Source: a phage | Reading direction: 5' to 3' (one strand) | Assembly: GCA_024682255.1 (NCBI GenBank) | Contig: GCA_024682255.1_4716.1 | DNA: 64,000 nucleotides | In this document: positions 1 to 64,000 of the stretch, piece by piece | How the letters are laid out: each line of letters starts with the position of its first letter | How positions within the stretch are numbered: position 1 is the first letter of the stretch | Program-made: the position numbers and the translations under genes | The notes under the pieces: generated by a model | Seen by the model: the letters and a program-made list of their open reading frames with translations, nothing else | Told to the model about the DNA's origin: nothing | The model's database searches: none

Positions 1-1212
1 CGGCTGCGATACCGTAATCTCCACCCGATCGACATCGGTACGTTTAACGATGATAAGGCTACGTTCATCACCGAATGGTTCTGAGACCTTACAAGCCTCT
101 TTAAGATTTTCGAGAATCGTGCCATGGGGTTCAAACACCGCAAAACCGGAACTAGCATCGATTCTTATTAGACTTACACGCGTGCCGTTTACGGTGATGG
201 TGTCATCCGTCTTGAATTCACAACAGGAGGGTAGGCGGAACTGACCATTAACGCAATTAGCTAAGTATGCCTCACCACCAAACATTTCTATTAATGTCAC
301 CGGTTTGAATGTTTTCTCTGGGAAAGCATTATTAAGAATATCGTTTCCATTCACGAACCAGATCGTTACTTTATCTTCGGAATACGCTAGTCTGTACGGT
401 TGGGTTGCGGACGCTTGCGCTTTATGCTGGTTAAATAACTTTGATTTTGTCGCAATCGCAGCACGACCTTCGGCGTCGAAGTACAGAACTTCATATCCTA
501 CACATCCGATAAACACGCGACGGTTATTAAGTTCCGGAATTCTGACTAATAATGCTTCACCGTTGTATCCAGTAGGAACAATACCACGTAGGATGATAGA
601 TTCATTGTTCAATACCGAATTTTTCATGGTGATGCTTCGCATTATCGCTGGCGTCACTATTTTATCTTCGACAGGTTCAAGCTGCTCTGCTGTTACAGTC
701 ATGGATCTGTCTTCGTTTTCAACCGACCGATTAAAGACTATTTTATTAAGACAAACAATCGGTAGAATCCGGTCTACACACACGGTCTCATCGAAATGTG
801 CAGGAAAGCGAAAAATATACGGAACAAAAACATCAATATCGTCGGTTGCTTTTTCAAGCATATTAGCATATTCAACTGCTTTAGAACGACCGTTGAGAAG
901 AATAACCGCATAGATAACACTATCTTCCAACCATGCGCGGGTCGTACGCCCGATAATACGATTGGTGTCTATTTCAGCGCGCTGAGACTCCGGCGACCAC
1001 TTTACTGAGTTGACACCATCTACAACCACGTCGGCACCATCATCACACAAACTTCGTATGAACCGACTGACGGTCGCTGCATCGATCTGAATCCCAGCAA
1101 CCTCAATTTTCATCAATGGGATAACAAACTCATTATTACCGCACTTCTTTGCTCCGCGAATAATAGGAGTACTCTTCTTGTTTTCACCCGACCCCCAGAT
1201 AACTTTAGTCAT
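1..1212 (-). CDS. hypothetical protein, N-terminal ~400 codons only (gene continues beyond window start)
   Basis: Minus-strand frame open from window edge to an ATG at ~1210-1212 preceded by an AGGAAACAG RBS-like sequence; absent from ORF track because truncated; N-terminus MTKVIWGSGENKK...; no motif recognised. Confidence 0.45.
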   Translation of the reverse strand, partial: MTKVIWGSGENKKSTPIIRGAKKCGNNEFVIPLMKIEVAGIQIDAATVSRFIRSLCDDGADVVVDGVNSVKWSPESQRAEIDTNRIIGRTTRAWLEDSVIYAVILLNGRSKAVEYANMLEKATDDIDVFVPYIFRFPAHFDETVCVDRILPIVCLNKIVFNRSVENEDRSMTVTAEQLEPVEDKIVTPAIMRSITMKNSVLNNESIILRGIVPTGYNGEALLVRIPELNNRRVFIGCVGYEVLYFDAEGRAAIATKSKLFNQHKAQASATQPYRLAYSEDKVTIWFVNGNDILNNAFPEKTFKPVTLIEMFGGEAYLANCVNGQFRLPSCCEFKTDDTITVNGTRVSLIRIDASSGFAVFEPHGTILENLKEACKVSEPFGDERSLIIVKRTDVDRVEITVSQP

Positions 1213-1253
1213 TTTCTGTTTCCTTCTGAGTTTTGTACTAAGCTCTGACGACA

Positions 1254-1868
1254 TCATCGACGTTTCGTACCGACCTTCCCGTTTCGATGGTCATCAAGAA
1301 TACGCCATTCTTCGAACAGGAGTTCAGCAGCGAAATAACCTACGGCGATGCTGTCTATTGCATGCTCATCAAGATTCGCTAACACAACACCGTTCTTGGG
1401 TGTGATGTTCATGAGGTTCAATACTTTCTGGCGAACATCGTCCTTACCAACACGGGACGTCATAATCCCAACAGCGCGCTTTGCGCTTCGGTTATCAACC
1501 CCTAAGAAAGACACCGTAGGATCAAAATCGATAACCGTTGTCTGAATCGCTGAAAACAGCTCGCTGAGCGCCATACCGCTTTGCTTGAAACGACCGATGA
1601 ACGGTGTCTCACAAGCGACCGCTTGCGGCTGGTACTCTTGCAATAACGTTGTCAGCGAACGACGGTGTTCTTGGATACGTGCGGCACGATTACCGTATCC
1701 AAGCGCAATATCGCCATCGGGATCATATCGACGTGAAGCGTGCCATGTCCCCGCATACAGCAGTTCAATATCTTCGACACGCACGTCCAAACGTAGTAAC
1801 GACGCACCGAGCGTATCGGTGCCAGGGTCGATTGCCAGAATATCGTAAGCGTATTCTGGTGGGATCAT
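1254..1868 (-). CDS. RuvC-like Holliday junction resolvase (RNase H-fold nuclease)
   Basis: N-terminal YAYDILAIDPGTDTLG (RuvC motif with catalytic Asp), central ACETPF (Glu), C-terminal DEHAIDSIAVGYF (acidic pair); start moved from ORF-track 1895 to the ATG that overlaps the upstream TGA (ATGA). Confidence 0.55.
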   Translation of the reverse strand: MIPPEYAYDILAIDPGTDTLGASLLRLDVRVEDIELLYAGTWHASRRYDPDGDIALGYGNRAARIQEHRRSLTTLLQEYQPQAVACETPFIGRFKQSGMALSELFSAIQTTVIDFDPTVSFLGVDNRSAKRAVGIMTSRVGKDDVRQKVLNLMNITPKNGVVLANLDEHAIDSIAVGYFAAELLFEEWRILDDHRNGKVGTKRR

Positions 1869-2677
1869 GGTGTTACAACAGCCTCTACTGACCATGGGAA
1901 GGTTTTCGCAATAACGCCTTCCAGGAAGCGTTCAACTTCGGCTTGCTCATACACCGAAAGCTTTTCAAACGGTGTTTGGTCTTCGGTTAAACCTACCGCA
2001 TGAATAGGACCCAGGTCTTTAACCAGGGTAACTTCGCCTTTAACGCCTTCGCGTTTAACGATGATCGCGTGGTCATTAACCTTAGGATCATACAACACAC
2101 GCATCATGGTTACCGCGTCATCCGGTTCATAACCGAAATCGATAGCGACACGAGCATTCGTCCCTTCATCGTCCAGAAGCTTGCTTAGCGCTTTACAACG
2201 GTCTTCAATCCAATCCAACGCAACCACGGTTTCTTGGCGTAGCTGAACCTCAACTTCTTTTCCTTGTTCGTCGATACGTTTCACGGTAACAAAATCGTGT
2301 AATAAACGGTCAGGGAGGAGGGAAGCGATAAGCTCAACGTTGGGTTCAGGTTTTTCGTTTTCCAGAATGATGGTCGCTTGTGCGTCCAAATGTTCTTTAA
2401 AACGGATGTAACGTGTTAATCGAAGAACTTCGTCTTGGGATTTTGCGTCTTCAGGAATAATCTCCGTCATGACGTTATAGATCTTTTCAGCGAACGTCGG
2501 AATGACGGTGATTGTAATTCGTGCTGGCGTACCACGCTCTTGGTACTCATCGGCTAACTTCTTCGCCATCCCGTTAAAATAAGTCTGGAGAAACGGTTGC
2601 TGTGTTAAAAACATTTTCTCCAGATCGGAATAGCGATGCTTGCGTGCGTGGCCTAGCTTCTTCATGGGCTTTTTCAT
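1865..2677 (-). CDS. hypothetical protein
   Basis: 271-aa ORF; ATG at ~2677 with AAGGA RBS ~10 nt upstream (ORF track began at an adjacent TTG); sits between the Rad50-like and RuvC-like genes; no metallophosphatase (Mre11) motifs seen. Confidence 0.5.
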   Translation of the reverse strand: MKKPMKKLGHARKHRYSDLEKMFLTQQPFLQTYFNGMAKKLADEYQERGTPARITITVIPTFAEKIYNVMTEIIPEDAKSQDEVLRLTRYIRFKEHLDAQATIILENEKPEPNVELIASLLPDRLLHDFVTVKRIDEQGKEVEVQLRQETVVALDWIEDRCKALSKLLDDEGTNARVAIDFGYEPDDAVTMMRVLYDPKVNDHAIIVKREGVKGEVTLVKDLGPIHAVGLTEDQTPFEKLSVYEQAEVERFLEGVIAKTFPWSVEAVVTP

Positions 2678-2698
2678 CAACAGAAATCCTTATTTGTC

Positions 2699-5218
2699 TT
2701 AAATAATCGTGACGTGTTCGTTATATGTTTCAGGGAGAATGATGTTCGTTTTATCAAGAACCATACACTCGGCTTTACGGAATGACGCATGGTTGATTAC
2801 ATAGTGGCTGATGAACCACACTTGGCTTACACGGTGACCATCAACCAGACGACGAACAAAATCCATGGCATTAGATTGGTGCTGAGGATCAAATGTTGAT
2901 GCAAATTCATCTAACATCAACGGATAATCCGTGAACCCTTTGTAGTGCATCATCGCGATGATGAACGCGATGTTGATAATTTCCTTTTGTCCCTTACTCC
3001 CACAAACAATATCTTTTCGCGGTGTCGGATACTTCTCAGTTAAAAGCGGAAAACGATAGTTCAATCCTTGCGCGTCGATAGCACACGGAAGTATCTGAAG
3101 TTGGTATTCCCAAATACTCGCAATGATACCGTTCATGTACTCAACGAACGCGTTGATGGGACCCGCAATTGTTTCGGCAATCAGTCCGTTAGATGGACTT
3201 AACTCATCCAGAACAAGTTGTGCATAACCGAGTTGTTCTTCCACCTCTTTTTGTGTCGTTTCCAGCTGAGCCAGAAGCTGTTGGTCGGTTTTAGCTTCTT
3301 GTAGTTGCTGTTCGACATGACTTATTCGACGAACCGTATCAGACATCGCAGCACGTAACGATTTCGTGTAGAGGTGTTGCAGATACTCTAACCACAGTTG
3401 GGTTAACGCTTTATCGCTGTTATCAGAACGCACTTGATCTTCCATAATCGCCGTAATGGTTTCCAATCTACCTTCCGTAGCTGTAATGGCTTGTGTTAAC
3501 CGCTCAACGGTTGTTAACAACTCTGTCCTGTTCTTATAAAGCAATTCCCGACGTTGCTGTAACGGTTCAACATCAACTGCTTGTACACGTTCGAGCATGC
3601 CTTGAAGATGCTTCCGTTCTTGCTCGGCTTGTGTGTAACGCGCAAGTTTCTCGAACGCAAGCAACCAATCGTTAATGATTCCAATACTGCGGAATCCTAA
3701 ACCGTTTTTACGTCCTTCTTCCAGCAGATTATCCCACATGGGTTTAATGGCGTAATAATCCTTCGTCCAACGCGTTAACTGACGATGCTGTTCCATCCAG
3801 AGCGTATAGCGCTGAACCTTCTCGCTAAGCTCAGCTAACGATTTTTCTTGCTCTTCAACCCAAGCACGGCCCTTCTGAATACGCTGTTCAATACCCGCTT
3901 TGCTGGTCTTTTCTGTTTCACCAACATGAAAGCGATAGTTGCATTTTGGACAGCTGGTCTGGGGTTGATGGTTAAGGTGGTCGAGATGCGCTTCCAAATC
4001 GGCTAACGCATGTTTCGCGTTACGCAAACGCATTCTTGCCGCCTCTTCCTCCTTGATGTAAGCTTCAGCATCGTAGACGTGATAGGTGTTGTCGGTATCA
4101 ATCCATTCTTGGAGTAATTCCGTTAATGGAGCCTGAACTTGCGTGAGCTGCTGTAAACAAACCGCAGCGTCCAGATTCATCGTTAAAAGCTCACCTGGAT
4201 GATCATGCTGGAGTTGTTCGTCCAAACGTGCAAGGCGGGCTTTAATCTGATCGATATCACCTTCTCCAGACTGTTTCAACTGGTCAAGGATATTATCGAT
4301 GCCCAACAGCTCGTCAACCTGACTTTCGAGTTTCGCGTTCGCATTCGCGAGTTGTTCTCTTAGTTCTGCCAGATTCTGCTGTTCTTGTTGCGATGTTCCT
4401 CCTTGGTAACGAACAACCGCACGAAGAAGCTCGCGATTAAAATGATGGGCACGTTGTGCGGATTCCAGAAGCTGTCGTTGATCAACATCGCTGTCAAATA
4501 ACGGCAATCCCATCATCGCTTCGAGCGCTGAGCGTTGCTGTTTTAACTCTGCTTCCAATCCCTGGTGGTCGGTGCCCGTGTATTTCGCTTCAATGCGTTG
4601 TGATGTTTCAACCAACTTATTCAGTGTATGTTCGTTCACCGCTTTCAGTGAACGTACTTGTTGCTTAACAACCTGAAACAACTCGAGCGCGTAATCGACG
4701 TTAACCGGACATATCTGCGTTAATCGTTCACGACGTTTCATCGGCCCCATTTCGGTGAACTGGTAAGCTGTTTCGTAACCTAACAACAAACGAATGGTAT
4801 CGTCATTAAGTTCGAAATGTTCTTCAATCAGTTTCCATTGGGCCGGTTGTGTGCCACCACCGTTCAGGTTCTCGCTGTCGTTAACGTAGAACTCATGCTT
4901 AAACCCTTTTTCTAAACGACTGATAAGACGGTATTGTTTATTACGGTGTTCACAGCGGTACTCGTAATACCCGTCTTTATCAAAATCGGCACGCTCAGGA
5001 ACGGTCGGATACAGCAAAGGCAATAGACTACTCTTACCGGAACCATTACTGCCTAAAATGAGTTGTACGGGATTATCTGGCCGGATGACCAGCTCCCGAA
5101 TCATCCCGGTATCAAAACGATTGAATCCACGTAAGTGGAGATAGGTGCATCGCATGCTATGATAATCCTTCTTCGATACCTTCTGAACCACGGGTTCAGA
5201 ATGCGAAGCTGAAGACAT
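2699..5218 (-). CDS. Rad50/SbcC-like SMC-family ATPase (recombination/repair)
   Basis: N-terminal Walker A LILGSNGSGKSS; long central region rich in E/Q/L/R heptad-like sequence (coiled coil); central CPKCNYRF (CxxC zinc-hook-like); C-terminal Walker B/D-loop PLMLDEFASTFD and VWFISH. Confidence 0.7.
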   Translation of the reverse strand: MSSASHSEPVVQKVSKKDYHSMRCTYLHLRGFNRFDTGMIRELVIRPDNPVQLILGSNGSGKSSLLPLLYPTVPERADFDKDGYYEYRCEHRNKQYRLISRLEKGFKHEFYVNDSENLNGGGTQPAQWKLIEEHFELNDDTIRLLLGYETAYQFTEMGPMKRRERLTQICPVNVDYALELFQVVKQQVRSLKAVNEHTLNKLVETSQRIEAKYTGTDHQGLEAELKQQRSALEAMMGLPLFDSDVDQRQLLESAQRAHHFNRELLRAVVRYQGGTSQQEQQNLAELREQLANANAKLESQVDELLGIDNILDQLKQSGEGDIDQIKARLARLDEQLQHDHPGELLTMNLDAAVCLQQLTQVQAPLTELLQEWIDTDNTYHVYDAEAYIKEEEAARMRLRNAKHALADLEAHLDHLNHQPQTSCPKCNYRFHVGETEKTSKAGIEQRIQKGRAWVEEQEKSLAELSEKVQRYTLWMEQHRQLTRWTKDYYAIKPMWDNLLEEGRKNGLGFRSIGIINDWLLAFEKLARYTQAEQERKHLQGMLERVQAVDVEPLQQRRELLYKNRTELLTTVERLTQAITATEGRLETITAIMEDQVRSDNSDKALTQLWLEYLQHLYTKSLRAAMSDTVRRISHVEQQLQEAKTDQQLLAQLETTQKEVEEQLGYAQLVLDELSPSNGLIAETIAGPINAFVEYMNGIIASIWEYQLQILPCAIDAQGLNYRFPLLTEKYPTPRKDIVCGSKGQKEIINIAFIIAMMHYKGFTDYPLMLDEFASTFDPQHQSNAMDFVRRLVDGHRVSQVWFISHYVINHASFRKAECMVLDKTNIILPETYNEHVTII

Positions 5219-5269
5219 ACTTCAGCGTTATTTTCTATATCGTTATTTAAATCAGTAGGAGATTACAGC

Positions 5270-6358
5270 ATGAGCGACCTGGCAACAGACAATCGCACAA
5301 AAGGGAGTCAGCTAGCTCCAGACAACAACGTAAGCGTTTTCCGTATCTATGCCTTGGGTACTGTTGCTGCCGACTTTTCCAATAAAAGTCTGGAGGAAGA
5401 TCCTAACCAAACGCTGGAGGTCTTTCTTGATGAGATGATGTCAGGCGCTGATGGGAAAGTTGAAGCGGCGGGAAGCGTTAAAGAAGTCAGTGCAACAGAC
5501 GCTCAAGGGAACAGCTATACGGCGAAAGCGGCAACAACAACCAGCGTACAGTGTTACTGGTTACCTTTCGGCAGTAACCGGATGACAGCACCTAACTTGA
5601 GGAAAGGTCAGCGTGTGGTGGTTTGGCGAACCGCGGATGAAGAACAACTCTACTGGCAACCCAAAGGTGGGGATAGTGAGCTGATGACCATGGAATCGGT
5701 TATCCTCACCGTCAGCGCACGTCCTAGCGCTAAGAAGGACCGTAAATCGATTTCAACGGAAGACTGCTATTACCTAATGGTTGATACCTTTCTTAAGAAA
5801 GCGGTTATCGGTACCAGCGCACAGCTTGGTGAAGTTACCCAAGTTTACATGGAACTTAATCTGGACGAGGGTTACCTACAGGTTGCGGACAGCGTTCATC
5901 AAAATCTGCTGTTACTCCATTTCGTTGAACATATGCTGCGTTATCAAAACCAGGACGACAGCATCATCGACGTGACAAAAAAGAACATCACATTCCAATG
6001 CGAGGATACGCTCAAAGCAATTGCTAAGAACGATATCCGAATGAAAGCAAAAAACATTTATACCGAATGTGAGAACTTCGAGCGTACCAGCAAAACAGAA
6101 AGCGTTACGAGTCAGAATGTTTCTTTGAAGTGTGATCGTTACACCGCGCAAGTATCAGGACAGACCACGTTTAAATGTCCGAATACGGTATTCACTGGAG
6201 CTGTAAGCTTCACAGGTGAAGACGGAAACACGATGACGTTGAATGGGAACTTCATACACATCGCAGGCTCTTGGCGTTCACCAACCGGAACAAACGTATA
6301 CACTCACGACCACGGTGGCGTTAAATCCGGTAGTAGTAGAACCGACCCGTTCCAATAA
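5270..6358 (+). CDS. putative baseplate central spike / cell-puncturing protein (gp5/gpV-like)
   Basis: AGGAG RBS before ATG; OB-fold-like segment CYWLPFGSNRMTAPNLRKGQRVVVWRTADEEQLYWQP resembling gpV/gp5 N-domains; repetitive beta-strand-like C-terminal half ending in an HDH (HxH) motif as at metal-binding spike apexes. Confidence 0.45.
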   Translation: MSDLATDNRTKGSQLAPDNNVSVFRIYALGTVAADFSNKSLEEDPNQTLEVFLDEMMSGADGKVEAAGSVKEVSATDAQGNSYTAKAATTTSVQCYWLPFGSNRMTAPNLRKGQRVVVWRTADEEQLYWQPKGGDSELMTMESVILTVSARPSAKKDRKSISTEDCYYLMVDTFLKKAVIGTSAQLGEVTQVYMELNLDEGYLQVADSVHQNLLLLHFVEHMLRYQNQDDSIIDVTKKNITFQCEDTLKAIAKNDIRMKAKNIYTECENFERTSKTESVTSQNVSLKCDRYTAQVSGQTTFKCPNTVFTGAVSFTGEDGNTMTLNGNFIHIAGSWRSPTGTNVYTHDHGGVKSGSSRTDPFQ

Positions 6359-6378
6359 AAAAAAAGAAATGCTATACA

Positions 6379-6414
6379 ACCTCCTTCCCTAGCCATCAAG
6401 GCCGGGGAAGGAGG
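6379..6414. terminator. CT-rich/GA-rich hairpin between convergent genes (same stem class, different loop)
   Basis: CCTCCTTCCC-TAGCCATCAAGGCCG-GGGAAGGAGG; A8 tract upstream and TTATAGTTTATTTATT downstream. Confidence 0.5.
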
Positions 6415-6429
6415 ATTATAGTTTATTTA

Positions 6430-6819
6430 TTAACGCGTTGCGTTCTGGATGATTTCTTTTCCGATCTTAACCAAAGCGGGTATCTGCACAGCGGTTGCGC
6501 CTCGATGACGAAACGCGGTCGTTAACGCAGTATCGATACTCACCGCACGTCCATGAAGACGATCGAAATAGACTTGAGTGATTGCGGTAGCGTAATCCTT
6601 TCGCTGTTTCTTGGTTTGGCTCAACAGCGCCGCACTACGACTAACGATGAAGTAAGCGATTAAGAAGAACGCCGCTGACCGCGAACCAGGTAGAAAACCT
6701 TGTCGCTTAGGAAGCATCTCACAATCGCGAACAGAATTATCGTTCGCGAGCTCTTCCATGTCAACACGGCATAATTTTGCATAGGTGTGGAGATAGTGGG
6801 TAAAAGTTGAATTTAACAT
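6430..6819 (-). CDS. hypothetical protein
   Basis: 129-aa ORF with GAGGAAAG RBS before ATG; no motif recognised. Confidence 0.5.
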   Translation of the reverse strand: MLNSTFTHYLHTYAKLCRVDMEELANDNSVRDCEMLPKRQGFLPGSRSAAFFLIAYFIVSRSAALLSQTKKQRKDYATAITQVYFDRLHGRAVSIDTALTTAFRHRGATAVQIPALVKIGKEIIQNATR

Positions 6820-6924
6820 TTTCTTTCCTCGATTACAATGAGTTCAATGTATAGCTTAAACGTCACAGAACGACGTATAACGGTTTGTTTTAATTTCTAA
6901 GGGGTTTCCTTATCTACGATTGAA

Positions 6925-7287
6925 TTAAAGCGTTCTGAAGAGTTCTGTAGCGTTCTCGTCACGTAAACAGGCTTCGTTCAACAATTCAGCTAACAGCTTC
7001 GACCGAACTTCAACAAATGTCCTGAGGCGATGCTCCCATTCTAAACGGATAGTGTAAGTATTATCCAGGTTTTTGTAGTCAACGACAGATACCGAGCAGC
7101 GGGGTTCACGTTTGTTCACAGCATCCCAAACATCACGGATAACCGTCACGCCTTTCTTGGTACACGTAAACGTTAAAATAAAGCGATTATTCGCTGCTTC
7201 TTCACGGACATGACTAAATTCACTTCGTAACGATGAGACTTTGATAAGTCGGTCAATAGCTAACGATAAACCGATACGTTGTTGCAT
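6925..7287 (-). CDS. hypothetical protein
   Basis: 120-aa ORF with AGAGGGGA RBS; abuts the next gene. Confidence 0.5.
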   Translation of the reverse strand: MQQRIGLSLAIDRLIKVSSLRSEFSHVREEAANNRFILTFTCTKKGVTVIRDVWDAVNKREPRCSVSVVDYKNLDNTYTIRLEWEHRLRTFVEVRSKLLAELLNEACLRDENATELFRTL

Positions 7288-7288
7288 A

Positions 7289-7714
7289 TCAAATCCCCTC
7301 TTTCAGAATCTCATTAAGACCGTCAGTAATCCAGTCGAACTTCGTCTTAATCATGGCTGGGTTCAATCCATATACTTCCCACACAAGCTGGGGTTTATGT
7401 GTTCCATCGTCCAAACAAAGCACATCGATTGAGAGTACCATACCACCCGTCAATTTCATGTTCTCGCAACTACGAAGATATGCGGATTCTAGCAATACTT
7501 TCCCTAACGCAGTGCAAGCAAATGTTAACCGGGAAGAGTACAGGTACGATGACGTTTTACAGTAGGTTGCTGATATCGGTTGAATATGTTTGCGGAGTTT
7601 GGCGTCTTCACGTAAAAGCAATAACGTGTGATGTAACCGCGTATGCTCGGTAACCGATGAGCTATACTCACCGATACACTCTTCGGCGACTGATTTAGGC
7701 CATTTAATTTTCAT
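7289..7714 (-). CDS. hypothetical protein (paralog of 7730..8173)
   Basis: 141-aa ORF, GAGGA RBS; N-terminus MKIKWPKS and HHTLLLL resemble MEIKFCKS and QHTLERL of the neighbouring ORF. Confidence 0.5.
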   Translation of the reverse strand: MKIKWPKSVAEECIGEYSSSVTEHTRLHHTLLLLREDAKLRKHIQPISATYCKTSSYLYSSRLTFACTALGKVLLESAYLRSCENMKLTGGMVLSIDVLCLDDGTHKPQLVWEVYGLNPAMIKTKFDWITDGLNEILKEGI

Positions 7715-7729
7715 GTTCGATTCCTCGTA

Positions 7730-8173
7730 TTAACACTGTGTTCCATTCGATAAGCGGGTGGTATCAAAACGATCCAGTTGGTGTACAATGCTATCAGCAA
7801 CACGATGCAAATAGTGTATTTTGTCCATTCGTGAAATCGCAGAAATCGTCCAGCAAGCCTCTGACGTCCAATAGGTGCCGTCTTCACTAAGGCTAACGTT
7901 ATAAACTAACTTCGTCATCACATTTCTCGCCTTATGCTCAGCAGACCAGAATATGTTTTCTAACACATCCTTCCCCGTTTGTGAAAACACGAACCCAAGC
8001 TTCACGTCGAAGTCGGATGCTTCAAGATTAACGCAGTGAAGATGATTCTCTAACGGCGCAAAAGAGGCTAAACGTTCCAGCGTATGTTGCAGTGTGGGAT
8101 GATCGAGCTTTTCGAGATCATCCACAGGTCGTTCAGGTACAATCGCGATCGATTTACAGAATTTAATTTCCAT
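7730..8173 (-). CDS. hypothetical protein (paralog of 7289..7714)
   Basis: 147-aa ORF, AGAGGA RBS; shared N-terminal signature with 7289..7714. Confidence 0.5.
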   Translation of the reverse strand: MEIKFCKSIAIVPERPVDDLEKLDHPTLQHTLERLASFAPLENHLHCVNLEASDFDVKLGFVFSQTGKDVLENIFWSAEHKARNVMTKLVYNVSLSEDGTYWTSEACWTISAISRMDKIHYLHRVADSIVHQLDRFDTTRLSNGTQC

Positions 8174-8285
8174 GGTAGGTTCCTCTTGATAGTGGTTGAT
8201 GATAGTAACGGGGACGGCGATGTCCCCTTGGTTTCTTATTGCCCCGCCCGAACCCGATGGGGTACAGGCGGGTGATGTTGATGCG

Positions 8286-8693
8286 TTATAGCGGCATCAG
8301 ACGTTCTTTAAGTTGGGTTAACTTATTCGCAACGATGGTCTCAACATCGATCATCTTGTTCATGTTGTCGAGGGTATCCTGCCAGATGAAAATATCCACG
8401 GAACCGGTTCCGACTAACGCGTTCTCAGGACGATGGTCGCGGGTCACGTAGCGTGGTCTCTGCGGGCAGGTTTGTAACTCGATCCAAAGCGCATCTAACG
8501 GACCGTGGTCCGTGACACCTAAGGCGAAGAATTCACCTCTTACGACCAGAACATCATCAGCCGTCCTGACACGGGTTGATCCTTCGTACACCAATTCCAT
8601 CTTTGCTCGGCAGGCCGGGTTCCCGTTCCACGCCTGGACGGCATCGGCAAGGGCTATTGACGTTGCGGTGGTGTTCGTTTGATCATGTTGCAT
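8286..8693 (-). CDS. hypothetical protein
   Basis: 135-aa ORF with GAGGAG RBS. Confidence 0.5.
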   Translation of the reverse strand: MQHDQTNTTATSIALADAVQAWNGNPACRAKMELVYEGSTRVRTADDVLVVRGEFFALGVTDHGPLDALWIELQTCPQRPRYVTRDHRPENALVGTGSVDIFIWQDTLDNMNKMIDVETIVANKLTQLKERLMPL

Positions 8694-8771
8694 TCTAAGC
8701 TCCTCAATCGTTCTACAACGAACTTTTAATGGAAGGGAATATGTTTCCCTTCTTTGGATTCGTTTATTGCG

Positions 8772-9047
8772 TTATACGGCTTTTCTGTGCGCGTAGAACG
8801 CCTTCGTTCCGTTGTTGATTGCTTCAACCACATCCCGGGTTAACACAACGGCGTTATCGCTTCGAGACGACGGTGCGTAATACCCTTCACCGTTCTCGGT
8901 AATCAGGCGATAACGGACTAAGCCTATGCTCGGTTCAACACGTAGCACCTTTTCAAGTTTGTATTTGATGATCTTCGTCAGGCTGACTGTGTCTGACGCG
9001 TAGATTGCTTTATAAACCTTGTTCTTTGTTGTCGGTTTCATCAACAT
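8772..9047 (-). CDS. hypothetical small protein
   Basis: 91-aa ORF in operon context; weak RBS. Confidence 0.4.
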   Translation of the reverse strand: MLMKPTTKNKVYKAIYASDTVSLTKIIKYKLEKVLRVEPSIGLVRYRLITENGEGYYAPSSRSDNAVVLTRDVVEAINNGTKAFYAHRKAV

Positions 9048-9087
9048 GATTTCTGTTGTATTTTCCTTTTCGCTTGTTGGTGTTGGA

Positions 9088-9387
9088 TTAAGGTTTAGGT
9101 TCCGTTTTGTGTTGTGCGAGTAGTATGTTGATCTGCTCCCGTTGTTCTTTTAAGCATGCGGGAAGCTGGTCTTCCCGTACCGTTCCGATTTCCAACGTGA
9201 TGTACCAGCGTTGTTCGGAAGCCTGCCATTGAAAACTGCTCTGTAAACGAAGGATGCTAGGATCACGTACCTTGTTTGCGCTGTAGCGGTTGAACCAAAC
9301 CAGGTAAGCGGCTTTTCCTTCCTCGTCGGCAACGTAACGCTGCACGCTGTTCTTGCCTTTGTTCTCGTATCCTGTTGTACGTATCAT
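9088..9387 (-). CDS. hypothetical protein
   Basis: Start re-assigned to the ATG (MIRTTGYENKG...) that overlaps the upstream TGA as ATGA; ORF track started earlier at 9441 inside the upstream gene. Confidence 0.45.
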   Translation of the reverse strand: MIRTTGYENKGKNSVQRYVADEEGKAAYLVWFNRYSANKVRDPSILRLQSSFQWQASEQRWYITLEIGTVREDQLPACLKEQREQINILLAQHKTEPKP

Positions 9388-10166
9388 GCGAACGTTTCTC
9401 CTGCAGCGTGTTGCGGATGGCGTAGCATGGTAGCATCCCATTGTACGAACCGGCTCCGGCTTACCCGCATCATGATGGATTCATCGTCAAGCCCTGGTTG
9501 CACAACCGGTAACCAACGTTCGTTAAGCACCTTCGCTTCAACGCGTTTCTTGCGTGGGTTGTAACGCACCCCGCTAACCCAAGCGAATCCAAGTGGATGC
9601 ACAACCCGTGGATAATACATGCGAAGCAATTGATGCATCCGATCCGTTGCCTCCAAGCTCGCATCCGCCATGTAAGGTTTCACCATGGTAAGCTTTTTGG
9701 TATAATACGTACCAACGGTATGGTTACGCCAACTTGGCAAGGCATGATCCCCTTCTCTCAGTTTGCTATCCGGGTTCATCGGCCAGACCTGCTGTTTACC
9801 GGCCAGCATCGCGTACTGCCGATCAACGCAACGAACCTGATCGGCGAACAATGGATCCAGGATATCATCCACCGCACCCTTATTGCGATAACCGTGATGT
9901 ACCACCAACCTGCTTGCGCTCATCCGTTGCGGATGCTGGCTCTTATGCGCATACAGTCCTCCGTCACCGCGAGCGTCGTAAAGATAACCGCATGCGCCAC
10001 GCCATATCACCTTGCCTACGGTTCTCTCGTCTTCAAGCAGCATCGTCGGTCCATCAAGCAAATTGGTGAACCATTGCACCTTCACGCATTCCGCTTGAAC
10101 GCACTCAGGTAATGCCTGATACTCTTTTTGGGTGTATAAGGTATCAAAAATGATTTCATCGTTCAT
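9384..10166 (-). CDS. hypothetical protein, first gene of a minus-strand operon
   Basis: 260-aa ORF with AGAGGA RBS; lies immediately downstream of the 0.9 kb non-coding region. Confidence 0.55.
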   Translation of the reverse strand: MNDEIIFDTLYTQKEYQALPECVQAECVKVQWFTNLLDGPTMLLEDERTVGKVIWRGACGYLYDARGDGGLYAHKSQHPQRMSASRLVVHHGYRNKGAVDDILDPLFADQVRCVDRQYAMLAGKQQVWPMNPDSKLREGDHALPSWRNHTVGTYYTKKLTMVKPYMADASLEATDRMHQLLRMYYPRVVHPLGFAWVSGVRYNPRKKRVEAKVLNERWLPVVQPGLDDESIMMRVSRSRFVQWDATMLRHPQHAAGETFA

Positions 10167-11093
10167 CTAAAAAGTTCCTCTGTTTCACGTTAATTAAACA
10201 ACGTATTGATTTCTGGTAACGATAACAATCCTAGTGATGTTATCAAAAAGGTAACGCTTACGCGTCGCGTTCATGATGCCATGCATCATGAAGGTAATAT
10301 AGCCGTGAAAGGATTTGTGTTACAGAAAGGGTTTTGTTGTTTTTAAGAAGAGATGGATTTAGAAGAGGTGTTGCAAGCAAGGAAGGTAAACGAGGATAGG
10401 TATTTTGATTTAAGTAAGTAAGATGTTATCTGTATTCGTTAAAAATGTATTGTCTAAGTTATCTTGTTTATCTTAGGTTATGTCTTATTGTTTAATCGTT
10501 TAATATTTTTATCTAAGTAGGTTTAACTCTATCTTGTTTGTATATTTAAATTAATTTAAAGTAGATCAATAAGCTTATCTTCAAAACAATGGATAACATG
10601 TGTTTACTACCTTAACGGTAACACATGTCATCTGTGCATTCACTCCGTTATCACTTCGTTACATGCTTATCAACGTTTTGTCTTCACAAAACGTTCAACT
10701 CAAAAAACCATTTGTGATACTCTTCTTCACGTTGTTCATCAGAGTATCTCGTCTATACTCATTGCATTCGTATACGACATAACCGTTATACGCTAACGCT
10801 ACGCTTATAGCTTGATAACTCTAAGGATAAAAACATAAACTCGCTTCGCTCGTTTAGTTTTTCTTTTTCTTAGAGTTATCCTGTTGCTCGTCTCTAAAGG
10901 ACTTCGCTCCTCCCCCGTCCCCCGAAGGGGCCGAGGTCGTGGAAATTTTACTTTCCAAATACATTTACAACATCTGTAAACTTTTACTCCAGGTACTTAA
11001 TCTTATCATTAGAAATTATAAAAGAGAAGAATAAACACAAACATAAACCTTCCTCCAACCCAACAGGGAAGGAGGAAGGGGGATTAATTAAAA
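10167..11093. other. long AT-rich non-coding region with reiterated TTATCT-type motifs and inverted repeats (regulatory hub, origin or ncRNA candidate)
   Basis: No ORF with RBS support in ~0.9 kb; repeated TTATCTTGTTT / TTATCTAAG motifs around 10.42-10.56 kb; 12-bp inverted repeat GATAACTCTAAG...CTTAGAGTTATC around 10.81-10.88 kb. Confidence 0.5.
11048..11079 (-). terminator. conserved hairpin element, AACCC-N4-GGGAA core (copy), downstream of 11094..11993
   Basis: CCTTCCTCCAACCCAACAGGGAAGGAGGAAGG; on minus strand followed by TTTATGTTTGTGTTTATT; identical 32-mer recurs at ~58629. Confidence 0.55.
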
Positions 11094-11993
11094 TTATACG
11101 GGAGCGTTAACGTTATAACCGAATACTGCTTTACCGTAGGTGTGAGTACCGTCAGCTAACGACAGCACCAGCACATTGCCGTACGTAGCGTTAACGCCCT
11201 TGTCGGTAGACTCGAGGGTATCACCGTTATAGACAAAGGTAGCTGTTTGCAGATTGGCTTTCAGTTCATTGATGATCTCATCACTTACACCGGTCTGCTC
11301 TTTGATCAGGGTGGTCAGGTTACCTGCCAGGCTTTCATCGATCTTGGTTTCGTTACTGGTAATCGCCTGTAAACCTACGCCGTAGATGCTGAAGTCTAAC
11401 GGATAGGTTAACAGACGCGCTGACGTTTTGGTACCATCGCCTTCATCAACGTAGGTTAAGTTACCCAGGTTGGTAACCTTGATGATGTTAGCCAGATCCA
11501 GCGTGGTGTTATAAACTTTAACTTGAACCGAGCCATACCACGCCAACGAATCTTCTTTGGCTTCCAGGGTGATCGTCTGGATACCATGCTGGTCGAAGGT
11601 AACCGGCGTAGCTAACGTTTCGGCTTTGATGTCTTTCGCTTTATCCAGGAACTTCTCACCGGAAGGCGTGATCATACCGTAGCGTTGAGCTACAAGGTCA
11701 ACCACGTCACCAATAGTGGTGTTCGCATTAACGTTAACACGTACAGCGATTTTCTGGAACCACTTAGCCAGATCCAGACGATGGTAGGTAACATCGCGTT
11801 CATTGAAGTAAGGGGTACCTTCACCTGGGCTAAGCGTTAAAGTTGCTTCTGGAGCAGAAGGATTCTTTTCTTTAAGAACGTATTTAAGGTCGGTGTATTT
11901 GAAGCTGGCACCAGTGTCGGCGTTGAGTTTGTTAATCTCATCAACGATAAGTTGCCAAGGTGTTTTTAAAGTAAGCGATACTTGAGCTGTCAT
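11094..11993 (-). CDS. putative virion structural protein, member of YYDR...LAWxGSV paralog family
   Basis: 299-aa ORF with AGAGG RBS; motifs TYHRLDL, AQRYGM, SLAWYGSVQV shared with 12135..12677, 23050..23955, 24872..25723, 25734..26681; monocistronic with hairpin terminator. Confidence 0.6.
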   Translation of the reverse strand: MTAQVSLTLKTPWQLIVDEINKLNADTGASFKYTDLKYVLKEKNPSAPEATLTLSPGEGTPYFNERDVTYHRLDLAKWFQKIAVRVNVNANTTIGDVVDLVAQRYGMITPSGEKFLDKAKDIKAETLATPVTFDQHGIQTITLEAKEDSLAWYGSVQVKVYNTTLDLANIIKVTNLGNLTYVDEGDGTKTSARLLTYPLDFSIYGVGLQAITSNETKIDESLAGNLTTLIKEQTGVSDEIINELKANLQTATFVYNGDTLESTDKGVNATYGNVLVLSLADGTHTYGKAVFGYNVNAPV

Positions 11994-12134
11994 TTTCTAC
12001 CTCTATGGTTGTTACATCACTCTCAAAAGATGTAAGTGTTTACAGAAATTAATATATTTTATATTAGTGTGAATAGTATGGAGAACGACTCCGAATCTCC
12101 TTTTCGACCATCAAAAATCAGAGGACACATAATC

Positions 12135-12677
12135 ATGGACTTAAACTTTAACAAAGCAGCGAAATCCCTTCTGCTTGATCTTATCAACACCAAAGCAACC
12201 CGCACACTGTCTGAAGAAGAACTGCAGTTCGGTACTCCGGCGACATCTTCCGAACATGGAAAGAACACCGTTATTCAGCTGGACGCTGCGCCTGAAGCAG
12301 CTAACCTGCAGGGTAGTCAGCAGTTCTACTACGATCGTCTGGCTCTGTCCGAAGTTTTCGCTGAAGTAACCGGCGATGTTACTTTCGAACTGCCGCACGG
12401 CACTGACAGCATTAAGGCTTCTGAACTGGTAAGCAAGCTGGTCACCAAATTCGGCCTGGCTTCCCTGACCGGTGAAATCAAAGAAGAAACCTTCCAGCTG
12501 TCTGCAGGTACTGTTGGTCGGGTAACCCTGACTGCGATCGAGGGTGGCCTGGTATATACCGGCACTCTGCAGGTTGCACTGACCTACGCAGCTGCACCGA
12601 AAGACCAACTGGCAACCGTTCTGGCGAATAACGTAGCTGATGGCTTCGTGAAACCGACCGTTAGCGCTGTTGGCTAA
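12135..12677 (+). CDS. putative structural protein, short member of YYDR paralog family
   Basis: Start re-assigned to ATG (MDLNFNK...) with AGAGGA RBS; contains FYYDRLAL, VTKFGL, LVYTGTLQV. Confidence 0.5.
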   Translation: MDLNFNKAAKSLLLDLINTKATRTLSEEELQFGTPATSSEHGKNTVIQLDAAPEAANLQGSQQFYYDRLALSEVFAEVTGDVTFELPHGTDSIKASELVSKLVTKFGLASLTGEIKEETFQLSAGTVGRVTLTAIEGGLVYTGTLQVALTYAAAPKDQLATVLANNVADGFVKPTVSAVG

Positions 12678-12685
12678 TAAGCGTG

Positions 12686-12727
12686 TAGAGCAATAGTATG
12701 GGTTTTGTACAGCTCGGCTATTGCTCT
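12686..12727 (+). terminator. stem-loop just after stop of 12135..12677
   Basis: 10-bp inverted repeat AGAGCAATAG...CTATTGCTCT with ~21-nt loop, followed by TCTACAATTTGG. Confidence 0.4.
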
Positions 12728-12876
12728 TCTACAATTTGGTTGTAACAATCTGCGTGGTTGCACGCTTATCTTTCTCATTGAGCGCTTCGTATGAAGCGTG
12801 GTGTTGAAAGGGTTGTGGATCTCCTCAAGCGGCCAGGGACCCAGACCAACCCGAATAAACACGAACACCTGTTAAG

Positions 12877-12908
12877 CCCCTCCTCATCCGTTATTGGGTG
12901 GGGAGGGG
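12877..12908. terminator. C-rich/G-rich hairpin between convergent genes (variant of the conserved class)
   Basis: CCCCTCCTCATCCGTTATTGGGTGGGGAGGGG, followed by TCTTATACGTCTTTATACG. Confidence 0.45.
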
Positions 12909-12971
12909 TCTTATACGTCTTTATACGTTCCGTTCGTTCTGGAGCGTTTTAGGACGGTTTACGGCGGGGTT

Positions 12972-13607
12972 TTACTCAACACTGAACCCGTTCAAACGAA
13001 TAGCTTCATAACGCTTACGTTCACGACGTTTACGTGCCTGCCAACCGTAAATGAACTTCTCGTCTTTCTCACGACGTTCAGCTAATTCGATGTAGTAAGT
13101 GCTCTGCATATCCAGCATCGCGTCGATGAGATAATCTTTACCGGTTTCTCCGCGTTTAGCGATGTAAGCATCAATAGCTGCCAGTGATTTGGGACCCATT
13201 GCACCATCAGCGTCAATATCTTTCCAGTAAGTTTGACGGTTGTTCATGACGTTGAGATAACGCTGGAGGTTCTTAACCGCAACGGTTTTGCCTGCGTTGA
13301 TACCCAGGTCAAAGAGACGGTCAGCTAAAAACACAGAACGTTTCATGACTTCGTCAAGCTTCATCTTATCCCAGAAGTGGGTCTTGTAAATAAAGAACGC
13401 CATGTCGTAAGTAAGGTCACGCATGTTACCGTTCCAGCCGAATTTCGTTTTCAGCGTGGTTTTGTACTGATCGGCGAGTGCTTTCGTGATCCCCATCATG
13501 GTTTCATTTCCACTATCGTCAGGATCGTTAACATATCCTGCTTCGATACTGGTTTTGTCACGAATGATGAATTCGCAGGTAAAATCTTTTTCAGTAATCT
13601 TAGCCAT
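12972..13607 (-). CDS. GH108-family lysozyme-like muramidase with C-terminal peptidoglycan-binding domain (endolysin or virion lysin)
   Basis: N-terminal IEAGYVNDPDDSGNETMMGIT matches the GH108 catalytic signature (E-G-G-Y-x-N-D-P...G-I-T); C-terminal DADGAMGPKSLAAIDAY matches the PG-binding DG-x-x-GP-x-T/S motif; GAGGAG RBS. Confidence 0.7.
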   Translation of the reverse strand: MAKITEKDFTCEFIIRDKTSIEAGYVNDPDDSGNETMMGITKALADQYKTTLKTKFGWNGNMRDLTYDMAFFIYKTHFWDKMKLDEVMKRSVFLADRLFDLGINAGKTVAVKNLQRYLNVMNNRQTYWKDIDADGAMGPKSLAAIDAYIAKRGETGKDYLIDAMLDMQSTYYIELAERREKDEKFIYGWQARKRRERKRYEAIRLNGFSVE

Positions 13608-13650
13608 TAGAACTCCTCGTTGGAATAACGATTTAGAGGAACAGGAAGGG

Positions 13651-13725
13651 TCTAGAACGCGATAAACGATTTAAACCAGGTAAACCCCAGGTTAAACTTT
13701 TCGAAGCGTTACAACGCGTTCTAGA
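13651..13725. promoter_or_regulatory. 11-bp inverted repeat pair (TCTAGAACGCG...CGCGTTCTAGA) between tail fiber stop and lysin start
   Basis: Two copies of the palindromic core GTTCTAGAAC about 60 nt apart in the 126-bp intergenic region. Confidence 0.4.
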
Positions 13726-13733
13726 ACGTTGAA

Positions 13734-15782
13734 TTACATACCCTTGGTTCCTTTCACGTGATGTGCAATTTCTTCAACCATTGCACGCAGAGCACGAAGC
13801 TGTTGATCATGTTCGTACCAACCGCCTAACAGAACCCCACTATACACCATGGTGTCAAGACTTAACAGCCCTTTATCTGATACGTTGATCATTTCAGGGA
13901 ACTGTTCTTGAACACGCTGTGCAATAACACCGATCTTCTCGACATCAGGATCGTAGTTGTGACGGAAACGGGCAAGCCCGCTGCGCGCCATTTCACGTAA
14001 ACGTTCACTGAGAGATTCCGGATGGTCTTTCAGATAACGGATGTCGTGTTTACTACGCTCATCTGAACGGATGTATGCGTTAGGAACATCGATGTTGCTG
14101 TTGAAGTACAGCGCACTACCACCACCTGCAGAGTTCCCCCAATAGAAGCGTGTGATCTCACCGCCACCATTTTCCGTGATGATAACATGTTTACCTAAAC
14201 GTGTACCACCATTACCATCAACGAAGACCAGTTTGTTTCCGCTGTAAGAACCCCAGAACAAACGCGTATCGATGATGTGCGTTGCGGCGAGGCGGGCGTT
14301 ACGTGGTGTAGAATACACGGTGTTAACATCTTGCTGCGCATGCGCATCGGAAGCGATACCATAGTTCTGTACGTTACCCAACCCAACCTGCGCTTTCGTA
14401 ACAGCGTGAGGGTTGTCTCGACGGTTAGCGTGAGCGTTAACCAGATCACCCGCTAATTTCTGAATTGCCCAGTTGGTAGACTGTGGCGTCATGTAACGGT
14501 TAGTTGCAGAACCACCTTGCGCTTCAGCTTGGTTAGCGGTTGGGTAGTTCTCAACACTTCCTAACCCTACTTGTGCTTTAGACACTTGGTGCGGGTTATT
14601 CTTGTCGGCTTTATGCGCATTAAGCGGAACTAACGCAAAGGTCTCAATGGACGCTTTGGTTGTGTTCGGTGCCATTAATCGGTTAGCTGCAACACCGGCA
14701 CGCGCTTCTTCTTCAGAAGCCATCGGATAGTCTTGCACATTACCTAATCCCACCTGCGCCTTGGTCACTCTGTGTGGGTTGTTATAATCGGCTTTGTGCG
14801 CATTAAGTGGAATCAATGCGAATTGTTCAATCGCGGCAACGGTACGTAGCGGTGTCATGAAACGGTTGTTCGCTGTTCCGGCTTTCGCCTCATCATCCGA
14901 AGCGGTCGGGAAGTTATCAACGTTCCCAAGGTTAACCTGTGCTTTGGTGACGCTGTGTGGGTTATCCCGGCGGTTAGCGTGAGCATCGACTAGATCGCCC
15001 GCCAGTTTAGCAATTGCCCATCCAACCGTTTGTGCGGTCATGTATCGGTCAGGTGCGGTACCGGCTTCTGCCTCCGCCTTGTTTGCAGTAGGATAGTTCT
15101 GTACGTTACCTAGTCCGACTTGGGCTTTTGTTACTTCGTGCGGGTTATCGGTACGGTTAGCGTGTGCGTAATGCAGATCGGTCAGATCTTTATCCGCTGC
15201 TTGCATGTCTTTGCGTAGCTGATCGATTGCCGCCCAGAGACGGTTATCGGATGCAGCATCACCGATAAGTATTGCGGCTTTCAGTGAATAGATCGCTAAG
15301 CAAAGATGTTCGGTACCGTAAATAGCACTAACGTGGTGGATGTGTGGTTCAGGCGGATAAAGTTCCGGTTTGTTCTTGATGTCGTCCCAGTTGATCGGAC
15401 GATCGTCAAGTTTGAGTTCTTCGATAGCCTGATACAACGCGTCAATAAGACTTACGTAAACACCACCGATGATACGATAGTCGTTAACTAATGTCCCCTC
15501 GATATCATCGTTGATGATGGCGATGGCTGCACAGATTTCTTTACCTGCGTAAAGCGTCGCATCCTGATACAAGAAAATGGGTTTATAATCCACGCCTCGT
15601 ACCAGTGTCTTACCGGTAAGCTTTTCAGTGATGACCAGACTTTCGGTGAAGAACGGTCCGCCATCAAGGGCGTAACATTTATTCTCGGTTCGTGGAACGG
15701 TATGCTCTTCACCAACGATGTGGTTGCTGGCGAGTGTACCGGTCCAGTCCTCGGGGTACTTCAGGGTAATTGGTGTCGACAT
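13734..15782 (-). CDS. tail fiber protein with five ~60-aa repeats and C-terminal intramolecular chaperone (peptidase S74-like, self-cleaving) domain
   Basis: Five repeats of H-A-N-R-x-D-N-P-H-x-V-T-K-A-Q-V-G-L-G-N-V-x-N-Y; C-terminal YIRSDERSKHDIRYL...GVIAQRVQEQFPEMI matches the S-D-x-R-x-K-x-x-I chaperone-domain signature. Confidence 0.8.
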   Translation of the reverse strand: MSTPITLKYPEDWTGTLASNHIVGEEHTVPRTENKCYALDGGPFFTESLVITEKLTGKTLVRGVDYKPIFLYQDATLYAGKEICAAIAIINDDIEGTLVNDYRIIGGVYVSLIDALYQAIEELKLDDRPINWDDIKNKPELYPPEPHIHHVSAIYGTEHLCLAIYSLKAAILIGDAASDNRLWAAIDQLRKDMQAADKDLTDLHYAHANRTDNPHEVTKAQVGLGNVQNYPTANKAEAEAGTAPDRYMTAQTVGWAIAKLAGDLVDAHANRRDNPHSVTKAQVNLGNVDNFPTASDDEAKAGTANNRFMTPLRTVAAIEQFALIPLNAHKADYNNPHRVTKAQVGLGNVQDYPMASEEEARAGVAANRLMAPNTTKASIETFALVPLNAHKADKNNPHQVSKAQVGLGSVENYPTANQAEAQGGSATNRYMTPQSTNWAIQKLAGDLVNAHANRRDNPHAVTKAQVGLGNVQNYGIASDAHAQQDVNTVYSTPRNARLAATHIIDTRLFWGSYSGNKLVFVDGNGGTRLGKHVIITENGGGEITRFYWGNSAGGGSALYFNSNIDVPNAYIRSDERSKHDIRYLKDHPESLSERLREMARSGLARFRHNYDPDVEKIGVIAQRVQEQFPEMINVSDKGLLSLDTMVYSGVLLGGWYEHDQQLRALRAMVEEIAHHVKGTKGM

Positions 15783-15795
15783 AACCTGGAGGTCC

Positions 15796-18390
15796 TTATA
15801 ACGTGACTGTACCTAATTTGGTTGTCTTATTGAGATTAATGACAGAGATCTGGGTATCGCTGGTCGTAATCGTTCCGATATTAACGCGCTGTCCTTTATC
15901 ATCTTCTTGCTTGTAGATGGTTAACTCCAGTTCTAACTGGTCGCCATTAGGAACAACGGAAACGTACCATGTTTTATTACCTGGTGAGCTATTATAGTCT
16001 TTTAGGTTATAATGGCCTTTAGGTAAGGTCATGACCTTACCGGCAAACAAGCAAGTGATGTCTTCGTTGATGTAGATATCGTAACCGGAAGCAGCAACGA
16101 CCGTAGAAACCATGTAGACATGTTTGACGGTACCTGCGAGGTATTCGGCTACGCTTGGCCCATATGCTCTGAATACCTGTCCGCCATTGGATAAACGGTA
16201 CGCTTCCCCAAGGTCAACGTACCCCAGACCCCATACCGGATGGACGTTGTAACGACGTCCGCTGCTGGCCAAATACTCATAAAGCTCATCTACCGATAAC
16301 CCAACCCACGCACCACTGGCGTTCTTAGCACCACGGAATTGAAAATCGTTTGCGTTTCCTGGAGTAGCAACGCGCACGGACATCGCCCCGGCGATTAACC
16401 AGCCATCAGCGCATTTACGATACCCTAATGGTCCCCACGCCCCCAGAGTGTTATCAATGTTATTGATTTGGTCCCGAGGCGTGTAAGTTACCGTTGTGAC
16501 GACCCCCGTTACGGTAATGTTCCCTTCCCGAGCGCTAGTCGTTACTTCAGACGTCATGATAGCCGCCTTCCTGGAGACAGGATCGTACACCGATATGAAC
16601 ATCAAGCAGGGGGCCCCTGTGGACGCTGGAGGAACCACGATAGAGCCGCGTATAACGGAGTATCTCTCAAGCTTCGGCGACGTGTAGGTATCCCAACAAA
16701 GTTTGGCCGCTCTGTCGAGTTCTGCCTGCGTGATGCTTATCGATGCCCCCTTTAAGGCTAACGTATCAGGGTCGACCTCAACCCTGCTGCTTAATCTCCC
16801 TTCCTGTAACCAGCTACCAGTCACTATCGTCTGGTCGTCGCTCATGTGAATTGTCGCGAAACGTTCGCTCACTGAACCGCCTACGTGGACGCGACTGGTT
16901 GGCGGGAATCCCGTCACATCGACCACGCTGTTCTTATAGCGATAACTCAAATCCCAATCAGTGGTTATTAACCGCTTTTCGAAATTGCTCTGACCCCCTG
17001 GGATGCGGGATAAGACATAGACCTTGTTCTTCGCCGTGAAGCCAACGAAGCCGTGTGGACCACAGGACCCAACAACGCGGTCCATGATGTTAATCCAGTT
17101 CCCCACCTCGTACGCGGATATTGGGGTGAGTTTCGCAAGTTCGTCGAAGACATTACCAGCGTAGTCACCAATGCGATACGATCGAACCATCGGCGAGGCC
17201 AGGTTATCATTCACACAGCTGGTAACCAGACCGTCCTCGCGAATGACCATGTTCCCGGTAAGGTTGCCCCCACCCCATGCCCAGAATCCGTCTTTATAAT
17301 CACGGTCACGAGTTGACATCGTACAAGGGCCACGAAAGGACACCGAACCATCGGAGTTCACTTGTAATGACGGCGTTCCAGCATTGGGACTTAATGTCCA
17401 TTGCTTCGTATCCAGGTTCAAATCGACGTACCAGATCGTTGTCCCCTGGTCGGCGATATTCACGGTACTGTTAGTGTACCATGCCGTCGTGCAGTAGATT
17501 CGCGCAATGTTACCTCTTACAACAGCGTAATTTCGAACACCCGCACGAATAGGGATAAACGTCGTTAATTGACTAGGGTACGCTGTATGGTTTAACACTT
17601 CCCAGAAAAGAATGTGGTCGAGGTTGGTTTTCGTCGTTCCCTCAAAAATCTTTCCACTAAACCCGGTTTCTTTGGTGAACTGTACAGCCGCACCATTTTT
17701 AATGTCCGATAACATACAGGTATGTACATCGAGCCCGTGTTTCCCTTCATATTCCCACCAGACTAACAGGTACACTTTGTTTTTGTAGACGAACGTACTA
17801 CAGCGCGCCATGCTGTTGGTAATACCCTCTACCGACCCGGTACACATAGCGGCGACATGCATCTCTACGTTGAATGTGCCGTTAGTCAGAACGATGTAGG
17901 GCTGTGTGTTCTCGTCGTTTGCGTCCATCGCGATACCCATCATCACGCCGTGGTTATGACACCAGACCGATTGTGGGATTTTAGGTAGTGCTGTAGGGTT
18001 GTACTGGCGACTGGTACCTATGGCGGTATCGAGCAACCCTTCACCATTGTTTTTACAGATAGCGTAATACACCCCGTTTTTCATGCTGTTGGATGCAGAG
18101 CGAAGGATGGAAACACTCCCGTCTGCTTCCTGACAGATTCCGTAGGTACGACGTTCGGTCATGGCTATCGCGCCATCAGCTGACCCTTCGATGGCGAGAG
18201 GGAAGTAACTTTGATCGCCAATTTGTTCGATATCGGTTACGTCAATATCAATGTACTTTTCCATCTCGGTGTTGAACTCTGCAGTGCTGTACGCGCCGAG
18301 ATCGCCAGCCTTTAACCCTGTTGGATTGCTTCTGCTAGCGATGCGCTCGGTAACACTGGTCACCAGTTCGCTAAATTTTTTCATTGCCAT
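15796..18390 (-). CDS. large tail-associated structural protein (putative fiber, spike or baseplate component)
   Basis: 864-aa ORF between two tail fiber genes; G/S/T/N-rich composition; no catalytic motif recognised. Confidence 0.5.
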   Translation of the reverse strand: MAMKKFSELVTSVTERIASRSNPTGLKAGDLGAYSTAEFNTEMEKYIDIDVTDIEQIGDQSYFPLAIEGSADGAIAMTERRTYGICQEADGSVSILRSASNSMKNGVYYAICKNNGEGLLDTAIGTSRQYNPTALPKIPQSVWCHNHGVMMGIAMDANDENTQPYIVLTNGTFNVEMHVAAMCTGSVEGITNSMARCSTFVYKNKVYLLVWWEYEGKHGLDVHTCMLSDIKNGAAVQFTKETGFSGKIFEGTTKTNLDHILFWEVLNHTAYPSQLTTFIPIRAGVRNYAVVRGNIARIYCTTAWYTNSTVNIADQGTTIWYVDLNLDTKQWTLSPNAGTPSLQVNSDGSVSFRGPCTMSTRDRDYKDGFWAWGGGNLTGNMVIREDGLVTSCVNDNLASPMVRSYRIGDYAGNVFDELAKLTPISAYEVGNWINIMDRVVGSCGPHGFVGFTAKNKVYVLSRIPGGQSNFEKRLITTDWDLSYRYKNSVVDVTGFPPTSRVHVGGSVSERFATIHMSDDQTIVTGSWLQEGRLSSRVEVDPDTLALKGASISITQAELDRAAKLCWDTYTSPKLERYSVIRGSIVVPPASTGAPCLMFISVYDPVSRKAAIMTSEVTTSAREGNITVTGVVTTVTYTPRDQINNIDNTLGAWGPLGYRKCADGWLIAGAMSVRVATPGNANDFQFRGAKNASGAWVGLSVDELYEYLASSGRRYNVHPVWGLGYVDLGEAYRLSNGGQVFRAYGPSVAEYLAGTVKHVYMVSTVVAASGYDIYINEDITCLFAGKVMTLPKGHYNLKDYNSSPGNKTWYVSVVPNGDQLELELTIYKQEDDKGQRVNIGTITTSDTQISVINLNKTTKLGTVTL

Positions 18391-18402
18391 TATTCACCTC
18401 AG

Positions 18403-18888
18403 TTAAATCGGCGAATCAGGTAATTGACCATCGACAATCTCGATAGTGGCCACTTTACGTGTCGCAGCAAGATGTGCTGTGCCCTGAACTTTGTTCCAGG
18501 TACCGATACGCATCACGTTTTTATAGCTGCTGTTACTGTCGCTCAATGTGTAAACAAAACCGTTATCCGTGACAGCAAGATAGATCCAACCGGTTGATGC
18601 GCTAACACCAGAAACATCCAACGTGGTCGCGGGAACCGTTCCTGTTATCGTGTTGTATTCCGCTTCACCTTGGCCGATGCTGATCCTCCCGTTGTTGTAG
18701 CTGGCTGCTGGAATTATTTTATTTCGGCTGAAGAAAAGGAACGGAAGATAACGTTGTGTAACAAGAGGCGTAAGTTTAGGAGCCACTTCTGTCTTAGCGT
18801 ACACGTTTGTCTGTGTCGTTGTTACTGAATGAGGATTCTTCTTGGCCAGGTAGGCTCCCCATTCAGAAAGCAATGTCGATAACTTCAT
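18403..18888 (-). CDS. short tail-fiber-like protein (paralog of 18893..19408)
   Basis: 161 aa; N-terminus MKLSTLLSEWGAYLAKKNPHSVTTTQ carries a degenerate fiber repeat motif (NPHxVT). Confidence 0.5.
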   Translation of the reverse strand: MKLSTLLSEWGAYLAKKNPHSVTTTQTNVYAKTEVAPKLTPLVTQRYLPFLFFSRNKIIPAASYNNGRISIGQGEAEYNTITGTVPATTLDVSGVSASTGWIYLAVTDNGFVYTLSDSNSSYKNVMRIGTWNKVQGTAHLAATRKVATIEIVDGQLPDSPI

Positions 18889-18892
18889 ACGG

Positions 18893-19408
18893 CTACCCCA
18901 TGTAACGTTTTTGGCCGAGGATGAAGACCTTGTTAAGGACCACCGAGGTAATGCCTGACGCGTTGCAACTCACCTGCCCAACACGAATCGCTGTTGATGA
19001 ATCAGCCCCAGCACTACTGTTCCAACTCCAGCCGACCGACCCACCTTTCTGATGAATGAAAAGATAACCGGTTCTGTTCGCCCAGTCGGAAGTAAGATTT
19101 TTGATGTCTAGCGTTCCTTTCGCCAGAATATAGTCGGTACCGGAGATCATGACGGGGATTTCAGGATACGAGATTACCGTACCGCTAGCGGTAACGTTGC
19201 TGATGCGATCACTACGGATATCAGTGCAATCACCGAAATACGCTACAGGGAGTATCCCCTTAGGTAGCTTTTTGTCGATTTTTGTATCGACCGTGCTTTT
19301 ATCGGGTGCGTCGATTTGCGCTGCAGTGACTTGGTTAGGGTTATCCTTCCTTGTGTACCATGTCGTCATGCGAGCACCCAATTCACTCATTTTTGTGCCC
19401 ATTTTCAC
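18893..19408 (-). CDS. short tail-fiber-like protein (paralog of 18403..18888)
   Basis: 171 aa; N-terminus MKMGTKMSELGARMTTWYTRKDNPNQVTAAQ carries a degenerate fiber repeat motif. Confidence 0.5.
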   Translation of the reverse strand: MKMGTKMSELGARMTTWYTRKDNPNQVTAAQIDAPDKSTVDTKIDKKLPKGILPVAYFGDCTDIRSDRISNVTASGTVISYPEIPVMISGTDYILAKGTLDIKNLTSDWANRTGYLFIHQKGGSVGWSWNSSAGADSSTAIRVGQVSCNASGITSVVLNKVFILGQKRYMG

Positions 19409-19459
19409 ATCCTATCGAAAAATAAAAAGAAGGAAAGGTGGGTAGAACCCACCCATCCG

Positions 19460-21613
19460 TTATAACGTTTCGAAGTCGGTTGCTTTGATAACCGCGTTGA
19501 AGTTAGCAAGGAATTCCTTAAGCAGTGCTTGGAAGACATCACGAAACGCTGTGTTCGTCTGCAAGCTGGTTAAATAATCGTTCTTAAGGTAATCGCTCAG
19601 CTTACCGATCTTCTGCATCTTCTCGCCGTCTTGGTTCTCTCCAGGTTCTTGGCTGTTGATGTTAACCCATTTGATCCCTTCGAGATCGCCATCGGCAAGG
19701 AAGTTAGCAGGTGTCTCATCGTCGTTCAGGATTTTAATTGTGTCGCTGGATTCAATGCCACCGTAAGCTTCCAGAAGCTGGTTGATGGTCAACTTATTGA
19801 CGTTGATTGAACCATTGACACCATCAATACCGATGCCTGCACCTGTGATGGATGTCGCCGAAAGATCGATCGGTCCGGTTAACTTACCACCGTTGATCGG
19901 TAACGCACCAACTTGCTCAGCGGTGTGTGTATGGTCGGCTAACGCCGCAAACGCCACGATAGACTTATACGTCGAATACGGCGTCATATACGCTGAATGG
20001 TTGGTGTTGTCAACCGCTTCGGTATCGGTAGCGACATTAAAGTTCTGCACGTTGCTGAGACCGACCTGCACCTTCGTTACTTCATGCGGGTTGCTCTTAT
20101 TGACAACGTGTGCTGCAAAACCGTCACCAGCTAAAGCAGTGATTGCCGCTTTTGTCGCAGCCGGTGTCATATAGCGGTTGGTTGCTTCACCCGTTTGCGC
20201 CTCTTCGTCGGAAGCAACAGGATAGTTCTCAACGCTCCCCAAACCGACCTGAGATTTTGTTACTTGGTGTGGGTTTTCGGTATTCGCGATGTGACTACTG
20301 AACCCTTGACCAGCCAGTTGCTCGATTGCGTAACGAACAAGTATTGGTGTCATGTACTTGTTGTTAACTTGACCATCGATAGCTTCTTGGGTGGTAGCAA
20401 CCCCGAAGTTTTGCACGCTCCCCAACCCAACCTGCGCTTTCGTAACGGCGTGAGGGTTATTGGTGTTACCGATGTGATCGGTAACCGTTGGCGTGATTAA
20501 TGCTGCGATAGCGGCTGCCGTGGTCGCAGGGGTCATGTATTTATCGTTAGCAACACCCGCACCAGCTTCTACGTTAGATGCTACACTGTAGTTCGATACA
20601 TTTCCCAACCCAACTTGAGCTTTGGTTACCCCATGAGGGTTATTGGTGTTACCGGTATGGGTTGTCAACGTAGCGTCGACATGATCGATACGCGTGCTTA
20701 AGCCATCGGTGATCGCTCTGATTGCGGCTCGTACACCCGCTGGAGTCGTGTACAGATTTGTGGCCGTACCGGTAATGGTTGCATTACTATCGGCTGTACC
20801 GTAGTTCTCAACGTTTCCGAGTCCCACCTGGGCTTTAGTTACCTTGTGTGGGTTGTTGCGGTTACTGATGTGTGCAGCGGCACTATCACCACTAAGGTTA
20901 GCGATCATCTTACGTGTCATCGCCAACGTCATGTACAGATTTTCACCGACAGTTTCCAGATCGCTCTCGGTCGCTGTTGTGAAGTTCTGCACATTCCCCA
21001 ACCCAACCTGCGCTTTCGTAACGCCATGGGGATTATCGCGACGATTCTCGTGCTGCAGCAATGCGGTCATTGCTTTATTGAACCCTTCTTCAAGCGGTTC
21101 TTTCAATGATTCGATTGCCGCCACCACATCGTCCCACGTCATTGTGTCGGTTTCGACATTATGTTGGTGGTTGATTGGCGGGAATACGGAAGGAACGTCG
21201 GCAACCTTTTCCCAGAACGTAACGCGAGGATCGTAAAGGTTGTTGGCTAAAACGTTAAGAATTTGTTGTTGATCAAGTGTAAACTCACCCCCCAGTGAAT
21301 AGTAGTTCAGTTGCAACTGTCCACTGAATGCGGTGTCCAACAGCATGATGGAACCGTATAATTCCAGGCCGGTCAGCGCAGCCATGGCACGGAAGGGGTG
21401 AGTGCATAAAAAGTCAACGCCTTCTTCCAGATACGCGTTTGTTTCAGGGTTGTAGATCTTTAACCCATTACGAAAATATGGCGCGTATTTAGGAACGAGA
21501 AAGTTAAATCCGGTCCCCGTGGAAGGACGGACAGTGACGAGTTCTTCTGGAACCCATGCGCCATCCAAATTCCCCTGCGGGTTATACGGAAGGCGTTTAA
21601 TTTCATCTGTCAT
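19460..21613 (-). CDS. tail fiber protein with six ~60-aa repeats and HTHT...GG...TG distal domain
   Basis: Six repeats of N-P-H-x-V-T-K-A/S-Q-V-G-L-G-N/S-V-x-N-F/Y; after the last repeat HTHTAEQVGALPINGGKLTG, a signature common in distal tail fiber domains; N-terminus related to 13734..15782. Confidence 0.8.
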   Translation of the reverse strand: MTDEIKRLPYNPQGNLDGAWVPEELVTVRPSTGTGFNFLVPKYAPYFRNGLKIYNPETNAYLEEGVDFLCTHPFRAMAALTGLELYGSIMLLDTAFSGQLQLNYYSLGGEFTLDQQQILNVLANNLYDPRVTFWEKVADVPSVFPPINHQHNVETDTMTWDDVVAAIESLKEPLEEGFNKAMTALLQHENRRDNPHGVTKAQVGLGNVQNFTTATESDLETVGENLYMTLAMTRKMIANLSGDSAAAHISNRNNPHKVTKAQVGLGNVENYGTADSNATITGTATNLYTTPAGVRAAIRAITDGLSTRIDHVDATLTTHTGNTNNPHGVTKAQVGLGNVSNYSVASNVEAGAGVANDKYMTPATTAAAIAALITPTVTDHIGNTNNPHAVTKAQVGLGSVQNFGVATTQEAIDGQVNNKYMTPILVRYAIEQLAGQGFSSHIANTENPHQVTKSQVGLGSVENYPVASDEEAQTGEATNRYMTPAATKAAITALAGDGFAAHVVNKSNPHEVTKVQVGLSNVQNFNVATDTEAVDNTNHSAYMTPYSTYKSIVAFAALADHTHTAEQVGALPINGGKLTGPIDLSATSITGAGIGIDGVNGSINVNKLTINQLLEAYGGIESSDTIKILNDDETPANFLADGDLEGIKWVNINSQEPGENQDGEKMQKIGKLSDYLKNDYLTSLQTNTAFRDVFQALLKEFLANFNAVIKATDFETL

Positions 21614-21644
21614 GATGCGCCCTTTACAAGTTGTTAGTAAGTAT

Positions 21645-21663
21645 GGGATACCCTGGGGTATCC
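21645..21663. promoter_or_regulatory. near-perfect palindrome GGATACCC-t-GGGGTATCC in divergent intergenic region
   Basis: 8-bp inverted repeat between divergent starts at 21613 (-) and 21718 (+). Confidence 0.4.
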
Positions 21664-21717
21664 TGTGTTAACAGCGGTAAAATATTACTGTAACTATAAA
21701 ATAAGGGGGCCTCTCCC

Positions 21718-22998
21718 ATGTATACATTGGTAAAAACTTACGGGTTACCCGTAGGTTCTGGCACGGCCTGGACAGCGCTTGAGGCGGGTGAAAGTGTCCT
21801 GAGTACGTTGTTCTCAACGTATCAAAAACTCAAGATCCAGGTCCATGAAAGCTACGCTGACCAGCAACAAGTTATTGATCTGTACACATTTCAATCCGAG
21901 CTTCAAAACAGCAGTGATACGCTCAATGCGTGGTTGAAAGCGAAATCGGATGCACATACCAACCTTCGAGGACAGCCTGGTGAGCTGTCGATTAAAACCC
22001 ACAAGCTTTATTGTCATGACGCTATTACGGTAGGCTTTCTCCCTAAAGTCGGTAATAGCGGTTATCATCCGAGCAATGCGATCCCTGAGTCGGAACGCAC
22101 TGATATCCTGTTGACGAAAGCGAATACGAATTACGAAAATATCGGCAAACACTGCTTGTTCACCGTAGGCGGTTATGTTCATCCTCACGTCTACGGTAAA
22201 GACGTTGGTGTCTATATCCTGGGTGGGTTCGAGACAGCACAGCGTAGCCAAGAAAACGATATCGGCATGATTGATTTTAGCCGTATCGGGAGTTTGGAAA
22301 TTCATGCTATCACAGAAGAGATGATTGCTGATTCCACGAAGCTCTTGCCGTATAAGGACGAGATGTACTTGCGGTTACCGCGCAAGGTCGCCGAAGATGA
22401 AACCGTTGCGCTGGTGTTCGGGGGATATTTACATCTTCTTGACGATTGTTACACGATCGTTAGCGACACGACAGCAAAAATAAACTGCATTAACATGTTT
22501 CTCTATGAAAGATACTTCCGTTCCCGCAAATACCTTGATCTAACATCTCTTGGTATTCTGTTGAACGAAGAAGACCCACAGTCCGACATTGTTGCCAATC
22601 GTTTATTGTCGGATAAAGCATTAAAAGCGTGGGTGACGCATCCTTGCAGTTTCTGGGTGTATATCAAAGCAACATCGATTCGGGTTACGCAAGAACCTTT
22701 ACCACGAAGTGGTGTACCAGGACAGTATTTCTTAGGTAAGAAACCGGAAGGATTGATTCGGGCCGATCTTGGTGAGTTACCGGCTTACGTGCAGACCTAT
22801 GAAAAACCGTTATGGGTACTTCACTCGCGCTGGGGACTTCGTAAGAACATGTTGTTTGAAAATACGTTGTACAAACATACCCGCGTTAAGCGGCTTAACG
22901 ATACGCCTTATCTTCACCAGGTCTGGTTGGAAACGCATGCGACGTTGCAGACAGTACACAAGCTCGAATTGATCGATTCCAGTCAGAAAAACAAATAA
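21718..22998 (+). CDS. hypothetical protein
   Basis: 426-aa ORF with AAGGGGG RBS; convergent with downstream minus genes; followed by conserved hairpin. Confidence 0.55.
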   Translation: MYTLVKTYGLPVGSGTAWTALEAGESVLSTLFSTYQKLKIQVHESYADQQQVIDLYTFQSELQNSSDTLNAWLKAKSDAHTNLRGQPGELSIKTHKLYCHDAITVGFLPKVGNSGYHPSNAIPESERTDILLTKANTNYENIGKHCLFTVGGYVHPHVYGKDVGVYILGGFETAQRSQENDIGMIDFSRIGSLEIHAITEEMIADSTKLLPYKDEMYLRLPRKVAEDETVALVFGGYLHLLDDCYTIVSDTTAKINCINMFLYERYFRSRKYLDLTSLGILLNEEDPQSDIVANRLLSDKALKAWVTHPCSFWVYIKATSIRVTQEPLPRSGVPGQYFLGKKPEGLIRADLGELPAYVQTYEKPLWVLHSRWGLRKNMLFENTLYKHTRVKRLNDTPYLHQVWLETHATLQTVHKLELIDSSQKNK

Positions 22999-23008
22999 CC
23001 AAACATAA

Positions 23009-23040
23009 CCCTCCTCCAACCCAACAGGGAAGGAGGAGGG
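23009..23040. terminator. conserved hairpin element (AACCC-N4-GGGAA core) between convergent genes
   Basis: CCCTCCTCCAACCCAACAGGGAAGGAGGAGGG flanked by AAACATAA upstream and AATATG downstream. Confidence 0.55.
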
Positions 23041-23049
23041 AATATGCTG

Positions 23050-23955
23050 TTATGCTACATATAGCGTTAGATAACCATCGATGAGCGTATTCATCACACT
23101 GAGTTGGAGTACGACAGCTTTACTAACATCTGTGCGTACACCGAACGGTAGTGTTTTGAATTGCTCTGGATCGGCTATTACTCTCGCATTCTGCAAGTTG
23201 AGTGGTCCAGGCATTGCTGACAGTACCCAGCGATCGTTGACCGTAAGACCGTCGATCTCTTCAGAGAGACCCAATTGCAGCATGTTCATTTCTGCAATTA
23301 GTGCCTCCGATTGCGTATCACCTGAGGTTAACGTATACCCATCGGTAAGTGATGCCAGAACACCAGCAGATACGAACCAGTTGTACGAAACAATAGCGCC
23401 AGGGAGTTTATCACTATCTCGATCGATGAGATAATTCAACCCAGCCAACATATTGTTGCGAATGAGGTTGTTGAGGTCATTATGTCCTGAGGTTAACTCA
23501 ATGAGTAATTGACCAACCCATACTTGGTTACCGGGTTTAGGTGTTATCACAACCTGTATCGGTGACTTGGACTTATCCAGATCCGCGTCGACAATCTCGG
23601 TTTTGTTGAGAAGGATACCGTACGTCGATGCTAAGACAGGTAGGATCTCAGAGACCTTGGTTAGCGCATCTAAGGTTTCGATCTCGATGGGCCAGTGGTG
23701 CTGTCCGCCAGACCAAGTACCTAGTTTACCAAGATCGATACGGTTATAATAGATGTCGACAGAGTTCACCAGCCCTGAACCCGGTTGGGGATGCACGGTT
23801 AACTTGCTGTTACGCTTGTACCCGGTGCTTTCAGAAGCCTCACCGATAACCAGTTTATCCAGCGTTACGCCTCGAGCATCGAAATCGCTATGCTTTCGAA
23901 TCAGCCGAAAGAGGATTTCTTTCGATTCTAACCCCAGGATTTCACTGTACTCCAT
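23050..23955 (-). CDS. putative structural protein, YYDR paralog family member
   Basis: 301 aa; IYYNRIDLG, ASTYGIL, NQVWVGQLLIEL. Confidence 0.55.
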   Translation of the reverse strand: MEYSEILGLESKEILFRLIRKHSDFDARGVTLDKLVIGEASESTGYKRNSKLTVHPQPGSGLVNSVDIYYNRIDLGKLGTWSGGQHHWPIEIETLDALTKVSEILPVLASTYGILLNKTEIVDADLDKSKSPIQVVITPKPGNQVWVGQLLIELTSGHNDLNNLIRNNMLAGLNYLIDRDSDKLPGAIVSYNWFVSAGVLASLTDGYTLTSGDTQSEALIAEMNMLQLGLSEEIDGLTVNDRWVLSAMPGPLNLQNARVIADPEQFKTLPFGVRTDVSKAVVLQLSVMNTLIDGYLTLYVA

Positions 23956-23970
23956 TTAACACCCCTTAGG

Positions 23971-24855
23971 TTACGGTAGGATTTCTGCGCCCGTCGGGCC
24001 TGCCTTACGAGCTTCCAACGCACCAAGGTCGTATTTCAGTGTCAGCGTATCGTTGGTAGTATAAAGGTTGTGGTAAGTCGAAATCAGATCGGTAACCTGC
24101 GCGCCGACGATTTCGTTCATGTCGAAGGTAGAACCTTGACCATCATCAGCACGAACGATTTTGTCACCAGCAGAGACCATCCCAATTTCAGAAATAACCG
24201 CGTACTCTTCACCACCTTCGGTGAGTTTAGCCACATTGAGATATTCGTTAATATCCCACGGCGTCCAAACCAAAGAGACTTTACAGCTATAGTCGTAGTA
24301 CTCCCCGGTCGCTACCAGAATTCCGGTTGTTGGAATATCTGGTCGGGTGGGGTTGAGGTTCGCGTCGGTTGGATGCCATTCGATGGTCTGAGCGACGCCG
24401 TCGACGTATTTGGTATAACGCATGGAGCGGACAACGTTATCGAAATCGATGCGACGACCGTAATAACAGATATACTTTTTACCGCTTTCCAGTGTCTCAA
24501 TACGACGTAACCCAAATCTAGCGCGTTCGTCCGTGGTCAAATCGTTACCAACTTCACGCATCACGAAAGGCTTGATTTTCCACGGTGATAGATCGCTTGC
24601 TTCGTGAGCGATCGGCATCGAGGAAGGGATACCGTTAGCGTTGCGGATGAATTCATGACCTTGGTTGCCGATACAGAAGTAACGTACAGCAGGATTACCC
24701 TCGGGGTAAACCTTTGATTGAATCTGAAGCTTTTCATTCAAGGTGCTGTGTTCTTCCCACGCATGAGGAAGACCGAGCGTAAGATTAGTTTGTACTTGAC
24801 CGCCGATAATCGTACGGACGATACGATCGGTAGCACGGATTTGTGTAGAAGCCAT
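23971..24855 (-). CDS. hypothetical protein (possible divergent member of the same family)
   Basis: 294 aa; CYYGRRIDF and SLVWTPW loosely resemble the family motifs. Confidence 0.5.
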   Translation of the reverse strand: MASTQIRATDRIVRTIIGGQVQTNLTLGLPHAWEEHSTLNEKLQIQSKVYPEGNPAVRYFCIGNQGHEFIRNANGIPSSMPIAHEASDLSPWKIKPFVMREVGNDLTTDERARFGLRRIETLESGKKYICYYGRRIDFDNVVRSMRYTKYVDGVAQTIEWHPTDANLNPTRPDIPTTGILVATGEYYDYSCKVSLVWTPWDINEYLNVAKLTEGGEEYAVISEIGMVSAGDKIVRADDGQGSTFDMNEIVGAQVTDLISTYHNLYTTNDTLTLKYDLGALEARKAGPTGAEILP

Positions 24856-24871
24856 GTCTTTTCCTATTTAA

Positions 24872-25723
24872 TCAGTTATATTGCATCAACAGGATACCGC
24901 CGTAGTTCGTGCAGTAATCTTGGCTAAGCGTAACGATAACAGCGTTAGCGAACGCTGGGTTAACAGGATAACCCTGTGCGATAAGTTCTGTTGTTTTACC
25001 GGTCGCGAGCACGGTGGCTCCGTAAAGGTTGTTTTCATCTTCACGGCCGTTATACACCCACGGGGTTGGCGCAACGTTGTTGAATAAGCTAACCAATGCG
25101 CTTAAGTTACCACCAACTTTTAACCCAGCAAGATCGGAACGGATCGCTGTACAGTCTATAGCGTAACTGTAGACCAGTGCTTGGATACGATTTGCGGTGT
25201 AGTACGGGAAATTGAGACCGGTCATCACCGTGGTCTTCATCATCCCCGCAATATCGTGGGCGCTATCGAGGAGATAGAACGTAACACTTCCTGTCCAAGC
25301 CAATCCGGTTGTTTTCAATTCTACGGTGTGAGGGAACGGATATTCATCACCTCGTACAATCGGAGAATCGACGCAGCTATCCTGATCGATAACGATACCG
25401 TACGTTGATTGGATCAGAGGGATAAGATCGTGCGTCGTTTTAACCCCGGCATCGATAGCAAGCTTCGGTTCCATTCCCAAGAAGAAGTCTTGAATAGGGA
25501 TACGATCGTACCACACGTAGCTGCTTTCACGGTATTGTGCTGGTGTTACTGTTGCCGAAGGCGATACTTTCGCGCGCGTGTTCCGTTTATACGCGTGGTT
25601 TCCGTTTTCAGCAACATCCGTGATATCAATTGCATCGAAGTTAAAGTCGAAGTCAGGATTGGCTGCCTGAATAAGTTCAGCGACCAGTACTTTAGGACTT
25701 TTGTTTAACAATTTCTGACTCAT
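24872..25723 (-). CDS. putative structural protein, YYDR paralog family member
   Basis: 283 aa; VWYDRIPI, QSTYGIV, GLAWTGSVTFYL, C-terminal YCTNYGG. Confidence 0.55.
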   Translation of the reverse strand: MSQKLLNKSPKVLVAELIQAANPDFDFNFDAIDITDVAENGNHAYKRNTRAKVSPSATVTPAQYRESSYVWYDRIPIQDFFLGMEPKLAIDAGVKTTHDLIPLIQSTYGIVIDQDSCVDSPIVRGDEYPFPHTVELKTTGLAWTGSVTFYLLDSAHDIAGMMKTTVMTGLNFPYYTANRIQALVYSYAIDCTAIRSDLAGLKVGGNLSALVSLFNNVAPTPWVYNGREDENNLYGATVLATGKTTELIAQGYPVNPAFANAVIVTLSQDYCTNYGGILLMQYN

Positions 25724-25733
25724 TGTTTATTCC

Positions 25734-26681
25734 TTAGCCTTGTTCTTCTGGAGAACGACCCTGGAGGCTTGCGGTATGTCCGTCGACATTGTAATAGAAA
25801 ATCAATGGACCGCCAACGGCAGTACAGTAGTTTTCATCCAGACTGATCTCGATACCGTATTGGTAACCTGCTCTTGCTGGAATACGTCCGCCTAACTCAC
25901 CGTTGAAAGCCACTTTAGCATTATACAGGTTATACGGTGCGGCGTTGTCGTCTAATACCCAACGATCGGTAGTCATTTCAGCCAGAAGATCGGCGACCAC
26001 CACATCGCTAATAACGGTACCTGTTACCAGCGAAGCCAGCAGTTCACCGTAATCAGAAGTATCACGACTGTAACTGTAGATCTCGCCGCTAGCGCGTACG
26101 CCTTGACCGAAGAACTTAAGACCATCCAGCTCTTTGATCGCGATAATATCATCAAGATTCGGTACACGCGACTTCATCAAGATACGAACGCTCCCCGTCC
26201 AAGCCAGGCAGCTAGATGAAACACGAAGCAATTGTCCGTTAACGGTATCCCAGCTAAGTTCGTCGTTGACGATTTCTTCCGCGGTAAGGCCAAGACCGAA
26301 ACGTTCTTTGATGATAGGCCAGATATCACGCATCTTGGTAGCGTCTGGCGCATCGATAAGAATAGGCGCTACGTTACGCAGATACGCACCGATGTTAATA
26401 CGATCGTAATACAGCGTCGTCGAACCTTCATAATCGTCTAACTCGGTAAGCTTAGCGGTTGCCGTTGCCGTAATCTGGGTGTCGCGCTCATAGGCGCTTT
26501 GGTTGGTGGTTGGTGTTCCTAAAACCAATAATTCAGGGGTTAGAACATGCTCTCCGTTCTGAGGTGGGTTATCGTGGTTGATAAGACCATACACGAGATC
26601 GGATGAGGGTAAAGAGACGTCGACCGGGTAAAGTTCGGTGTCGTCAATAATTGTTACCGTATCACTCACGGTGACCTCCAC
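25734..26681 (-). CDS. putative structural protein, YYDR paralog family member
   Basis: 315 aa; LYYDRINIG, KERFGLGL, CLAWTGSVRILM, C-terminal YCTAVGG. Confidence 0.55.
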   Translation of the reverse strand: MEVTVSDTVTIIDDTELYPVDVSLPSSDLVYGLINHDNPPQNGEHVLTPELLVLGTPTTNQSAYERDTQITATATAKLTELDDYEGSTTLYYDRINIGAYLRNVAPILIDAPDATKMRDIWPIIKERFGLGLTAEEIVNDELSWDTVNGQLLRVSSSCLAWTGSVRILMKSRVPNLDDIIAIKELDGLKFFGQGVRASGEIYSYSRDTSDYGELLASLVTGTVISDVVVADLLAEMTTDRWVLDDNAAPYNLYNAKVAFNGELGGRIPARAGYQYGIEISLDENYCTAVGGPLIFYYNVDGHTASLQGRSPEEQG

Positions 26682-26728
26682 GCCAGGAATTAATTAAAAA
26701 AGACTTTACGATTTGCTGCACTATCACG

Positions 26729-29140
26729 TTAAGCGTCCTCGATAGGCAAAGGTTTAACAATCAAACGATTGAGCGGATTCGATAGACGCATACTGACAGG
26801 CTTATACGCAACATGATTCGTCTCACTTAGAGCCACCGATCTGAAACGACCGTTCAACTGTTTGTAGATTGGTTCTATCCAAAGACCTCGAAGGTCGTGT
26901 TTGCGGAAACGTTGTTCGAACGGTTTGATCGGGTTTATAGTCAGCCCATGCAACGACTCCGACAGTAAACGCTCACGAAGGTCGCGCGGTGCCCGACCTG
27001 GGAATGGTGCAAGCCACAAACCATCAAGTGGGTTTTTACGGAAACGTAACGAGATAGGATCACTGATGACTTGTACCCAATATTGCGTACTGAATCGAAC
27101 GGTTTGAGTATTCTCGTAACCGCTACAATCACACCAGGTTGGTTTCGGAGGCGCTTCCAAACTTTCAACCGCCGATTCACGCCAGTTCGTCATCGGGTTG
27201 TTATCATGCACGAATTTGATAACTTCCGTAGCCTGGTTATCCGTATCATGAACGTTTGCCTGTGCCCAGTCTTCCCACAGTTCTTCACTACCGCTTACTA
27301 AACTCGAACCGAGACGAACGGCGATTTTGTTTAGTGGTTTGATTGGATCGCTGTTGATTGTCTGGATAAAATGGATGGTGTAACTGCTCAATGTCTTAAG
27401 CAGCTGCAACATTCCGTATTGAATATCCTTAAGACTGGTGACATCTTCCAAATCTTGGCCGGTGGCCTTTGTGAAGATATCGAGAGCCAGAATTCCCGCC
27501 TCTTCTTGACTGATTGCGTCAAGCTCCCAATCCATCGCTAAGAACCATTCCTTGTAAAGCTGCCCAATACCGAAGTCGACGCCAACATCCATGTAGAAGT
27601 TTTCAACGATTGCTTCAGCCATACCTCGAGCTTGATAATGCTCTTGGAGCTGGTACATGAACTGATGACGACGCCAACCCTGGTAAATCTCGGTAACGGC
27701 GGTCAGAAACTCTTCAGTACTGACGACAGCACGCAGCGTCACTTGCTTATCCAAACACCACCAGATCAGTTTATCGGGAATGATAGCCGGATCGGTAATG
27801 CTACGGAGATGGTCGAATGTCGGTAGCGTTAACACCCTGACGTGGTTAGCATGGATCTTAGGTACTTCAATCAGCGTCATACCCATCGAATAGTTCAGCA
27901 AGTACAAGAACAGCTTGTATGCATCTTTCATCGACATCGTCATGGTATCACCCGTCACCGGGTTGGTTGTCGTTAACCGTGACTGATACATGCCTATTGC
28001 GCTAAGATGAATCCATTCGTTCAGCAGGAAATCATACTTAGGATACAATTCACTGTCTGTAAGGTCTTCGGCTTCACTTTCCAACACCTTGGTCGTTAAG
28101 GTATTGTTGTCGTGCATTGACATCTTCTCTATCGTGCGGTTAAGCTCGGTATAATACTCCGCTTCGTTATCCCGCGCTAGAGGGAACTGTTGCTGCATCA
28201 CGGTAGTGACCTTACGTCTTACCGTGCCATTACCGACGATCTCTTGAAGGTTAAGCGGTTTACGCTCCATGTAAACTGCGGGTTTTAACGTCTGGGGTAT
28301 CTCGGAAGCGTCTTGTTTGATCGAGAACGCCCCGATTGGAATTCCACGATCGGTTAATACCTTTTGAATGAGCTTATCGTAGTTTTCCGTTCTGCCCATG
28401 TTTCTTTCAACGTAAGCGATGTTACGATAGAACCAGAGCATTTGGGATTCGGTCATGTACCGCTTGAATCGATCAAGGCCTTGATGGCTTGCCAGATAAC
28501 TCCAGATATGGAAGCTATGGGCATAATGGGTATGACAGTTTTCCCAACGAATACCTTTTATCATCTCAGGTATTTGTGTGAATAGGATGGCGTATAGCGC
28601 AGGCCAATGAAGCATATCGACGCTCTCATATGCCGGATGTTCCCAGCGTCTGAAGTAATCGTCGATTTCTTGCTGTAAACGCGGAATAAGATTGGCCTCG
28701 CGTGACTCAACCTCTTGTGTATCGTACCAGAGAATCTCATGATTGCGTGCCGCAATTGCTTTCTCGATATCGATGGGGTTAAGGATACCCAAGATCAACA
28801 TACGTTGTTCCGGGTACCGCGCAATTAAACGATTGAAATAATCTCCACCATACGCGTATTCCCTTGCTGTCATGCGATGCCGTAACATGTTTTCCTTGGT
28901 GAACTCGATCTCTTCGAGCGTATCCAGGGAATTTACGGTCATCATTGTCTGACAAGGATGATACTCGCCAGCGAGATTCATGTAGTATAACCACGTGCGT
29001 GGGTCGTCCCCGACGGCCATCTGGTAGACTTCGGAAACCTTGAGGTTTAACCGTTCTGCCGTGATGTCGCTTTTAATAATCAGGGTGTCCGTTAGACGCT
29101 GCACGCTTTCCGAATAAAGCTGATAGTCAGTGTTGGACAC
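26729..29140 (-). CDS. large hypothetical protein (virion-type); start uncertain
   Basis: ORF track 26729..29209 begins at a TTG; a GTG ~23 codons in is preceded by GGAGGA at 6 nt and is used here; first ATG is at ~29020; C-terminal region has repeated RFR/RFRK motifs. Confidence 0.5.
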   Translation of the reverse strand: MSNTDYQLYSESVQRLTDTLIIKSDITAERLNLKVSEVYQMAVGDDPRTWLYYMNLAGEYHPCQTMMTVNSLDTLEEIEFTKENMLRHRMTAREYAYGGDYFNRLIARYPEQRMLILGILNPIDIEKAIAARNHEILWYDTQEVESREANLIPRLQQEIDDYFRRWEHPAYESVDMLHWPALYAILFTQIPEMIKGIRWENCHTHYAHSFHIWSYLASHQGLDRFKRYMTESQMLWFYRNIAYVERNMGRTENYDKLIQKVLTDRGIPIGAFSIKQDASEIPQTLKPAVYMERKPLNLQEIVGNGTVRRKVTTVMQQQFPLARDNEAEYYTELNRTIEKMSMHDNNTLTTKVLESEAEDLTDSELYPKYDFLLNEWIHLSAIGMYQSRLTTTNPVTGDTMTMSMKDAYKLFLYLLNYSMGMTLIEVPKIHANHVRVLTLPTFDHLRSITDPAIIPDKLIWWCLDKQVTLRAVVSTEEFLTAVTEIYQGWRRHQFMYQLQEHYQARGMAEAIVENFYMDVGVDFGIGQLYKEWFLAMDWELDAISQEEAGILALDIFTKATGQDLEDVTSLKDIQYGMLQLLKTLSSYTIHFIQTINSDPIKPLNKIAVRLGSSLVSGSEELWEDWAQANVHDTDNQATEVIKFVHDNNPMTNWRESAVESLEAPPKPTWCDCSGYENTQTVRFSTQYWVQVISDPISLRFRKNPLDGLWLAPFPGRAPRDLRERLLSESLHGLTINPIKPFEQRFRKHDLRGLWIEPIYKQLNGRFRSVALSETNHVAYKPVSMRLSNPLNRLIVKPLPIEDA

Positions 29141-29167
29141 GATCGGTCCTCCAAGGAGCCAGTGTAA

Positions 29168-32077
29168 ATGAACGATATAAATAAAGGGCGCGTCGCCCTC
29201 GAACGTCAAATGAGCAATAATGACGTTGCGAAGGCACTCATGAACAAATTTGTCGCTCCTGCTCCGCAGTCACGTCTTTATAACACACGTGATGCGGAAG
29301 GAGCGAGCGGTCGTTTCGGGTTAGTTGTTCCCGACCAAATGACGATGAACACGGTTACGCGTGCGACCGCGACAAACATCGAGGATAATAAAAACATCCT
29401 CGAGCTGTTCCCTGAACTTAAACGCGTGATGCAGATCTATGTTGCCGCGTTGACGAACCCTAACGATCTTAAGACGGTCGAGATGTTTATCGACAGCGAA
29501 GATTTCCCCGGCAGAGTCGCAGAAATCGTTCAGCCGATGATCGATACCATCGACACGCATTTTAAGAATATCTATAAAATAAAGACGCTTATCCCTCGTA
29601 TCATCGAAGACGTCTTCTTTATCAAGGGCAGTTATAACTTCGTTGTTCTGCCAGAAAGCACACTCGACCGCGCGATTAATGGTAACGGTCAACTGAAACT
29701 TGAAGAATACGGATTTAAAGACAACCATTTTGCAAGTTGGGGGCTTCTAGGTAACGACAGTCGCAAACGCCACGAAAATCAATTACCTGCGACGGTTTCG
29801 ATGGAAGATTATTTCTCAGGCGTTAATGAAACCATACCGTACGATCCTGTTGTTCGCATAGACAGTATCAAGTTTACCAATACCCTGCTTCGCGATAAGG
29901 ACGGTAAATTCATTGAAGCGAAGATCGATATTCCGGATATGGTTACGGTGGTCGATAACCCAGATATCCTCCGCATGCCCATTCTGCATCAGCGTCGAGC
30001 GGCGACAGCGGTACAACGTGCGTTACGTGCAAACACGTTAGGTGGTAGTGGTTTGGTAACACTGTCAGGTGACCCAACCCTAACCGCTAACCGACGTGAG
30101 CTGACGCAAGAACAGGTTAACGAGATCTGGAATAAGCTCAACATCCAGCGCCACACCAAGGTATCTCCCGTTTACGCGCTGGCAACCCCAGATACGCTCG
30201 ATCGTCAAAGCGTCGGTCATCCTGGCGTGATGCACGTACCACCTGAGGCATTAGAACCCGTACATGCGCCTGGTGATCCGGAGAACCATATCGGATATTT
30301 GGTTCAGTTGGATGAGTTTGGTTATCCGGTACGTTTGGTTGAAGATGCAGCGTATTACAAGCAGTTGGAAGGTCGGTTGTCGAAGATCACCGCAGATATC
30401 GCAGGTACGTCAAGCAACGGCATGGCGAGCGAGATGATCGGCGCGGCCAAGAACATGATCCAAGGTACGTCATGTAATCAGGTAGACATGTCGGCCTTCG
30501 TATCGTCGTACGAATCGCTGATGCAACGTTACATCGTTGAACGTATCGTTAACGGTTATCTCGGCAGTGCTGTGGAAATCGGCGCGACATCATCGTTTTA
30601 TCTGTCGATGCTTGCCCGTAGCCTCGCTCACAAGCAGACCCGTGTTTTGTTTATTCCTCGAGAGATGGTGACTTACATCGCCTATGAATACAACAAATAC
30701 GGTATCGGTCGTTCGCTGCTTGAAAGTACGAAGATGATCTCGTCGCAACGAGCCATGCTCATGGTTCAAGAACTGATGGCGAAAATCAAAAGTTCGTTGA
30801 ACTATACGACGCTAAGCGTAATGCTTGAAGACACCGACAGAAACCCGGTCGATACCGTCGAACAAGCACTGCATAGTTTCGCTCGTGTCTACCAGTCTGG
30901 TTTCCCGTTGGGTGAAACTAACCCGATGGATATCATCAATGCGTACGAACGAAGCTCGATTCGATTGAAGGTCGAGGGGAATAACCCACGCTTCCCGAAA
31001 TTGAACACAGACGTCAGTGTTGAGCAGCGTAACTATCAGTCTCCTGATAATGAGCTGATGGATCGTTACCGTCGTGACCATTTCATGGGCTTGGGCGTTT
31101 CTCCGGAGATTATCGATACTTCCTACCAATCTGAATTCGCAGCTTCTGTGATTACAGCTAACGCGATGCAAGAGAAACAGTTCACGGTTTGTCGTGAGGT
31201 GATCACGAATGGATTAACCGATCACATCAAGAAGTACACGGCATACAGTCCTGTGTTGTTGACGTCGTTACGAAACACGGTTCGTGCGAACATGTCTAAG
31301 CTCTCCCAAGCGCAATTGAAGCAACTTTTTGGTAGCGATTTCGAAAACGGTGTTATCCGTAACGTTAACGCTTATCAGGAGATTGACGATCAATCAGCAA
31401 CAATGGATCTGGATTACACTAAACCAGAAGTCCAGGAAGTTATTGCCGATGCTTATGTGTCCATGTTCTTAAACAGCCTGTGTGTGCGTTTACCGGATAG
31501 CAATGCTCGTCGCCTTGAAGATCAGGTACGTGAATATAATCAGTACAAGGAAGCGATTACTGCGCAACTTGATGATTATTTAACGCCTGATTACGTCATG
31601 GGTCTGGGTGGGGTTGATGAAACAACGCTGCAGATGATCCGCGCATGCATTATTGGTACCGCGATGCGTACGTGGGCAAAAGAGAACAACTTCAATCAGG
31701 AGCTGGCTGATCTCTTCAGTCTTGACGATAAGAAGAATGCCGTGCAAGATTGGAAACGTATGTCCATGGAACATATTGAAGTCATGGGTAAATGCATGGG
31801 TGATTTTGCATTGTATATTCAGAATCTGACGAAGAAGATTGAAGAGAAGATGGGAGCTCAAGCACAGGACGGCAGCGTTTCATCTGACGGTTCGTGGTCA
31901 TCCGATTCAAGTAGCGATACCGGTTCTTCTGATGACTTCGGTGGCGGTGACGATTTCGGAGATACCGATTTCGATACCGAAACGATGGAGGAAACCTCAA
32001 CAGAAGAAACAACCACATCTGAGGAAACGACGACCAACACAACGTCAGAAGACGACACTTCAGGTGACATTGTTTAA
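29168..32077 (+). CDS. large hypothetical protein with acidic Ser/Thr/Asp/Glu-rich C-terminal tail
   Basis: 969-aa ORF; ATG with AAGGAG RBS ~10 nt upstream; C-terminus SSDGSWSSDSSSDTGSSDDFGGGDDFGDTDFDTETMEETSTEETTTSEETTT; followed by conserved hairpin. Confidence 0.55.
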   Translation: MNDINKGRVALERQMSNNDVAKALMNKFVAPAPQSRLYNTRDAEGASGRFGLVVPDQMTMNTVTRATATNIEDNKNILELFPELKRVMQIYVAALTNPNDLKTVEMFIDSEDFPGRVAEIVQPMIDTIDTHFKNIYKIKTLIPRIIEDVFFIKGSYNFVVLPESTLDRAINGNGQLKLEEYGFKDNHFASWGLLGNDSRKRHENQLPATVSMEDYFSGVNETIPYDPVVRIDSIKFTNTLLRDKDGKFIEAKIDIPDMVTVVDNPDILRMPILHQRRAATAVQRALRANTLGGSGLVTLSGDPTLTANRRELTQEQVNEIWNKLNIQRHTKVSPVYALATPDTLDRQSVGHPGVMHVPPEALEPVHAPGDPENHIGYLVQLDEFGYPVRLVEDAAYYKQLEGRLSKITADIAGTSSNGMASEMIGAAKNMIQGTSCNQVDMSAFVSSYESLMQRYIVERIVNGYLGSAVEIGATSSFYLSMLARSLAHKQTRVLFIPREMVTYIAYEYNKYGIGRSLLESTKMISSQRAMLMVQELMAKIKSSLNYTTLSVMLEDTDRNPVDTVEQALHSFARVYQSGFPLGETNPMDIINAYERSSIRLKVEGNNPRFPKLNTDVSVEQRNYQSPDNELMDRYRRDHFMGLGVSPEIIDTSYQSEFAASVITANAMQEKQFTVCREVITNGLTDHIKKYTAYSPVLLTSLRNTVRANMSKLSQAQLKQLFGSDFENGVIRNVNAYQEIDDQSATMDLDYTKPEVQEVIADAYVSMFLNSLCVRLPDSNARRLEDQVREYNQYKEAITAQLDDYLTPDYVMGLGGVDETTLQMIRACIIGTAMRTWAKENNFNQELADLFSLDDKKNAVQDWKRMSMEHIEVMGKCMGDFALYIQNLTKKIEEKMGAQAQDGSVSSDGSWSSDSSSDTGSSDDFGGGDDFGDTDFDTETMEETSTEETTTSEETTTNTTSEDDTSGDIV

Positions 32078-32109
32078 ACGGATGTAAAAAAAAAATAACA
32101 CATAGTTAA

Positions 32110-32144
32110 CCTTCTCCCCAACCCGATGAGGGAAGGGGAGAAGG
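32110..32144. terminator. conserved hairpin element (AACCC-GATGA-GGGAA) between convergent genes
   Basis: CCTTCTCCCCAACCCGATGAGGGAAGGGGAGAAGG; A10 tract upstream (T-tract on minus strand); GCTATG downstream. Confidence 0.55.
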
Positions 32145-32161
32145 GCTATGCGCTATTTAAT

Positions 32162-32437
32162 TTATTTCGAGGTTAACCACGATTCAATTGTGGTGAGTTT
32201 GCTTCTCAGTACGCGCCAACTAGGGTGTGGTGGGATCACAGCGCCTTTGTCGATTACGGTTAGCTGAACCTGGTACTTCTGTTGCATACGTGCTACCGTG
32301 TCGCTTATCGAGAGGAAAAGCTGGTAACGTTCATATGCCGTCAGTTCACTGTCCTGTTGAACTGCGTTGGCCGCTAACGTAATTTCGCGTAAGTCCTTTG
32401 CATCCACAGAGACGGTAATGAGTTTATATTGACTCAT
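32162..32437 (-). CDS. hypothetical small protein
   Basis: 91-aa ORF downstream of the 852-aa gene. Confidence 0.4.
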   Translation of the reverse strand: MSQYKLITVSVDAKDLREITLAANAVQQDSELTAYERYQLFLSISDTVARMQQKYQVQLTVIDKGAVIPPHPSWRVLRSKLTTIESWLTSK

Positions 32438-32498
32438 ACGGTTTCCTTATCAACTAGGGTATTGCAAATACAATACCCGTCGTCGGACGATAAGTTAA

Positions 32499-35057
32499 TT
32501 ACTGCTCATCACGTTCCAGCAGATACTCGGAAGCGGTAATACCGTTTACCGTACGTACTGCTTTCAGACGAGTATCATCACTCAGAATCACAGTAACAGA
32601 TTGTAGACCTTTTACTTTGGTTTCGAAGGTCTTGAATACCTGATCCAGCATACGAGCAATGCTTGGGTTGGTTGCAGCCGATGCGTGAGTGTAACCGCTC
32701 TGGTTCAGCTTCAGAATCTTGGCGTTGGTCGGTACGCGAACAACAACATGCGGACGCATCGCGAACACGCTGTGATTAAACCAGTAAGCATCGTTGCTAT
32801 CTTCGTCGGTAACGATGTCCGGATTAACACGCATATCCTCGATAGCCGCATCCGCCAAACGACGTTCGATTTCGTCAGCATCCAGAGAGCCATCTTTCTC
32901 CAGTTCTGCACGATACTCGCTCATGGCAACCAGATGACGTTCACGATTCGCTGCGGATTTTTCGTGAGCTGCTTTCAGGTAGTCATGCATGTTGTACAGT
33001 TCAGCCATGGAAAGACGAATGTTCCACTGACCTTCGCCATCACGATTGCAGTAGAGACACTTCAGCATGTTGACCCAGGTGTAGTAGCAATTGGAGAATT
33101 CATCTTCAATGAACTTCTGGTCCATTTTAAGATCGTGAATCAGCCAACCGGACAGTTCTCCGATATCATCAACGAAGCTAGAGATGGTGGTTTCAGAGAA
33201 GTTCTTCGGTACGATACGTTTGATCAGCTTATTGACGTCTTTGGTCATGCTATCGTTCAGGAAATGCCAAATACGCAGAGGAATGACATCTCGATACTGT
33301 TGCATGATCTGACGATAAGCTTTGATATCGTCGCTACGACCTTTATCAATAGACAACGCATCCAGGAATTCATGGATTGCATCCAGCTCTTTGTCGGTAT
33401 AGGTTCCCAGATAGGAATTGACGGTGGCCAGGAATGCTAATGCGTCGTTTTGGTTAACGTCGGTGTTGGTCTGCTGAATGATCGCCACTGCAGCTTTAGT
33501 TTCAGCATCCTCAACGCTTGACGCTGCGATTGCATCGGTGACGGTAAACAGTTTCATTTCGCGCTGCTCACCGACAACGATTGGCTCACGCTGAACCGGC
33601 TTGTTAAGACTAACACGAACAACTTCTGCTTGCGCGATACGATCCAGTTTTGCCATTTCCTGCTCTGCCATACGACGAGCGGTTGGATCTGATTCAAGTT
33701 CGATGTATTCCACTTCTTCCTCCGTGAGGGATGTAATGTCAACAATGGTTTCATGAAGAATTCCGTTTTCGTCGATACGTGCTCGACGAGCGAAGTGCCT
33801 GAAGTCATACAACGTCGGCCAACGACTATTAGGTGCGTAGTCTTTGGCTTTCAGACGCATCTGCATAAATTCATCATGTTGAACAACACGACCGTAACGC
33901 TTAGCATCTTCGGTCGCATCAATTGGATTAACGGTCTTTGTTGCCGTAGCGGAACGAGCCGTACGAACCGGTTCCGGTTTCACCTGCGCCGGTTCAGGTT
34001 GAACGGGTTTCTGCTGTCCAGCCTTAACATGCCATTCTGGCTCTTCGTACTGTTCAGCAAATTGCTCAGCCGCTGCAAAGATATCGTTGATACCACCAAT
34101 ATCTCCTTCAGGATTTGTCGAGTAAATCCGTGGTTGTGGTGCCTCGTAACGCGGCGCTGTAGCAGCAGGTGCATCATCAACGATAGGATCGTCATCACCA
34201 ACATCATACAAACGGTTGAACGCACAATCCTTCGAATCGATGTACGATGGCGCTTGTGGTTGAACAACCGTCGGCCGAGGTTGTGCGCCGTATCCTGGCG
34301 TTGTTGGAGCCATACCACGCATAACTGCCGGATTAGGCCGGTATTGCGGTTGCGGATAGGTTCCACCATACATGGCGTACGCTGGCTGTTGTGGTTGACC
34401 GTACCCGCCACTAACCATCGCGCTTGCTTGCGGACCACGATAAGTCATCCCCATCTGCATCACCTGCTGCTTCAAACCACGTGACTTCTGAGCGATTTGC
34501 GCCAGGCTCCCACTTTTATTCAGCTGCGTGTACTTATTCGCGGCTTCCGGGTTAATGCGTGATAATTCAATCGCGCGATAATATTCCGGGTACTGATTCG
34601 GTTCAAAGAGCCACGTTACAAGATGATACAGCGCAACTGTGCTCACGGCAGCAGAGACGATCTGGTCGTCGGACGCGTTCTGTGGCATCGGGTTGATGTA
34701 AGAGAACACGTTCCAACAACAGTCTTCAACAAGCGATTCCATCATCATGTCGTTATTGGTATAACGTGCGACGAACTCGGTTTGTATTTTGTCTTGCTGA
34801 GCGAAGTCTTTCAGGACATTAAAGATGGCTTGACGGATTTTGACGATCGTCGCTTCTTGGGTGATGAAGTTATAGTTCTGCTGATATGAGGGTTGTTGGT
34901 ATTGTGGTGGTTGATAGGCGTTATTCGGGTATGCGCCGTACGGCGATTGCTGATACTGTTGCTGACGAACCTGTTCAGCCGTATAATTAACCGTGCTCGT
35001 ATAAGGGTTTTCGCTATAGCCCATTTGTTGATACATGTTGTTACTGCCGTTATACAT
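32499..35057 (-). CDS. large hypothetical protein with Q/Y/N/P-rich low-complexity (prion-like) segments
   Basis: 852 aa; N-terminus MYNGSNNMYQQMGYSENPYTS...QQQYQQSPYGAYPNNAYQPPQYQQPSYQQNYNF and an internal GGYGQPQQPAYAMYGGTYPQPQYRPNP stretch; remainder looks globular. Confidence 0.6.
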   Translation of the reverse strand: MYNGSNNMYQQMGYSENPYTSTVNYTAEQVRQQQYQQSPYGAYPNNAYQPPQYQQPSYQQNYNFITQEATIVKIRQAIFNVLKDFAQQDKIQTEFVARYTNNDMMMESLVEDCCWNVFSYINPMPQNASDDQIVSAAVSTVALYHLVTWLFEPNQYPEYYRAIELSRINPEAANKYTQLNKSGSLAQIAQKSRGLKQQVMQMGMTYRGPQASAMVSGGYGQPQQPAYAMYGGTYPQPQYRPNPAVMRGMAPTTPGYGAQPRPTVVQPQAPSYIDSKDCAFNRLYDVGDDDPIVDDAPAATAPRYEAPQPRIYSTNPEGDIGGINDIFAAAEQFAEQYEEPEWHVKAGQQKPVQPEPAQVKPEPVRTARSATATKTVNPIDATEDAKRYGRVVQHDEFMQMRLKAKDYAPNSRWPTLYDFRHFARRARIDENGILHETIVDITSLTEEEVEYIELESDPTARRMAEQEMAKLDRIAQAEVVRVSLNKPVQREPIVVGEQREMKLFTVTDAIAASSVEDAETKAAVAIIQQTNTDVNQNDALAFLATVNSYLGTYTDKELDAIHEFLDALSIDKGRSDDIKAYRQIMQQYRDVIPLRIWHFLNDSMTKDVNKLIKRIVPKNFSETTISSFVDDIGELSGWLIHDLKMDQKFIEDEFSNCYYTWVNMLKCLYCNRDGEGQWNIRLSMAELYNMHDYLKAAHEKSAANRERHLVAMSEYRAELEKDGSLDADEIERRLADAAIEDMRVNPDIVTDEDSNDAYWFNHSVFAMRPHVVVRVPTNAKILKLNQSGYTHASAATNPSIARMLDQVFKTFETKVKGLQSVTVILSDDTRLKAVRTVNGITASEYLLERDEQ

Positions 35058-35091
35058 TTCTTACGATCCTTTTTATTTATTCGGTTAGGTG

Positions 35092-36891
35092 TCAATCGAT
35101 TATGTCGTGATCGTTAATTTCTACAATTTCTTCATCGAATCGACCGACGTCTTTCTTCAAGCCTGCATTGGTTGCTGCAACGTCATTTGCGATTTGTGGG
35201 GTAATGATTAACCGACCGCGTTCGTCGATAGGTGCGTACATACTGAACTTCTGACGTCCGGTTGGTTCGGAGTGTGGAAGATTCAGATAGCTTGCGCAGA
35301 ACGGGATGGAACCACTAACCAAACGACTCTCGTCAGCCAATGCAGCACCGCCTGCGTTTTGGCTCTGGAGAACAACATGCGTGCTCACTTTGAACAGCAT
35401 GCAATCACCAGGTGACTGAATCGATGTTGCCACTTTCTCACGTTTATCACGATTGCTCTGGATATTGAGAATCGCTTCCGTTGCAACTTGATTTCGCAAC
35501 GCTTTCTGTACATCGCGATTGGTCATCTCTTTACGGTTGTTCTGTCGTTTACCACGTTCTGTGGTTTTAAGATGGAACCCCAGTTTAAAGATGCTCTTAC
35601 GCACATCCTCCATGACATATTCCAACACCATCAATTCCTTACCGAACATCGTCGTGGTATCAACACGACTCATTTCGATAGTAACATTGTCGATCAGATA
35701 CGCCATAAATTCGTAGAAGTCGTCGCAAGGAATATTTTCCTGTTTGAACTTCTTCTGCTGAATCTCGTCAACGTAAAGATCGAGACTGTCGATGTGGTGG
35801 TTTACATCACGCAACAAACGCGCATCCGCATTGTTGTTATTAAAGATAATCAAACCGAGTAATGTACGCCAATGGTCTGGCGCATTCGCGAACTCTTCAA
35901 CCGGATAATCTTCCGGAAAACGATCGTAATAACGGTCGATGAGATACAAGAATGCACCGACAAGGCCAAGAACAATACGTTCCGTGCCTCCGCGTCTTAC
36001 AGCAATTTGAATATCAGGATGTTTGTAACGTACAGCGCTAGCGCTACGACTTTTACCGCTTTTGCTGATACTAAAGCCTTTAGGAATAACCCCCATGGTG
36101 CGATAGATTACCCATTGGTCACGCGGAAAATCGCGTTCAGCAAGGTTCCGTCCGGTTACGGCTTCGACACCCGCAAAACGTCGGAAACACTCACCCACCC
36201 CATACTTCGCAAAGAGATAGTGACCCAGTGTGGTTACGCTGGTGTGGTTGATGTTGTCACCGTTCACTTTACTTTGTTTGGTAAGATGATAGATTTGCGA
36301 CCAGGGTAATGACAGGTAATGACGATAATCGATACCGGTCGGTGTATCATTGCTCAGGAACTGATACGGTGTACGTTTAACCGTGATTTTGTCACGCGGA
36401 AGCATGATGAATGCCATGTCTTTCGTGTAACTGATTACAGGGTCAGCGAGCACCGCGCTGAGAATGAAGTTCGCACCACGTAGACGCATTTTACCACCCT
36501 GACCTACCGCGGGTAATAGGAGAGGATGTCGGATAATGCAGTAGTCCTTTCCGGGTTCACGACGGTCACCTGATTCCATCGCGCCGTACCAGCGGAATTC
36601 TAGCATCACCATAAACACATCGGAAGGCGCAAGGTCGAAGGTCAGCTTACCGCTATCCTTCCCTTTGGTTTTCTTTCCTCCGCTTAAGTAGTGGAACTGT
36701 TCGCGGGCCATACAGCGACGCAGGCCATGATACACCAGATCCTTAGGTAAACTATCTTTGCTGTTCCGCCAAAGACGATCAACATAGGACTCAACATCTT
36801 GCATCTTATCGACGACGATGTTGCGTGCTATCTTCTCGTTCATCTTCGGTGCAAGCTCAGCGACAGCTTTGCAGAATCTAGGATCCATCAC
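35092..36891 (-). CDS. large hypothetical protein
   Basis: 599-aa ORF starting MMDPRF; no motif recognised. Confidence 0.55.
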   Translation of the reverse strand: MMDPRFCKAVAELAPKMNEKIARNIVVDKMQDVESYVDRLWRNSKDSLPKDLVYHGLRRCMAREQFHYLSGGKKTKGKDSGKLTFDLAPSDVFMVMLEFRWYGAMESGDRREPGKDYCIIRHPLLLPAVGQGGKMRLRGANFILSAVLADPVISYTKDMAFIMLPRDKITVKRTPYQFLSNDTPTGIDYRHYLSLPWSQIYHLTKQSKVNGDNINHTSVTTLGHYLFAKYGVGECFRRFAGVEAVTGRNLAERDFPRDQWVIYRTMGVIPKGFSISKSGKSRSASAVRYKHPDIQIAVRRGGTERIVLGLVGAFLYLIDRYYDRFPEDYPVEEFANAPDHWRTLLGLIIFNNNNADARLLRDVNHHIDSLDLYVDEIQQKKFKQENIPCDDFYEFMAYLIDNVTIEMSRVDTTTMFGKELMVLEYVMEDVRKSIFKLGFHLKTTERGKRQNNRKEMTNRDVQKALRNQVATEAILNIQSNRDKREKVATSIQSPGDCMLFKVSTHVVLQSQNAGGAALADESRLVSGSIPFCASYLNLPHSEPTGRQKFSMYAPIDERGRLIITPQIANDVAATNAGLKKDVGRFDEEIVEINDHDIID

Positions 36892-36927
36892 ACACTCCTT
36901 TCAGAAAGTTGCTTAAGCAGATTAAAG

Positions 36928-38364
36928 TTACTTTTTCGATGCCGCTTTCTCAAGAATCTTGAAAAAGGTCATACCTATACCGACAACGGCCGCAGTTATA
37001 CTCGCAGCGGCTTTCCAAACATCGACGTTACGTTGACGTCGCGCTTCTTCCGCCTCACGTTGTCTTTTTGCCTCTTCATCTCGACGACGTAGCTCGGCCG
37101 TGAATTCATCATGCTTACGTTTCGCGTCCTCATCTCGGCGACGCATTTCAGCGATAAATTCATCGTGCTTTCGTTTTGCTTCCTCATCACGACGTTTTAA
37201 ATCAGCTTGATAATCTTCGTGTATTTGTCTACGTAGATCATCTTGACGTTTCATTTCGGCTTGGTGTTGTTCCATCCTACGTTTTTGTTCGTCTTTAAGC
37301 TGATCGAGTTCGGCTTTATGTTGTTCATCACGCAGCTTTGCGTCGGCGCGATGCGCCTCGTGCATCTGTGCGATAACTGCCTTGTGTTCATCCGCCATAC
37401 GTCGCATTTCAGCCATCACCCCTTTAAGGGTTTCTTCTGATGCCTTACGTTCGTAGCTACGTTGGTCGAAATCATTTTTGTAGGCTTCTTTTTGGACGGG
37501 GTCGCGCCAATGCAATGCCGATTCACGTGTCGGAAAAACATTGTACTTCCACATCTCTTTTTCCAAATCTTCGACCGGTACGAAGATGGAGTCATTATTC
37601 CCGAAGGTAACCAACATACCTGGCGCGCCTGCTCCATTCGTTGGTTTTATTTCGAACGCTTTCCCCAGCACGTTAACCCATAAGCTATACGGATTATGAA
37701 AGTCGGGTGGCGTCCAATGGATAGTGAGTTGTGTTCCGAGAATCCGGAAACCCTCTGTTTTTCCCGTCAAGCTCCGCGCGCACGTTGCGATGTAGGGGTG
37801 ATCAATCCCTTTCGTAACGTGGTCTGCGCTTTTGTATTCTCCTTTAACTTTTACGATTGCCACGTTGATTTGCGCGACATAAGCGGGTTGATTAAAGTTC
37901 AACGTGTTGAGGTCAATTTGACATATCTCATCCAGCGTATCGTACCAGTCTTGCTGGTCTAATAGACGCGGCATTTTCTCTGTGTTAACAATACGACGGA
38001 TATGCGGTTTCCTTATCGCGTAACCTGTGCCGTTTTTAACACGGAGTATATCCCGACGTCTACCCGCGTAGACGAAGTTTCTGAATGCACCATTCGCATT
38101 AGATACGTCATGGCTGTCAACTATTACAGGACTACGAAATTTTGAACGTCGTACGATCCTGAATGTATTGCCGTCCTCAACCCTACCAGGAATGTACTGG
38201 AACATATTGTCGGAGGTGATAACCAACACGGTATGGCCAGATTCATTAATACATGCCCATCCTAATTCCAGGTCATATAACGGTTCAGCATAACCGTCAA
38301 TGCGATAAGCGTGCGTACCATCCCACGGTTCGAACGCGGTATCACATATTGGCATGGAGGGCAT
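36928..38364 (-). CDS. hypothetical tail-anchored membrane protein with charged E/R/K repeat helix
   Basis: Start re-assigned to ATG with GGAGG RBS (ORF track began at TTG 38370); globular N-domain, then tandem RRRDEEAKRKHDEF(I/T)AE(M/L) repeats in a ~130-aa E/R/K/Q-rich segment, then C-terminal hydrophobic AAASITAAVVGIGMTFFKIL. Confidence 0.6.
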   Translation of the reverse strand: MPSMPICDTAFEPWDGTHAYRIDGYAEPLYDLELGWACINESGHTVLVITSDNMFQYIPGRVEDGNTFRIVRRSKFRSPVIVDSHDVSNANGAFRNFVYAGRRRDILRVKNGTGYAIRKPHIRRIVNTEKMPRLLDQQDWYDTLDEICQIDLNTLNFNQPAYVAQINVAIVKVKGEYKSADHVTKGIDHPYIATCARSLTGKTEGFRILGTQLTIHWTPPDFHNPYSLWVNVLGKAFEIKPTNGAGAPGMLVTFGNNDSIFVPVEDLEKEMWKYNVFPTRESALHWRDPVQKEAYKNDFDQRSYERKASEETLKGVMAEMRRMADEHKAVIAQMHEAHRADAKLRDEQHKAELDQLKDEQKRRMEQHQAEMKRQDDLRRQIHEDYQADLKRRDEEAKRKHDEFIAEMRRRDEDAKRKHDEFTAELRRRDEEAKRQREAEEARRQRNVDVWKAAASITAAVVGIGMTFFKILEKAASKK

Positions 38365-38572
38365 CGTCAACCTCCATCTGATTGAAAACTATCACGCATA
38401 ACGCATTTCCCTTTTCTTGTTCTTATCAATCCGACAGCCGACGGTTTCAGCATCGTTCCTAGCGCGAGAACGACCTTACGTGTTGTCTATGCCTTATTCA
38501 TCGCAGGCGTCTGTCACCTAGGTAATGTAAGCGTCAAATTTTTTCTATTCGCAACGATAAACGGCATAGAAA

Positions 38573-38602
38573 CCTCCCCCAACCCTTACGGGCTGAGGGA
38601 GG
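38573..38602 (-). terminator. divergent copy of the conserved hairpin, downstream of the putative capsid gene
   Basis: CCTCCCCCAACCCTTACGGGCTGAGGGAGG; upstream flank GGCATAGAAA, downstream CTGACTTATG; a second small hairpin CCGGATGAATGTCCGG lies between it and the capsid stop. Confidence 0.5.
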
Positions 38603-38701
38603 CTGACTTATGTATCACGGTGCCGGATGAATGTCCGGTGCAATGAAACCATCCGCAACGTTGTCGTCAAGAATATCATCCAACGAAGCAGCTACGGTAG
38701 T

Positions 38702-40924
38702 TCAGTTGGTCTGAACCGGCAGCTTGATGTTTTCAGTGTAGACCTTACGCAGGTTCACAACGTTAATCAGACCCAGCAGCGGGCAGTTGTTAACGAAGCG
38801 GCAGCGCGGCTGAACCATGGTTTCTTTAGAAACCTGACCGTTACGGGTAACCTGAGCAACAGATACCAGTTCCGGTACATACAGGAACATACCGAAGGTC
38901 AGCGGATCCGGAGAACCCTGGATACCACGAGACAGGGTCACGAAGATCTTATCGCGCAGCATGACGTTCGGGTTATCTACAACCACGAAGTTGAAGCTTA
39001 CACCAACGGTACGGAAATCACCATCGGTCTGCAGGAACTGCGGGATGTAGTTGTCAGTTGCTACTACGCAACGCGGTTTCTCATCAGCGTTGGAAGACAG
39101 CAGCTGCAGAGCTGGCTGATAACCAGACTCGGAGTACATGCGGTATGCCATTTCACGAATCACGTTCATGATCGCAGCAGACACTTCAGCACGACGTTCT
39201 GCAGTGGTGGTACCCTGAACAGATTTCTCCAGGTCCAGATTGATTTCTTCGAACCACGGACGGATCAGGTAACGACCGAAACCTTCGATCTGGATGTCGC
39301 CGAACTGACGGAAGCGAGAGGTCGCAACCGCTTTCAGTGCGTCTTTGTAGCTGAACAGTTTCTCAACCATCAGGTTGTCGAAACGTGCGTTAGCAGCTTG
39401 GATCAGAACGTCCAGGTCAGCAGCGTTTTCTTCCCAATCCAGCGGACGAGGAATGGAGAACGGAGCCAGCAGGCCGATTGCGTAACGTTCTTGCTTCATG
39501 TTGAAGTCAAGGTGCTTACCACGCTCACGACGGTTGCTGTTGTTACGGCGGATACGCAGTTCGTAACCAACCAGTTTGAAGCTCAGGTCTTCAGCCAGTT
39601 GTTTGAACTCTTCGCTCTTACGCGGTTGTTCGATGTTGTCCTGATCAACCAGGCGATACAGTTCAGCGTTAGCGCCGTTAACACGCAGACCGGCTTTCTC
39701 TACGTTGGAAGAACCGTAAACTTCGATTGCCAGCTGAGCAGCGGATTTCGCATCGATGATGTCCTGCAGCGCTTCGGCTTTCGCGCCTTTAACGTCAACG
39801 GTGTTCTCATCAACGAAGATGGAGTGGGTGTCGAACGCCAGGGTCATTTTGCGGAAGTCGCCTTCCAGGGATTTCTGGAAACCGTTGGTGATCAGACCAG
39901 ATACGTCGAACGGTACGTAAGAGGTTTTGCTGTGCTTGGTAGATTTGATTTCCACCAGGATTTTGGTCAGCGTGATCTGGGCGTCCAGTGCGTCGGTGTT
40001 GTCGCTGTAACCGTTAGCCAGGATGCTATCGTCTTCAGCAATACCGATCATGTCGATCAGTTTATCAACAGCCAGGTAAGACGTTTTATAAGTTACGCCT
40101 TTAATTTCGATGTCACGCGGAGCAACGATAGTTTTGTCAACGAAGTACTGTGCGTTAGCATCGTCAGCACGATAGATCGGATGCAGATCGGTCACGTCGT
40201 TGGACAGAACGTCGTTGTACATGAACGCATCCAGCAGCGGACGACGTACCCAATCAGCCGGAGTACCGTCAGCGTTACGACGCAGGTGGTTGAACACCAG
40301 CGGACGACGGAAAGATACGTCGTAACCGATCTGGTTCGGAGCCAGAACGATGGTGTTATACAGTTCGTTACCCATGCGGCTCAGACGAGAAGCCTTCACG
40401 TTGAACACAACGGAGTACGGCATCATGTCACGCAGTTCTTTCTGGTCGTAGGACAGCTGAACCAGTTCTTCAGATTCGCAACCGCAGGAATCAGCAGCCA
40501 TCATGACGAAGTTAGAGCTGTCAACTTCACGGCCAGACGGAGTGGTGCTGATGTTCATGGAACGTGCTTGTTTAGCATATTCCACCGGGTTACCATGAGC
40601 CAGCATGATCAGTGCTGCTGCACGAGCCTGCTGTGCGTTCATGGTGAACAGCTGTTCTTCAATACGCTGCTTCTCTTCCGGAGTGGTGGTTTCGAAGCCC
40701 AGCATGGACAGAACCGGTTCTTCGGCTTTACGGATGTCGCTGCTGAAGCTCTTAACATCCATTTCGTTAACCAGTTTGTCCATGGATTTGAAATCAACCT
40801 TAGAAGCAGATTCCATAGACAGGAAGGTGTTCTCCAGACCTTTGTCTGCTGGTTTGCTACCATTAGCGGTCAGGAACTGGCGAGTGGCCGCGACCTGTTG
40901 GCTAAGAAGGGTTTTATCATTCAT
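38702..40924 (-). CDS. putative major capsid protein (jumbo-phage type, ~740 aa)
   Basis: 740-aa ORF with conspicuous high-expression codon usage (CTG, CGT, CCG, GGT, AAC, TTC dominate) unlike neighbours; tandem hairpins downstream; size fits phiKZ-like major capsid proteins; no sequence search possible. Confidence 0.5.
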   Translation of the reverse strand: MNDKTLLSQQVAATRQFLTANGSKPADKGLENTFLSMESASKVDFKSMDKLVNEMDVKSFSSDIRKAEEPVLSMLGFETTTPEEKQRIEEQLFTMNAQQARAAALIMLAHGNPVEYAKQARSMNISTTPSGREVDSSNFVMMAADSCGCESEELVQLSYDQKELRDMMPYSVVFNVKASRLSRMGNELYNTIVLAPNQIGYDVSFRRPLVFNHLRRNADGTPADWVRRPLLDAFMYNDVLSNDVTDLHPIYRADDANAQYFVDKTIVAPRDIEIKGVTYKTSYLAVDKLIDMIGIAEDDSILANGYSDNTDALDAQITLTKILVEIKSTKHSKTSYVPFDVSGLITNGFQKSLEGDFRKMTLAFDTHSIFVDENTVDVKGAKAEALQDIIDAKSAAQLAIEVYGSSNVEKAGLRVNGANAELYRLVDQDNIEQPRKSEEFKQLAEDLSFKLVGYELRIRRNNSNRRERGKHLDFNMKQERYAIGLLAPFSIPRPLDWEENAADLDVLIQAANARFDNLMVEKLFSYKDALKAVATSRFRQFGDIQIEGFGRYLIRPWFEEINLDLEKSVQGTTTAERRAEVSAAIMNVIREMAYRMYSESGYQPALQLLSSNADEKPRCVVATDNYIPQFLQTDGDFRTVGVSFNFVVVDNPNVMLRDKIFVTLSRGIQGSPDPLTFGMFLYVPELVSVAQVTRNGQVSKETMVQPRCRFVNNCPLLGLINVVNLRKVYTENIKLPVQTN

Positions 40925-41073
40925 TGAAAGTATCCTTTACAGAATTAACTTATATAAGTCGGTCGATAGACCATAGCGTACACGCGTGCATGCGCCACTA
41001 TAGTATCAGTAAACACTTACCGTTATTGAGGTCGTGATACAACACTAAAAATGCCGCATAACTTTTCCCTACG

Positions 41074-41694
41074 TCACAAACGACGCAGGCGATAATGGAT
41101 GGAACGATTGGTGCAATATGAACGGAACAGCGGCAATTGCGCAACTTCCGCAAGACTCATATTAATTCGCAGGTGTTCAATAACGGCGCTGTAGTTATCA
41201 GCAATACGATCGCTCAATAACTCTTCTGCCAATAAAGGAAGACAATCGACAACAATCGCGATCACATCCTCATTAACATAACGCACCCGAACACTCAACG
41301 GACGTTTGTCTGGGCTGTAAGTTGGATCCGCCAAACGACGTTCAATATCACGCGGATAGCTCGTCAGTAAATGGTAATAACCATTGTCATAACGATTGAT
41401 GTACTCACACAGCACATCAACATTCTTCTCTGGCGGCAAACCTGTTTCGTCATAGTGATACGCAAACATACCACCAAGCAGGTTGTTAAGATGAACCGCA
41501 GGGTTCGCTTGTTCGTGTTCTTTCGTGATGAAGAAAGGCACGTTCTGGGCTGCGAAATAAAAACCTACATCATTGGGCGATAGTATGCCGAAAAGACTTT
41601 TAGGATCCAATAACACCTGTAAGTCGTCACGCGCATTTCGAATAATCGCGTGTTCTACCCAATTCGGAACGACGAGATATCGGAGTTCCTTCAT
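41074..41694 (-). CDS. hypothetical protein
   Basis: 206-aa ORF with AGAGG RBS; divergent from 41734..43344. Confidence 0.5.
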   Translation of the reverse strand: MKELRYLVVPNWVEHAIIRNARDDLQVLLDPKSLFGILSPNDVGFYFAAQNVPFFITKEHEQANPAVHLNNLLGGMFAYHYDETGLPPEKNVDVLCEYINRYDNGYYHLLTSYPRDIERRLADPTYSPDKRPLSVRVRYVNEDVIAIVVDCLPLLAEELLSDRIADNYSAVIEHLRINMSLAEVAQLPLFRSYCTNRSIHYRLRRL

Positions 41695-41733
41695 TATGAT
41701 TACCTCTTTGCAAGTATCGAAAGGATTGAGTCG

Positions 41734-43344
41734 ATGGACCCAAAACAGATAGCCATTAAGATTATTACGTTACTGTTTCGTAATGCACAATTGAACCATC
41801 CCGATCCCAGTACGATCGAACATGTTAAATCCGTCTTAGATAAAGTCGAACCCCCGAAAAACCATCTCGCTACAGACGTAGATAGAGAGGTTTTCAACAA
41901 CCTGATGAATACCATTCATTGGATGTTGGAACAACCATTATCGGAACCTTTCGATAAACAACAGTTGTTACAAAGGATACGTTTAGATTGCCTTGAACAA
42001 AGCAACCTTTACGAGATTCTTGCCGACGGACTGTACGATATCGAAGACGACGCTCATATCAGTAAGGTCTGTTCACTCTATTACAACGAATTACGTAATC
42101 TGATTACCCGTCGTCGTGTTTTCGAAACCTTTAGAAACACGTACATGGATATCAGTAACGGGCGACTTGGGGATAAAGAATTTTTCGATGCGATGGCGAA
42201 TTTGAAATTATCGCTAGACAGTATCGAAATGGATACCGAAAATCCCGAAGAGATGTCGTGTATGATTGACGGCTTTATCGCTGACAGTGAAGACGATATC
42301 GAGAAAGTTGAACGTATGTTCGTCAAAGCGATGGAACGTAACAGTCCTGAAGGTGGGTTTGTAACCGGCTGGCAAGGTTTTAATAAAATGTTGGGGTCGG
42401 TCGGCGTTTTACGTCGCGGTACCTTAGGACTGATTGGTGCAATGCAGCACCGGAACAAGTCAGGCGTGTTGTTAAAACTGTTCACACATCTGGCATTGTA
42501 CAATAAACCCCATTTCTTTTTTCCGGAGCGAGCAAAGAAAGCATTACTGATTCATTTGTCGACAGAAAACGAAGTGGAAGAAAACACGCTTCAGATATAC
42601 AAGAACATGCGAGAACAGGAAACGGGCGAATATGTCGATATTCGTAAGATTGACCCTCGCGAGGCATCACGTTATGTGTTGAAGGTGTTCAACGATGCGG
42701 GTTTCTCTGTTTGTATGCGTCGTGTTGATGGGATGAGTTATAAACAACTCGCTAATCTCATCGACCATTTCGAACGCATGGGTTATGAAGTCATGGCGTT
42801 GTTCATTGACTATCTGAAAATGTTCTCATCGGAAGGGTTGGATAGAAATGGGCCGACCGGCGCATGGCTCCAAGAACTCTTCAACAAAGTCCGTAACCTC
42901 TGCAGCGTTAAACGTATTTTAGGTATGACCGTACACCAGCTGTCATCCGATGCGAAGATGCGTGCACGTGATGGTAACGATGAAGAGTTCGTTGACCAGG
43001 TCGCAGGCTTAAGTTACTGGGATGGCTGTAAAGGGATTGACCGTGAGATTGACCTTGAAGTGATTGTTGATATCGTTAAGGAACCCGGCAAACGTCAAAG
43101 CTGGCAGGTCTTTGCATTAGGGAAAGACCGTCAACCGGATAACGGTTCAACGAAACCTGAAGACAAACATTTCGCGATGCCATTCCAAACCATCGGGATG
43201 CTTCCTGATGATTACGGTAAGAAAGCGGTATATTGCCGCAAGGTTGGCGGACAACCTGTCTCCGAGGGAGGTAAAGGTCCGTGGAACAAGTTCGATGAAA
43301 ACGCAGCACCGAGTAATGAATTACAATTTGATTTAGAATTTTAA
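41734..43344 (+). CDS. hypothetical protein with RecA/DnaB-like NTPase-type motifs (degenerate P-loop)
   Basis: Start re-assigned to ATG (MDPKQIAIKI) with AAGGA RBS because the ORF-track start overlaps the divergent gene; GTLGLIGAMQHRNKSG (P-loop-like but lacks the GK[ST] glycine), MALFIDYL (Walker-B-like), ILGMTVHQLSSDAK (helicase H3/H4-like). Confidence 0.45.
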   Translation: MDPKQIAIKIITLLFRNAQLNHPDPSTIEHVKSVLDKVEPPKNHLATDVDREVFNNLMNTIHWMLEQPLSEPFDKQQLLQRIRLDCLEQSNLYEILADGLYDIEDDAHISKVCSLYYNELRNLITRRRVFETFRNTYMDISNGRLGDKEFFDAMANLKLSLDSIEMDTENPEEMSCMIDGFIADSEDDIEKVERMFVKAMERNSPEGGFVTGWQGFNKMLGSVGVLRRGTLGLIGAMQHRNKSGVLLKLFTHLALYNKPHFFFPERAKKALLIHLSTENEVEENTLQIYKNMREQETGEYVDIRKIDPREASRYVLKVFNDAGFSVCMRRVDGMSYKQLANLIDHFERMGYEVMALFIDYLKMFSSEGLDRNGPTGAWLQELFNKVRNLCSVKRILGMTVHQLSSDAKMRARDGNDEEFVDQVAGLSYWDGCKGIDREIDLEVIVDIVKEPGKRQSWQVFALGKDRQPDNGSTKPEDKHFAMPFQTIGMLPDDYGKKAVYCRKVGGQPVSEGGKGPWNKFDENAAPSNELQFDLEF

Positions 43345-43371
43345 ACGCAAAAAAAAAAAGATTGTACGGTT

Positions 43372-43403
43372 CCCTCCTCCAACCCGTAAGGGAAGGAGGA
43401 GGG
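43372..43403. terminator. conserved hairpin element (AACCC-GTAA-GGGAA) between convergent genes
   Basis: CCCTCCTCCAACCCGTAAGGGAAGGAGGAGGG; A11 tract upstream (T11 on minus strand); GTTATG downstream. Confidence 0.55.
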
Positions 43404-43419
43404 GTTATGACCGCTTTGA

Positions 43420-43746
43420 TTAACTTATTGTCATGAATTCATTAGGTGAAAATTTCCAGCCGTTCTCAGTGAGAAGCGTGTTGAGTTTCGCTGCAACGAT
43501 AAGCCATGCGTGCATGGCTGTTACATCGTATTGGCGGTTCACTCGACGTTGGTTTTCGATATTGATTTGCTCCTGTTCAGTGATGTTTGGATAAAGTGCG
43601 ATAGCGCTAGGTTTACCCAGCGCGCTAGTCATCACCGCCGTACATTCACTGATAATGTTGTTTAAGTGGTAGTTATACACCGTTCCACGCATGACGCGAT
43701 GACGGCATTCGATAATAGCGTCGTAAATGATTTCTCGAGTAATCAT
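43420..43746 (-). CDS. hypothetical protein
   Basis: 108-aa ORF. Confidence 0.45.
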   Translation of the reverse strand: MITREIIYDAIIECRHRVMRGTVYNYHLNNIISECTAVMTSALGKPSAIALYPNITEQEQINIENQRRVNRQYDVTAMHAWLIVAAKLNTLLTENGWKFSPNEFMTIS

Positions 43747-43752
43747 GATAAT

Positions 43753-44154
43753 TTAAAACATACGGTCGTTTTTAGCACGGGCGTTCATTACCAGATCGTA
43801 GATGCCTGCGGTTCGTAAGCACTCTTCGTAGTAACGATGTGCGCCTTCATCAGCCATCCATGATAACCCTCGGCTATCCGCAACAATAACCAGTTTATTA
43901 TTGTTGAACGCACACACCACACGGTAGGTCGCGTTGTTATTCGGATCGCGAGTGATAAGTTCGTAGACGCCGTTAACAGGTTTACTGAATTCACCGTTTA
44001 ACGGGATGAGTTCTGTAGTACCTTCAGCAAACGTTACGTTGATCGGTGATGGATCTTTGGCGATAACAGTATATTCCACATTGTGTTCTTCACTGGTCAT
44101 GATACCGAAGTAAGAACTCACAGGGGAACGTGGTACACTAAGAATATTAAACAT
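43753..44154 (-). CDS. hypothetical protein
   Basis: 133-aa ORF with AAGAGGA RBS; begins MFN like the upstream gene. Confidence 0.45.
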   Translation of the reverse strand: MFNILSVPRSPVSSYFGIMTSEEHNVEYTVIAKDPSPINVTFAEGTTELIPLNGEFSKPVNGVYELITRDPNNNATYRVVCAFNNNKLVIVADSRGLSWMADEGAHRYYEECLRTAGIYDLVMNARAKNDRMF

Positions 44155-44223
44155 AGATGTTGTCCTCTTAATTGGATTTAGATTGTTGAGTATGTGATTG
44201 GAAATGAAAACGTTGTTTCGGTT

Positions 44224-44793
44224 TTAGACGATGAGTGACCAGGTGGTAAGCACCCCGCTTGCGAATTCGAGCTTAAGACGTTTACCGATAAGTTGTTGTT
44301 GGATCATCTTCTCGGTGATACGTCGATCATGCTGAACCGCTTTATCAAACGCTTCTTTCGCTTCAGCTTGGTAGAAGTTCGTTTCTTCGTTTTCGTCGAT
44401 CTCTTCGAGAGCATCATCGTCGATGTCAGCAAGTTTCACTCGACCGTTTTCATCAGGTTGTTCTGCAGGTTCATTGTCATACGGCGTGTCTTTTGTTGGT
44501 GCGACACGATGTTGCAACTCGACCTGTGTTAACATGATCTCCATCTCACCATCGATAGGAATGATTTCATCGGCGCTGCCGTTTTCGGTCAGCTCTCGAC
44601 TTTCCAGTAATGTCGTCGTAACAGAGAACACCTCTTCAACAGGAACCTCATCATCGTCGATGGTGTTAACCGTGTTGCTGGTAACTTCGGCAACGACCAT
44701 CAAATCAAATGCGTGAGGATCGCCTGGCATTTTGATTCCTGGAAGTTTGTTGAGGTACCAAGGATCAAGAATCATGATTTCTGGATTAAACAT
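44224..44793 (-). CDS. hypothetical acidic protein
   Basis: 189-aa ORF, D/E-rich. Confidence 0.45.
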   Translation of the reverse strand: MFNPEIMILDPWYLNKLPGIKMPGDPHAFDLMVVAEVTSNTVNTIDDDEVPVEEVFSVTTTLLESRELTENGSADEIIPIDGEMEIMLTQVELQHRVAPTKDTPYDNEPAEQPDENGRVKLADIDDDALEEIDENEETNFYQAEAKEAFDKAVQHDRRITEKMIQQQLIGKRLKLEFASGVLTTWSLIV

Positions 44794-44869
44794 CGTATTT
44801 TACCTTTCTATGTTAGGTGGATTGCGGATAGAAGAATCAATGCATAAACTAATTTAAGTTTGTTAAGGT

Positions 44870-45772
44870 TTACTTAGTCTTCGAGTTACAAGGACTGACA
44901 TGTTGTTGTACTCGTTGAATTGTATCGTAGTACGGGTTAGATTGGTTGAACATGTTGTTGTGTGGATGATAGCCGTATGGTGCATTTTGCCTTGTTGATG
45001 AGAAACCTTGTTGAGAAGGACGATTTGAATTAACCGCGAGTACGTAGTAAACCAAATTTTGACGGTCGAACGTTCCTTCGTTTTTGAAGGTGTCGGCGTA
45101 GGCTTTTACCGCTGGAGCGAGCCTATCACCATCAGCGGTAATAATTGTACCGTCTGGGTAAACTTCACGAACGACGCACCATGTTCCGATAAGAACGTCT
45201 TTGGGTGGCGTATTGCCGTATCCGGTTGTAACGGTAAGGTAAGTATCGAACCCTTCAGAACAACAAGGATGACGATAGATAGGTCCTGTCATTTCCGTTC
45301 TATCGGTATCATCGCATTTCTCTATTGAGAACGATGATGTGTCGGTTTTGAAATTGTCAAATTCTTTCTTTAAGTCGATTACAGGTTCTTTCGTATAGTA
45401 CTTCTTGATTGCTTTGACGTAAAGATCAGGAACGGTTGTCAGCATTCCGTTATACCTGATTCTCAGGTTTTCGAGTAATCCAAAGATGCTCGCGCATGCC
45501 TGTTCGCGAGGTTTTGTAAGATAAGAGATCCCCCCAGGAACGCTGGGATCTTTGAGAAAGAAGATTGCGTTATTGTCGTTGTGTGACACATTAAAGAAAA
45601 CGATTGATTCGATATATACGGAGCATAGGCTATCGTTGGCGTCGTCAGATAACACCCAGATGCACTCATCGGTCGTCTTGTTTAAAAGTTCTGTTTTGTC
45701 CACCAAACGTTGTTTCATTGCGAGGAAATGTGCCTGTTGTTCAGCGGATAATTCACGATAAATAGTGGTCAT
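44870..45772 (-). CDS. hypothetical protein (paralog of 45858..46632)
   Basis: 300 aa with AAGGAG RBS; shared segment PIYRHPCCSEGFDTYLTVTTG...REVYPDGTIIT vs PIYIHPECHTTYDRYLTITGG...REIYPDGRIVT. Confidence 0.5.
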   Translation of the reverse strand: MTTIYRELSAEQQAHFLAMKQRLVDKTELLNKTTDECIWVLSDDANDSLCSVYIESIVFFNVSHNDNNAIFFLKDPSVPGGISYLTKPREQACASIFGLLENLRIRYNGMLTTVPDLYVKAIKKYYTKEPVIDLKKEFDNFKTDTSSFSIEKCDDTDRTEMTGPIYRHPCCSEGFDTYLTVTTGYGNTPPKDVLIGTWCVVREVYPDGTIITADGDRLAPAVKAYADTFKNEGTFDRQNLVYYVLAVNSNRPSQQGFSSTRQNAPYGYHPHNNMFNQSNPYYDTIQRVQQHVSPCNSKTK

Positions 45773-45857
45773 GCTCGGCTCCTTGATTACGATAAGGATG
45801 ATTGTGGTTTTGTGATGCTGGTAGGGCTCCTTTGTTTAGGGCCCTACCAATATTGGG

Positions 45858-46632
45858 TTACTCAGGATCGGCGTAGAAATGATGGGGATAGCCGGAGTAC
45901 GATCCTGCGTTACCAGTTATGAATTCTTTCTGGGAATCGACGACGAGTGCGTAGAACTGTCGGGAATTTGTTAGCGTTGAGAAATAAGCGGAAAGGACTT
46001 TTTCATTCAACGCATCGCAAGGTAGACAGGTGCGCCCGCAAAACGTAACGATACGGCCGTCAGGATAGATCTCACGAATCATTCTCCACTCACCGATATC
46101 CACTGGTGATGGCGCTGCTACACCACCTGTTATCGTTAAGTAACGATCGTACGTGGTATGGCATTCAGGATGAATATAGATCGGCTTGTTCGTTTCGACA
46201 GGTTCCGAAGTATCTCGACGACTAAGGAGTTCAACAACTTCAAGATAAATCGTTGGTAGATCGCGGAGAATACCGGTGTTACGACGTTTCTTTGTGATTC
46301 GCGGACGAATCTCGTTAAGAGCGTATTCGAGCTTACGTTCAGCTTCGTACGCATCGAGTTTTATTAGGTGGCCCGGTTCATCGGAATGATCCTGAGTTAT
46401 GTAAACGAAATACGTGTTGTCTTTTGCAGCGCGAAAGATTCGAGCGACCTTAAATGTTTCTACAGTGCGATAACCAAGGCGCGATTGATTTTCCACAGGA
46501 GAAAATATCCAATGTCGTCCTTCGTCCGCCCCAACAATTTCGTTGAAACTATCCGTTTGTTCTGGGACCTGGTAGTCAGCCATTAATGTATCAAGAGCGT
46601 CGTCAGCCAGTTTGGTGTAAATATCTGTCATG
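45858..46632 (-). CDS. hypothetical protein (paralog of 44870..45772)
   Basis: Start re-assigned to ATG (MTDIYTKL) with GAGGATAC RBS; the ORF-track N-terminus would read through the conserved hairpin. Confidence 0.5.
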
Positions 46633-46735
46633 TTTGTATCCTCGGTTGTTAAGAGAAATTTACAATGATAACAGTAACCGTTGTTATCACCTAGGTAATG
46701 TAGTCGCGAAATAAACTGGATTAGACAGCATAGAA

Positions 46736-46767
46736 CCCTCTCCCAACCCGTAAGGGAAGGGAGAGGG
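46736..46767 (-). terminator. conserved hairpin element (AACCC-GTAA-GGGAA)
   Basis: CCCTCTCCCAACCCGTAAGGGAAGGGAGAGGG flanked by GCATAGAA and AATATAT; 16-nt motif TCACCTAGGTAATGTA lies ~35 nt away. Confidence 0.55.
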
Positions 46768-46773
46768 AATATA

Positions 46774-47406
46774 TCACCAATGATCGAAGGAACCAGGAGT
46801 GTTACGAACGATCTCAACTTGGAAGGTTATTGGTGTTGATGGCAATGAAACATATTCGCGTTGCGATAGCGGGACGTTGTCTTCTCGCTCATCGATGCGA
46901 GCGGAACCTGTCAGAAATTGGAACATAGCGACTTGAAGCTCATCGGTGAAACGGAGGTACTCACCGATGTGTGGTGTTGCATCATATCGAATAAGTACGT
47001 TGCCAAACCGTCGTGCGATATTTGGAGTATCTGTGAACGAAACAGGGAAATCCAAAGTCATTCCCATCGTTTCACCCGGCTTCATTTTCCGAATCGACGC
47101 AATTGGCACGTCGAAGATATTCCATTCTTCTTTCATCGTGTCTGGAAACACACCGCGATACAAGATGGTCTTTTGATGACGATGAACGGGTTGTAAACGG
47201 TCAACCAATATTTTCAAAGGTTTAAGTTCTTCAGCCAACTCATAATCTGCTTGGATGTTCCACTTTGCCGCAAGTTCCATTAGGTTGGGATACGCGCTAT
47301 ATTTATTGACGATAGTCCAGTTAACATTACGCAAATCAATAGGAAGGAATTTGATAATTTCCTTGTTGAATATCCATTGGTTTAATTTCTTAATCTCCGA
47401 AAGCAT
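46774..47406 (-). CDS. hypothetical protein
   Basis: Start re-assigned to the first ATG after the upstream stop (MLSEIKK); ORF-track start overlapped the upstream gene by ~170 nt; weak RBS. Confidence 0.4.
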   Translation of the reverse strand: MLSEIKKLNQWIFNKEIIKFLPIDLRNVNWTIVNKYSAYPNLMELAAKWNIQADYELAEELKPLKILVDRLQPVHRHQKTILYRGVFPDTMKEEWNIFDVPIASIRKMKPGETMGMTLDFPVSFTDTPNIARRFGNVLIRYDATPHIGEYLRFTDELQVAMFQFLTGSARIDEREDNVPLSQREYVSLPSTPITFQVEIVRNTPGSFDHW

Positions 47407-47422
47407 GACGTACTCACTACAG

Positions 47423-48790
47423 CTAAACGGTTGGACGAACGGTGTTGTCTTTTTCTGGTGCAAGCCATAACGTGACCGTACCATGGCATGTCCACTGTGG
47501 TTCACGTACAGAAGAACCTGCCATCGTAACAGCACAATCGGTACGCATGATAACCCCGTATGCTTCGCAGAGATTGTTATCCTGCATCCACACAACTTTA
47601 GCAGGCATGCCGGGATACAACAAATCCATGTTTGCGTATTCCCACACCAACTGCATTGTTCTACCGCGTAATCCAGCAGTATTACTTAATTCACGCCATC
47701 GGTTATCGGTTACGCGTCCCATCCCTTTCGCCACCTTCACGTTATCGCTACGTTCTTCAGTTACGTACTCGCTAACGTTTACGGTACGACTGATTATCGT
47801 ATCACCCCCTTTTGATAATGTCATTCCCTGACTCATCTGACTTGCCGAAACAAAACGCCCGCCCGCATTACCTAACAACGAAGCCGCGTTATTGATGTCG
47901 CTTACCGACGCCCCTCTCGTACAGGCAATTTCCACGTATTTGTCACGATTGATCCAGGTCTTGTCCATGCCCGGAAACATATCGGCAGGATAGTTGTAAA
48001 AGATAGCCGTGCGCCGACCGTCAGAGAAACGGGTTTCGTCATAGAGAGGATAAATATACAGATACGGAGATTGGTAATAACAACCGACGTCCGCTGAATA
48101 AATACCGACCTGGTTCTGGATTTTATCTACGAGATCCATTGCGTTGGTACCATGCGGAAGAATAAGCAACTTGAACAGGTTGTCGTTATTCGGTGCAACA
48201 ATATCCACACCCTGCATTTTGAATCCGGTGTCGGCTTCAACCGCAGAAAGTATCTTGCTGAATTCGAGTCGTAACACATCCAGAACTTTCGACCCAGTAT
48301 AGTTTTCACCGGTTTCTGATTGCATGAAGCTTTCAAGAACAGGATCGAACAGTTGAAATTGAAGATCGACCATTTGTTCGTAGTCTTTCTTCGAAGAATC
48401 GGTTGCGGTACGTTCGTCGTTAGCAGACATACGACTGTCTACGGTTGTTAAACAAACCGCTCGGTAGACGTAAGCTTGCGCAGCATCGTCTACGGTTTGG
48501 CGTTGTCCACGCATCAGACTGTACGCCTGCACGATGATGCGCATTTTAAGTTGTTGTTGGTACGGTAGAATGTATTTTCCGTAACTGCCTGGCGGGAACT
48601 TTACAGAGATATAAAGTTCATCTCCTGCGTTACGTTCATAGTCTCGATACGTGTGGACTTGAGTCACTAAAGGAACAGACACCGTCATTGACGGCGTGAT
48701 TAATTCCGCGGTGACTTTATACGCAACAGCAACTGCTTCCTGCGCAAATGTACCGATATACCGTCCTAACGGCGTCTGTTTGTAATCCAT
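47423..48790 (-). CDS. hypothetical virion-type protein
   Basis: 455-aa ORF in long co-directional structural block. Confidence 0.55.
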   Translation of the reverse strand: MDYKQTPLGRYIGTFAQEAVAVAYKVTAELITPSMTVSVPLVTQVHTYRDYERNAGDELYISVKFPPGSYGKYILPYQQQLKMRIIVQAYSLMRGQRQTVDDAAQAYVYRAVCLTTVDSRMSANDERTATDSSKKDYEQMVDLQFQLFDPVLESFMQSETGENYTGSKVLDVLRLEFSKILSAVEADTGFKMQGVDIVAPNNDNLFKLLILPHGTNAMDLVDKIQNQVGIYSADVGCYYQSPYLYIYPLYDETRFSDGRRTAIFYNYPADMFPGMDKTWINRDKYVEIACTRGASVSDINNAASLLGNAGGRFVSASQMSQGMTLSKGGDTIISRTVNVSEYVTEERSDNVKVAKGMGRVTDNRWRELSNTAGLRGRTMQLVWEYANMDLLYPGMPAKVVWMQDNNLCEAYGVIMRTDCAVTMAGSSVREPQWTCHGTVTLWLAPEKDNTVRPTV

Positions 48791-48792
48791 GT

Positions 48793-49398
48793 TTAACGAC
48801 CCCGTTGCTGTTGTTGAATGATGAATTCTTCGATCTTCGTACCACGGAATTCACTGTGACGAACCGCCTGCAGTTGCTCTTCAACGGTTGGGCCTGCATT
48901 GAGACCACCACGACGTGCGCGGTTGATGCCGATTTTACGACGCTGACCGATTTCACGTAAACGTGAAGATAATCCGCTCATTTCGGTTGGGTCTTTAATG
49001 CGACCGCGTGCAACGTTCCACAGACCACCCATGAACTCTTCGAGGATACGGCTGGCTTCGAGAGACGGTACGCGTGCGTTAGGATCGTTTTCGAGATTGT
49101 ATTTAACGTATTCCGTGTGTTCCAGAAGAAGCATGAACATCTTCATGGCGTTCACGTCAGGATTTGCAATACGCATAGGGACACCGCGAGAATGTTTTTC
49201 AGCAGCCTGCGGTACAGTGAGCTGTGCGGGCACCTCTTCGTTCATGGCCATATCGTCGATTTCTGCGACCCCTGAAGAGTAGACACCGCTGACTTCGTTG
49301 GTGTAGTTATCCACCATGAATTTACGGGGAATCCAGAATTCGAATTTACGTTCAAATAGACGTTTGGTTGGGGTATCTTTAACGTGTTGTAGACTCAT
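48793..49398 (-). CDS. hypothetical protein
   Basis: 201-aa ORF; start ATG overlaps upstream stop as ATGA. Confidence 0.5.
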   Translation of the reverse strand: MSLQHVKDTPTKRLFERKFEFWIPRKFMVDNYTNEVSGVYSSGVAEIDDMAMNEEVPAQLTVPQAAEKHSRGVPMRIANPDVNAMKMFMLLLEHTEYVKYNLENDPNARVPSLEASRILEEFMGGLWNVARGRIKDPTEMSGLSSRLREIGQRRKIGINRARRGGLNAGPTVEEQLQAVRHSEFRGTKIEEFIIQQQQRGR

Positions 49399-50711
49399 GG
49401 TTCAATAGCTCCTGCTCGTAACAGCATAATAACGAACGGTGTGAAATAATAACGATCTAGCGGAGAAAGCAACGGTATTGCGTCAACCATCTGTTTCAGT
49501 GCTGGATGGCTGATCGCTTTCTCATCGACCATATCACGTACCATACTCTCAATAATCGTCATTGGGGCTTGATTGCGGTAGAAAGCCTCTGTGAAAACAT
49601 AGTACGGATCGTCCGCTACCGATGGAAACAACGGAACGCCATCATACTCCATCGATGTAAGGTTGGTCACCAACGGGTTTGTCGGTGGTGTGTTTTCAGG
49701 TACAGCCAACTCTTTACCGACGTCTTCACCGAGCGACGTGGTCGCAGGCCACATACAGAACCGCGCACCACTAAAACGAATCCCACCTGCAGCTGGGTAT
49801 TGATAGAAACGCTTCGTTGACAACAGTGTGAATTTCACCGTTAGCCGTGCTTCGTCTTCCTGACGTCCGTCCATGACCCATTCAAAGACAGAAATCGCAT
49901 TCGCTTCCTGGCTGTCGTCTACGTTAAGGCGTCCGAAGTTCCATGATGGTTTTCCTTCAAGCGACGACCATAATTTCGTAAACGCGTTAACGCACCAGGG
50001 GTCGTAGGTTGCAGCATCTTGACCAGGAACAAGCAGTGTGTTTAATTCACGGCTGTAGAATTCATGGTAATACGCGTGACAAAGTCCTAGTGCACGACGG
50101 AGATAATCATACTTACGATTGTATTTCTCCGTTGCCATTACGGGATGTTTTCCGTGCTTTAACTGGTCTTGGTCGTACAGCGTATCCTCAACGATTTTCG
50201 CTTCCAGTTCGATAAGCTGTTTTTCGTCAAGAATACGCTGGAAGGAAATATCGCATTCGTAAGCCGGTGCTAAGCTGATGTTCTTCGGCGTGATTCGGGT
50301 GATCGTGTAAACCGCAATACGATGATCGAGACCGGAGATTAACAGCATGTTACCTAAAAGAGGAACCGATACCGCCGGAAGTATACATGTACCCTCTGAT
50401 TGAAAACGTGCGGTACCGTTGTCGTACGACGGCGTCAATGACGACATTAACTTGATAGGGTAATGTCTGATGCGACGGTACTGCTGTTCAGCGATGTCGC
50501 GGTTAGCCTGAAAACTGCTTTGTTCATCGTCGCGACCGAGAATCTGTTCGTAATAATCGCATTCTACGGAATAACCGGATGCGTAATTCACTAACCCGAT
50601 TTGACTATTGTATTGCTCATCCACCACCGCAGAACGATAAACATCGTCGCGAGCCTTCGCGGGTTGTTGGGGGTTGATGATGGGTTTCGCGGGCTTCTTA
50701 GCGAGCGCCAT
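49395..50711 (-). CDS. hypothetical virion-type protein
   Basis: 438-aa ORF with AGGAGTG RBS. Confidence 0.55.
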   Translation of the reverse strand: MALAKKPAKPIINPQQPAKARDDVYRSAVVDEQYNSQIGLVNYASGYSVECDYYEQILGRDDEQSSFQANRDIAEQQYRRIRHYPIKLMSSLTPSYDNGTARFQSEGTCILPAVSVPLLGNMLLISGLDHRIAVYTITRITPKNISLAPAYECDISFQRILDEKQLIELEAKIVEDTLYDQDQLKHGKHPVMATEKYNRKYDYLRRALGLCHAYYHEFYSRELNTLLVPGQDAATYDPWCVNAFTKLWSSLEGKPSWNFGRLNVDDSQEANAISVFEWVMDGRQEDEARLTVKFTLLSTKRFYQYPAAGGIRFSGARFCMWPATTSLGEDVGKELAVPENTPPTNPLVTNLTSMEYDGVPLFPSVADDPYYVFTEAFYRNQAPMTIIESMVRDMVDEKAISHPALKQMVDAIPLLSPLDRYYFTPFVIMLLRAGAIEP

Positions 50712-52263
50712 AGCGTTTCACTCCTACGATGGTACCGACAAGAATTCTCGGTACGAATAAACTACGATGTTTGAACCATGAAGCGGTTGTTGGGATACGT
50801 TTGATGGCTTCGATAAGCCCGATTAGCGTATAGCACCCCCGACTGTTCTTCTTAGGCCAGTACTTTTTATCTAAACCTAATACCGCAAACAGTTCATCCA
50901 CCAGATTGGGATAACAACACAACGCTTCAAGTGTTTCAACCTGTAACTGACTTAAATCTAACAGTATTGCTAGACGAACGTGGTAATCACTCCGTAAGTC
51001 TAACGGATCTTTCGCTTCAAGATCACCAACGTCGGTTAATGCCCACGCGTCTCTTGCGTAGCGGTATTTACCCTTCCAAACCTCAAGGAAAAAAGGAGAC
51101 TGGTAGTGGCATTTTGACCATTCAGGGTACTCACGGAACCACCGAACAAGATCGGGATGGAATTCACCTTCTTCAGCTAACGAGTCCAACGTCACCAACA
51201 GGTTAGGTTGTTCAGGATCGATAGCAAGCAGCGCGGTGAAAAGCGTGCTTGATGGAAGTTCGGTTTCCATGCTCGATGGAGGCAACCATTCATCCAAATC
51301 GGGATACCGATACGCTTGAAGCGATGCACCTTGTTCCGGCAAGAACGAATCACGAAGAATGTCCTGATACTGCACCACCATACCACCACGACGTGCACGG
51401 GATTTATCGCGCACCGAGAGGCTTGGTTTGTAAAGGTACTCTTCGGGGAGTATCTGTTGATGTACTTGAACAGGATACCGTGCTACGATGTGTGTTGGTG
51501 TGTCGTACGTGTAACGGTAAGAGAAGGTTGCGTTGTACGAAGAACTGTTCTCATTCTTCTCGGGTTTTGGTGCGTCGGTGAAATCAAATTGACCAGAGAT
51601 CTCTTCTTGCATTTCCCTGATAACCAATTTAACGCTCTTACCGTCACCGGCAACTGTCGTCATGGTGGTTGCACGGTTGTCGAACCCGTCTCTAAGGTAT
51701 TCGCTGAACTTATCCCCGTAACCCGCTAATGCTTCTCGGTGTGTGTGAATAACTTTTAACAGCATGAGAAACTGTGTTGGGATCGCATAGCTGTATTCAG
51801 CGCTAAGAAAGGCAGCGACGTGCTGGCTTGTCAGCAAACGTTTCATGTCGTACCACCAACGTTCGGCAGTGACCTGATCTTCGAACCGTTTGGTGATCTG
51901 CATGGTTGCAACCATCGTACTGTAAACAGGTACCAGCGATACGCCAAGGTTACGGTCTTCGAATACGGGAAGACTGTTTCGTTTGTAAACAGTATCGTAC
52001 ATAGACGCCTGTTCTTCAGGGACAATGTTAAGTTCAATTTGGATAAACCCGTCAGCAGGCCCTTTTACATCCTGATCAACAACTTGCGGCGGTTGCTCGT
52101 TCGCAGCGCTCATTTTAGCGTGAAGCGCTTCCCCTCGAAAAAGAATGTTCTCCCGACTATAATCCCACCCGCAAAGCTCGCTGATCTGCCGTAACACCGC
52201 GATTGCAACCGGACGTGTTACCGTCGCGTATACGTCATTGATTTTTCGATCAAGTTTAGGCAT
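50698..52263 (-). CDS. hypothetical virion-type protein
   Basis: Start re-assigned to ATG (MPKLDRK) with GAGGAC RBS; ORF track began at GTG 52290. Confidence 0.55.
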   Translation of the reverse strand: MPKLDRKINDVYATVTRPVAIAVLRQISELCGWDYSRENILFRGEALHAKMSAANEQPPQVVDQDVKGPADGFIQIELNIVPEEQASMYDTVYKRNSLPVFEDRNLGVSLVPVYSTMVATMQITKRFEDQVTAERWWYDMKRLLTSQHVAAFLSAEYSYAIPTQFLMLLKVIHTHREALAGYGDKFSEYLRDGFDNRATTMTTVAGDGKSVKLVIREMQEEISGQFDFTDAPKPEKNENSSSYNATFSYRYTYDTPTHIVARYPVQVHQQILPEEYLYKPSLSVRDKSRARRGGMVVQYQDILRDSFLPEQGASLQAYRYPDLDEWLPPSSMETELPSSTLFTALLAIDPEQPNLLVTLDSLAEEGEFHPDLVRWFREYPEWSKCHYQSPFFLEVWKGKYRYARDAWALTDVGDLEAKDPLDLRSDYHVRLAILLDLSQLQVETLEALCCYPNLVDELFAVLGLDKKYWPKKNSRGCYTLIGLIEAIKRIPTTASWFKHRSLFVPRILVGTIVGVKRYGAR

Positions 52264-52639
52264 CGGTGTCGTCCTCGCTAATTTCCTCACCTCCTTGTTG
52301 TCGATATCCGGTATAATGAATCAGACTGCTCTGTAGAAGCTCTTTAACGAGCCCTAGACGCGTTTTATCTGTTTCATTGGACGTTTCCATTAATGTTTCT
52401 ATTTCGTTGTTTAAAACAGCGTATAGCGCTTCTAACGGCAATCCTTGGATGATTGGTTTGTTGGTACCTTCCGGTAGTGCCGCAACAGGAATCTGCACGA
52501 CGGTTTCATGTGCGGTATGTGGGTTGATACGGCAAATATACATACCGGGTACTGAATGTCGCGGGCACGCCGCTACCAAGCATGTCTGTTGCTGCGCACC
52601 GTTAAGTGCGAGTGAAAGAAATTTTGCTTCACGTGTCAT
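52256..52639 (-). CDS. hypothetical protein
   Basis: 127-aa ORF with CAGGAA RBS. Confidence 0.45.
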   Translation of the reverse strand: MTREAKFLSLALNGAQQQTCLVAACPRHSVPGMYICRINPHTAHETVVQIPVAALPEGTNKPIIQGLPLEALYAVLNNEIETLMETSNETDKTRLGLVKELLQSSLIHYTGYRQQGGEEISEDDTDA

Positions 52640-52691
52640 CGCAGATTCCTGTTTGAAAGATAAGATATCACATGATGGTCGACAGCATAAA

Positions 52692-52711
52692 GCCCACCCC
52701 GAAGGGCGGGC
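52692..52711 (-). terminator. GC-rich hairpin downstream of 52728..56114
   Basis: GCCCACCCCGAAGGGCGGGC; on minus strand followed by TTTATGCTGTC. Confidence 0.45.
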
Positions 52712-52727
52712 TGTTTATGCTTACGGA

Positions 52728-55700
52728 TTACTTGTAGGCACCGCAATGGGCTTTGATGAGGAAAAGCACTGCTTGCATCGGTTTATTGAACTGTTGCCAT
52801 AACGTCAATGCAGGATGGAACAACCAATCTTCCAGGCCGAGAACAATACCGTAGTTAACGACATTATTAACGTCGTTCTCAATGTTGAGTTCGCTGTCCA
52901 GGAATTTATCGATTGAACGCAGGGTCTGCATGGCATTGTCAGCAATAAGCCAAGCTTCATGCGCTTCACGAGCCGCACGCAGCACTGCTTCCAGTTCGCT
53001 GATAGTAGCTACCGGTAATTCCTCACTGGTAAGGTCGTCAGAAACCGTAAACTGGCGATTGATACCGGTGTAGATCCACTGCATCAGTTTCGCTGCTTCC
53101 TCGTTCGGGTTGTTACGCGTTGTCGCATAAGTCGCGCTCACCTTCACGATGTGCGTTTCACCAAGATACGCTTTGGAACCAACGCCTTTACGATCGCTGT
53201 TTTTCCACGGTTGTACGGTAGCGACCATGAGCTTATCCCATTTCTGAATAGGAATACGCTTCAGACCAACAACCGATCCAGCGGATGTTTCGGACTGGTT
53301 GCTCTTCCGCACTTCGCTGAGTTCACGATCGATAGCAACGATTAATTCGCGTGTCATGTTACCAAGCATTTTGATTTCACCCAACGCAGCGATGAGCTTC
53401 TTCACGTCGGTAACAGGTTCACCACCGATGGTAAGATGACGGATGAAACGTTTCAGAATAATCCGTTCTGCTGCTGGGTTACCACGACGCGCTTTAGCCA
53501 ATGCTTGCTGCGTTTCGGCGAACAGCTTATCCCATGGAGCCGTAGCAGCAGTATAGTAACGATGATTGGTTTCGATCCAATTACCGATACGGTTGACCGC
53601 ACTCTTAACGGTATCCATGAATCCTTCCATCGCAATTTCGGTAGCTTCGACGTTACCCTGGAAGTTATCAGGACCGATCTCACGTGCCGCTACCAGAATA
53701 CCTTCCACAGCACTCACCGCATGGCGACCGATAGCCAGATTTCGCTGTGCTTCTTCAGCACGCTCAACGAATTCCACCACCGCAGGATCATCAACGATTT
53801 CCGCCTCAGCAACAACACGTGTACCGGCATCGCCTTCCAGCGTCTCGATCGTTACAACAGGATCGTTTTCACCAGCAACATCCTGGTACTCTTCCTGTTT
53901 AAGATCACCGTTATCTGCCGCAGCGATAGCGTTCATTATGCGGATGGTGACCTCACCAAGTTCTTGCGAAACGAATCCATAAACGGTGCAAGCAGTCGTT
54001 GCGAAGTTCATCAATGTGCGCGTACGCTGCGTGATGTAACGTGCGCCGGATTCGTTTTCCAGTTTATCGAGATCCCGGATTAACTGCTCGGCTGTTTCTT
54101 GAAGCTGTGTTACCGCCTTCAAGAGATCTTCGTCGAACAGTTTCTTCGATGCATCAACTAACATATCAGCATTGACGTTGGATGGTACCGTATCGCCTTG
54201 CTGTTTCATCTCGCTCAGCTCATCGCGGAACTTACGGATACCTTCTAAAGCGTCGTCAACGGAATATCCGAATGCCTTAACGCCCGCCATTCCGAGAGCT
54301 GCTTTCATATCGCCAGGATGTTGAACTTGCTCGCCTTCCTTGCTGTTCTTTAACTCATCGAAATATTGACGTGATGCGTCCGCAATACGCTTGCTGTCTT
54401 TTACTGCGTTAACGATCTTATCAACCGATTTCGAATCGTTTGCAAGTAACGTGTCAAGCTTGTTCCATGCAACATCAACTTTCTTCCCGTTGTTAGCCTC
54501 GCCCGGCGGTGGAAGCAGCTTCATCACTGGTGTTGTGCGTTGTTCTTTGGTGAGCTTACCAGCTTTCTCTTCGATTTTCTTTTTATTAACACCGAAAAGT
54601 TTTCTTAGGCGCGCCACGATGGCTTTTAAGAACTTCACAACCGCTTCGTAAACCGATTTCAGGATCTGTTTAAAGCGACCGGGTTTCTTGTCACCGTCTT
54701 CCAGATTAAGATCGCTGTTCAGTGCGACATCAAGCTGTTTGTACGATTCCATGATGTATTCGTCTTTGATTTCAGGACGAATCTCGAAGCTTTCCATCGG
54801 ACCTTCAGCCGGACGGAATTCCATTTTCAGTTCGCCTTGCAGGGTAGGGTCGACAATGGCGATCGCTTCACCCTGACCATCAGCGTTAAAGCGTTCAGCG
54901 TAACGAGTACGGCGAACAATAACACTCTTATCCCCATCAAGACGACGTACCACCATGGTACCAGGAATGTATGGTTGTTCTGTTTCAATGACGGTTACAT
55001 CTGCTTCACCTTCGCCGAGAATAACAGATGCACGCTGTTCAACAACAGGAACATCTAATACACCACGGGCTTCCAGCTCTTGATGAATTTCGAACGACTC
55101 TTGTTTCAGATCTTCATCTTCTTCGTTTTCGTCGTCTTCATCATCGTCACCTTTGGTGTTTTCATCACCTTTGGTGGCTGTGGTGTCGGTAGCATCAGCA
55201 TCAGCGTCGGTGTTGGTAGCGTCTTCGGTCGCAGGTTCGGTGGTGTTGTCCTCCGTGGACGACCCGTCAGTGTTATCGACGTCAACATCACCTTGCAGTT
55301 CTGTTTCCTGAGCAACTGCTTCGGCTTTCTGCTCGCCGGTATTACCGTCATTAGCGTCGACAACAGGTTGTTCGTCAGCGACGGTATCTTCAACCTTTTC
55401 TACTTTCTCCACGACACGTTTAATCACGGTGACTTTGATGGGTTCTTCCGTTGTTTTGGTTTCTGGCGTCACCTCGGCTGCCGCAGCCGCTGTTTCAGCA
55501 ACAGGTTCTGCTTTTTCCGGTTCGACGACATTACCTTTAACGCCTTCGGTGGTTTCTGCAGGTTGCGCTGCCTGTTCGATTTGTGCCGGATTGGTTGGAT
55601 CGATGGCGTTAGCTGCATCCTGAATCTTGTTCTTCAGGTTGTCGCGGTCGGCGTTAACGGTCGGGTCATTGGTCACTTTCGGTGCCGGTGTTTCGGTCGG

Positions 55701-56114
55701 TGCGTTTGCCGGATACGGGTTCTTCGGCTCTTCGCCAGGTGCGGTCGGTACCGCGATCAGAACGAACGGTTGAACATCGTTACCGTCTTCCATGGTCACG
55801 CCGCCGTTGCTCGGTGTGAAACGAATTCGCAAGCTACCATCAATAGGACGGGTCACAATAACAGCACGTACGACATCTTCACCGTTTTCATCCGTGCTAC
55901 GAATCACACGAACAGCGTCATCAACAGTAGCCCCTTCCTCGAGCGTATCTGATTCGATCGTCGCTTCGATGCTGTCTGGCCGTGCCGCTGTAGGTAATGC
56001 GATCACTTGCTCTTCTTTATCAGTAGAAAGCGTTGCTTTGACTTCGATAGGTGTATCGCCGCTTTCCAGGTTAAGATGCGACTTACGCATCAGATCAGCT
56101 AACGATTTTTTCAT
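52728..56114 (-). CDS. very large virion-type protein with extended acidic low-complexity region (candidate internal head or ejection protein)
   Basis: 1128 aa with AAGAGGA RBS; residues ~130-330 are E/T/D/A/P-rich (e.g. TEDNTTEPATEDATNTDADADATDTTATKGDENTKGDDDEDDENEEDEDLKQ). Confidence 0.6.
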   Translation of the reverse strand: MKKSLADLMRKSHLNLESGDTPIEVKATLSTDKEEQVIALPTAARPDSIEATIESDTLEEGATVDDAVRVIRSTDENGEDVVRAVIVTRPIDGSLRIRFTPSNGGVTMEDGNDVQPFVLIAVPTAPGEEPKNPYPANAPTETPAPKVTNDPTVNADRDNLKNKIQDAANAIDPTNPAQIEQAAQPAETTEGVKGNVVEPEKAEPVAETAAAAAEVTPETKTTEEPIKVTVIKRVVEKVEKVEDTVADEQPVVDANDGNTGEQKAEAVAQETELQGDVDVDNTDGSSTEDNTTEPATEDATNTDADADATDTTATKGDENTKGDDDEDDENEEDEDLKQESFEIHQELEARGVLDVPVVEQRASVILGEGEADVTVIETEQPYIPGTMVVRRLDGDKSVIVRRTRYAERFNADGQGEAIAIVDPTLQGELKMEFRPAEGPMESFEIRPEIKDEYIMESYKQLDVALNSDLNLEDGDKKPGRFKQILKSVYEAVVKFLKAIVARLRKLFGVNKKKIEEKAGKLTKEQRTTPVMKLLPPPGEANNGKKVDVAWNKLDTLLANDSKSVDKIVNAVKDSKRIADASRQYFDELKNSKEGEQVQHPGDMKAALGMAGVKAFGYSVDDALEGIRKFRDELSEMKQQGDTVPSNVNADMLVDASKKLFDEDLLKAVTQLQETAEQLIRDLDKLENESGARYITQRTRTLMNFATTACTVYGFVSQELGEVTIRIMNAIAAADNGDLKQEEYQDVAGENDPVVTIETLEGDAGTRVVAEAEIVDDPAVVEFVERAEEAQRNLAIGRHAVSAVEGILVAAREIGPDNFQGNVEATEIAMEGFMDTVKSAVNRIGNWIETNHRYYTAATAPWDKLFAETQQALAKARRGNPAAERIILKRFIRHLTIGGEPVTDVKKLIAALGEIKMLGNMTRELIVAIDRELSEVRKSNQSETSAGSVVGLKRIPIQKWDKLMVATVQPWKNSDRKGVGSKAYLGETHIVKVSATYATTRNNPNEEAAKLMQWIYTGINRQFTVSDDLTSEELPVATISELEAVLRAAREAHEAWLIADNAMQTLRSIDKFLDSELNIENDVNNVVNYGIVLGLEDWLFHPALTLWQQFNKPMQAVLFLIKAHCGAYK

Positions 56115-56129
56115 AAAGCGTTATTCCTC

Positions 56130-57236
56130 TTAAAAGTAATATTTCAGCGCCTCGCGAGAGACATCAAGCATAGCCGCCGTTGAATTCGTAAAGAACTCGG
56201 CATAGCCCACAAGCGGCACCTTGATCCACGCGGTATACGCTGTAAGGTATCGAGAAAGGGCTACCATAGCATCATCAGAAGCAGTAGTAACTGACAACTG
56301 ACCTTGTTGACGATAAACGTCGTTAAGTTTTGCTTGTAGATTCCCTGCGATTTCGAGTAACTCGTTGGCGTACTTTTTACGATGGTAACTAACCAGCAAA
56401 TCAACACCCGTATTTACAGACTCGAGTAGCACACCAACTTGTTCTAATGTTGGCATTGTAACCACCATATCCCGTTCAACGGACGGTACATCCTGGACTT
56501 CAAACCGTGCGGATTGAATAGCAAGGGATTGTTGAATTGGACCAGAACCTGAGGCGGTAACCTGATCGAGTCGCAGCACACGGTTGCCCAGTAACGTTAC
56601 GTTGACGAGTCTCGATTCGTTCAGCGTACTGTAGACTTTATGCAATAACGTGTACGCATCACGGTTAATCACATCGATTAATGCGGTATCCGTCTGTTTT
56701 AAGATAATGTCGAGCGCTCTATCTAACGTATTAGCGAACTGCTTGAAATCATCACGGAATGACGAAGACAAGAGATATTCAGCGATTGCTAAATTCTGCT
56801 TGTATAACGTATTCCCGGTCGTGAAATCGAACCCAAAACTGTTTCCATACCGTAGGTGCGGAGCCAGCGTTGACGAAGCTTCGAAGCTTTGCGCGATGGG
56901 TTTACGACCAACGGCTTTTGTGTAATGACGACGGATGTTACTGAGTTCAAGTTGTAGTGCGCGACTACGATCGATAAACCGTGCGATAAACGCGGTGATG
57001 TTTCGCAACGTTGTCCAGATTGCATCGATGATAGCTTTGATGATTTTCATCGCAAGCTGATCGTACGATTCCATTGTGAGGAGATCAGCACTTTCTGTGG
57101 TATAACCGGTCGTCGGAATACCGCCTGCTTGCTGATAAATAAGCTGGTGAATTTGTCGTTGCGTTGCTGTCTCTGGCACAGGTAATGTTTTTAACAAGCT
57201 TAACGCTTGAATCTGTCCATCATAGGTCTGCAGCAT
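56130..57236 (-). CDS. member 1 of tandem paralog array (inner-body/internal head protein-like)
   Basis: Start re-assigned to ATG (MLQTYDG) with GAGGAAACC RBS; segment AMKIIKAIIDAIWTTLRNITAFIARF aligns with the other four members. Confidence 0.5.
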   Translation of the reverse strand: MLQTYDGQIQALSLLKTLPVPETATQRQIHQLIYQQAGGIPTTGYTTESADLLTMESYDQLAMKIIKAIIDAIWTTLRNITAFIARFIDRSRALQLELSNIRRHYTKAVGRKPIAQSFEASSTLAPHLRYGNSFGFDFTTGNTLYKQNLAIAEYLLSSSFRDDFKQFANTLDRALDIILKQTDTALIDVINRDAYTLLHKVYSTLNESRLVNVTLLGNRVLRLDQVTASGSGPIQQSLAIQSARFEVQDVPSVERDMVVTMPTLEQVGVLLESVNTGVDLLVSYHRKKYANELLEIAGNLQAKLNDVYRQQGQLSVTTASDDAMVALSRYLTAYTAWIKVPLVGYAEFFTNSTAAMLDVSREALKYYF

Positions 57237-58521
57237 TGCTGGTTTCCTCAAGTTCGAGATGCGCATCAAGATAATCATTAAGACCATCGATGACGTCGCA
57301 GACAGTTAACAGGAATCGGGCAAAAGCGACCGCCTGGAAGCCGACGACGTTACGCGCGATACCTACACGTTGAACGATAGCGGATGCGGCGGTATCGTTG
57401 TTGTCCATCTGTTGTAGCAAACGCTCGTAAGGTTGAATCCATTCGTCCTGGTCGGCAAGGCTTGCTTCAAGACAACGCTTAAATTCTAACTGTCGCAGCG
57501 TAGACCATAACGTACTTAATGCGTTGATGATTGCGTTGGTTCCGTCGATAACATCGTTTAACGGCAAGAAACGGAATCCGTCTTTTGCTGATTGGAAAGA
57601 TACGGCTTCCCACACAACGCTGAACTGCGTTCCTGTTGCGTCTTCGATGTTGTGTAATTTAAGATAGGAAGCACCAACAGGTACGTCAACGACCAGATCG
57701 TCTGTTCCGGTAGGCGTTAACGGCTTCTCGCATAACGCATCGTTGATGACTTCGAGGATATTCTCCCAACAGGCTTCGTTTTCTGCAGCGATACCTTCTT
57801 TGTTATCCGCTGATGGTGCTTTTAGTAGCTGCATTAATAACGGATCAAGTTGACGATGCCATGCTGCGAGGATTCCTGTGTTCGTTACGATGTTTTCTGC
57901 GGTTTGTCGTAAATCAGCAATACTGCTTACCGCACCGCCTTTCGGATGAAGATACCGCCAGTTATAAGGAAAGTTCTCCCAGAATGCGTTATCTTCATTA
58001 ACGTCGTATTCGGAAATATTTTTCAACGCAGTCGCTTTCTTTAATAACGGCTTCACCTGACGAACGAATCGACGATAACAACGATTGCAGATATCGATCG
58101 CGTAGCGGTACAATTCGTTCATGTAAAGCCATAACGCTCGGGTTGCTTCTTTTGCGGTCTTGTCAAAACTTTCCATGTTCAGGCTCATTCCGCTGGAAGT
58201 TTCCTCTTCCAGACCCTCGATGATGTGGTTTGGGTCCATTCCCATTCCAGCTGCTGCGGTCGATGCGATATGTTTGATGGTGCTGATATCGCGTTCTTCA
58301 ACTTCAGCCATGTTTGGGACAATATCCAGCCTGAGTTTATTTAATGTTTGAAGGTGTTGTTCACCTTCTTTCATCACCGTGTTTGTTTCGTCGATTGAGT
58401 GAAACTGATTCTCAATATTACCGGCATCGAGAATATTGCCAGCGATACCGAACGATTCTACAGGTTCATCATCAATCCCTTGAAACAACGATGTCATGGG
58501 TTGTTGTAACACGTTTTCCAT
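57220..58521 (-). CDS. member 2 of tandem paralog array
   Basis: 433 aa with AGGAG RBS; ISTIKHIASTAAAGMGM...TAKEATRALWLYMNELYRYAID shared with members 3 and 4. Confidence 0.6.
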   Translation of the reverse strand: MENVLQQPMTSLFQGIDDEPVESFGIAGNILDAGNIENQFHSIDETNTVMKEGEQHLQTLNKLRLDIVPNMAEVEERDISTIKHIASTAAAGMGMDPNHIIEGLEEETSSGMSLNMESFDKTAKEATRALWLYMNELYRYAIDICNRCYRRFVRQVKPLLKKATALKNISEYDVNEDNAFWENFPYNWRYLHPKGGAVSSIADLRQTAENIVTNTGILAAWHRQLDPLLMQLLKAPSADNKEGIAAENEACWENILEVINDALCEKPLTPTGTDDLVVDVPVGASYLKLHNIEDATGTQFSVVWEAVSFQSAKDGFRFLPLNDVIDGTNAIINALSTLWSTLRQLEFKRCLEASLADQDEWIQPYERLLQQMDNNDTAASAIVQRVGIARNVVGFQAVAFARFLLTVCDVIDGLNDYLDAHLELEETSNAADL

Positions 58522-58628
58522 TTGGGACTCCTACGTAGGAAAATCTTGGCGGGTGATCATGTCCGCCATTTACCTTCTGAACCGTTGATTCAGAAGTCAA
58601 AAGATAACCGGATACCAACGCCATAAAA

Positions 58629-58660
58629 CCTTCCTCCAACCCAACAGGGAAGGAGGAAGG
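58629..58660 (-). terminator. conserved hairpin element (identical 32-mer to the copy at ~11048)
   Basis: CCTTCCTCCAACCCAACAGGGAAGGAGGAAGG flanked by GCCATAAAA and GATATGG; lies between paralog members 3 and 2. Confidence 0.55.
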
Positions 58661-58670
58661 GATATGGTGA

Positions 58671-59960
58671 TTATGCTTTTTCGGTTACAGCATCGAAATA
58701 TTTCGCTGCGGCAAATACAGCATCTGCATATTGACGGTTAGCAACACGGAGAATCTTAGCTGCTAATACCGCGCTCAATCGCGCCATTTCAGAAATGGCG
58801 CTTATATAAGGGCGAACGGTTTCACGATCTGCTTCCGGTAGATTGTCGAGCATACCGTCCCATTTAGTTTTAATTTTCATACCGTTTAGTTTAGCGGTAC
58901 GTTCGACAGTACTCGTTAAACTTTCTGTCTGGCGAAAATACGCGGGGTCAACGACACGAAACGCGTTAAGATACGAAGTCAGTGCGGCTTTCAATTCGTC
59001 GTCGTTATTGAAAATGTTCGCGTTTTCGATACTACCGGTCGCGGTTTCTTCAACTTCGATCTGAATATTCTTCACGAGCGCGCAGGCCTTAATGGTATCT
59101 TTCTCAGCCAAAAGAGCGTCAAGACCTTTAACAACATATCGTTTCCCACCGCTTTCTGGTATTTTGAGTCCTTTTAACGCAGGCTTGATGGCGTAAATAT
59201 AATCGTCCAGAATATCGGCAAGTGTCGTCAAATCGGTTAGTTTATTAACTTTCTTGTTAATGTCGTCAGTTTGGAGTAGTAAAAAAGCGGATGCTTGTGT
59301 GGATGCCGCTAACTGCTCAATATGTTTACGAACCTCCAACGCGTTAACCATTTTTGCGTTAGGGAACATGCTAATCATATTCCCGGTCGGTTTATTTAGT
59401 TGTTTGATGTGACGCTCGCCTTTATTTACAGCGGTTGCAACATCGGTAATTTTTTTATACGCTACCGCAAGGTTTTTGAAAAGCAGCTGAATCAGTTTAC
59501 ATAGCTGTTCAGCCATGTTCGCAATGATTACCCAAACTGCGTATAACGCTTGCGCAGCGCGTTCTTTAAAGCCTTCCAGCACAATAGCTTGCCCTTCCAC
59601 CAAACGATCGTCAGCTTGGAACATGTCTTCATCAGACATCCCCAGGTTAGCTGCTGACGTCGAAGCAATCTGACGGATAAGGGCGACGTCGCTCGCACGT
59701 GCTTCCGAGATCGTTGGTGCGATCATGTACGCTGTATCTTCCAGCGTTGCTGAGGTACGCACTGCAATTTCAGCCAGTTCGCTGGATTCATCGATCGTCT
59801 CGTCGGTGCGTCGAATCACCAACTCAACTTCGTCCTCTTCGATTTCCGCGTTAGGATCATTTTGCTCCGTCGGAATTGCCGCAAGAAGATCTTCGGCGCT
59901 GAGCAATGCGAGTTCGAATGCGTTTTTATTGACGTTATCGAAAAGAGAGATGCGGGCCAT
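58671..59960 (-). CDS. member 3 of tandem paralog array
   Basis: 429 aa with AAGGAAC RBS; APTISEARASDVALIRQIASTSAANLGM...EGFKERAAQALYAVWVII closely parallels member 4. Confidence 0.6.
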   Translation of the reverse strand: MARISLFDNVNKNAFELALLSAEDLLAAIPTEQNDPNAEIEEDEVELVIRRTDETIDESSELAEIAVRTSATLEDTAYMIAPTISEARASDVALIRQIASTSAANLGMSDEDMFQADDRLVEGQAIVLEGFKERAAQALYAVWVIIANMAEQLCKLIQLLFKNLAVAYKKITDVATAVNKGERHIKQLNKPTGNMISMFPNAKMVNALEVRKHIEQLAASTQASAFLLLQTDDINKKVNKLTDLTTLADILDDYIYAIKPALKGLKIPESGGKRYVVKGLDALLAEKDTIKACALVKNIQIEVEETATGSIENANIFNNDDELKAALTSYLNAFRVVDPAYFRQTESLTSTVERTAKLNGMKIKTKWDGMLDNLPEADRETVRPYISAISEMARLSAVLAAKILRVANRQYADAVFAAAKYFDAVTEKA

Positions 59961-59969
59961 GTTAGTTCC

Positions 59970-61287
59970 TTAACCTTTGGTATAAGCTTTAACGAGAGTG
60001 TTGATAAATGAAGTCAGTGCGCGAAGATACTGGTAAGCGAACTGGTTTTGAATACGGTTCTCTTTACCGCAAAGCAGAATCGCGCGCTTAACGAGCTTAG
60101 GATAGATCTCGATGTACGGTTGGTAGCTCGCATCAAAATTCTGCTCGTTGAAGCGTTTCATGGTGATTTCCTGGATGCGCTCCATGGTGCGAATTTTATT
60201 GCGAGAGAACATCTCAGAGAAAGCACGTCCGCGTTTTGTTACCATCAACAGATCTTTCGCGAACGTCAGTTGTCGAACGCTACGCAAATCGTCAGGTGTT
60301 GGTAGGACGTACGTTTCTGGATCGCTATCCCATTCAACATCTTCAACGACAATATCCAAGTCGAGGTAACGTTTAACCGCATCGATGATGTTGTCTTTTG
60401 ATGCGTCGAATTCTTTCAAGAAGACTGCGCCGTTGATGTAACGAATGCGTTTTCCGGAAACCGTTGGGGTGATAACGTCAGTACCTTCCACGGAACCGCG
60501 ATTTTCCAGTGTCGATTTGACAGCGTGCAAGAAAGACAGATAATCAACAGGAAGTTTTTCAACCTTATCTAAATGGAAGTCGATGATGTTTAATCCTAAC
60601 CCATCAATAACCGAATGACCATCCGATTTAAGGAACATCTGATTGAAGGTATCGATGTTGCTTTTCAGCGTGTCTACACCACCGACTTTGTTACGGTTAG
60701 GGAAAAGTGTCCGCCACTCCGCTTTAAACGCAACTTCTTTATTTTCCTCGTATTTGCCTTTAGGCATTTGTTCGAGGGCTGCAACGGCTTTCTGAAAATT
60801 GCGCGTCTCGTCGTAAACAAGACGGGTCAGCTTCTCGAAGGCTGCTGCCAAGGTCAGGGCAATATCAACAATGATATCCCAGATCTTTTTCATGGCTTTT
60901 ACAACGGTGTCCTTAAACCCTTCAACAACCAAAGCTTCTCCAACCTCAACACGATCGGTTGGCGTCAGCAATGCTTCGGAGGGTAGACCCAGAGCAATCG
61001 ACGCGGATTCTTGCACGTTACGAACTAATGCAACGTCACTGTAGTTAGCCGATTCGATAGTCGGAGCAACATCAAAACTGATTTCCCGTAATGCGGCAAC
61101 AGCAGGGAAAGCACGATCAAGTGCATCTTCATGTTCGTCGATTGTCGCCAAACGTAATTCAACGCCATCGGCATCGATGACATCGACTGTAGGCTCCACA
61201 GCAAGCGCCTCAGCAACAATAGGATCTTTTTCAAACGCCTCAAGGCTAATATCGCCTTGGGTCGCAAATAACGGTATGTGTACCATG
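59970..61287 (-). CDS. member 4 of tandem paralog array
   Basis: Start re-assigned to ATG (MVHIPLF) with GGAGA RBS (ORF track began at TTG 61310); APTIESANYSDVALVRNVQESASIALGL...EGFKDTVVKAMKKIWDII. Confidence 0.6.
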
Positions 61288-61334
61288 TGTTGTCTCCAGT
61301 AATGATTCAAAAGATAAACCTGGACGGCATAGAA

Positions 61335-61366
61335 CCCTCTCCCAACCCGTCAGGGAAGGGAGAGGG
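61335..61366 (-). terminator. conserved hairpin element (AACCC-GTCA-GGGAA)
   Basis: CCCTCTCCCAACCCGTCAGGGAAGGGAGAGGG flanked by GCATAGAA and AATATGTC; lies between paralog members 5 and 4. Confidence 0.55.
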
Positions 61367-61388
61367 AATATGTCAGTTTATTAACTGA

Positions 61389-62717
61389 TTACTGCTGTGC
61401 TGCGTCAGCCGGTTTCTCAGCCGCCTGGCCGCCGTACTCTTTCAGCATTTTAGCAACACCATCCAGGACAGCGTTACCTGCCTGAACACCGTATTTCATC
61501 AGACCAGTCTGCGGGTTCACGTAGCAGGAACGTGCGTCTTTCAGTGCAGACAGTACAGCTTGAACACGCTGTTTTTCCTGAGCGGAAACTTCGCCTTTCT
61601 TAGACAGATCGGCTTCCATATCGTCACCGAATTTAACAGCGTCTTTGAAGCCCTGGGATTTCTTACCGATGTTGCCTTTCAGCGCCAGCAGTTTGTCAGC
61701 CAGTACTTCAACACCGCTAACCGCAGCGGCCAGCTGATTCGGAGATAGAACTTTAGCCTCTTGCTGCAGCGCAGTAATGGCGTTAGCACCGCGTTCCCAG
61801 GTTACTTTCCCATCTGTGGTTTTGAATCCCCAATCGTTCGGACCTTTAACGTCAGCGATTGCTGGTGCGTTCAGTTTATCAGTGTATTCGGTGTGGGACT
61901 TAGATTTGACTAACCCAACGAATTTATCAGCACGATCGTCAGCAGCCTTCATTGCTTTCTCGAAGGTGTCAGTGATTTTAGTCGCCGCGGTAACCAGATC
62001 AAGGCCGCCGATATAACCTGTAGCGCTACCCAGTAAAACTTTATCGTTCTTCGGAGTACCTTTACGTTTGGCGATCATTTCTTTCAGTTTAGCAGCACGT
62101 GCTTTCAGTTTGGTCGCGCCGTCGAAGATACGATCCATGAACTTCACGAAGGTTTCCCAGGAAGTTTTCAGGAAGTTCTTGATGGTTGCCCACAGTTTCT
62201 GCCACCATTTTTGTTCTTCCAGGAAGATCATGTTGGTCGCATCGTAACGGGAAGCGGAACCACCGAAGCTTTCGAAGGACGGCATGGTTTCCGGCATTTT
62301 GAAACCGATAGTACCACACAGACGTTTCAGATTACGCATGTGTTCCTGAGCGGTCTGTGCAGACATACCGCCGTCTTTCAGGTAGCTTTCGGTTGCAACA
62401 ACGGTTTCCGTCAGTTCGTCCATGGCTTCATCCATGGCTTCTGCGGTTTCGTCGTCTTTTGCAATTTCGATAACAACAGCATCAACCTGCTCGATATCAC
62501 CACGAACTTCGATAGCCAGTTCGGTTTCAGCTGCGGTATCTTCAGCGATTTCAGCACGTTCGGTCAGCTCAGCCACAACGGTTTCATCCGCTGGTGCAGC
62601 ATCAGCTGCCGGTTCTGCTTCAACGGTTGCCGCTGCATCCGGATCGATCTCAGCAGCCAGTTGAACCAGCTGTGCGTTAGATGGATTTGCGACAAGACGA
62701 TCAAAAATAGAAGGCAT
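61389..62717 (-). CDS. member 5 of tandem paralog array (most divergent, acidic N-terminal region)
   Basis: 442 aa; acidic A/E/D-rich N-terminal third, same overall architecture as members 1-4; high-expression-like codon usage. Confidence 0.55.
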   Translation of the reverse strand: MPSIFDRLVANPSNAQLVQLAAEIDPDAAATVEAEPAADAAPADETVVAELTERAEIAEDTAAETELAIEVRGDIEQVDAVVIEIAKDDETAEAMDEAMDELTETVVATESYLKDGGMSAQTAQEHMRNLKRLCGTIGFKMPETMPSFESFGGSASRYDATNMIFLEEQKWWQKLWATIKNFLKTSWETFVKFMDRIFDGATKLKARAAKLKEMIAKRKGTPKNDKVLLGSATGYIGGLDLVTAATKITDTFEKAMKAADDRADKFVGLVKSKSHTEYTDKLNAPAIADVKGPNDWGFKTTDGKVTWERGANAITALQQEAKVLSPNQLAAAVSGVEVLADKLLALKGNIGKKSQGFKDAVKFGDDMEADLSKKGEVSAQEKQRVQAVLSALKDARSCYVNPQTGLMKYGVQAGNAVLDGVAKMLKEYGGQAAEKPADAAQQ

Positions 62718-62742
62718 AATTTGTTTCCTTTACAATAAATTG

Positions 62743-62758
62743 CACATTAGCTAATGTG
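62743..62758. promoter_or_regulatory. perfect 16-bp palindrome CACATTAGCTAATGTG upstream of 61389..62717
   Basis: 8+8 bp perfect inverted repeat ~25 nt upstream of the start codon, next to a TTGTAAAGGA motif also seen before the putative capsid gene. Confidence 0.4.
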
Positions 62759-62781
62759 GCTTAAGCGAACCGTTAGTCCAC

Positions 62782-63312
62782 TTAAAAGCCCTTAAAACCC
62801 GGTGCCATAGGTTGCCCAAACACCGCATTCAAAGTACATATGATGTCTTGGATGCCATTGTCCCAATGGAGCCAAGTACGCACCATCTCTTCGTCTGACA
62901 ACGTGATATAACTCATAAGTTTACCGCTGCTTTCCAGACGTTGGTGCGAACTTAACGACTGACGATCTGACCAGTTATCAATCAATTGACCCGCAATCTG
63001 AACGTTCGTGTCTCGTCTACCCGTGTGAATGAACCGTAGTGTATCACGGATAAACTCCAGACTGGTGAAGTTCAGATTTGGGTTATGGCTGTTCATTTCC
63101 ACCCAATCGGTGATAGGGTACATCAAACGATAAAGGGTAGAAAGAACCTGACGTTCATATTTCCAGTCATCGAGAGGAGTACCGTCGACCAGACGCTGAT
63201 ACAAACTAACAACGTCACGATCGTAGTTCTCCTGACGTTTTACACCGTTAACCGGGAATCCAAAGAACCCGGTACCGTATAACGTTAAAGGGACGTCACG
63301 AAGTGCATTCAT
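62782..63312 (-). CDS. hypothetical protein
   Basis: 176-aa ORF; start ATG overlaps upstream TGA as ATGA. Confidence 0.5.
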   Translation of the reverse strand: MNALRDVPLTLYGTGFFGFPVNGVKRQENYDRDVVSLYQRLVDGTPLDDWKYERQVLSTLYRLMYPITDWVEMNSHNPNLNFTSLEFIRDTLRFIHTGRRDTNVQIAGQLIDNWSDRQSLSSHQRLESSGKLMSYITLSDEEMVRTWLHWDNGIQDIICTLNAVFGQPMAPGFKGF

Positions 63313-64000
63313 ACAGCCGCCTCTTCTTGTCGTTTAATATCATAACGAAGTTTCTTCAGTCGCTCTTCGTGATATTCGATCTGCTGCTGGATTTTTGGAT
63401 CGTTGCCTGCATTCTGCTGTTTTTGCTTCAGTGACAAAATCCAATATTCCAACGCTTGGGCTTCTTCTTTGGCTGCTTGTAACGACGCTTCTTCACGTTC
63501 GCTGCGCCAGATACGGAAACGGTAAACAAGCGTGTCGGTTACATCACCGTTAGCCCACGAGCCCAGACGCATCGGGTCGGTATTACCCGCATTGTACAGT
63601 CCGTTACCAACACCGTCTTCATCAGAAACCACAACATCCGGGATTTTATCCAACCCCGCAAGGATCTGTTGTTTCTGTCCGCACAGCACTTCGGTGGCGA
63701 CAGCAAAACCGTACATGTTGGCGGTCAGGTAAGCGATCTCGTTTTTAGTGAAGAATTCACCAAGCGCTTTATCACCACCCGGCATGCTTTCGCAGATGAC
63801 TGCTGCACGAAGCAGTGTGCGAGAATAGCTAACGTAGAAGCCCAGTGCTTCAACAAGACGTACCAGAGCGGCTTCTTTGAAACTTAGACCGTCGGCAGCA
63901 ACATCGATTTCCAGGTTTTTGTTAACACGTTTAACGATTTCTGGAATCAGGTCAACAGCATTACGTAGCGCTAAGTGAACGTTTTCTACCCAGCTTCCAG
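63309..64000 (-). CDS. hypothetical protein, probably longer than ORF-track call and truncated by window end
   Basis: ORF track gives 63309..63785, but the same frame has no in-frame stop from 63786 to the window edge and translates to coherent sequence (...NVHLALRNAVDLIPEIVKRVNKNLEIDVAADGLSFKEAALVRLVEALGFYVSYSRTLLRAAVICES-MPGGDK...); weak RBS before the ATG at 63785. Confidence 0.45.
   Translation of the reverse strand, partial: GSWVENVHLALRNAVDLIPEIVKRVNKNLEIDVAADGLSFKEAALVRLVEALGFYVSYSRTLLRAAVICESMPGGDKALGEFFTKNEIAYLTANMYGFAVATEVLCGQKQQILAGLDKIPDVVVSDEDGVGNGLYNAGNTDPMRLGSWANGDVTDTLVYRFRIWRSEREEASLQAAKEEAQALEYWILSLKQKQQNAGNDPKIQQQIEYHEERLKKLRYDIKRQEEAAV

Follow-up and report, generated by a model that had tools for sequence, protein, structure and literature searches.

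Five of the six open reading frames (ORFs) that the initial annotation had grouped as a dispersed paralog family are, judging from their sequences, true paralogs within a single Pfam family, DUF7941 (PF25613), and their products probably form mixed-subunit filaments anchored at the peripheral baseplate, with a division of labour between anchors and bulk subunits. The ORFs lie in a 64,000-nucleotide stretch of phage DNA (hereafter the window; contig GCA_024682255.1_4716.1 of assembly GCA_024682255.1) that is 94.5% identical at the nucleotide level to Escherichia phage Goslar, an E. coli jumbo phage that forms a nucleus, and all six are present at the coordinates claimed (Table 1). A Pfam search returned independent DUF7941 matches for five of the six ORFs, at 78.6–216.5 bits and thus well above the gathering cutoff of 27 bits, and each of these five has a further match to phrog_1037/2935 ('virion structural protein'). 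BLASTP between pairs of the five yielded 22–27% identity (E 1e-5 to 6e-19), with the exception of the products of 11094–11993 and 12135–12677, which are joined only via the other members and the profile. Among the ORFs in all six frames of the window, a hidden Markov model built from the five members recovered exactly these five, and none further at E ≤ 10. The five are orthologs of Goslar gp22, gp23, gp31, gp33 and gp34, agreeing with them in order, strand and length, at 88–98% amino acid identity. The reading that the shared motifs are chance matches between unrelated ORFs can point to the one pair without significance in a direct BLASTP comparison (E 0.2–0.4) and to the truly fortuitous resemblance of the sixth ORF, but the five independent Pfam matches (E 7e-22 to 6.5e-64) and the single fold of the two modelled members leave it practically no chance of being correct; it is refuted for five ORFs and confirmed only for the sixth.

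The family itself was already known, from its Pfam entry and from a 2026 preprint on Goslar that counts ten DUF7941 members in that phage (Basu et al., bioRxiv 10.64898/2026.04.21.720040). The earlier statement that the family matches nothing known is out of date, because these two sources now cover it, and the system found here is not of a new kind, since the Pfam entry exists and the April 2026 description concerns a phage 94.5% identical to the window. What is new here, at the level of sequence, is the contrast in evolutionary rate between the gp22 and gp23 homologs and the operon members, together with the natural occurrence of the module in tandem and as lectin fusions.

Table 1. Coordinates of the DUF7941 genes, their baseplate neighbours and the associated intergenic features in the window.
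Feature	Coordinates	Strand	Details
Intrinsic-terminator-like hairpin and U-tract	11046..11077	-	-24.5 kcal/mol, z -5.4, then UUUAUGUUUGUGUUUAUU; inverted repeat I8
Goslar gp22 ortholog	11094..11993	-	299 aa, full-length NTD-linker-CTD; PF25613 173.5 bits, E 8e-51; 88-89% amino acid identity
AT-rich divergent intergenic region (putative promoter region)	11994..12134	.	141 nt; common to both high-copy genes (gp22 and gp23 homologs)
Goslar gp23 ortholog	12135..12677	+	180 aa, NTD and linker, without CTD; PF25613 78.6 bits, E 7e-22
Strong hairpin between the convergent gp23 homolog and endolysin gene	12873..12913	.	+ strand -32 kcal/mol (z -5.75); - strand -24.3 kcal/mol (z -4.6)
Peripheral-baseplate protein, Goslar gp30/PhiKZ gp130 homolog	21718..22998	+	24% identity to gp130, E 7e-27
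Goslar gp31 ortholog	23050..23955	-	301 aa, full-length; PF25613 188.6 bits, E 2e-55; 97% identity
Baseplate spoke protein, DUF7208, Goslar gp32/PhiKZ gp139 homolog	23971..24855	-	PF23838 324 bits, E 8e-97
Goslar gp33 ortholog	24872..25723	-	283 aa, full-length; PF25613 164.3 bits, E 5.5e-48; 98% identity
Goslar gp34 ortholog	25734..26669 (26681 in the initial annotation)	-	full-length; PF25613 216.5 bits, E 6.5e-64
Baseplate wedge protein, Goslar gp35/PhiKZ gp128 homolog	26729..29140	-	first gene of the gp35-gp31 operon

The sixth ORF (23971–24855), previously listed as a possible member, does not belong to the family. Its product matches PF23838, has neither a Pfam match to DUF7941 nor BLASTP similarity to any of the five members, and is 99% identical to a solved spoke-protein chain (PDB 11lx_Aa), with a further match to PHIKZ139 (E 2.9e-43); these observations rule it out as a paralog. 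It is nevertheless a likely docking partner of a DUF7941 anchor. In the window, the homologs of PhiKZ gp128 and gp139 are interleaved with three of the paralogs (the gp31, gp33 and gp34 homologs) in one baseplate operon, of which the wedge gene (product 35% identical to PhiKZ gp128, E 7e-119, and 99% identical to Goslar gp35) is the first and the gp31 homolog the final gene. For the gp34 homolog, a GTG start at 26669 is more likely than the GTG at 26681, which would add four codons, because the former is preceded by GGAGG 5 nt upstream and gives a protein of 311 aa, the length found in Goslar. In PhiKZ, gp127 has been placed by cryo-EM in the outer peripheral baseplate, where it caps the gp139 spoke, five gp139 dimers form a band that extends from the wedge protein gp128, contacted by dimer A, and ends at gp127, and gp130 links the star lobes.

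All five DUF7941 genes sit among tail-fiber and peripheral-baseplate genes, and the neighbourhood (endolysin, fiber genes, gp32 spoke and gp35 wedge) is matched in Goslar, the orthologs of which are known to be virion-associated through mass spectrometry (bioRxiv 10.64898/2026.04.21.720040). These neighbours, the virion location of the Goslar orthologs and the position of PhiKZ gp127 as an adaptor at the spoke tip lend support to the original guess that an expansion in such a structural region would encode decoration, fiber or adaptor proteins. The window differs from Goslar in that its gp22 and gp23 homologs diverge by 11–12% in protein at only ~7% nucleotide divergence, the gp22 C-terminus reads …YNVNAPV versus …YNTAD, and the adjoining gp26 homolog is only 52% identical.

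The ordered motif series reported earlier (YYDR, (F/Y)G and LAWxGSV) is real in the five members by alignment. The Y and R of YYDR and the glycines of (F/Y)G and LAWxGSV are invariant among the five, conservation of the L and W in LAW is 90% or higher across an alignment of 15 sequences, and the presence of YCTxxGG in two members was confirmed. All three motifs belong to the N-terminal domain (NTD). Next comes a flexible linker, in which a (D/N)(L/I)xxhhxxxxhxGLx(F/Y) segment is semi-conserved, and then, in four of the five members, a globular C-terminal domain (CTD); the short member consists of the NTD and linker only and, in the alignment, ends just past the linker motif. This architecture was derived from AlphaFold2 models for two members and from alignment for the other three. 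The model of the 25734–26681 product comprises an NTD (residues 20–170), a linker (172–194, with pLDDT below 50) and a CTD (195–300), and that of the 12135–12677 product an NTD and a helical tail. The modelling and structural search suggested in the initial annotation thus yielded, for these two predicted structures, one common fold, that of the experimentally placed PhiKZ gp127, the NTD of which was the sole solved-chain match in Foldseek. The best BLASTP matches of gp127 in the window are the gp22, gp33 and gp34 homologs, with no match to the gp31 homolog. The two PhiKZ proteins gp127 (PDB 9xqd chain 0) and gp126 are only ~20% identical to the window members, and gp126 consists of the NTD only, without the linker tail. 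PhiKZ encodes ~3 DUF7941 members compared with ten in Goslar, and our literature search found no report of a high-copy filament for PhiKZ.

The gp23 homolog is the sole plus-strand gene between two minus-strand genes, beside the endolysin gene, and the initial annotation was right in describing one monocistronic member with its own terminator, given the strong hairpin downstream. This hairpin (12873–12913) is likely to serve as the terminator for both the gp23 homolog and the endolysin gene, and the Goslar annotation places a terminator at the equivalent site. A second hairpin begins 17 nt past the stop codon of the gp22 homolog. The divergent region between the gp22 and gp23 homologs is presumed to hold their promoters, and the ATG at 12135 is preceded at 9 nt by a ribosome-binding site (AGAGGA). 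Chimalliviruses use their own RNA polymerases. A sigma-70 promoter scan of positions 10100–13800 gave 7 sites against 6.0 expected, which is not above chance; the motif AATAGTATGG / AGTATGG occurs upstream of both plus-strand genes, at a frequency in the window that likewise does not exceed chance. No k-mer was common to at least three of the nine upstream regions compared, and Rfam and tRNA scans of the window returned nothing.

Across four Goslar-like genomes, dN/dS is 0.30–0.62 for gp22 and gp23 versus 0.04–0.22 for gp31, gp33 and gp34 and 0.02–0.12 for other structural genes, so that the proteins of the two high-copy genes change 3–10 times faster than those of the three operon genes. The values are 0.30–0.58 for the gp22 homolog (six genome pairs), 0.12–0.22 for the gp31 homolog and 0.04–0.09 for the gp33 homolog. 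The contrast holds at equal dS between the window and Goslar, with nonsynonymous to synonymous codons at 53:30 versus 18:79 (Fisher's P = 5e-10). The dN/dS of gp22 and gp23 is high yet below 1, and relaxed constraint fits it as well as diversifying selection. Two divergent gp23 alleles were found, with ends 71% and 64% identical and a middle part only 32.5% identical (segments chosen post hoc), and the gp23 allele has been replaced in one genome. The invariant stretch around the linker is not significantly long among close genomes (P = 0.12 and 0.41). Beyond these genomes, the DUF7941 profile matches 2536 cluster representatives of metagenomic origin, without taxonomy, among them tandem chains of two or three NTDs (NTD-NTD, NTD-NTD-NTD) that repeat every ~170–180 aa, and proteins in which the module is fused to Laminin_G_3 lectin or He_PIG Ig-like domains. 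With tblastn, DUF7941 was detected in 64 phage records, and all of those among the matches listed are jumbo phages of 218–312 kb. The Goslar preprint describes the family as restricted to chimalliviruses (bioRxiv 10.64898/2026.04.21.720040), and another 2026 paper reports InterPro DUF7941 matches in Spiroplasma Spaid-like proteins.

Published data on Goslar (Basu et al., bioRxiv 10.64898/2026.04.21.720040) provide the quantitative frame for a model of these paralogs. With ~2140 copies per virion, gp23 exceeds every other unmodelled virion-associated protein in abundance, and is followed here by gp22 (~580), gp33 (~112), gp34 (~27) and gp31, the lowest-copy member at ~8 (Table S4 of the preprint). 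AlphaFold3 predicts head-to-tail DUF7941 dimers, a gp126–gp127 dimer was fitted into otherwise unexplained PhiKZ density, and a baseplate-anchored 'fiber cloud' for host finding was proposed (same preprint). We favour a model in which the linker of one protomer, plus its CTD where present, would dock on the NTD of the next, as structure prediction suggests, and such head-to-tail docking would produce flexible filaments of mixed subunits, with the six gp32 spoke tips of the peripheral baseplate as their anchor points. The tandem NTD repeats found in single chains provide indirect support, from sequence, for self-assembly of this kind. The gp31, gp33 and gp34 homologs, which are conserved, low in copy number and part of the wedge-spoke operon, would be the anchors or adaptors, similar to PhiKZ gp127 and gp126, and the fast-evolving gp22 and gp23 homologs, each in its own transcription unit, the bulk filament subunits. 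The contrast in dN/dS between the two groups, the lectin and Ig-like fusions and the conserved ends of the divergent gp23 alleles count in favour of the model. Given the lectin or hydrolase domains carried by family members outside the window, the filaments would let the virion capture host cells over a larger radius. We infer which paralog is the anchor, how the filaments are polarised, that the bulk filaments are attached to the virion and that they take part in host recognition. Accessory filaments and adhesins of other phages, such as the T4 fibritin whiskers and Hoc-type Ig decorations, serve in long-reach, low-affinity capture of the host surface, and chaperone-usher pili polymerise by each subunit donating a segment to the next. 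The DUF7941 filaments are proposed to resemble these systems, by analogy, in function and in donor-segment polymerisation.

Virion location can also be envisioned differently. It is rather unlikely that the gp22 and gp23 homologs are free cytoplasmic or extracellular filaments, with the low-copy operon members being the only true parts of the baseplate. Filaments of this kind could simply co-purify with virions, because the Goslar virion preparation also held chimallin shell fragments and PhuZ filaments; moreover, the baseplate map of Goslar showed no density for a member of DUF7941, filaments in negative stain were obtained with recombinant gp22 only, which polymerises unaided (bioRxiv 10.64898/2026.04.21.720040), and the copy numbers imply a length of ~3 micrometres, never reported on the micrographs cited in that preprint. 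Conversely, PhiKZ gp127 is modelled in baseplate density, the gp126–gp127 dimer accounts for density that was otherwise unexplained, and the lectin and Ig-like fusions of family members point to a binding role outside the cell; the role suggested by way of example for free filaments, a tail-bundling function in the 'bouquets' that chimallivirus virions form inside the cell, is pure speculation. Placement inside the head, or ejection from it, is highly improbable: the PHROG category of phrog_1037, 2935 and 3589 is 'head and packaging' and the copy numbers are high, like those of the inner-body PF12699 proteins, but the PHROG category is a coarse label on the description 'virion structural protein', PhiKZ gp127 sits in the outer peripheral baseplate, the genes lie among baseplate and fiber genes and outside the head-protein cluster, and lectin fusions would be senseless within a capsid.

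A further alternative concerns the short member alone and takes PhiKZ gp143 as its precedent. This protein of 177 aa, encoded directly upstream of the endolysin gene gp144, has been published as a 'holin-specific lysis regulator' that advances or blocks triggering of the gp142 holin in plasmid assays (Sci Rep 2026, PMC12894885); it tolerates transposon insertions and is counted as DUF7941 in the Goslar preprint (bioRxiv 10.64898/2026.04.21.720040). We recovered a weak in-register match between gp143 and DUF7941 (Pfam 18.3 bits, below the cutoff, E 0.0017; hhalign E 0.007). The 12135–12677 product, of similar length (180 aa) and likewise an endolysin neighbour, could by this precedent be a cytoplasmic holin regulator that controls lysis timing instead of, or besides, a filament role, which we regard as improbable. 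Although both are short proteins annotated as virion-associated, gp143 had no BLASTP or phmmer match to any ORF of the window and belongs to a co-directional holin-spanin-endolysin cassette that is absent from the window, in which no homologs of the gp142 holin, spanin or gp143 were found. The endolysin of the window (GH108 plus PG_binding_3) comes from a different family than that of PhiKZ and is encoded convergently with the gp23 homolog, and a pure lysis regulator would not be expected to be as abundant as gp23 is in Goslar virions. With endolysin adjacency as the only feature in common, and neither detectable homology nor cassette, the assignment of 12135–12677 as a gp143-type regulator is not supported. 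It is quite improbable that the gp23 homolog combines two jobs, serving as the bulk filament subunit and binding, in the way reported for PhiKZ gp143, the cytoplasmic domain of the holin through the same docking surface of its NTD, such that the free subunit left after assembly would set lysis timing; its high dN/dS and allele replacement would then reflect selection on an exposed, host-facing surface. As a separate observation, PhiKZ gp143 carries two conflicting annotations, 'filament' and 'lysis regulator'.

If the model of baseplate-anchored, mixed-subunit filaments is true, each virion would carry a filament cloud of micron scale built from thousands of DUF7941 copies, and no such device for capturing hosts is known from other phages. 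The additions made here are small and provide leads on the adsorption and lysis of chimalliviruses: the fast evolution of bulk subunits versus the slow evolution of anchors, the tandem and lectin-fused forms of the family and the conflicting annotation of gp143.

All six open reading frames (ORFs) that the initial annotation grouped as a paralog family of five to six are present in the window, and five of them independently match PF25613 (DUF7941) at 78.6–216.5 bits (cutoff, 27 bits; E 7e-22 to 6.5e-64). The five also match phrog_1037/2935 (‘virion structural protein’), their BLASTP pairs share 22–27% identity (E 1e-5 to 6e-19) except gp22/gp23, which are joined via the profile only, and an HMM built from the five recovered exactly these among all six-frame ORFs of the window (gp numbers without a phage name follow Goslar). 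Alignment bears out the ordered motif series, with Y and R of YYDR invariant, the (F/Y)G and LAWxGSV glycines retained in all five members, at least 90% conservation of the LAW residues L and W (15-sequence alignment) and YCTxxGG in two members. It is near certain that the five are DUF7941 virion proteins. The start of the last member is more likely, from the sequence, the GTG at 26669, with GGAGG 5 nt upstream, giving 311 aa as annotated in Goslar. The sixth ORF was rejected as a member. It belongs to PF23838 (DUF7208; E 8e-97) and does not resemble the five in sequence; the solved chain 11lx_Aa shares 99% identity with it, and PHIKZ139 is a homolog (E 2.9e-43). The original observation therefore stands for five ORFs and falls for the sixth.

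Over 87% of its length, window 11000–27000 aligns with Escherichia phage vB_EcoM_Goslar (genus Goslarvirus; NC_048170, 237 kb) at a nucleotide identity of 94.5%, and it has the strands and gene order of gp21–gp35, which identifies the window, on sequence, as a Goslar-like nucleus-forming jumbo phage (chimallivirus) distinct from Goslar. The family itself is already known: Pfam lists it as a DUF, and a 2026 study of this near-identical sister phage (bioRxiv 10.64898/2026.04.21.720040, hereafter the Goslar preprint) describes it specifically, naming ten DUF7941 proteins (gp22, 23, 31, 33, 34, 86, 91, 92, 93 and 161).

Features of the window and of one related contig (coordinates in the window unless stated)
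Feature	Coordinates	Strand	Details
PhiKZ gp140 homolog	1257-1931	-	phmmer E 1.9e-16
gp21 homolog	9384-10166	-	edge of structural block
Gene-free AT-rich stretch	10167-11093		927 nt, GC ~0.41
Hairpins in that stretch, examples	10814-10880, 10592-10632, 10270-10292, 10672-10695
gp22 ortholog	11094-11993		DUF7941
Hairpin + U-tract			17 nt past gp22 stop codon; -24.5 kcal/mol, z -5.4
Divergent AT-rich region			141 nt, common to gp22 and gp23
AATAGTATGG, copy 1	12072-12081	+	54 nt upstream of 12135 ATG
gp23 ortholog	12135-12677	+	DUF7941, short member
AATAGTATGG, copy 2	12692-12701	+	15 nt past stop
Hairpin		+	between gp23 and convergent endolysin gene; -32 kcal/mol, z -5.75
gp25 homolog	13734-15782	-	Peptidase_S74 intramolecular chaperone domain at end
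gp26 homolog	15796-18390	-	864 aa
Small genes	18403-18888, 18893-19402		related NPxxVT motif at start
gp29 homolog	19460-21613	-
AGTATGG	21640-21646	+	divergent region upstream of + strand gene 21718
PhiKZ gp130 homolog	21718-22998	+
gp31 ortholog	23050-23955		DUF7941
gp32 / PhiKZ gp139 homolog (sixth ORF)	23971-24855		DUF7208
gp33 ortholog	24872-25723		DUF7941
gp34 ortholog	25734-26681		DUF7941
PhiKZ gp128 homolog	26729-29140		35% identity, E 7e-119
Extra DNA, IMGVR_UViG_3300045988_173921	7473-8642		~1.2 kb between endolysin and gp25 homologs; absent from window

The gp23 ortholog is the sole plus-strand gene between two minus-strand genes, and Goslar carries an annotated terminator at the site equivalent to the hairpin that separates it from the endolysin gene. 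Given this strand layout and the separate hairpins, gp22 and gp23 are single-gene units; the other three members lie in the tightly packed operon gp35-gp34-gp33-gp32-gp31. The description of one member as monocistronic with its own terminator and promoter-like region thus holds for the lone gene and strong hairpin. No promoter signal was found: a sigma-70 scan gave a count at chance level, and the candidate AGTATGG is not enriched in the window. AGTATGG is the core of an exact 10-mer that flanks the gp23 ortholog; three of the six window copies of this motif type are intergenic, with a total count not above chance. The gene-free stretch between the gp21 and gp22 homologs has no match in Rfam and tRNA scans, is unannotated in Goslar and is 83–93% conserved in one related contig.

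An AlphaFold2 model of the gp34 product (mean pLDDT 78) comprises a confident N-terminal domain (NTD, residues 20–170), a low-confidence linker (172–194) and a confident C-terminal domain (195–300); the short gp23 product is modelled as NTD plus helical tail (pLDDT 82.8, pTM 0.71). The possibility that members have unrelated folds is thus countered by predicted structure for these two and by full-length Pfam matches for the other three. The sequence profile of the five also matches PHIKZ127 (E 2.3e-17). Homologs of PhiKZ gp128, gp139 and gp130 are interleaved with the three operon paralogs, and in PhiKZ gp126 and gp127 likewise adjoin gp128. There, according to the PhiKZ structural atlas (PMC13250141), five gp139 dimers form a band from the wedge protein gp128 to gp127, and a gp126–gp127 dimer fits unexplained density (Goslar preprint). 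PhiKZ gp140 directly follows the spoke gene gp139, unlike its window homolog, which lies ~22 kb from the spoke gene.

Current evidence is in line with the initial suggestion of fiber or adaptor proteins. The Goslar preprint estimates ~2140 copies of gp23 and ~580 of gp22 per virion, with ~8 of gp31, ~27 of gp34 and ~112 of gp33 (its Table S4), reports filaments of purified gp22 in negative stain and suggests that a ‘DUF7941 fiber cloud’ anchored at the baseplate recognises the host. In a plausible model, the operon members would anchor the filaments at the tip of the spoke or serve there as adaptors, gp22 and gp23 would form the bulk chain through linker-to-NTD docking, and the filaments would serve host capture. 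The main rival holds that bulk filaments merely co-purify with virions, unattached: according to the same preprint, the virion preparation also held chimallin and PhuZ assemblies, no DUF7941 density was seen at the Goslar baseplate and polymerisation was observed for recombinant gp22 only.

Across four Goslar-like genomes (window, Goslar and two IMG/VR contigs), dN/dS is 0.30–0.58 for gp22 and 0.33–0.62 for gp23 in every genome pair, and lower for gp31 (0.12–0.22), gp33 (0.04–0.09) and gp34 (0.05–0.13), with 0.02–0.12 for gp25, gp29, gp30, gp32 and gp35. Between the window and Goslar, nonsynonymous:synonymous codons number 53:30 versus 18:79 (Fisher p 5e-10) at equal synonymous divergence (about 0.12–0.15); the gp22/gp23 excess therefore reflects amino-acid change rather than recombination from a distant lineage. 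One genome carries a gp23 allele only ~50% identical; post hoc segmentation gives 71% identity at residues 1–48, 64% at 135–180 and 32.5% in the middle, a pattern consistent with subunits that touch at their ends and leave an exposed surface free. A stricter invariant-run test among close genomes was not significant.

Other genes nearby also vary. The gp21 homolog is fast-changing (66% identical to Goslar gp21, 48% to its counterpart in a third genome; dN/dS 0.23–0.47). The gp26 homolog has no Pfam match. It shares only 52% identity with the gp26 proteins of Goslar and of two further Goslar-like genomes, whereas these proteins are 96–98% identical among themselves, and its synonymous sites are saturated; identity is 84–91% for the adjoining small genes, where dS is raised. 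The pattern suggests that a module between the two conserved fiber genes was swapped in the window alone, making the protein a candidate host-range determinant. The gp25 and gp29 homologs are large paralogous fiber proteins, 38–48% identical over repeats, with NPHxVTKAQVGLGNVxN(Y/F) units.

The literature conflicts on PhiKZ gp143, counted as DUF7941 in the Goslar preprint but shown experimentally to be a holin-specific lysis regulator (PMC12894885); it tolerates transposon insertions. Its match to DUF7941 is weak but in register (18.3 bits; hhalign E 0.007), and direct comparison finds nothing similar to it among the window proteins. The short gp23 ortholog resembles it only in size and position beside an endolysin gene; the window endolysin (GH108 + PG_binding_3) is of a different family from gp143's neighbour, and the PhiKZ holin and spanins were not found in the window.

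The family profile matches 2536 cluster representatives (E <= 1e-3). The best 159 include 110 full-length forms, 10 short NTD-only forms, 18 chains in which the NTD unit occurs two or three times in tandem at intervals of ~170–180 aa, and several chains with C-terminal extensions; searches against Pfam bear out chains with three DUF7941 repeats as well as fusions to Laminin_G_3 lectin and He_PIG Ig-like domains. All the tblastn matches listed lie in jumbo phages. Reports on exclusivity disagree: the Goslar preprint restricts the module to chimalliviruses, whereas another 2026 paper reports InterPro matches in Spiroplasma Spaid-like secreted proteins and in ‘Salmonella’ (PMC13375240). Covalent NTD tandems lend indirect support to beads-on-a-string assembly, and fusion to lectin domains speaks for a role in binding.

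Follow-up and report, generated by a model that had tools for sequence, protein, structure and literature searches.

The fibre cluster in a Goslar-like jumbo phage, with a replaced block encoding a propeller protein and two mini-paralogs as the best candidate host-range determinant

Gene content of the locus and its orthologs in virions

The window, by which we mean the whole 64-kb stretch of phage DNA analysed, shares ~94–96% DNA identity with Escherichia phage Goslar (Chimalliviridae). Five ORFs on its minus strand are orthologs of Goslar gp25–gp29 in identical gene order: w682, or fibre B (13734..15782; 99% identical to gp25), w864 (15796..18390; gp26), w161 (18403..18888; gp27), w171 (18893..19402; gp28), and w717, or fibre A (19460..21613; 97% identical to gp29). 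All five had been proposed in a sequence-only reading of this DNA and are real, with one correction: orthologs of w171 start at the ATG at 19402 (169 aa) rather than six nucleotides upstream, at the GTG at 19408 (171 aa).

Orthology and synteny with Goslar extend over gp24–gp30. On the plus strand, w426 (21718..22998) adjoins the fibre genes and is transcribed divergently from them. It is 99% identical to Goslar gp30, which was found in virions (bioRxiv 10.64898/2026.04.21.720040), and is a homolog of phiKZ gp130 (blastp, 24% identity over 340 aa, E 5e-27), the platform underneath which fibres dock (PMC13250141). The gene neighbourhood also includes a homolog of the phiKZ spoke protein gp139 (DUF7208, E 7e-51). 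At the other end, an endolysin gene (GH108 and PG_binding_3, Pfam E 2e-19 and 2e-18; 12972..13607, minus strand) closes the same-strand cluster, and a terminator is annotated downstream of its Goslar ortholog. Within the 51 nt that separate w717 from w171, a GC-rich hairpin followed by a T-run (19436..19454, minus strand; 8 pairs, 5 of them GC) has the top terminator-like score in the locus; such sites are no commoner here than in shuffled sequence, and the hairpin is a putative terminator.

In purified Goslar virions, gp25–gp29 were all detected by mass spectrometry (bioRxiv 10.64898/2026.04.21.720040). These CsCl-purified particles yielded 44 peptides for gp25, 34 for gp29, 5 for gp27 and 10 for gp28, so that the short proteins, whose expression and presence in virions had been in question, are found there as orthologs. 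The equimolar gp26, gp27, and gp28 have LFQ area/mass values of 1.37, 1.47, and 1.52, while gp25 and gp29 lie ~6-fold above them (9.26 and 8.04); copy numbers from LFQ are too imprecise for fixing stoichiometry. In the preprint, gp25 and gp29 are labelled as tail fibre and gp26–28 are given without discussion, the map resolves neither tail fibres nor peripheral baseplate, and DUF7941 fibres with carbohydrate-binding domains are proposed as other host-recognition elements (bioRxiv 10.64898/2026.04.21.720040). One DUF7941 fibre in the window has a dN/dS of 0.58, the highest of the region.

The locus is the baseplate-fibre cluster of this Goslar-like jumbo phage (chimallivirus) and probably encodes its peripheral-baseplate apparatus for host recognition. 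Its earlier description as a tail-fibre cassette for host recognition is borne out.

Two long fibres and a family of three related proteins

w717 is composed of a gp131-like N-domain (21062–21613), six NPH repeats (19937–21061), and a tip with an HTHT...GG signature (19463–19936), all on the minus strand. Its residues 4–334 align with residues 5–330 of phiKZ gp131 at 31% identity (blastp, E 3.5e-44), and the N-domain alone (residues 9–155) matches PHIKZ131 at 30% identity (tblastn, E 1e-20). The C-terminal HTHTAEQVGALPINGGKLTG... region matches no family or PDB entry. w682, on the same strand, has a gp131-like N-domain (15174–15782), five NPH repeats (14259–15173), a Gly-rich tip (14067–14258), and an S74 intramolecular chaperone (13737–14066). 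It matches phiKZ gp135, gp131, gp134, and gp133 with E values of 1e-21 to 1e-31; taken together, the two fibres match gp131/133/134/135 with E values of 1e-15 to 3.5e-44 (blastp). The two N-domains are distant relatives of each other (24% identity over residues 44–174, E 7e-11). With their anchor N-domains, the adjoining gp130-like gene, and their orthologs in virions, w717 and w682 are peripheral-baseplate fibres of the phiKZ gp131 type. A seven-bladed C-terminal propeller as in gp131 is absent from both tips. The C-termini of the phiKZ paralogs gp133–135 are also unlike that of gp131 (PMC13250141), and the propeller is therefore a mark of gp131 alone, not one of family membership.

The distal ends of the two fibres differ, as previously read from the sequence. 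Residues 573–631 of w682 score above the Peptidase_S74 cut-off (PF13884; 26 bits against 22, profile positions 1–56 of 58), and S573-D-E-R-S-K578 aligns with S-D-R-R-I-K of the phage S16 gp37 chaperone (PDB 6F45). The S573/K578 pair is intact in w682. We take this Ser/Lys dyad, five residues apart as in endoNF and T5 pb1, to be the catalytic pair of S74. From its conservation, the S74 domain most likely cuts itself off before Ser573 after chaperone-aided folding.

The NPH unit is 61 aa long (183-nt period), with a mean pairwise identity between units of 48% and repeat-HMM scores of 88–107 bits each; the related N-termini and the five or six repeats of ~60 aa had been recognised correctly. The motif of the short proteins, formerly described as a degenerate copy, covers 12–14 residues, less than a full repeat, and scores 9.5 and 7.5–7.8 bits against the repeat HMM. 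Outside the fibres, the short proteins rank first and second in a set of 447 six-frame ORF segments (third rank, 3.3 bits), and 7.8 bits was reached in 1 of 4000 shuffles. The similarity also holds under profile search: the family profile of the short proteins aligns over ~20–26 residues (helix end and NP[HN]xVTxxQxG) with each of the repeats in w717 (46 bits, E 1e-15) and in w682 (39 bits, E 2.5e-13).

w171 consists of an N-terminal helix, an NP-motif, and a C-terminal beta-domain. As had been suggested, w161 is a true paralog of the w171 family (hhalign probability 96%, E 1.7e-9); neither protein matches an annotated family or a chaperone family in Pfam or PHROG. The third relative is w864, which is not the bystander between the fibres that it was taken for, but the large member of the short-protein family. 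All three follow a common plan, with a helix and one NPH-type motif at the start and a beta-domain at the end. In w864, the N-module (helix and NPT motif; 18211–18390) and the conserved C-domain (15799–16110) enclose a variable body (16111–18210, minus strand throughout). This body, a ~700-aa insert that only w864 among the three carries, holds a beta-propeller of sugar-binding type, assigned at the fold level. At the distant locus L009, a short protein matches the w864-family profile with an E value of 5e-27, scoring 33 bits over the N-module and 50 bits over the C-domain, and the reciprocal match (E 1e-17) confirms the family relation there. Both L009 and Asteriusvirus G17 likewise have a large protein paired with a mini-paralog. 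As judged by these profile comparisons, w864, w171, and w161 are one paralogous family, newly recognised here and related at both ends, and their N-module shares its ancestry with the NPH motif that opens every shaft repeat.

The fold of the C-domain in the trio (helix and beta-sandwich) resembles the RBP shoulder domain of p2 ORF18, the N-domain of the T6SS protein TssK, and SPP1 gp22, a likeness at the fold level only (7–15% identity) and without detectable sequence homology. The w864 body has no sequence match in Pfam, NCBIfam, or PDB and no sequence similarity to the phiKZ gp131 propeller. Sugar binding by w864 is putative, since the propeller matches are confined to the fold level (4–9% identity).

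A replaced block among close relatives

Sliding nucleotide identity and dS against Goslar and L003 delimit a mosaic block at 16100..19050 (~3 kb), which spans the w864 body, w161 in full, and the last part of w171. Its core (16100–18050) is unalignable and its shoulder (18150 to 19050) has 77–81% nucleotide identity, against a baseline of 0.94–1.00. dS is saturated over w864 codons 1–760 and falls to 0.089 in codons 761–870; it is 1.17 in w161 (baseline ~0.1) and 0.36 in w171, with 0.07–0.19 in the flanking genes. Aside from one insertion, the window has no second divergent coding block of multi-kb size. The replaced genes are under purifying selection, with a dN/dS of 0.077 for w161 and 0.15 for w171, and strongly so in the N-module of w864 (codons 1–60; pN 0.07, pS 0.73).

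The main variable part had been sought in the long fibres. In comparisons with Goslar, L003, and L006, both of these are 95–99% identical at the amino acid level, tips included, whereas w864 is only 47–52% identical in two of the three (52% to Goslar gp26). The window thus carries a different gp26 allele from Goslar, with a co-diverged gp27 and part of gp28. Because the trio, and not the long repeat fibres, is swapped between near-identical phages, it is the top host-range candidate: the propeller protein w864 with its two mini-paralogs is the best candidate for the host-range determinant. Salmonella Enteritidis assemblies yield contigs with both w864 allele types, and no host correlation emerges from them. 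In the sister lineages L002 and L005, the flanks are 80–95% identical and the w864 orthologs only 38%; the L005 ortholog is closer to that of the window (52%), which indicates exchange between lineages.

Proposed arrangement, alternatives, and known systems

We consider it fairly probable that the locus combines anchored fibres with an anchor-less trio and that specificity is changed by replacement of the w864 block. By analogy with phiKZ, the N-domains of w717 and w682 would anchor the fibres beneath the gp130-like platform w426, the six and five NPH repeats forming their shafts. w864, w161, and w171, which have no anchor domain, may assemble via their conserved ends and use the NPH module to dock onto the fibre apparatus, and the propeller body of w864 would then touch a cell-surface sugar receptor; the receptor of Goslar is the LPS outer core. 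A change in specificity would come about when the w864 body is exchanged along with w161, its co-adapted partner, and a portion of w171, with the anchored fibres remaining constant. The fibre-B orthologs of L002 and L005 have no chaperone, yet the trio is kept, and its docking therefore cannot depend on a chaperone-exposed tip. In phiKZ, paralogous gp131-like N-domains co-assemble as one hetero-hexameric fibre base (PMC13250141), which by analogy would disfavour two independent alternative fibres. The near-equal abundance of gp25 and gp29 is compatible with such a hetero-hexameric N-domain assembly, a six-helix bundle under gp130.

The RBP-shoulder fold is a typical trimerising and baseplate-docking module, as in phage p2 ORF18 and TssK. 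Its likeness in the trio's beta-domain suggests a less probable alternative, namely that w864, w161, and w171 each form a separate homotrimer (e.g., 6 x 3 copies) directly on the peripheral baseplate, where they would act as spikes or short fibres without a link to w717 and w682. The high LFQ estimates (20–22 copies) would fit 18 copies of each, and a gp131-like anchor is missing from most w864-family members. However, the N-module of the trio is the same motif as builds the fibre shaft, and other phages have single-chain fusions of a gp131-like N-domain, an NPH repeat, and a w864-like body (P0094, P0110). Furthermore, even the distant L009 keeps its genes in the order fibre, short, large, fibre, and the trio is co-replaced as a single block.

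Rather doubtful, in our view, is that the w864 propeller is an enzyme (a glycosidase, or a sialidase-like or phosphorylase-like depolymerase) degrading O-antigen or capsule, instead of or besides acting as an adhesin. Its leading structural neighbours, GH130, GH43, GH32, GH62, sialidases, and the phi92 endosialidase, speak for this; lectins such as AAL are also among the neighbours. The crystallised propeller of phiKZ gp131 has likewise been called a fold often associated with enzymes (PMC13250141).

It is unlikely that the long fibres with alternative tips, as a dual-fibre or alternative-tip system, are the principal host-range determinants, in which tips are swapped by recombination between NPH repeats and the middle proteins have an accessory role. 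The tips of w717 and w682 do differ within one phage, and in distant lineages the homology of fibre-B orthologs stops at ~aa 495–504, directly after the last NPH repeat, to be followed by an S74-chaperone tip, by an unrelated tail of 129 aa, or by one of 59 aa with a separate chaperone-like gene. Fibre A of L005 gains Big_1/Invasin_D3 domains, the repeat number is 5 or 6 across lineages, and repeat units share exact matches of 26–29 nt. Against this stand the near-identity of the fibres in the three close comparisons and the position of the w717–Goslar differences (aa 222–610), chiefly in the repeats. DNA identity between repeat units is only 60–81% with longest exact matches of 18–29 nt, leaving little homology for recombination, contrary to the role in domain swapping once assigned to them; the recent breakpoints (~16100 and ~19050) lie outside the repeats. 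As far as the alignments indicate, fibre tips are exchanged only between distant lineages, and because they vary there, they would contribute to specificity too. The idea of tip exchange after the last repeat is borne out for distant lineages, and the cassette is modular, with its main variable element and breakpoints elsewhere than supposed.

Although w161 and w171 are small, adjoin fibre genes, and belong to no annotated family, it is very improbable that they are fibre-assembly chaperones or decaying gene fragments instead of virion components, a reading largely refuted already by their orthologs in CsCl-purified virions at a molar level equal to gp26 and by purifying selection (dN/dS 0.08 and 0.15), and opposed by their conservation in L009, in G17, and in 6/6 of the Goslar-like loci compared, by a fold that is RBP-like and not chaperone-like, and by actual chaperone-like genes in L005 (197 aa) and L009 (106 aa) that encode different proteins.

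The preferred arrangement of anchored fibres and an anchor-less trio resembles the phiKZ system in its homologous platform, fibre N-domains, and first NPH repeats (E 5e-27 to 3.5e-44), in the gene neighbourhood including the spoke protein gp139/DUF7208, and in several paralogous fibre proteins with a distal beta-propeller on one component; phiKZ also has a short NPH-only virion protein, gp132 (PMC13250141). In contrast, phiKZ fibres have 1–3 NPH motifs where the shafts in the window have 5–6, and the phiKZ propeller is in-chain with gp131, whereas here it is on the separate, anchor-less w864, accompanied by two mini-paralogs. No S74 chaperone is present among the phiKZ locus proteins compared, while w682 has one. 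With the S74-matured fibres and spikes (K1F endosialidase, T5 pb1, S16 gp37/PDB 6F45), w682 shares the Pfam S74 domain and the Ser-x4-Lys pair, and its cleavage is predicted.

The shoulder domain is N-terminal in p2-type siphophage RBPs and C-terminal in w864. In phage S16, the adhesin gp38 is reportedly a protein of its own, mounted on the matured gp37 tip, which sets a precedent for a fibre with a separate receptor-binding protein. In branched or adaptor-mounted systems (G7C gp63.1/gp66, CBA120 TSP1–4, and the hyperbranched fibres of phiKp24), anchor-less RBPs ride on an anchored fibre, attach via short conserved N-terminal modules, and have their distal parts swapped as cassettes. The likeness to these systems is one of working principle; unlike them, this locus would use an NPH-type motif as connector, and truncated paralogs of the RBP itself serve as its partners.

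Long fibres of the gp131 type

Over the region 13000-22000, the window is 93.6% identical to Escherichia phage vB_EcoM_Goslar across 77% of the length, and the gene order of Goslar gp24-gp30 is the same in both. For the 64 kb as a whole, identity within aligned blocks is 89-97%. Goslar is a 237-kb nucleus-forming chimallivirus. A 236-kb contig from a Salmonella Enteritidis assembly (L006, GCA_014829495.1) is likewise ~94% identical to the window. Judged from these identities, the window is a third member of the Goslar group. Assemblies of Salmonella enterica (serovars Enteritidis and Panama) contain near-complete Goslar-like genomes of 236-247 kb (L006, P0007, P0177), which suggests that Salmonella is infected by such phages and that its cultures either harbour them lastingly or are contaminated with them. 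Some of the genome clusters from these assemblies hold hundreds of member sequences.

The five minus-strand ORFs described in the sequence-only reading are present. Fibre B (w682, ortholog of Goslar gp25, 13734-15782) and fibre A (w717, ortholog of gp29, 19460-21613) carry five and six copies, respectively, of a genuine 61-aa repeat with a 183-nt period, a mean pairwise identity of 48%, and the consensus H-x5-NPHxVTKAQVGLGNVxN[YF]-x3-A-x3-EA-x8-YMTP-x7-AI. As proposed, the N-termini of the two fibres are related, though distantly (24% identity, E 7e-11). The C-terminus of w682, read earlier as a self-cleaving chaperone, scores above the Pfam threshold for Peptidase_S74. In an alignment with the phage S16 gp37 chaperone (6F45) the Ser-x4-Lys pair is kept, and w682 would cut itself before Ser573. 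PDB sequence searches with w717, w682, w864, and the w717 tip returned nothing meaningful, and NCBIfam gave no real match. A PDB match to ribosomal L18e (E 0.004) was discarded as a spurious low-complexity similarity to the repeat.

The N-domain of w717 matches phiKZ gp131 (E 1e-20), with the full comparison over aa 4-334 reaching E 3.5e-44, while w682 matches phiKZ gp135, gp131, gp134, and gp133. The divergently transcribed w426 (ortholog of Goslar gp30) is a homolog of phiKZ gp130 (E 5e-27), and a nearby DUF7208 protein is a homolog of gp139 (E 7e-51), which forms the spokes in phiKZ (PMC13250141). In that phage, twelve peripheral fibres lie under gp130, docked via hetero-hexamers of gp131-like N-domains and a six-helix bundle (PMC13250141). 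By homology, w717 and w682 are gp131-type baseplate fibres, new members of the known gp131-like family, and may be anchored beneath w426 as in phiKZ. In the Goslar cryo-EM preprint, gp25 and gp29 carry the name tail fibre; the fibres and the peripheral baseplate are not resolved there (bioRxiv 10.64898/2026.04.21.720040).

The five-gene set is kept in three more distant loci (L002, L005, and L009), with the order changed to fibre A, fibre B, shorts, and large. In this comparison, fibre-B homology ends at aa ~495-504, the end of the repeat array, beyond which the window has the S74-chaperone tip, L002 an unrelated 129-aa tail, and L005 59 aa plus a separate chaperone-like gene, a similar gene being found in L009. 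L005 has additional Big_1/Invasin_D3 domains in its fibre A, and the number of repeats is 5 or 6 across lineages. Since the tips differ beyond the array, the suggested tip swapping holds between distant lineages, but the role of the repeats as regions of homology is weak, their DNA being only 60-81% identical with exact matches of at most 26-29 nt. The modular fibre cassette is confirmed as an observation and partly supported as an interpretation. The separate small gene lies after fibre B where the in-chain S74 domain is missing (L005 8356-8949, 197 aa; L009 14878-15198, 106 aa); the 197-aa protein has a weak Phage_tail_APC match and is 38% identical to its L009 counterpart. It looks as if in-chain and separately encoded fibre chaperones alternate in evolution.

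A large protein and its mini-paralogs

Between the fibres lie w864 (ortholog of Goslar gp26, 15796-18390) and two short proteins, w161 (gp27, 18403-18888) and w171 (gp28, 18893-19408; the start in orthologs is the ATG at 19402, giving 169 aa). The short proteins are paralogs, as had been claimed (hhalign 96%, E 1.7e-9). The repeat-like motif noted in their N-termini is above chance but spans only ~20-26 residues, not a whole repeat. The two ORFs are the top non-fibre matches to the repeat among 447 six-frame ORF segments, the motif score of 7.8 bits was reached by 1 of 4000 shuffles, and the short-family profile finds all repeats in both fibres (E 1e-15 and 2.5e-13).

Homology links the C-domain of w171 (aa 81-166) to residues 776-862 of w864 (hhalign 94%, E 1e-7), a relation at which PHROG profiles had already hinted. 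L009, a distant chimallivirus-like contig, encodes a short protein of 162 aa whose N-module (helix plus NPH-type motif, 33 bits) and C-domain (50 bits) are both hit by the w864-family profile, and an 887-aa protein in which the two ends are hit by the short-family profile. By these matches, w171 and w161 are w864 minus its ~700-aa middle. With four-sequence profiles, the hhalign comparison of w161 with the w864 N-terminus was not significant (E 0.07); the link came from deeper profiles and from L009.

Matches of the w864-family N-module extend to phiKZ: to the final NPH motif in gp131 (aa 304-344, 27.7 bits), to its counterparts in gp133-135, and to the one repeat in gp132, a virion protein of 110 aa. 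The gp131 motif lies upstream of the crystallised C-terminal propeller, which we take to begin near residue 375 (PDB 4GBF). No profile similarity was found between the w864 body and the gp131 propeller or the gp133-135 C-domains. phiKZ gp136-138, downstream of the phiKZ fibres, were also considered and show no relation to w171 or w161.

A profile search with 50% clustering yielded 317 representatives of the w864 family, most of which are 880-990 aa long and carry an NPH-type motif and a short helical leader. P0094 (1148 aa) and P0110 (1714 aa) are fusions of a gp131-like N-domain, one or more NPH repeats, and a w864-like body, and P0113 (2488 aa) contains two such bodies. The fusions to gp131-like N-domains speak for a w864 body that serves as the distal portion of a gp131-type fibre. 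The giant proteins P0110 and P0113, in which a gp131-like N-domain and one or two complete bodies are followed by further C-terminal domains, are one-chain versions of what the window splits over several genes. Asteriusvirus G17 encodes a 195-aa protein between two family members of ~900 aa, and this protein is similar to the last ~170 residues of both (E 8e-35). The family is widespread in jumbo phages, often paired with truncated paralogs, and annotated as hypothetical everywhere.

All five orthologs are detected in Goslar virions, which removes the first objection that the sequence-only reading had raised against itself, namely that the short proteins might not be expressed or not be in virions. 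In Table S4 of the Goslar preprint (peptides; LFQ area/mass), gp25 (44; 9.26) and gp29 (34; 8.04) reach levels resembling those of ~36-60-copy proteins. In turn, gp26 (21; 1.37), gp27 (5; 1.47), and gp28 (10; 1.52) are equimolar, near the level of 6-12-copy proteins (the 12-copy portal is at 1.74). For all five, the LFQ scatter is too large to fix stoichiometry. A GC-rich hairpin with a T-run (19436-19454, minus strand) is located exactly within the w717-w171 intergenic gap, and the next four genes are 4-13 nt apart. The hairpin could attenuate transcription, but the abundance of w682 equals that of w717 even though its gene comes after those of the low-abundance trio, so protein abundance must also be set at another level. 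Scans for sigma-70 promoter-like sites (8 versus 13.6 in shuffled sequence, below expectation) and terminator-like sites (10 versus 10.7, at expectation) are uninformative because the phage uses its own RNA polymerases.

A replaced block and other divergent sites

Amino acid identities of the window proteins to their orthologs in Goslar and in L003, another compared locus, are 99% and 96% for w682, 97% and 95% for w717, 92-99% and 92-97% for the flanking genes, 89% and 90% for w171, 84% in both for w161, and 52% and 47% for w864, whose conserved parts are the first ~100 and last ~105 residues. Nucleotide identity drops from ~0.96 to unalignable at ~16100, stays at 0.77-0.81 between 18150 and 19050, and regains the baseline within w171. 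Synonymous divergence (dS) reaches saturation over w864 codons 1-760 and is 1.17 in w161 and 0.36 in w171, compared with 0.089 in w864 codons 761-870 and 0.07-0.19 in flanking genes, and dN/dS across the block is low (0.08-0.2). A diverged allele has replaced the earlier one here, in all three paralogs at once; local fast evolution is rejected as the cause. The amino acids of the w864 N-module are constant despite saturated dS, as expected of a docking surface for a conserved partner. The natural exchange boundaries fall at w864 codon ~760 and w171 codon ~120.

Between the sister lineages L002 and L005, flanks are 80-95% identical and the w864 orthologs only 38% identical. The L005 ortholog is nearer to that of the window (52%), which indicates exchange of w864 between lineages. 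Host correlation of the alleles was not possible because window-type and Goslar-type w864 are both named from Salmonella Enteritidis assemblies.

The block is the sole multi-kb divergent one of the 64 kb, save an insertion at 44846-47424, where ~2.6 kb correspond to only ~250 nt between Goslar gp047 and gp048. This segment has low GC (0.435), positive GC skew, and three minus-strand ORFs (44870-45772, 45858-46631, and 46774-47406), the first two being paralogs and none having a Pfam match. Flanking the fibre locus is an array of DUF7941 paralogs (11094-11993, 12036-12677 on the plus strand, 23050-23955, 24872-25723, and 25734-26681), known from the Goslar preprint as 'fibre cloud' proteins (bioRxiv 10.64898/2026.04.21.720040); 12036-12677 is counted among them on position alone, as the ortholog of gp23. 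The gp22 ortholog (11094-11993), another host-recognition element, has the highest dN/dS of the region versus Goslar (0.58, dS 0.12), which suggests diversifying or relaxed selection. The endolysin (GH108 and PG_binding_3, 12972-13607) has a dS of 0.51 versus ~0.1 in its neighbours, and DNA at 13350-13650 is 84-87% identical to Goslar; this is a second, smaller mosaic patch. Within ORF 9384-10166, a ~345-nt segment (9733-10078) is unalignable to Goslar. The adjacent 10167-11093 (~930 nt) has low GC (0.41) and no long ORF, and is a gap in Goslar too, between gp21 and gp22. Rfam and tRNA scans found no RNA genes in the whole window, 9733-11093 included.

Possible arrangement of the trio

Taking as established the homologies, the virion presence of the orthologs, the family relationships, the fold classes, and the replaced block, the trio may be joined via its conserved ends and carried on the fibre apparatus through the NPH module, with the w864 propeller binding a surface sugar. 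Such binding fits the LPS outer core ('GluII'; galU, hldE, and waaF hits) assigned as Goslar receptor by genome-wide screens. A more specific arrangement, which we regard as rather unlikely, is a 1:1:1 pseudo-symmetric heterotrimer of w864, w161, and w171. In it, w864 would form one third of a three-fold NPH connector at the N-terminus and one third of a three-fold, shoulder-like knob at the C-terminus, the mini-paralogs would complete both, and as a result a single monomeric beta-propeller would be mounted on a trimeric fibre. This would explain the exchange of three genes as one cassette and their equimolarity in virions; these two features and the phiKZ precedent of one each of gp133, gp134, and gp135 are suggestive of a heterotrimer. 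The arrangement appears to be reused in the unrelated jumbo phages L009 and Asteriusvirus G17. If true, paralogs would here resolve the symmetry mismatch that arises when a receptor-binding domain present in one copy sits on a three-fold fibre.

The host-contacting part of chimalliviruses is not resolved in two 2026 cryo-EM studies and is a named open question (phiKZ, PMC13250141; Goslar, bioRxiv 10.64898/2026.04.21.720040). We nominate gp26 and its two mini-paralogs as a testable host-range determinant for the E. coli/Salmonella members. The exchange boundaries could steer host-range engineering of nucleus-forming jumbo phages, which withstand many bacterial defences. Fibre modularity itself is ordinary, and the best-rated reading of the receptor-binding trio is a variant of the modular phage receptor-binding cassette, one whose combination of a large protein with mini-paralogs has no description in the literature that was searched.

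Follow-up and report, generated by a model that had tools for sequence, protein, structure and literature searches.

Probably selected low-complexity segments in a very divergent JADA ortholog of a Goslar-like chimallivirus

The phage DNA analyzed here (the window: 64,000 nucleotides, contig GCA_024682255.1_4716.1 of assembly GCA_024682255.1) contains a CDS of 852 aa directly downstream of, and in the same orientation as, a gene for a non-virion RNA polymerase (nvRNAP) subunit homologous to phiKZ gp123 (Table 1). The CDS showed 97.5% nucleotide identity to positions 37235-39793 of Goslar (MK327938), where it is annotated as hypothetical. Its start codon was the first one past the upstream in-frame stop, 34 nt beyond the stop of the preceding gene, and was preceded by a Shine-Dalgarno-like AAGGA. 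The MYNG... N-terminus was kept in 4 homologs, and the only internal Met codons early in the protein, at positions 8 and 12, both lay within the first low-complexity segment (LCR1). The first start after the stop and the AAGGA place the protein start upstream of this segment, contrary to the downstream start that the sequence-only reading had named as a ground for refutation. No DNA tandem repeats were found under the low-complexity segments. A promoter/terminator scan returned fewer sites than in shuffled sequences, its sole relevant site being a weak hairpin directly 3' of the stop codon.

Table 1. Features of the locus in window coordinates.
Feature	Position	Strand	Basis
JADA-ortholog CDS, 852 aa, equivalent of Goslar gp38 / Goslar_00038	32499..35057	-	ATG-start ORF and nucleotide identity
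C-terminal domain, aa 386-852, JADA C-terminal fold	32502..33902	-	JADA-CTD HMM, Foldseek, dN/dS 0.04-0.09
Long helical hairpin insert in C-terminal domain, aa ~684-744	32826..33008	-	Alignment gap, AF2
C-terminal domain core, JADA-family HMM match, aa 408-674	33036..33836	-	HMM and alignment
Second part of linker, aa 276-385, A/P/E/D-rich, acidic patch YDVGDDDPIVDD	33903..34232	-	Composition, AF2 pLDDT 21-36
LCR2, aa 201-275, P/Q/G/Y/A/M-rich, 8 Tyr, net charge +3	34233..34457	-	Composition, dN/dS
N-terminal helical domain, aa 65-200, probable counterpart of JADA NTD	34458..34865	-	AF2 helices, pLDDT 50-63
LCR1, aa 1-64, Q/Y/N/P-rich, 13 aromatics (20%), 3 charged	34866..35057	-	Composition, aromatic spacing, dN/dS
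Shine-Dalgarno-like AAGGA, 9 nt 5' of ATG	35067..35071	-	Read from sequence
Upstream gene gp39, nvRNAP subunit, phiKZ gp123 homolog	35092..36891	-	phrog_2943, E 7e-120

Compositional analysis bore out a Q/Y/N/P-rich N-terminus and a second, internal low-complexity stretch. Residues 1-65 contained Q 22%, Y 18%, N 14%, P 9% and S 8%, and Q, N and Y together made up 55% of LCR1; residues 201-285 contained P 15%, Q 12%, G 12%, Y 11%, A 11% and M 7%. Charged residues accounted for 5-7% of both stretches versus 24% of the other proteins in the window. The richest 40-aa stretch reached 62.5% Q+N+Y, whereas the next-best ORF in the window reached 40% and the other top-scoring ORFs typically 27.5-32.5%, indicating that the composition is very atypical among the proteins of this phage. 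Relative to the window background (Q+N+Y 13.4%), the binomial P-values were 7e-13 for the 40-aa stretch, 6e-15 for LCR1 and 1e-9 for LCR2. Both segments combined low charge with many aromatics (13 aromatic and 3 charged residues in the 64 aa of LCR1; 8 and 5, respectively, in the ~73-75 aa of LCR2), which is the sticker-and-spacer pattern. The aromatics of LCR1 recurred at near-regular intervals of ~5 residues (CV 0.37 versus 0.79±0.19 in shuffles, P=0.0019), and the same test on LCR1 of a close relative, P0003, gave P=0.0004; aromatic spacing in LCR2 showed no significant regularity against shuffles (P=0.18).

The remainder of the protein had been described as globular, which was only partly right, since the A/P/E/D-rich residues 276-385 were predicted to be unstructured (pLDDT 21-36 in a poor model). 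AlphaFold2 runs with 5 and 8 sequences gave pLDDT values of 36 and 48.7; confidence was low, no structural claim is based on these models, and Foldseek matches obtained with them serve as ranking evidence only. The highest confidence in both models was found for the helices at residues 684-721 and 727-744 (pLDDT 74-85). The hairpin insert at this site is specific to the clade of Goslar and P0005, and all other aligned family members have a gap there. The C-terminal core contained a family motif, W..L....T..VN..L......I..F.DDI.EL..(W/Y)L, at residues 597-639.

Membership of a known family, JADA, was overlooked in the sequence-only reading. The window protein is almost certainly a very divergent ortholog of JADA (Pa36 gp316 = phiKZ gp124, PDB 9RP3), because gene order was conserved, an independent profile HMM matched it and the top Foldseek matches were to JADA. 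The equivalence of the reference proteins was evident, as all 721 residues of phiKZ gp124 were matched by 'Gp316/JADA' of 9RP3 (1666 bits, E=0). The order MCP, gp122-like gene, nvRNAP gp123 homolog and JADA was kept in phiKZ, 201phi2-1, Eowyn, RAY and PCH45, and also in FLC4-4C, Aphrodite1, EL and CF8 (9 reference phages overall). The nvRNAP gene, which had tblastn matches in 235 phage records, PHIKZ123 included, is the synteny anchor of the JADA locus: a JADA-like ORF came next in 76 of 80 IMG/VR loci, and the window gene occupies this same position. A JADA-CTD HMM, seeded with residues 270-721 of phiKZ gp124 and iterated with the Goslar-clade sequences left out, matched residues 408-674 of the window protein with 57.4 bits (E 8e-20) and zero reversed-sequence decoys. 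Reciprocal iteration recovered 85 of 87 positional orthologs, again with zero decoys. In the Foldseek search against the PDB, 9rp3_B/A were the top matches and the only ones at E<=0.001 (E 7.8e-4, prob 0.95; TM 0.2 with a low-confidence model), and the best match in BFVD was Eowyn gp146 (E 2.6e-6). Residues 201-385, of low complexity and with pLDDT 21-36, are predicted to form a long disordered stretch that separates the N- and C-terminal domains, as in JADA; LCR2 corresponds to what JADA work has termed the 'long disordered or flexible region' and sits where the orthologs carry their linker low-complexity segments. Homology of the N-terminal domain was weaker: a JADA-NTD HMM (JADA residues 1-170) matched the sister clade P0005-7 at 7-16 bits and left the Goslar genus unmatched, and BLASTP between the Goslar and P0005 N-terminal regions (E=0.007 over 36 aa) is weak and indirect evidence for it.

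Goslar is the E. coli model chimallivirus, and its JADA ortholog was missed by ordinary searches. BLASTP of the Goslar protein against JADA gave E 4e-4 over 90 aa only, so that identity was near the detection limit; tblastn against 50,697 phage records found nothing besides Goslar itself, the window protein was unmatched in PHROGs, and the only Pfam match, Cas9_C_2, scored 18.4 bits, below the cut-off of 27, and was rejected. A word-indexed search of 5.8 billion proteins returned only 4 close relatives. An exhaustive phmmer search with residues 380-852 against 1.84 billion representatives added one cluster, P0005 (38% identity), which as a query yielded two more proteins. A profile built on 11 highly divergent C-terminal domains had zero matches, a Goslar-clade HMM scored 10 positional orthologs at 7-12 bits only, and a Goslar-clade-only profile ranked 9rp3_A second among 177,635 PDB sequences, but with E 0.12. 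The homology became clear only once 76 further positional orthologs had been gathered from IMG/VR through the neighboring polymerase gene.

These orthologs allowed the objection that the low-complexity region is not conserved in homologs to be answered. Among 85 orthologs, 66 had a segment of the Q/N/G/P/M/Y type and 17 an Arg-rich, mixed-charge segment of the R/D/G/S type (as in GRDRGRGRDRDYDRDDRGGRDRDRR, with R 19%, D 12%, G 11% and S 8%), and 2 had neither; a segment of one or the other kind was thus present in 83 of 85. As controls, 394 other ORFs of 300 aa or longer were taken from these loci; 5 of them (~1%) had a segment, and one of these 5 was a displaced ortholog. The R-type segments were scattered among clusters of the Q type. 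The N-terminal segment in particular fared less evenly: it was present in 46 of 87 orthologs and absent from 41, indicating that it is dispensable for the core function. The family linkers had a median length of 188 aa (range, 93 to 401 aa) and an unconserved sequence. Met made up 6% of pooled family segment residues, and of 41 segments drawn from 55 non-redundant members of the family, 37 had aromatics spaced more evenly than in shuffles (sign test, p=1e-7), a test that may be slightly biased by a segment definition that counts Tyr. In the Goslar genus, dN/dS was 0.13-0.19 for LCR1, 0.12-0.13 for LCR2, 0.13-0.15 for residues 276-385 and 0.16-0.17 for the folded N-terminal domain. The value for LCR1 indicates that it is translated and constrained, and the LCR1 indels in P0003 and P0004 were in frame and kept the composition. 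Recombination breakpoints were found within the low-complexity region. The conservation among orthologs together with the low dN/dS indicates that the segments are under selection, and since they are real, selected and near-universal among JADA relatives, we consider it likely from these sequence comparisons that they are functional. Such selection fits multivalent cohesive or RNA-binding tethers. Across the JADA family, the 'disordered linker' would then be a selected low-complexity module with one of two stereotyped chemistries.

JADA is essential to nucleus-forming jumbo phages and is sensed by Avs5. In Pseudomonas phages, the protein is made early and is among the most abundant at 10 min; it triggers the Avs5 defence through its C-terminal domain, which in 9RP3 is a ring-like dimer, and the N-terminal part lacks cryo-EM density (PMC12931631). 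Pa36 JADA was diffuse in uninfected cells, formed foci at early-phage-infection (EPI) vesicles only upon infection, and was purified as a soluble dimer by the criteria of SEC, mass photometry and cryo-EM at 2.1 A (PMC12931631). The linker was described there as 'disordered or flexible' only; its composition and low complexity went unmentioned (PMC12931631). Knockdown of PhiKZ124 resulted in fewer plaques, less ChmA and strongly altered phage transcription at 30 min (PMC12571901). The phiKZ JADA gene was still counted among the non-core phiKZ genes in a recent knockdown screen, and the molecular function of JADA was called unknown in the primary paper of 2026 as well as in a review of June 2026.

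The suggestion that this phage may build compartments holds, since it is a Goslar-like chimallivirus. The best explanation overall, which we judge to be just on the probable side, is a Goslar-type JADA with selected disordered arms that concentrate JADA and its partners. The protein would consist of LCR1 (1-64), a helical NTD (65-200), LCR2 with an acidic, Pro-rich linker (201-385) and a dimerising CTD (386-852), and the low-complexity segments would be disordered arms kept by selection and not junk, with uncharged polar spacers (Q/N/P/G) and evenly spaced Tyr (and Met). The dimer formed through the C-terminal domain would bear four arms. These may interact weakly and reversibly at many points, among themselves, with RNA or with further early factors, and would thereby help to gather JADA and its partners into a focus at the EPI vesicle, the site of early transcription, translation and nucleation of the phage nucleus. 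The cohesive or condensate-like action of the segments is the more tentative part of this proposal and, taken by itself, less likely than not. Because Pa36 JADA was diffuse when alone and soluble as a dimer, the arms would not be self-condensing at those concentrations; the diffuse distribution in uninfected cells and the well-behaved dimer count against autonomous phase separation. The arms would act in a nucleated hub, as scaffold or client, and not as an autonomous prion. A bolder version, which we regard as unlikely, is that the arms, polar-aromatic or Arg-rich and of mixed charge depending on the phage lineage, form a small condensate at the EPI vesicle surface. Such a condensate would trap early mRNAs as they emerge, along with ribosomes and freshly synthesised subunits of nvRNAP and chimallin, and in this way coordinate the transition from vesicle to phage nucleus. 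If true, bacterial viruses would have an equivalent of eukaryotic viral factories or transcription hubs, JADA would gain its still-missing molecular function, and the repeated swaps of two 'condensate grammars' in JADA would be an experiment of nature on how disordered regions evolve. A search of the literature for a link between EPI vesicles and condensates found none.

The segments could instead be flexible, soluble spacers that leave the NTD and the C-terminal ring free to move separately or to contact a remote partner, with a composition that is simply whatever a disordered linker tolerates and no cohesive role. Variable linker length and a sequence unconserved beyond the genus would be expected of a plain spacer too, and the missing cryo-EM density, the solubility of the dimer (PMC12931631), the lack of the N-terminal segment in 41 of 87 orthologs, the breakpoints inside the region and the apparent acceptability of two chemically opposite flavors, uncharged polar and Arg/Asp-rich, all agree with it. 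However, within the genus the dN/dS of the segments was as low as that of the folded N-terminal domain, and 83 of 85 orthologs fell into two narrow composition classes instead of generic S/T/E/K/P linkers. The enriched and evenly spaced aromatics (20% in LCR1) are needless in a spacer and cost solubility, and LCR1, being at the free end of the chain, joins nothing. On these grounds we consider mere spacers rather improbable; should the arms prove to be such, the finding would shrink to the annotation of one more JADA member.

A further alternative is that short degenerate motifs bind defined partners stoichiometrically, with no collective or condensate behavior; phage mRNA, ribosomes, chimallin, nvRNAP subunits before their import and host proteins are the candidates. 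The R/D/G/S linkers of 17 orthologs hold RG/RGG- and RS/RD-like repeats, which are typical of RNA-binding tails, and a few patches (MRGMAPT, YDVGDDD) were conserved within the genus. The JADA gene always follows the nvRNAP subunit gene and its knockdown disturbs transcription, nucleic-acid binding by the C-terminal domain was suggested by ProteInfer and AF3 (PMC12931631), and a report of host DnaX/FtsZ binding by phiKZ gp124 is cited in PMC11849849. Against this, a search for a family-wide conserved motif found none, and the YDV that follows LCR2, considered as a linear motif, was rejected because it occurred in 17 of 87 orthologs versus 9.7±3.1 expected, mostly among close relatives. A phmmer search with LCR1 and LCR2 against all PDB sequences gave nothing meaningful, the one chance match being mS33 (E 0.17), and the likeness to the SSB linker was compositional only (BLASTP E=0.033 over 15 aa). 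Stoichiometric binding by itself thus appears quite unlikely, although it overlaps with the preferred explanation of cohesive arms and does not exclude it.

The segments had also been called prion-like, a term that suits their aromatic and polar, low-charge composition but is not supported by the classical measure of Michelitsch and Weissman, at least 30 Q+N in 80 residues: the window protein reached a maximum of 26, in residues 1-80. That LCR1 becomes a self-templating amyloid that alters the activity of the protein, as its Q/N/Y-rich, almost uncharged composition might suggest, is very improbable. P0003 does reach 30 Q/N per 80 aa, as do 19 of 87 orthologs in total, but the segments contain 9-15% proline and evenly spaced aromatics, features that reportedly disfavor amyloid and favor liquid-like behavior in prion-like domains; 17 orthologs carry a highly charged segment instead, and a lytic infection cycle is probably too brief to exploit a heritable conformer. 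An artefact, with the true start downstream, the low-complexity N-terminus untranslated or the ORF not a gene, can be dismissed with near certainty given the start codon context described above, the conserved N-terminus, the dN/dS of LCR1, the similar N-terminal segments in 46 of 87 orthologs and the fact that after Met 12 the next Met is residue 104, within the helical domain.

Among known systems, E. coli SSB has a G/Q/P-rich disordered linker followed by an acidic tip. The Goslar protein shares with it a GQPQQP preceded by GG and an aromatic, and a G/Q/P-rich stretch followed by an acidic DDD patch; this patch is internal in the Goslar protein versus at the C-terminal tip in SSB. Mimicry of the SSB linker and tip was rejected, because composition-adjusted BLASTP gave only E=0.033, for a different 15-aa stretch. 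Arg-rich mixed-charge disordered regions of the RGG/RS type occur in eukaryotic RNA-binding and speckle proteins, and the R/D/G/S repeats at the linker in 17 of 85 JADA orthologs resemble them; the window protein is of the uncharged Q/Y type, and so this parallel concerns the family and not directly this gene. ChmC is reported to demix with RNA in vitro. ChmC (PhiPA3 gp61 / Goslar gp176) is a nucleus-associated RNA-binding protein of chimalliviruses, and the paper on it includes a condensate analysis (bioRxiv 10.1101/2023.09.22.559000). Like JADA, ChmC is a conserved chimallivirus non-virion protein tied to the handling of phage mRNA, but it is encoded by an unrelated gene at another locus and is located at the nuclear shell, not at the EPI vesicle.

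Domains of the FUS/hnRNPA1 type are reported to combine aromatic stickers with polar spacers. The Goslar segments resemble these prion-like domains in being almost uncharged, in having Tyr as the dominant aromatic (11-20%) among Q/N/G/S/P, in the even spacing of the aromatics and in their attachment to an oligomerising folded domain. They differ in length (64 and 75 aa versus about 135-215 aa), in spacers of Q/N/P rather than G/S and in the frequent Met of the JADA family, and phmmer against PDB sequences detected no sequence similarity to such domains. The closest likeness is to JADA of Pa36 and phiKZ, which shares the locus, next to the nvRNAP gp123 homolog on its downstream side and in the same orientation, and the overall plan of a helical NTD (predicted in the Goslar protein), a long disordered low-complexity linker at the same place and a large CTD, the last being homologous. 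Dimerisation, EPI localisation, essentiality and Avs5 activation are known for the Pa36/phiKZ proteins only. The Goslar protein is 131 aa longer and adds a Tyr/Gln-rich N-terminal arm, a longer two-part linker and a helical hairpin of ~60 aa in the CTD. As the most Tyr-rich JADA, and with its extra arm, the Goslar protein is a good test case.

The window is Goslar-like, nucleus-forming jumbo phage DNA. The 852-aa ORF was 97.5% identical at the DNA level to positions 37235-39793 of Escherichia phage vB_EcoM_Goslar, annotated there as a "hypothetical protein" (Goslar_00038). The sequence-only reading had described an N-terminus and a second internal stretch rich in Q, Y, N and P, and both were confirmed (LCR1 and LCR2; see the table). 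Such a composition had been called rare in phage proteins, and within the window it was: the best 40-aa window contained 62.5% Q+N+Y, against 40% in the runner-up ORF of the 64-kb window and typically 27.5-32.5% in the other top-scoring ORFs. Binomial P values against the window proteome (Q+N+Y 13.4%) were 7e-13 for the best 40-aa window, 6e-15 for LCR1 and 1e-9 for LCR2. The rest of the protein had been taken as globular, which needs one correction: aa 276-385 are likewise non-globular. No DNA tandem repeats were found under the low-complexity segments.

Coordinates and properties of the features discussed (dN/dS from comparison of the window protein with two Goslar-genus contigs, 80-89% protein identity)
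Feature	Position	Strand	Composition or remark	dN/dS
852-aa ORF	32499-35057	-	first start codon after upstream in-frame stop	
N-terminal stretch	aa 1-65		Q 22%, Y 18%, N 14%, P 9%, S 8%	
LCR1	aa 1-64		additional arm	0.13-0.19
Region after LCR1	aa 66-200		ordinary composition	
Folded N-terminal domain				0.16-0.17
Internal stretch	aa 201-285		P 15%, Q 12%, G 12%, Y 11%, A 11%, M 7%	
LCR2	aa 201-275			0.12-0.13
Stretch after it	aa 286-385		A/P/E/D-rich	
Second linker part	aa 276-385			0.13-0.15
C-terminal domain	aa 386-852		ordinary composition	0.04-0.09
969-aa virion structural protein (phrog_3004)	29168-32077	+		
gp37 ORF	32162-32437	-	91 aa	
Terminator-like hairpin	32475-32490	-		
gp123 homolog	35092-36891	-	nvRNAP subunit	
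gp122-like gene	36928-38370	-		
Antisense ORF	38627-40927	+	766 aa	
Major capsid gene	38702-40924	-	740 aa	
Displaced ortholog, L072	6892-9582		896 aa	
Mosaic comparison, L013	6335-8926			
Mosaic comparison, L011	6335-8893			
R-type ortholog, PCH45 (L006)	5142-7202			
R-type ortholog, FLC4-4C (L007)	5188-7275			
Other R-type loci			L042, L047, L048, L054, L057, L059, L074, L079-L082, L086, L088	

Judged by standard searches, the window protein would pass for an orphan: nothing in Pfam exceeded the threshold, PHROGs gave no hit, tblastn against 50,697 phage records gave no match except Goslar, and four close relatives at 80-98% identity were present among 5.8 billion proteins. Scanning 1.84 billion representatives exhaustively with HMMER added one cluster (P0005, 38% identical in the C-terminal half), and P0005 as query recovered two further proteins. 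Gene order provided the lead: the arrangement major capsid protein, gp122-like protein, gp123 homolog and a "hypothetical protein" of 687-827 aa was found in phiKZ, 201phi2-1, Eowyn, RAY, PCH45, FLC4-4C, Aphrodite1, EL and CF8. Pairwise BLASTP of the window protein with these positional counterparts gave short collinear matches only (E 4e-5 to 4e-4), and a Goslar-clade HMM scored those in reference phages at 7-12 bits. Because these scores were weak, 80 IMG/VR loci were gathered via the polymerase gene. A 606-888-aa ORF directly followed that gene on the same strand in 76 of them; the other four were truncated contigs or had the ORF shifted by about 800 nt.

An iterated HMM built from aa 380-852 of the window protein converged on 85 of 87 distinct positional orthologs and on none of the decoys, which were the reversed sequences of the 87. 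In a stricter design, an HMM seeded with phiKZ gp124 aa 270-721 was iterated on a database cleared of every Goslar-clade sequence; it matched the window protein at aa 408-674 with 57.4 bits (E 8e-20 for this single comparison), again with no decoys, and the P0005 clade with 84-96 bits over almost the entire domain. phiKZ gp124 itself matched PDB 9RP3, "Gp316/JADA", across all 721 residues (1666 bits, E=0). With a profile from the Goslar clade only, 9rp3_A ranked second of 177,635 PDB sequences, at E 0.12. Foldseek with an AlphaFold2 model of aa 383-852, a poor one with pLDDT 48.7, returned 9rp3_B and 9rp3_A as the sole PDB chains at E<=0.001 (prob 0.95), and in BFVD this model matched the Eowyn positional ortholog best (E 2.6e-6), with other jumbo-phage proteins of that size next. 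We conclude that the gene is the Goslar-genus ortholog of JADA, and we regard its domain plan as shown as well; homology of the N-terminal helical domain to that of JADA is weakly supported.

The P0005 locus (L092, a 71-kb contig from Logan ERR3928893) had the same gene order as the JADA loci: PhiKZ_MCP, 179 aa, 413 aa, 593 aa, the JADA-like protein of 774 aa, 110 aa and, in the reverse orientation, 965 aa. The locus stands for a sister group of Goslarvirus that is apparently uncharacterised, and the N-terminal arm of P0005 was much shorter than that of the window protein. At another locus, L072, the JADA ortholog lay about 800 nt farther than usual from the polymerase gene and had a Goslar-like Y/Q/N-rich N-terminus (MYQQNFQNNGYYQNQQQFGGYS...), though its lineage is different.

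In the window protein, LCR2 occupies the position of the disordered linker of JADA, and LCR1 forms an additional arm ahead of the N-terminal domain. A 40-aa window counted as a low-complexity segment when Q/N/Y/P/G/M made up 55% or more of it and D/E/K/R no more than 10%. At least one was present in 68 of the 87 orthologs (N-terminal in 46, internal in 64), compared with 6 of 523 controls, which were ORFs of 200 aa or more taken from these loci. Orthologs without such a Q-type segment carried Arg-rich mixed-charge repeat linkers (R 19%, D 12%, G 11%, S 8%; e.g. GRDRGRGRDRDYDRDDRGGRDRDRR) with RD/RG/RS/RGG-like repeats, referred to here as R-type. Joint classification of 85 orthologs gave 66 Q-type, 17 R-type, none with both and two with neither, whereas only 5 of the 394 unique controls with 300 aa or more qualified, among them the displaced L072 ortholog and two copies of the gp122-like protein of the Goslar type. 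Almost every member of the JADA family shows one or the other of two stereotyped low-complexity chemistries. R-type members fell into at least 10 of 40 clusters (30% identity), mixed among Q-type members and once together with them in a single cluster, which suggests repeated switching between the two linker types, the clustering being crude.

The aromatic residues of LCR1 (positions 2, 9, 14, 19, 25, 35, 40, 43, 48, 53, 58, 62 and 64) were evenly spaced, with a gap coefficient of variation of 0.37 against 0.79±0.19 in 20,000 shuffles (P=0.0019). The same test gave P=0.0004 for LCR1 of the sister protein P0003 and was not significant for LCR2 (P=0.18). Among 55 non-redundant representatives, aromatics were more even than in shuffles in 37 of the 41 segments that had five or more of them (sign test p=1e-7), with the caveat that Tyr belongs to the segment definition. 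In 2020 Martin et al. reportedly described aromatics set at even intervals among uncharged polar residues as a signature of phase-separating prion-like domains. On the classical Q/N count the window protein scored 26, below the 30 required; P0003 and 19 of the 87 orthologs reached that threshold.

The low-complexity segments are translated and constrained (dN/dS in the table), and indels in LCR1 were in frame, adding Y/Q/P units. Relative to L013, dS fell from 1.2 in LCR1 and 1.08 in the N-terminal domain to 0.78 in LCR2, 0.32 in the linker and 0.11 in the C-terminal domain; relative to Goslar it was 0.38 in LCR2 alone and 0.03-0.08 in the other regions. This mosaic, for which L011 was also compared, points to recombination with breakpoints inside the disordered region, and the N-terminal module and C-terminal domain would therefore have separate histories.

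Several neighbouring features were recorded. The gp122-like protein, encoded two genes upstream, has at its end a series of R/E/D/K coiled-coil repeats (..RRRDEEAKRKHDEF.. three times) and a hydrophobic tail anchor, and a C-terminal hydrophobic 19-mer (Kyte-Doolittle >=1.6) was found in 52 of 80 positional orthologs. Knockdown of PhiKZ122 likewise perturbs phage transcription (PMC12571901). As a conserved predicted tail-anchored membrane protein beside a protein that localises to early-phage-infection (EPI) vesicles, it may be of interest. A 766-aa ORF exactly antisense to the entire major capsid gene has a V/R/F/T-rich, junk-like translation and probably arises from the capsid gene's strong codon bias. 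The last ~70 codons of the 969-aa virion structural protein form an acidic S/D/T/E-rich low-complexity tail (..SSDGSWSSDSSSDTGSSDDFGGGDDFGDTDFDTETMEETSTEETTTSEETTTNTTSEDDTSGDIV). Directly after the stop of the 852-aa ORF and before the gp37 ORF lies a weak terminator-like hairpin with a T-rich run, a consensus match only, from a scan that gave fewer sites than shuffles.

Muralidharan et al. (bioRxiv 2025; Mol Cell 2026, PMC12931631) gave the name JADA to Pa36 gp316 and reported that it triggers the Avs5 NADase defence, is restricted to Chimalliviridae and without exception lies directly downstream of an nvRNAP subunit. JADA expressed alone was diffuse and formed foci at EPI vesicles upon infection; cryo-EM density covered the C-terminal domain only, and this domain was enough for Avs5 activation (PMC12931631). 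Gerovac et al. (Nature 2025, PMC12571901) classed PhiKZ124 as non-core, and its antisense knockdown lowered propagation and ChmA levels and strongly altered phage transcription at 30 min. Binding of phiKZ gp124 to host DnaX and FtsZ is reported in a secondary citation in PMC11849849 and is absent from the JADA papers.

We infer that the arms, four per dimer in Goslar, may make multivalent weak contacts with each other, RNA or early factors, which would assist in concentrating JADA where infection begins. Autonomous condensation is disfavoured because Pa36 JADA forms a well-behaved soluble dimer and stays diffuse in uninfected cells, and because many lineages can do without the N-terminal arm; the condensate idea of the sequence-only reading is reasonable but unproven. 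The main rival is that the segments are a purely passive tether. Arms serving as a specific binding platform would overlap with the multivalent contacts preferred here. A true prion in LCR1 is unlikely. An annotation artefact at the N-terminus is also unlikely; 34 nt separate the start from the preceding gene's stop codon, and AAGGA stands 9 nt upstream of the start.

The authors of PMC12931631 state that the molecular function of JADA is still to be worked out, and a June 2026 review concurs. Low complexity, composition and condensates go unmentioned in both JADA papers, and no paper linking EPI vesicles to condensates was found in the literature searched. The family-wide two-flavour low-complexity module and its aromatic patterning appear new to the literature and provide testable handles on JADA function, and the window protein is a very divergent member of this family already described in 2025-26.
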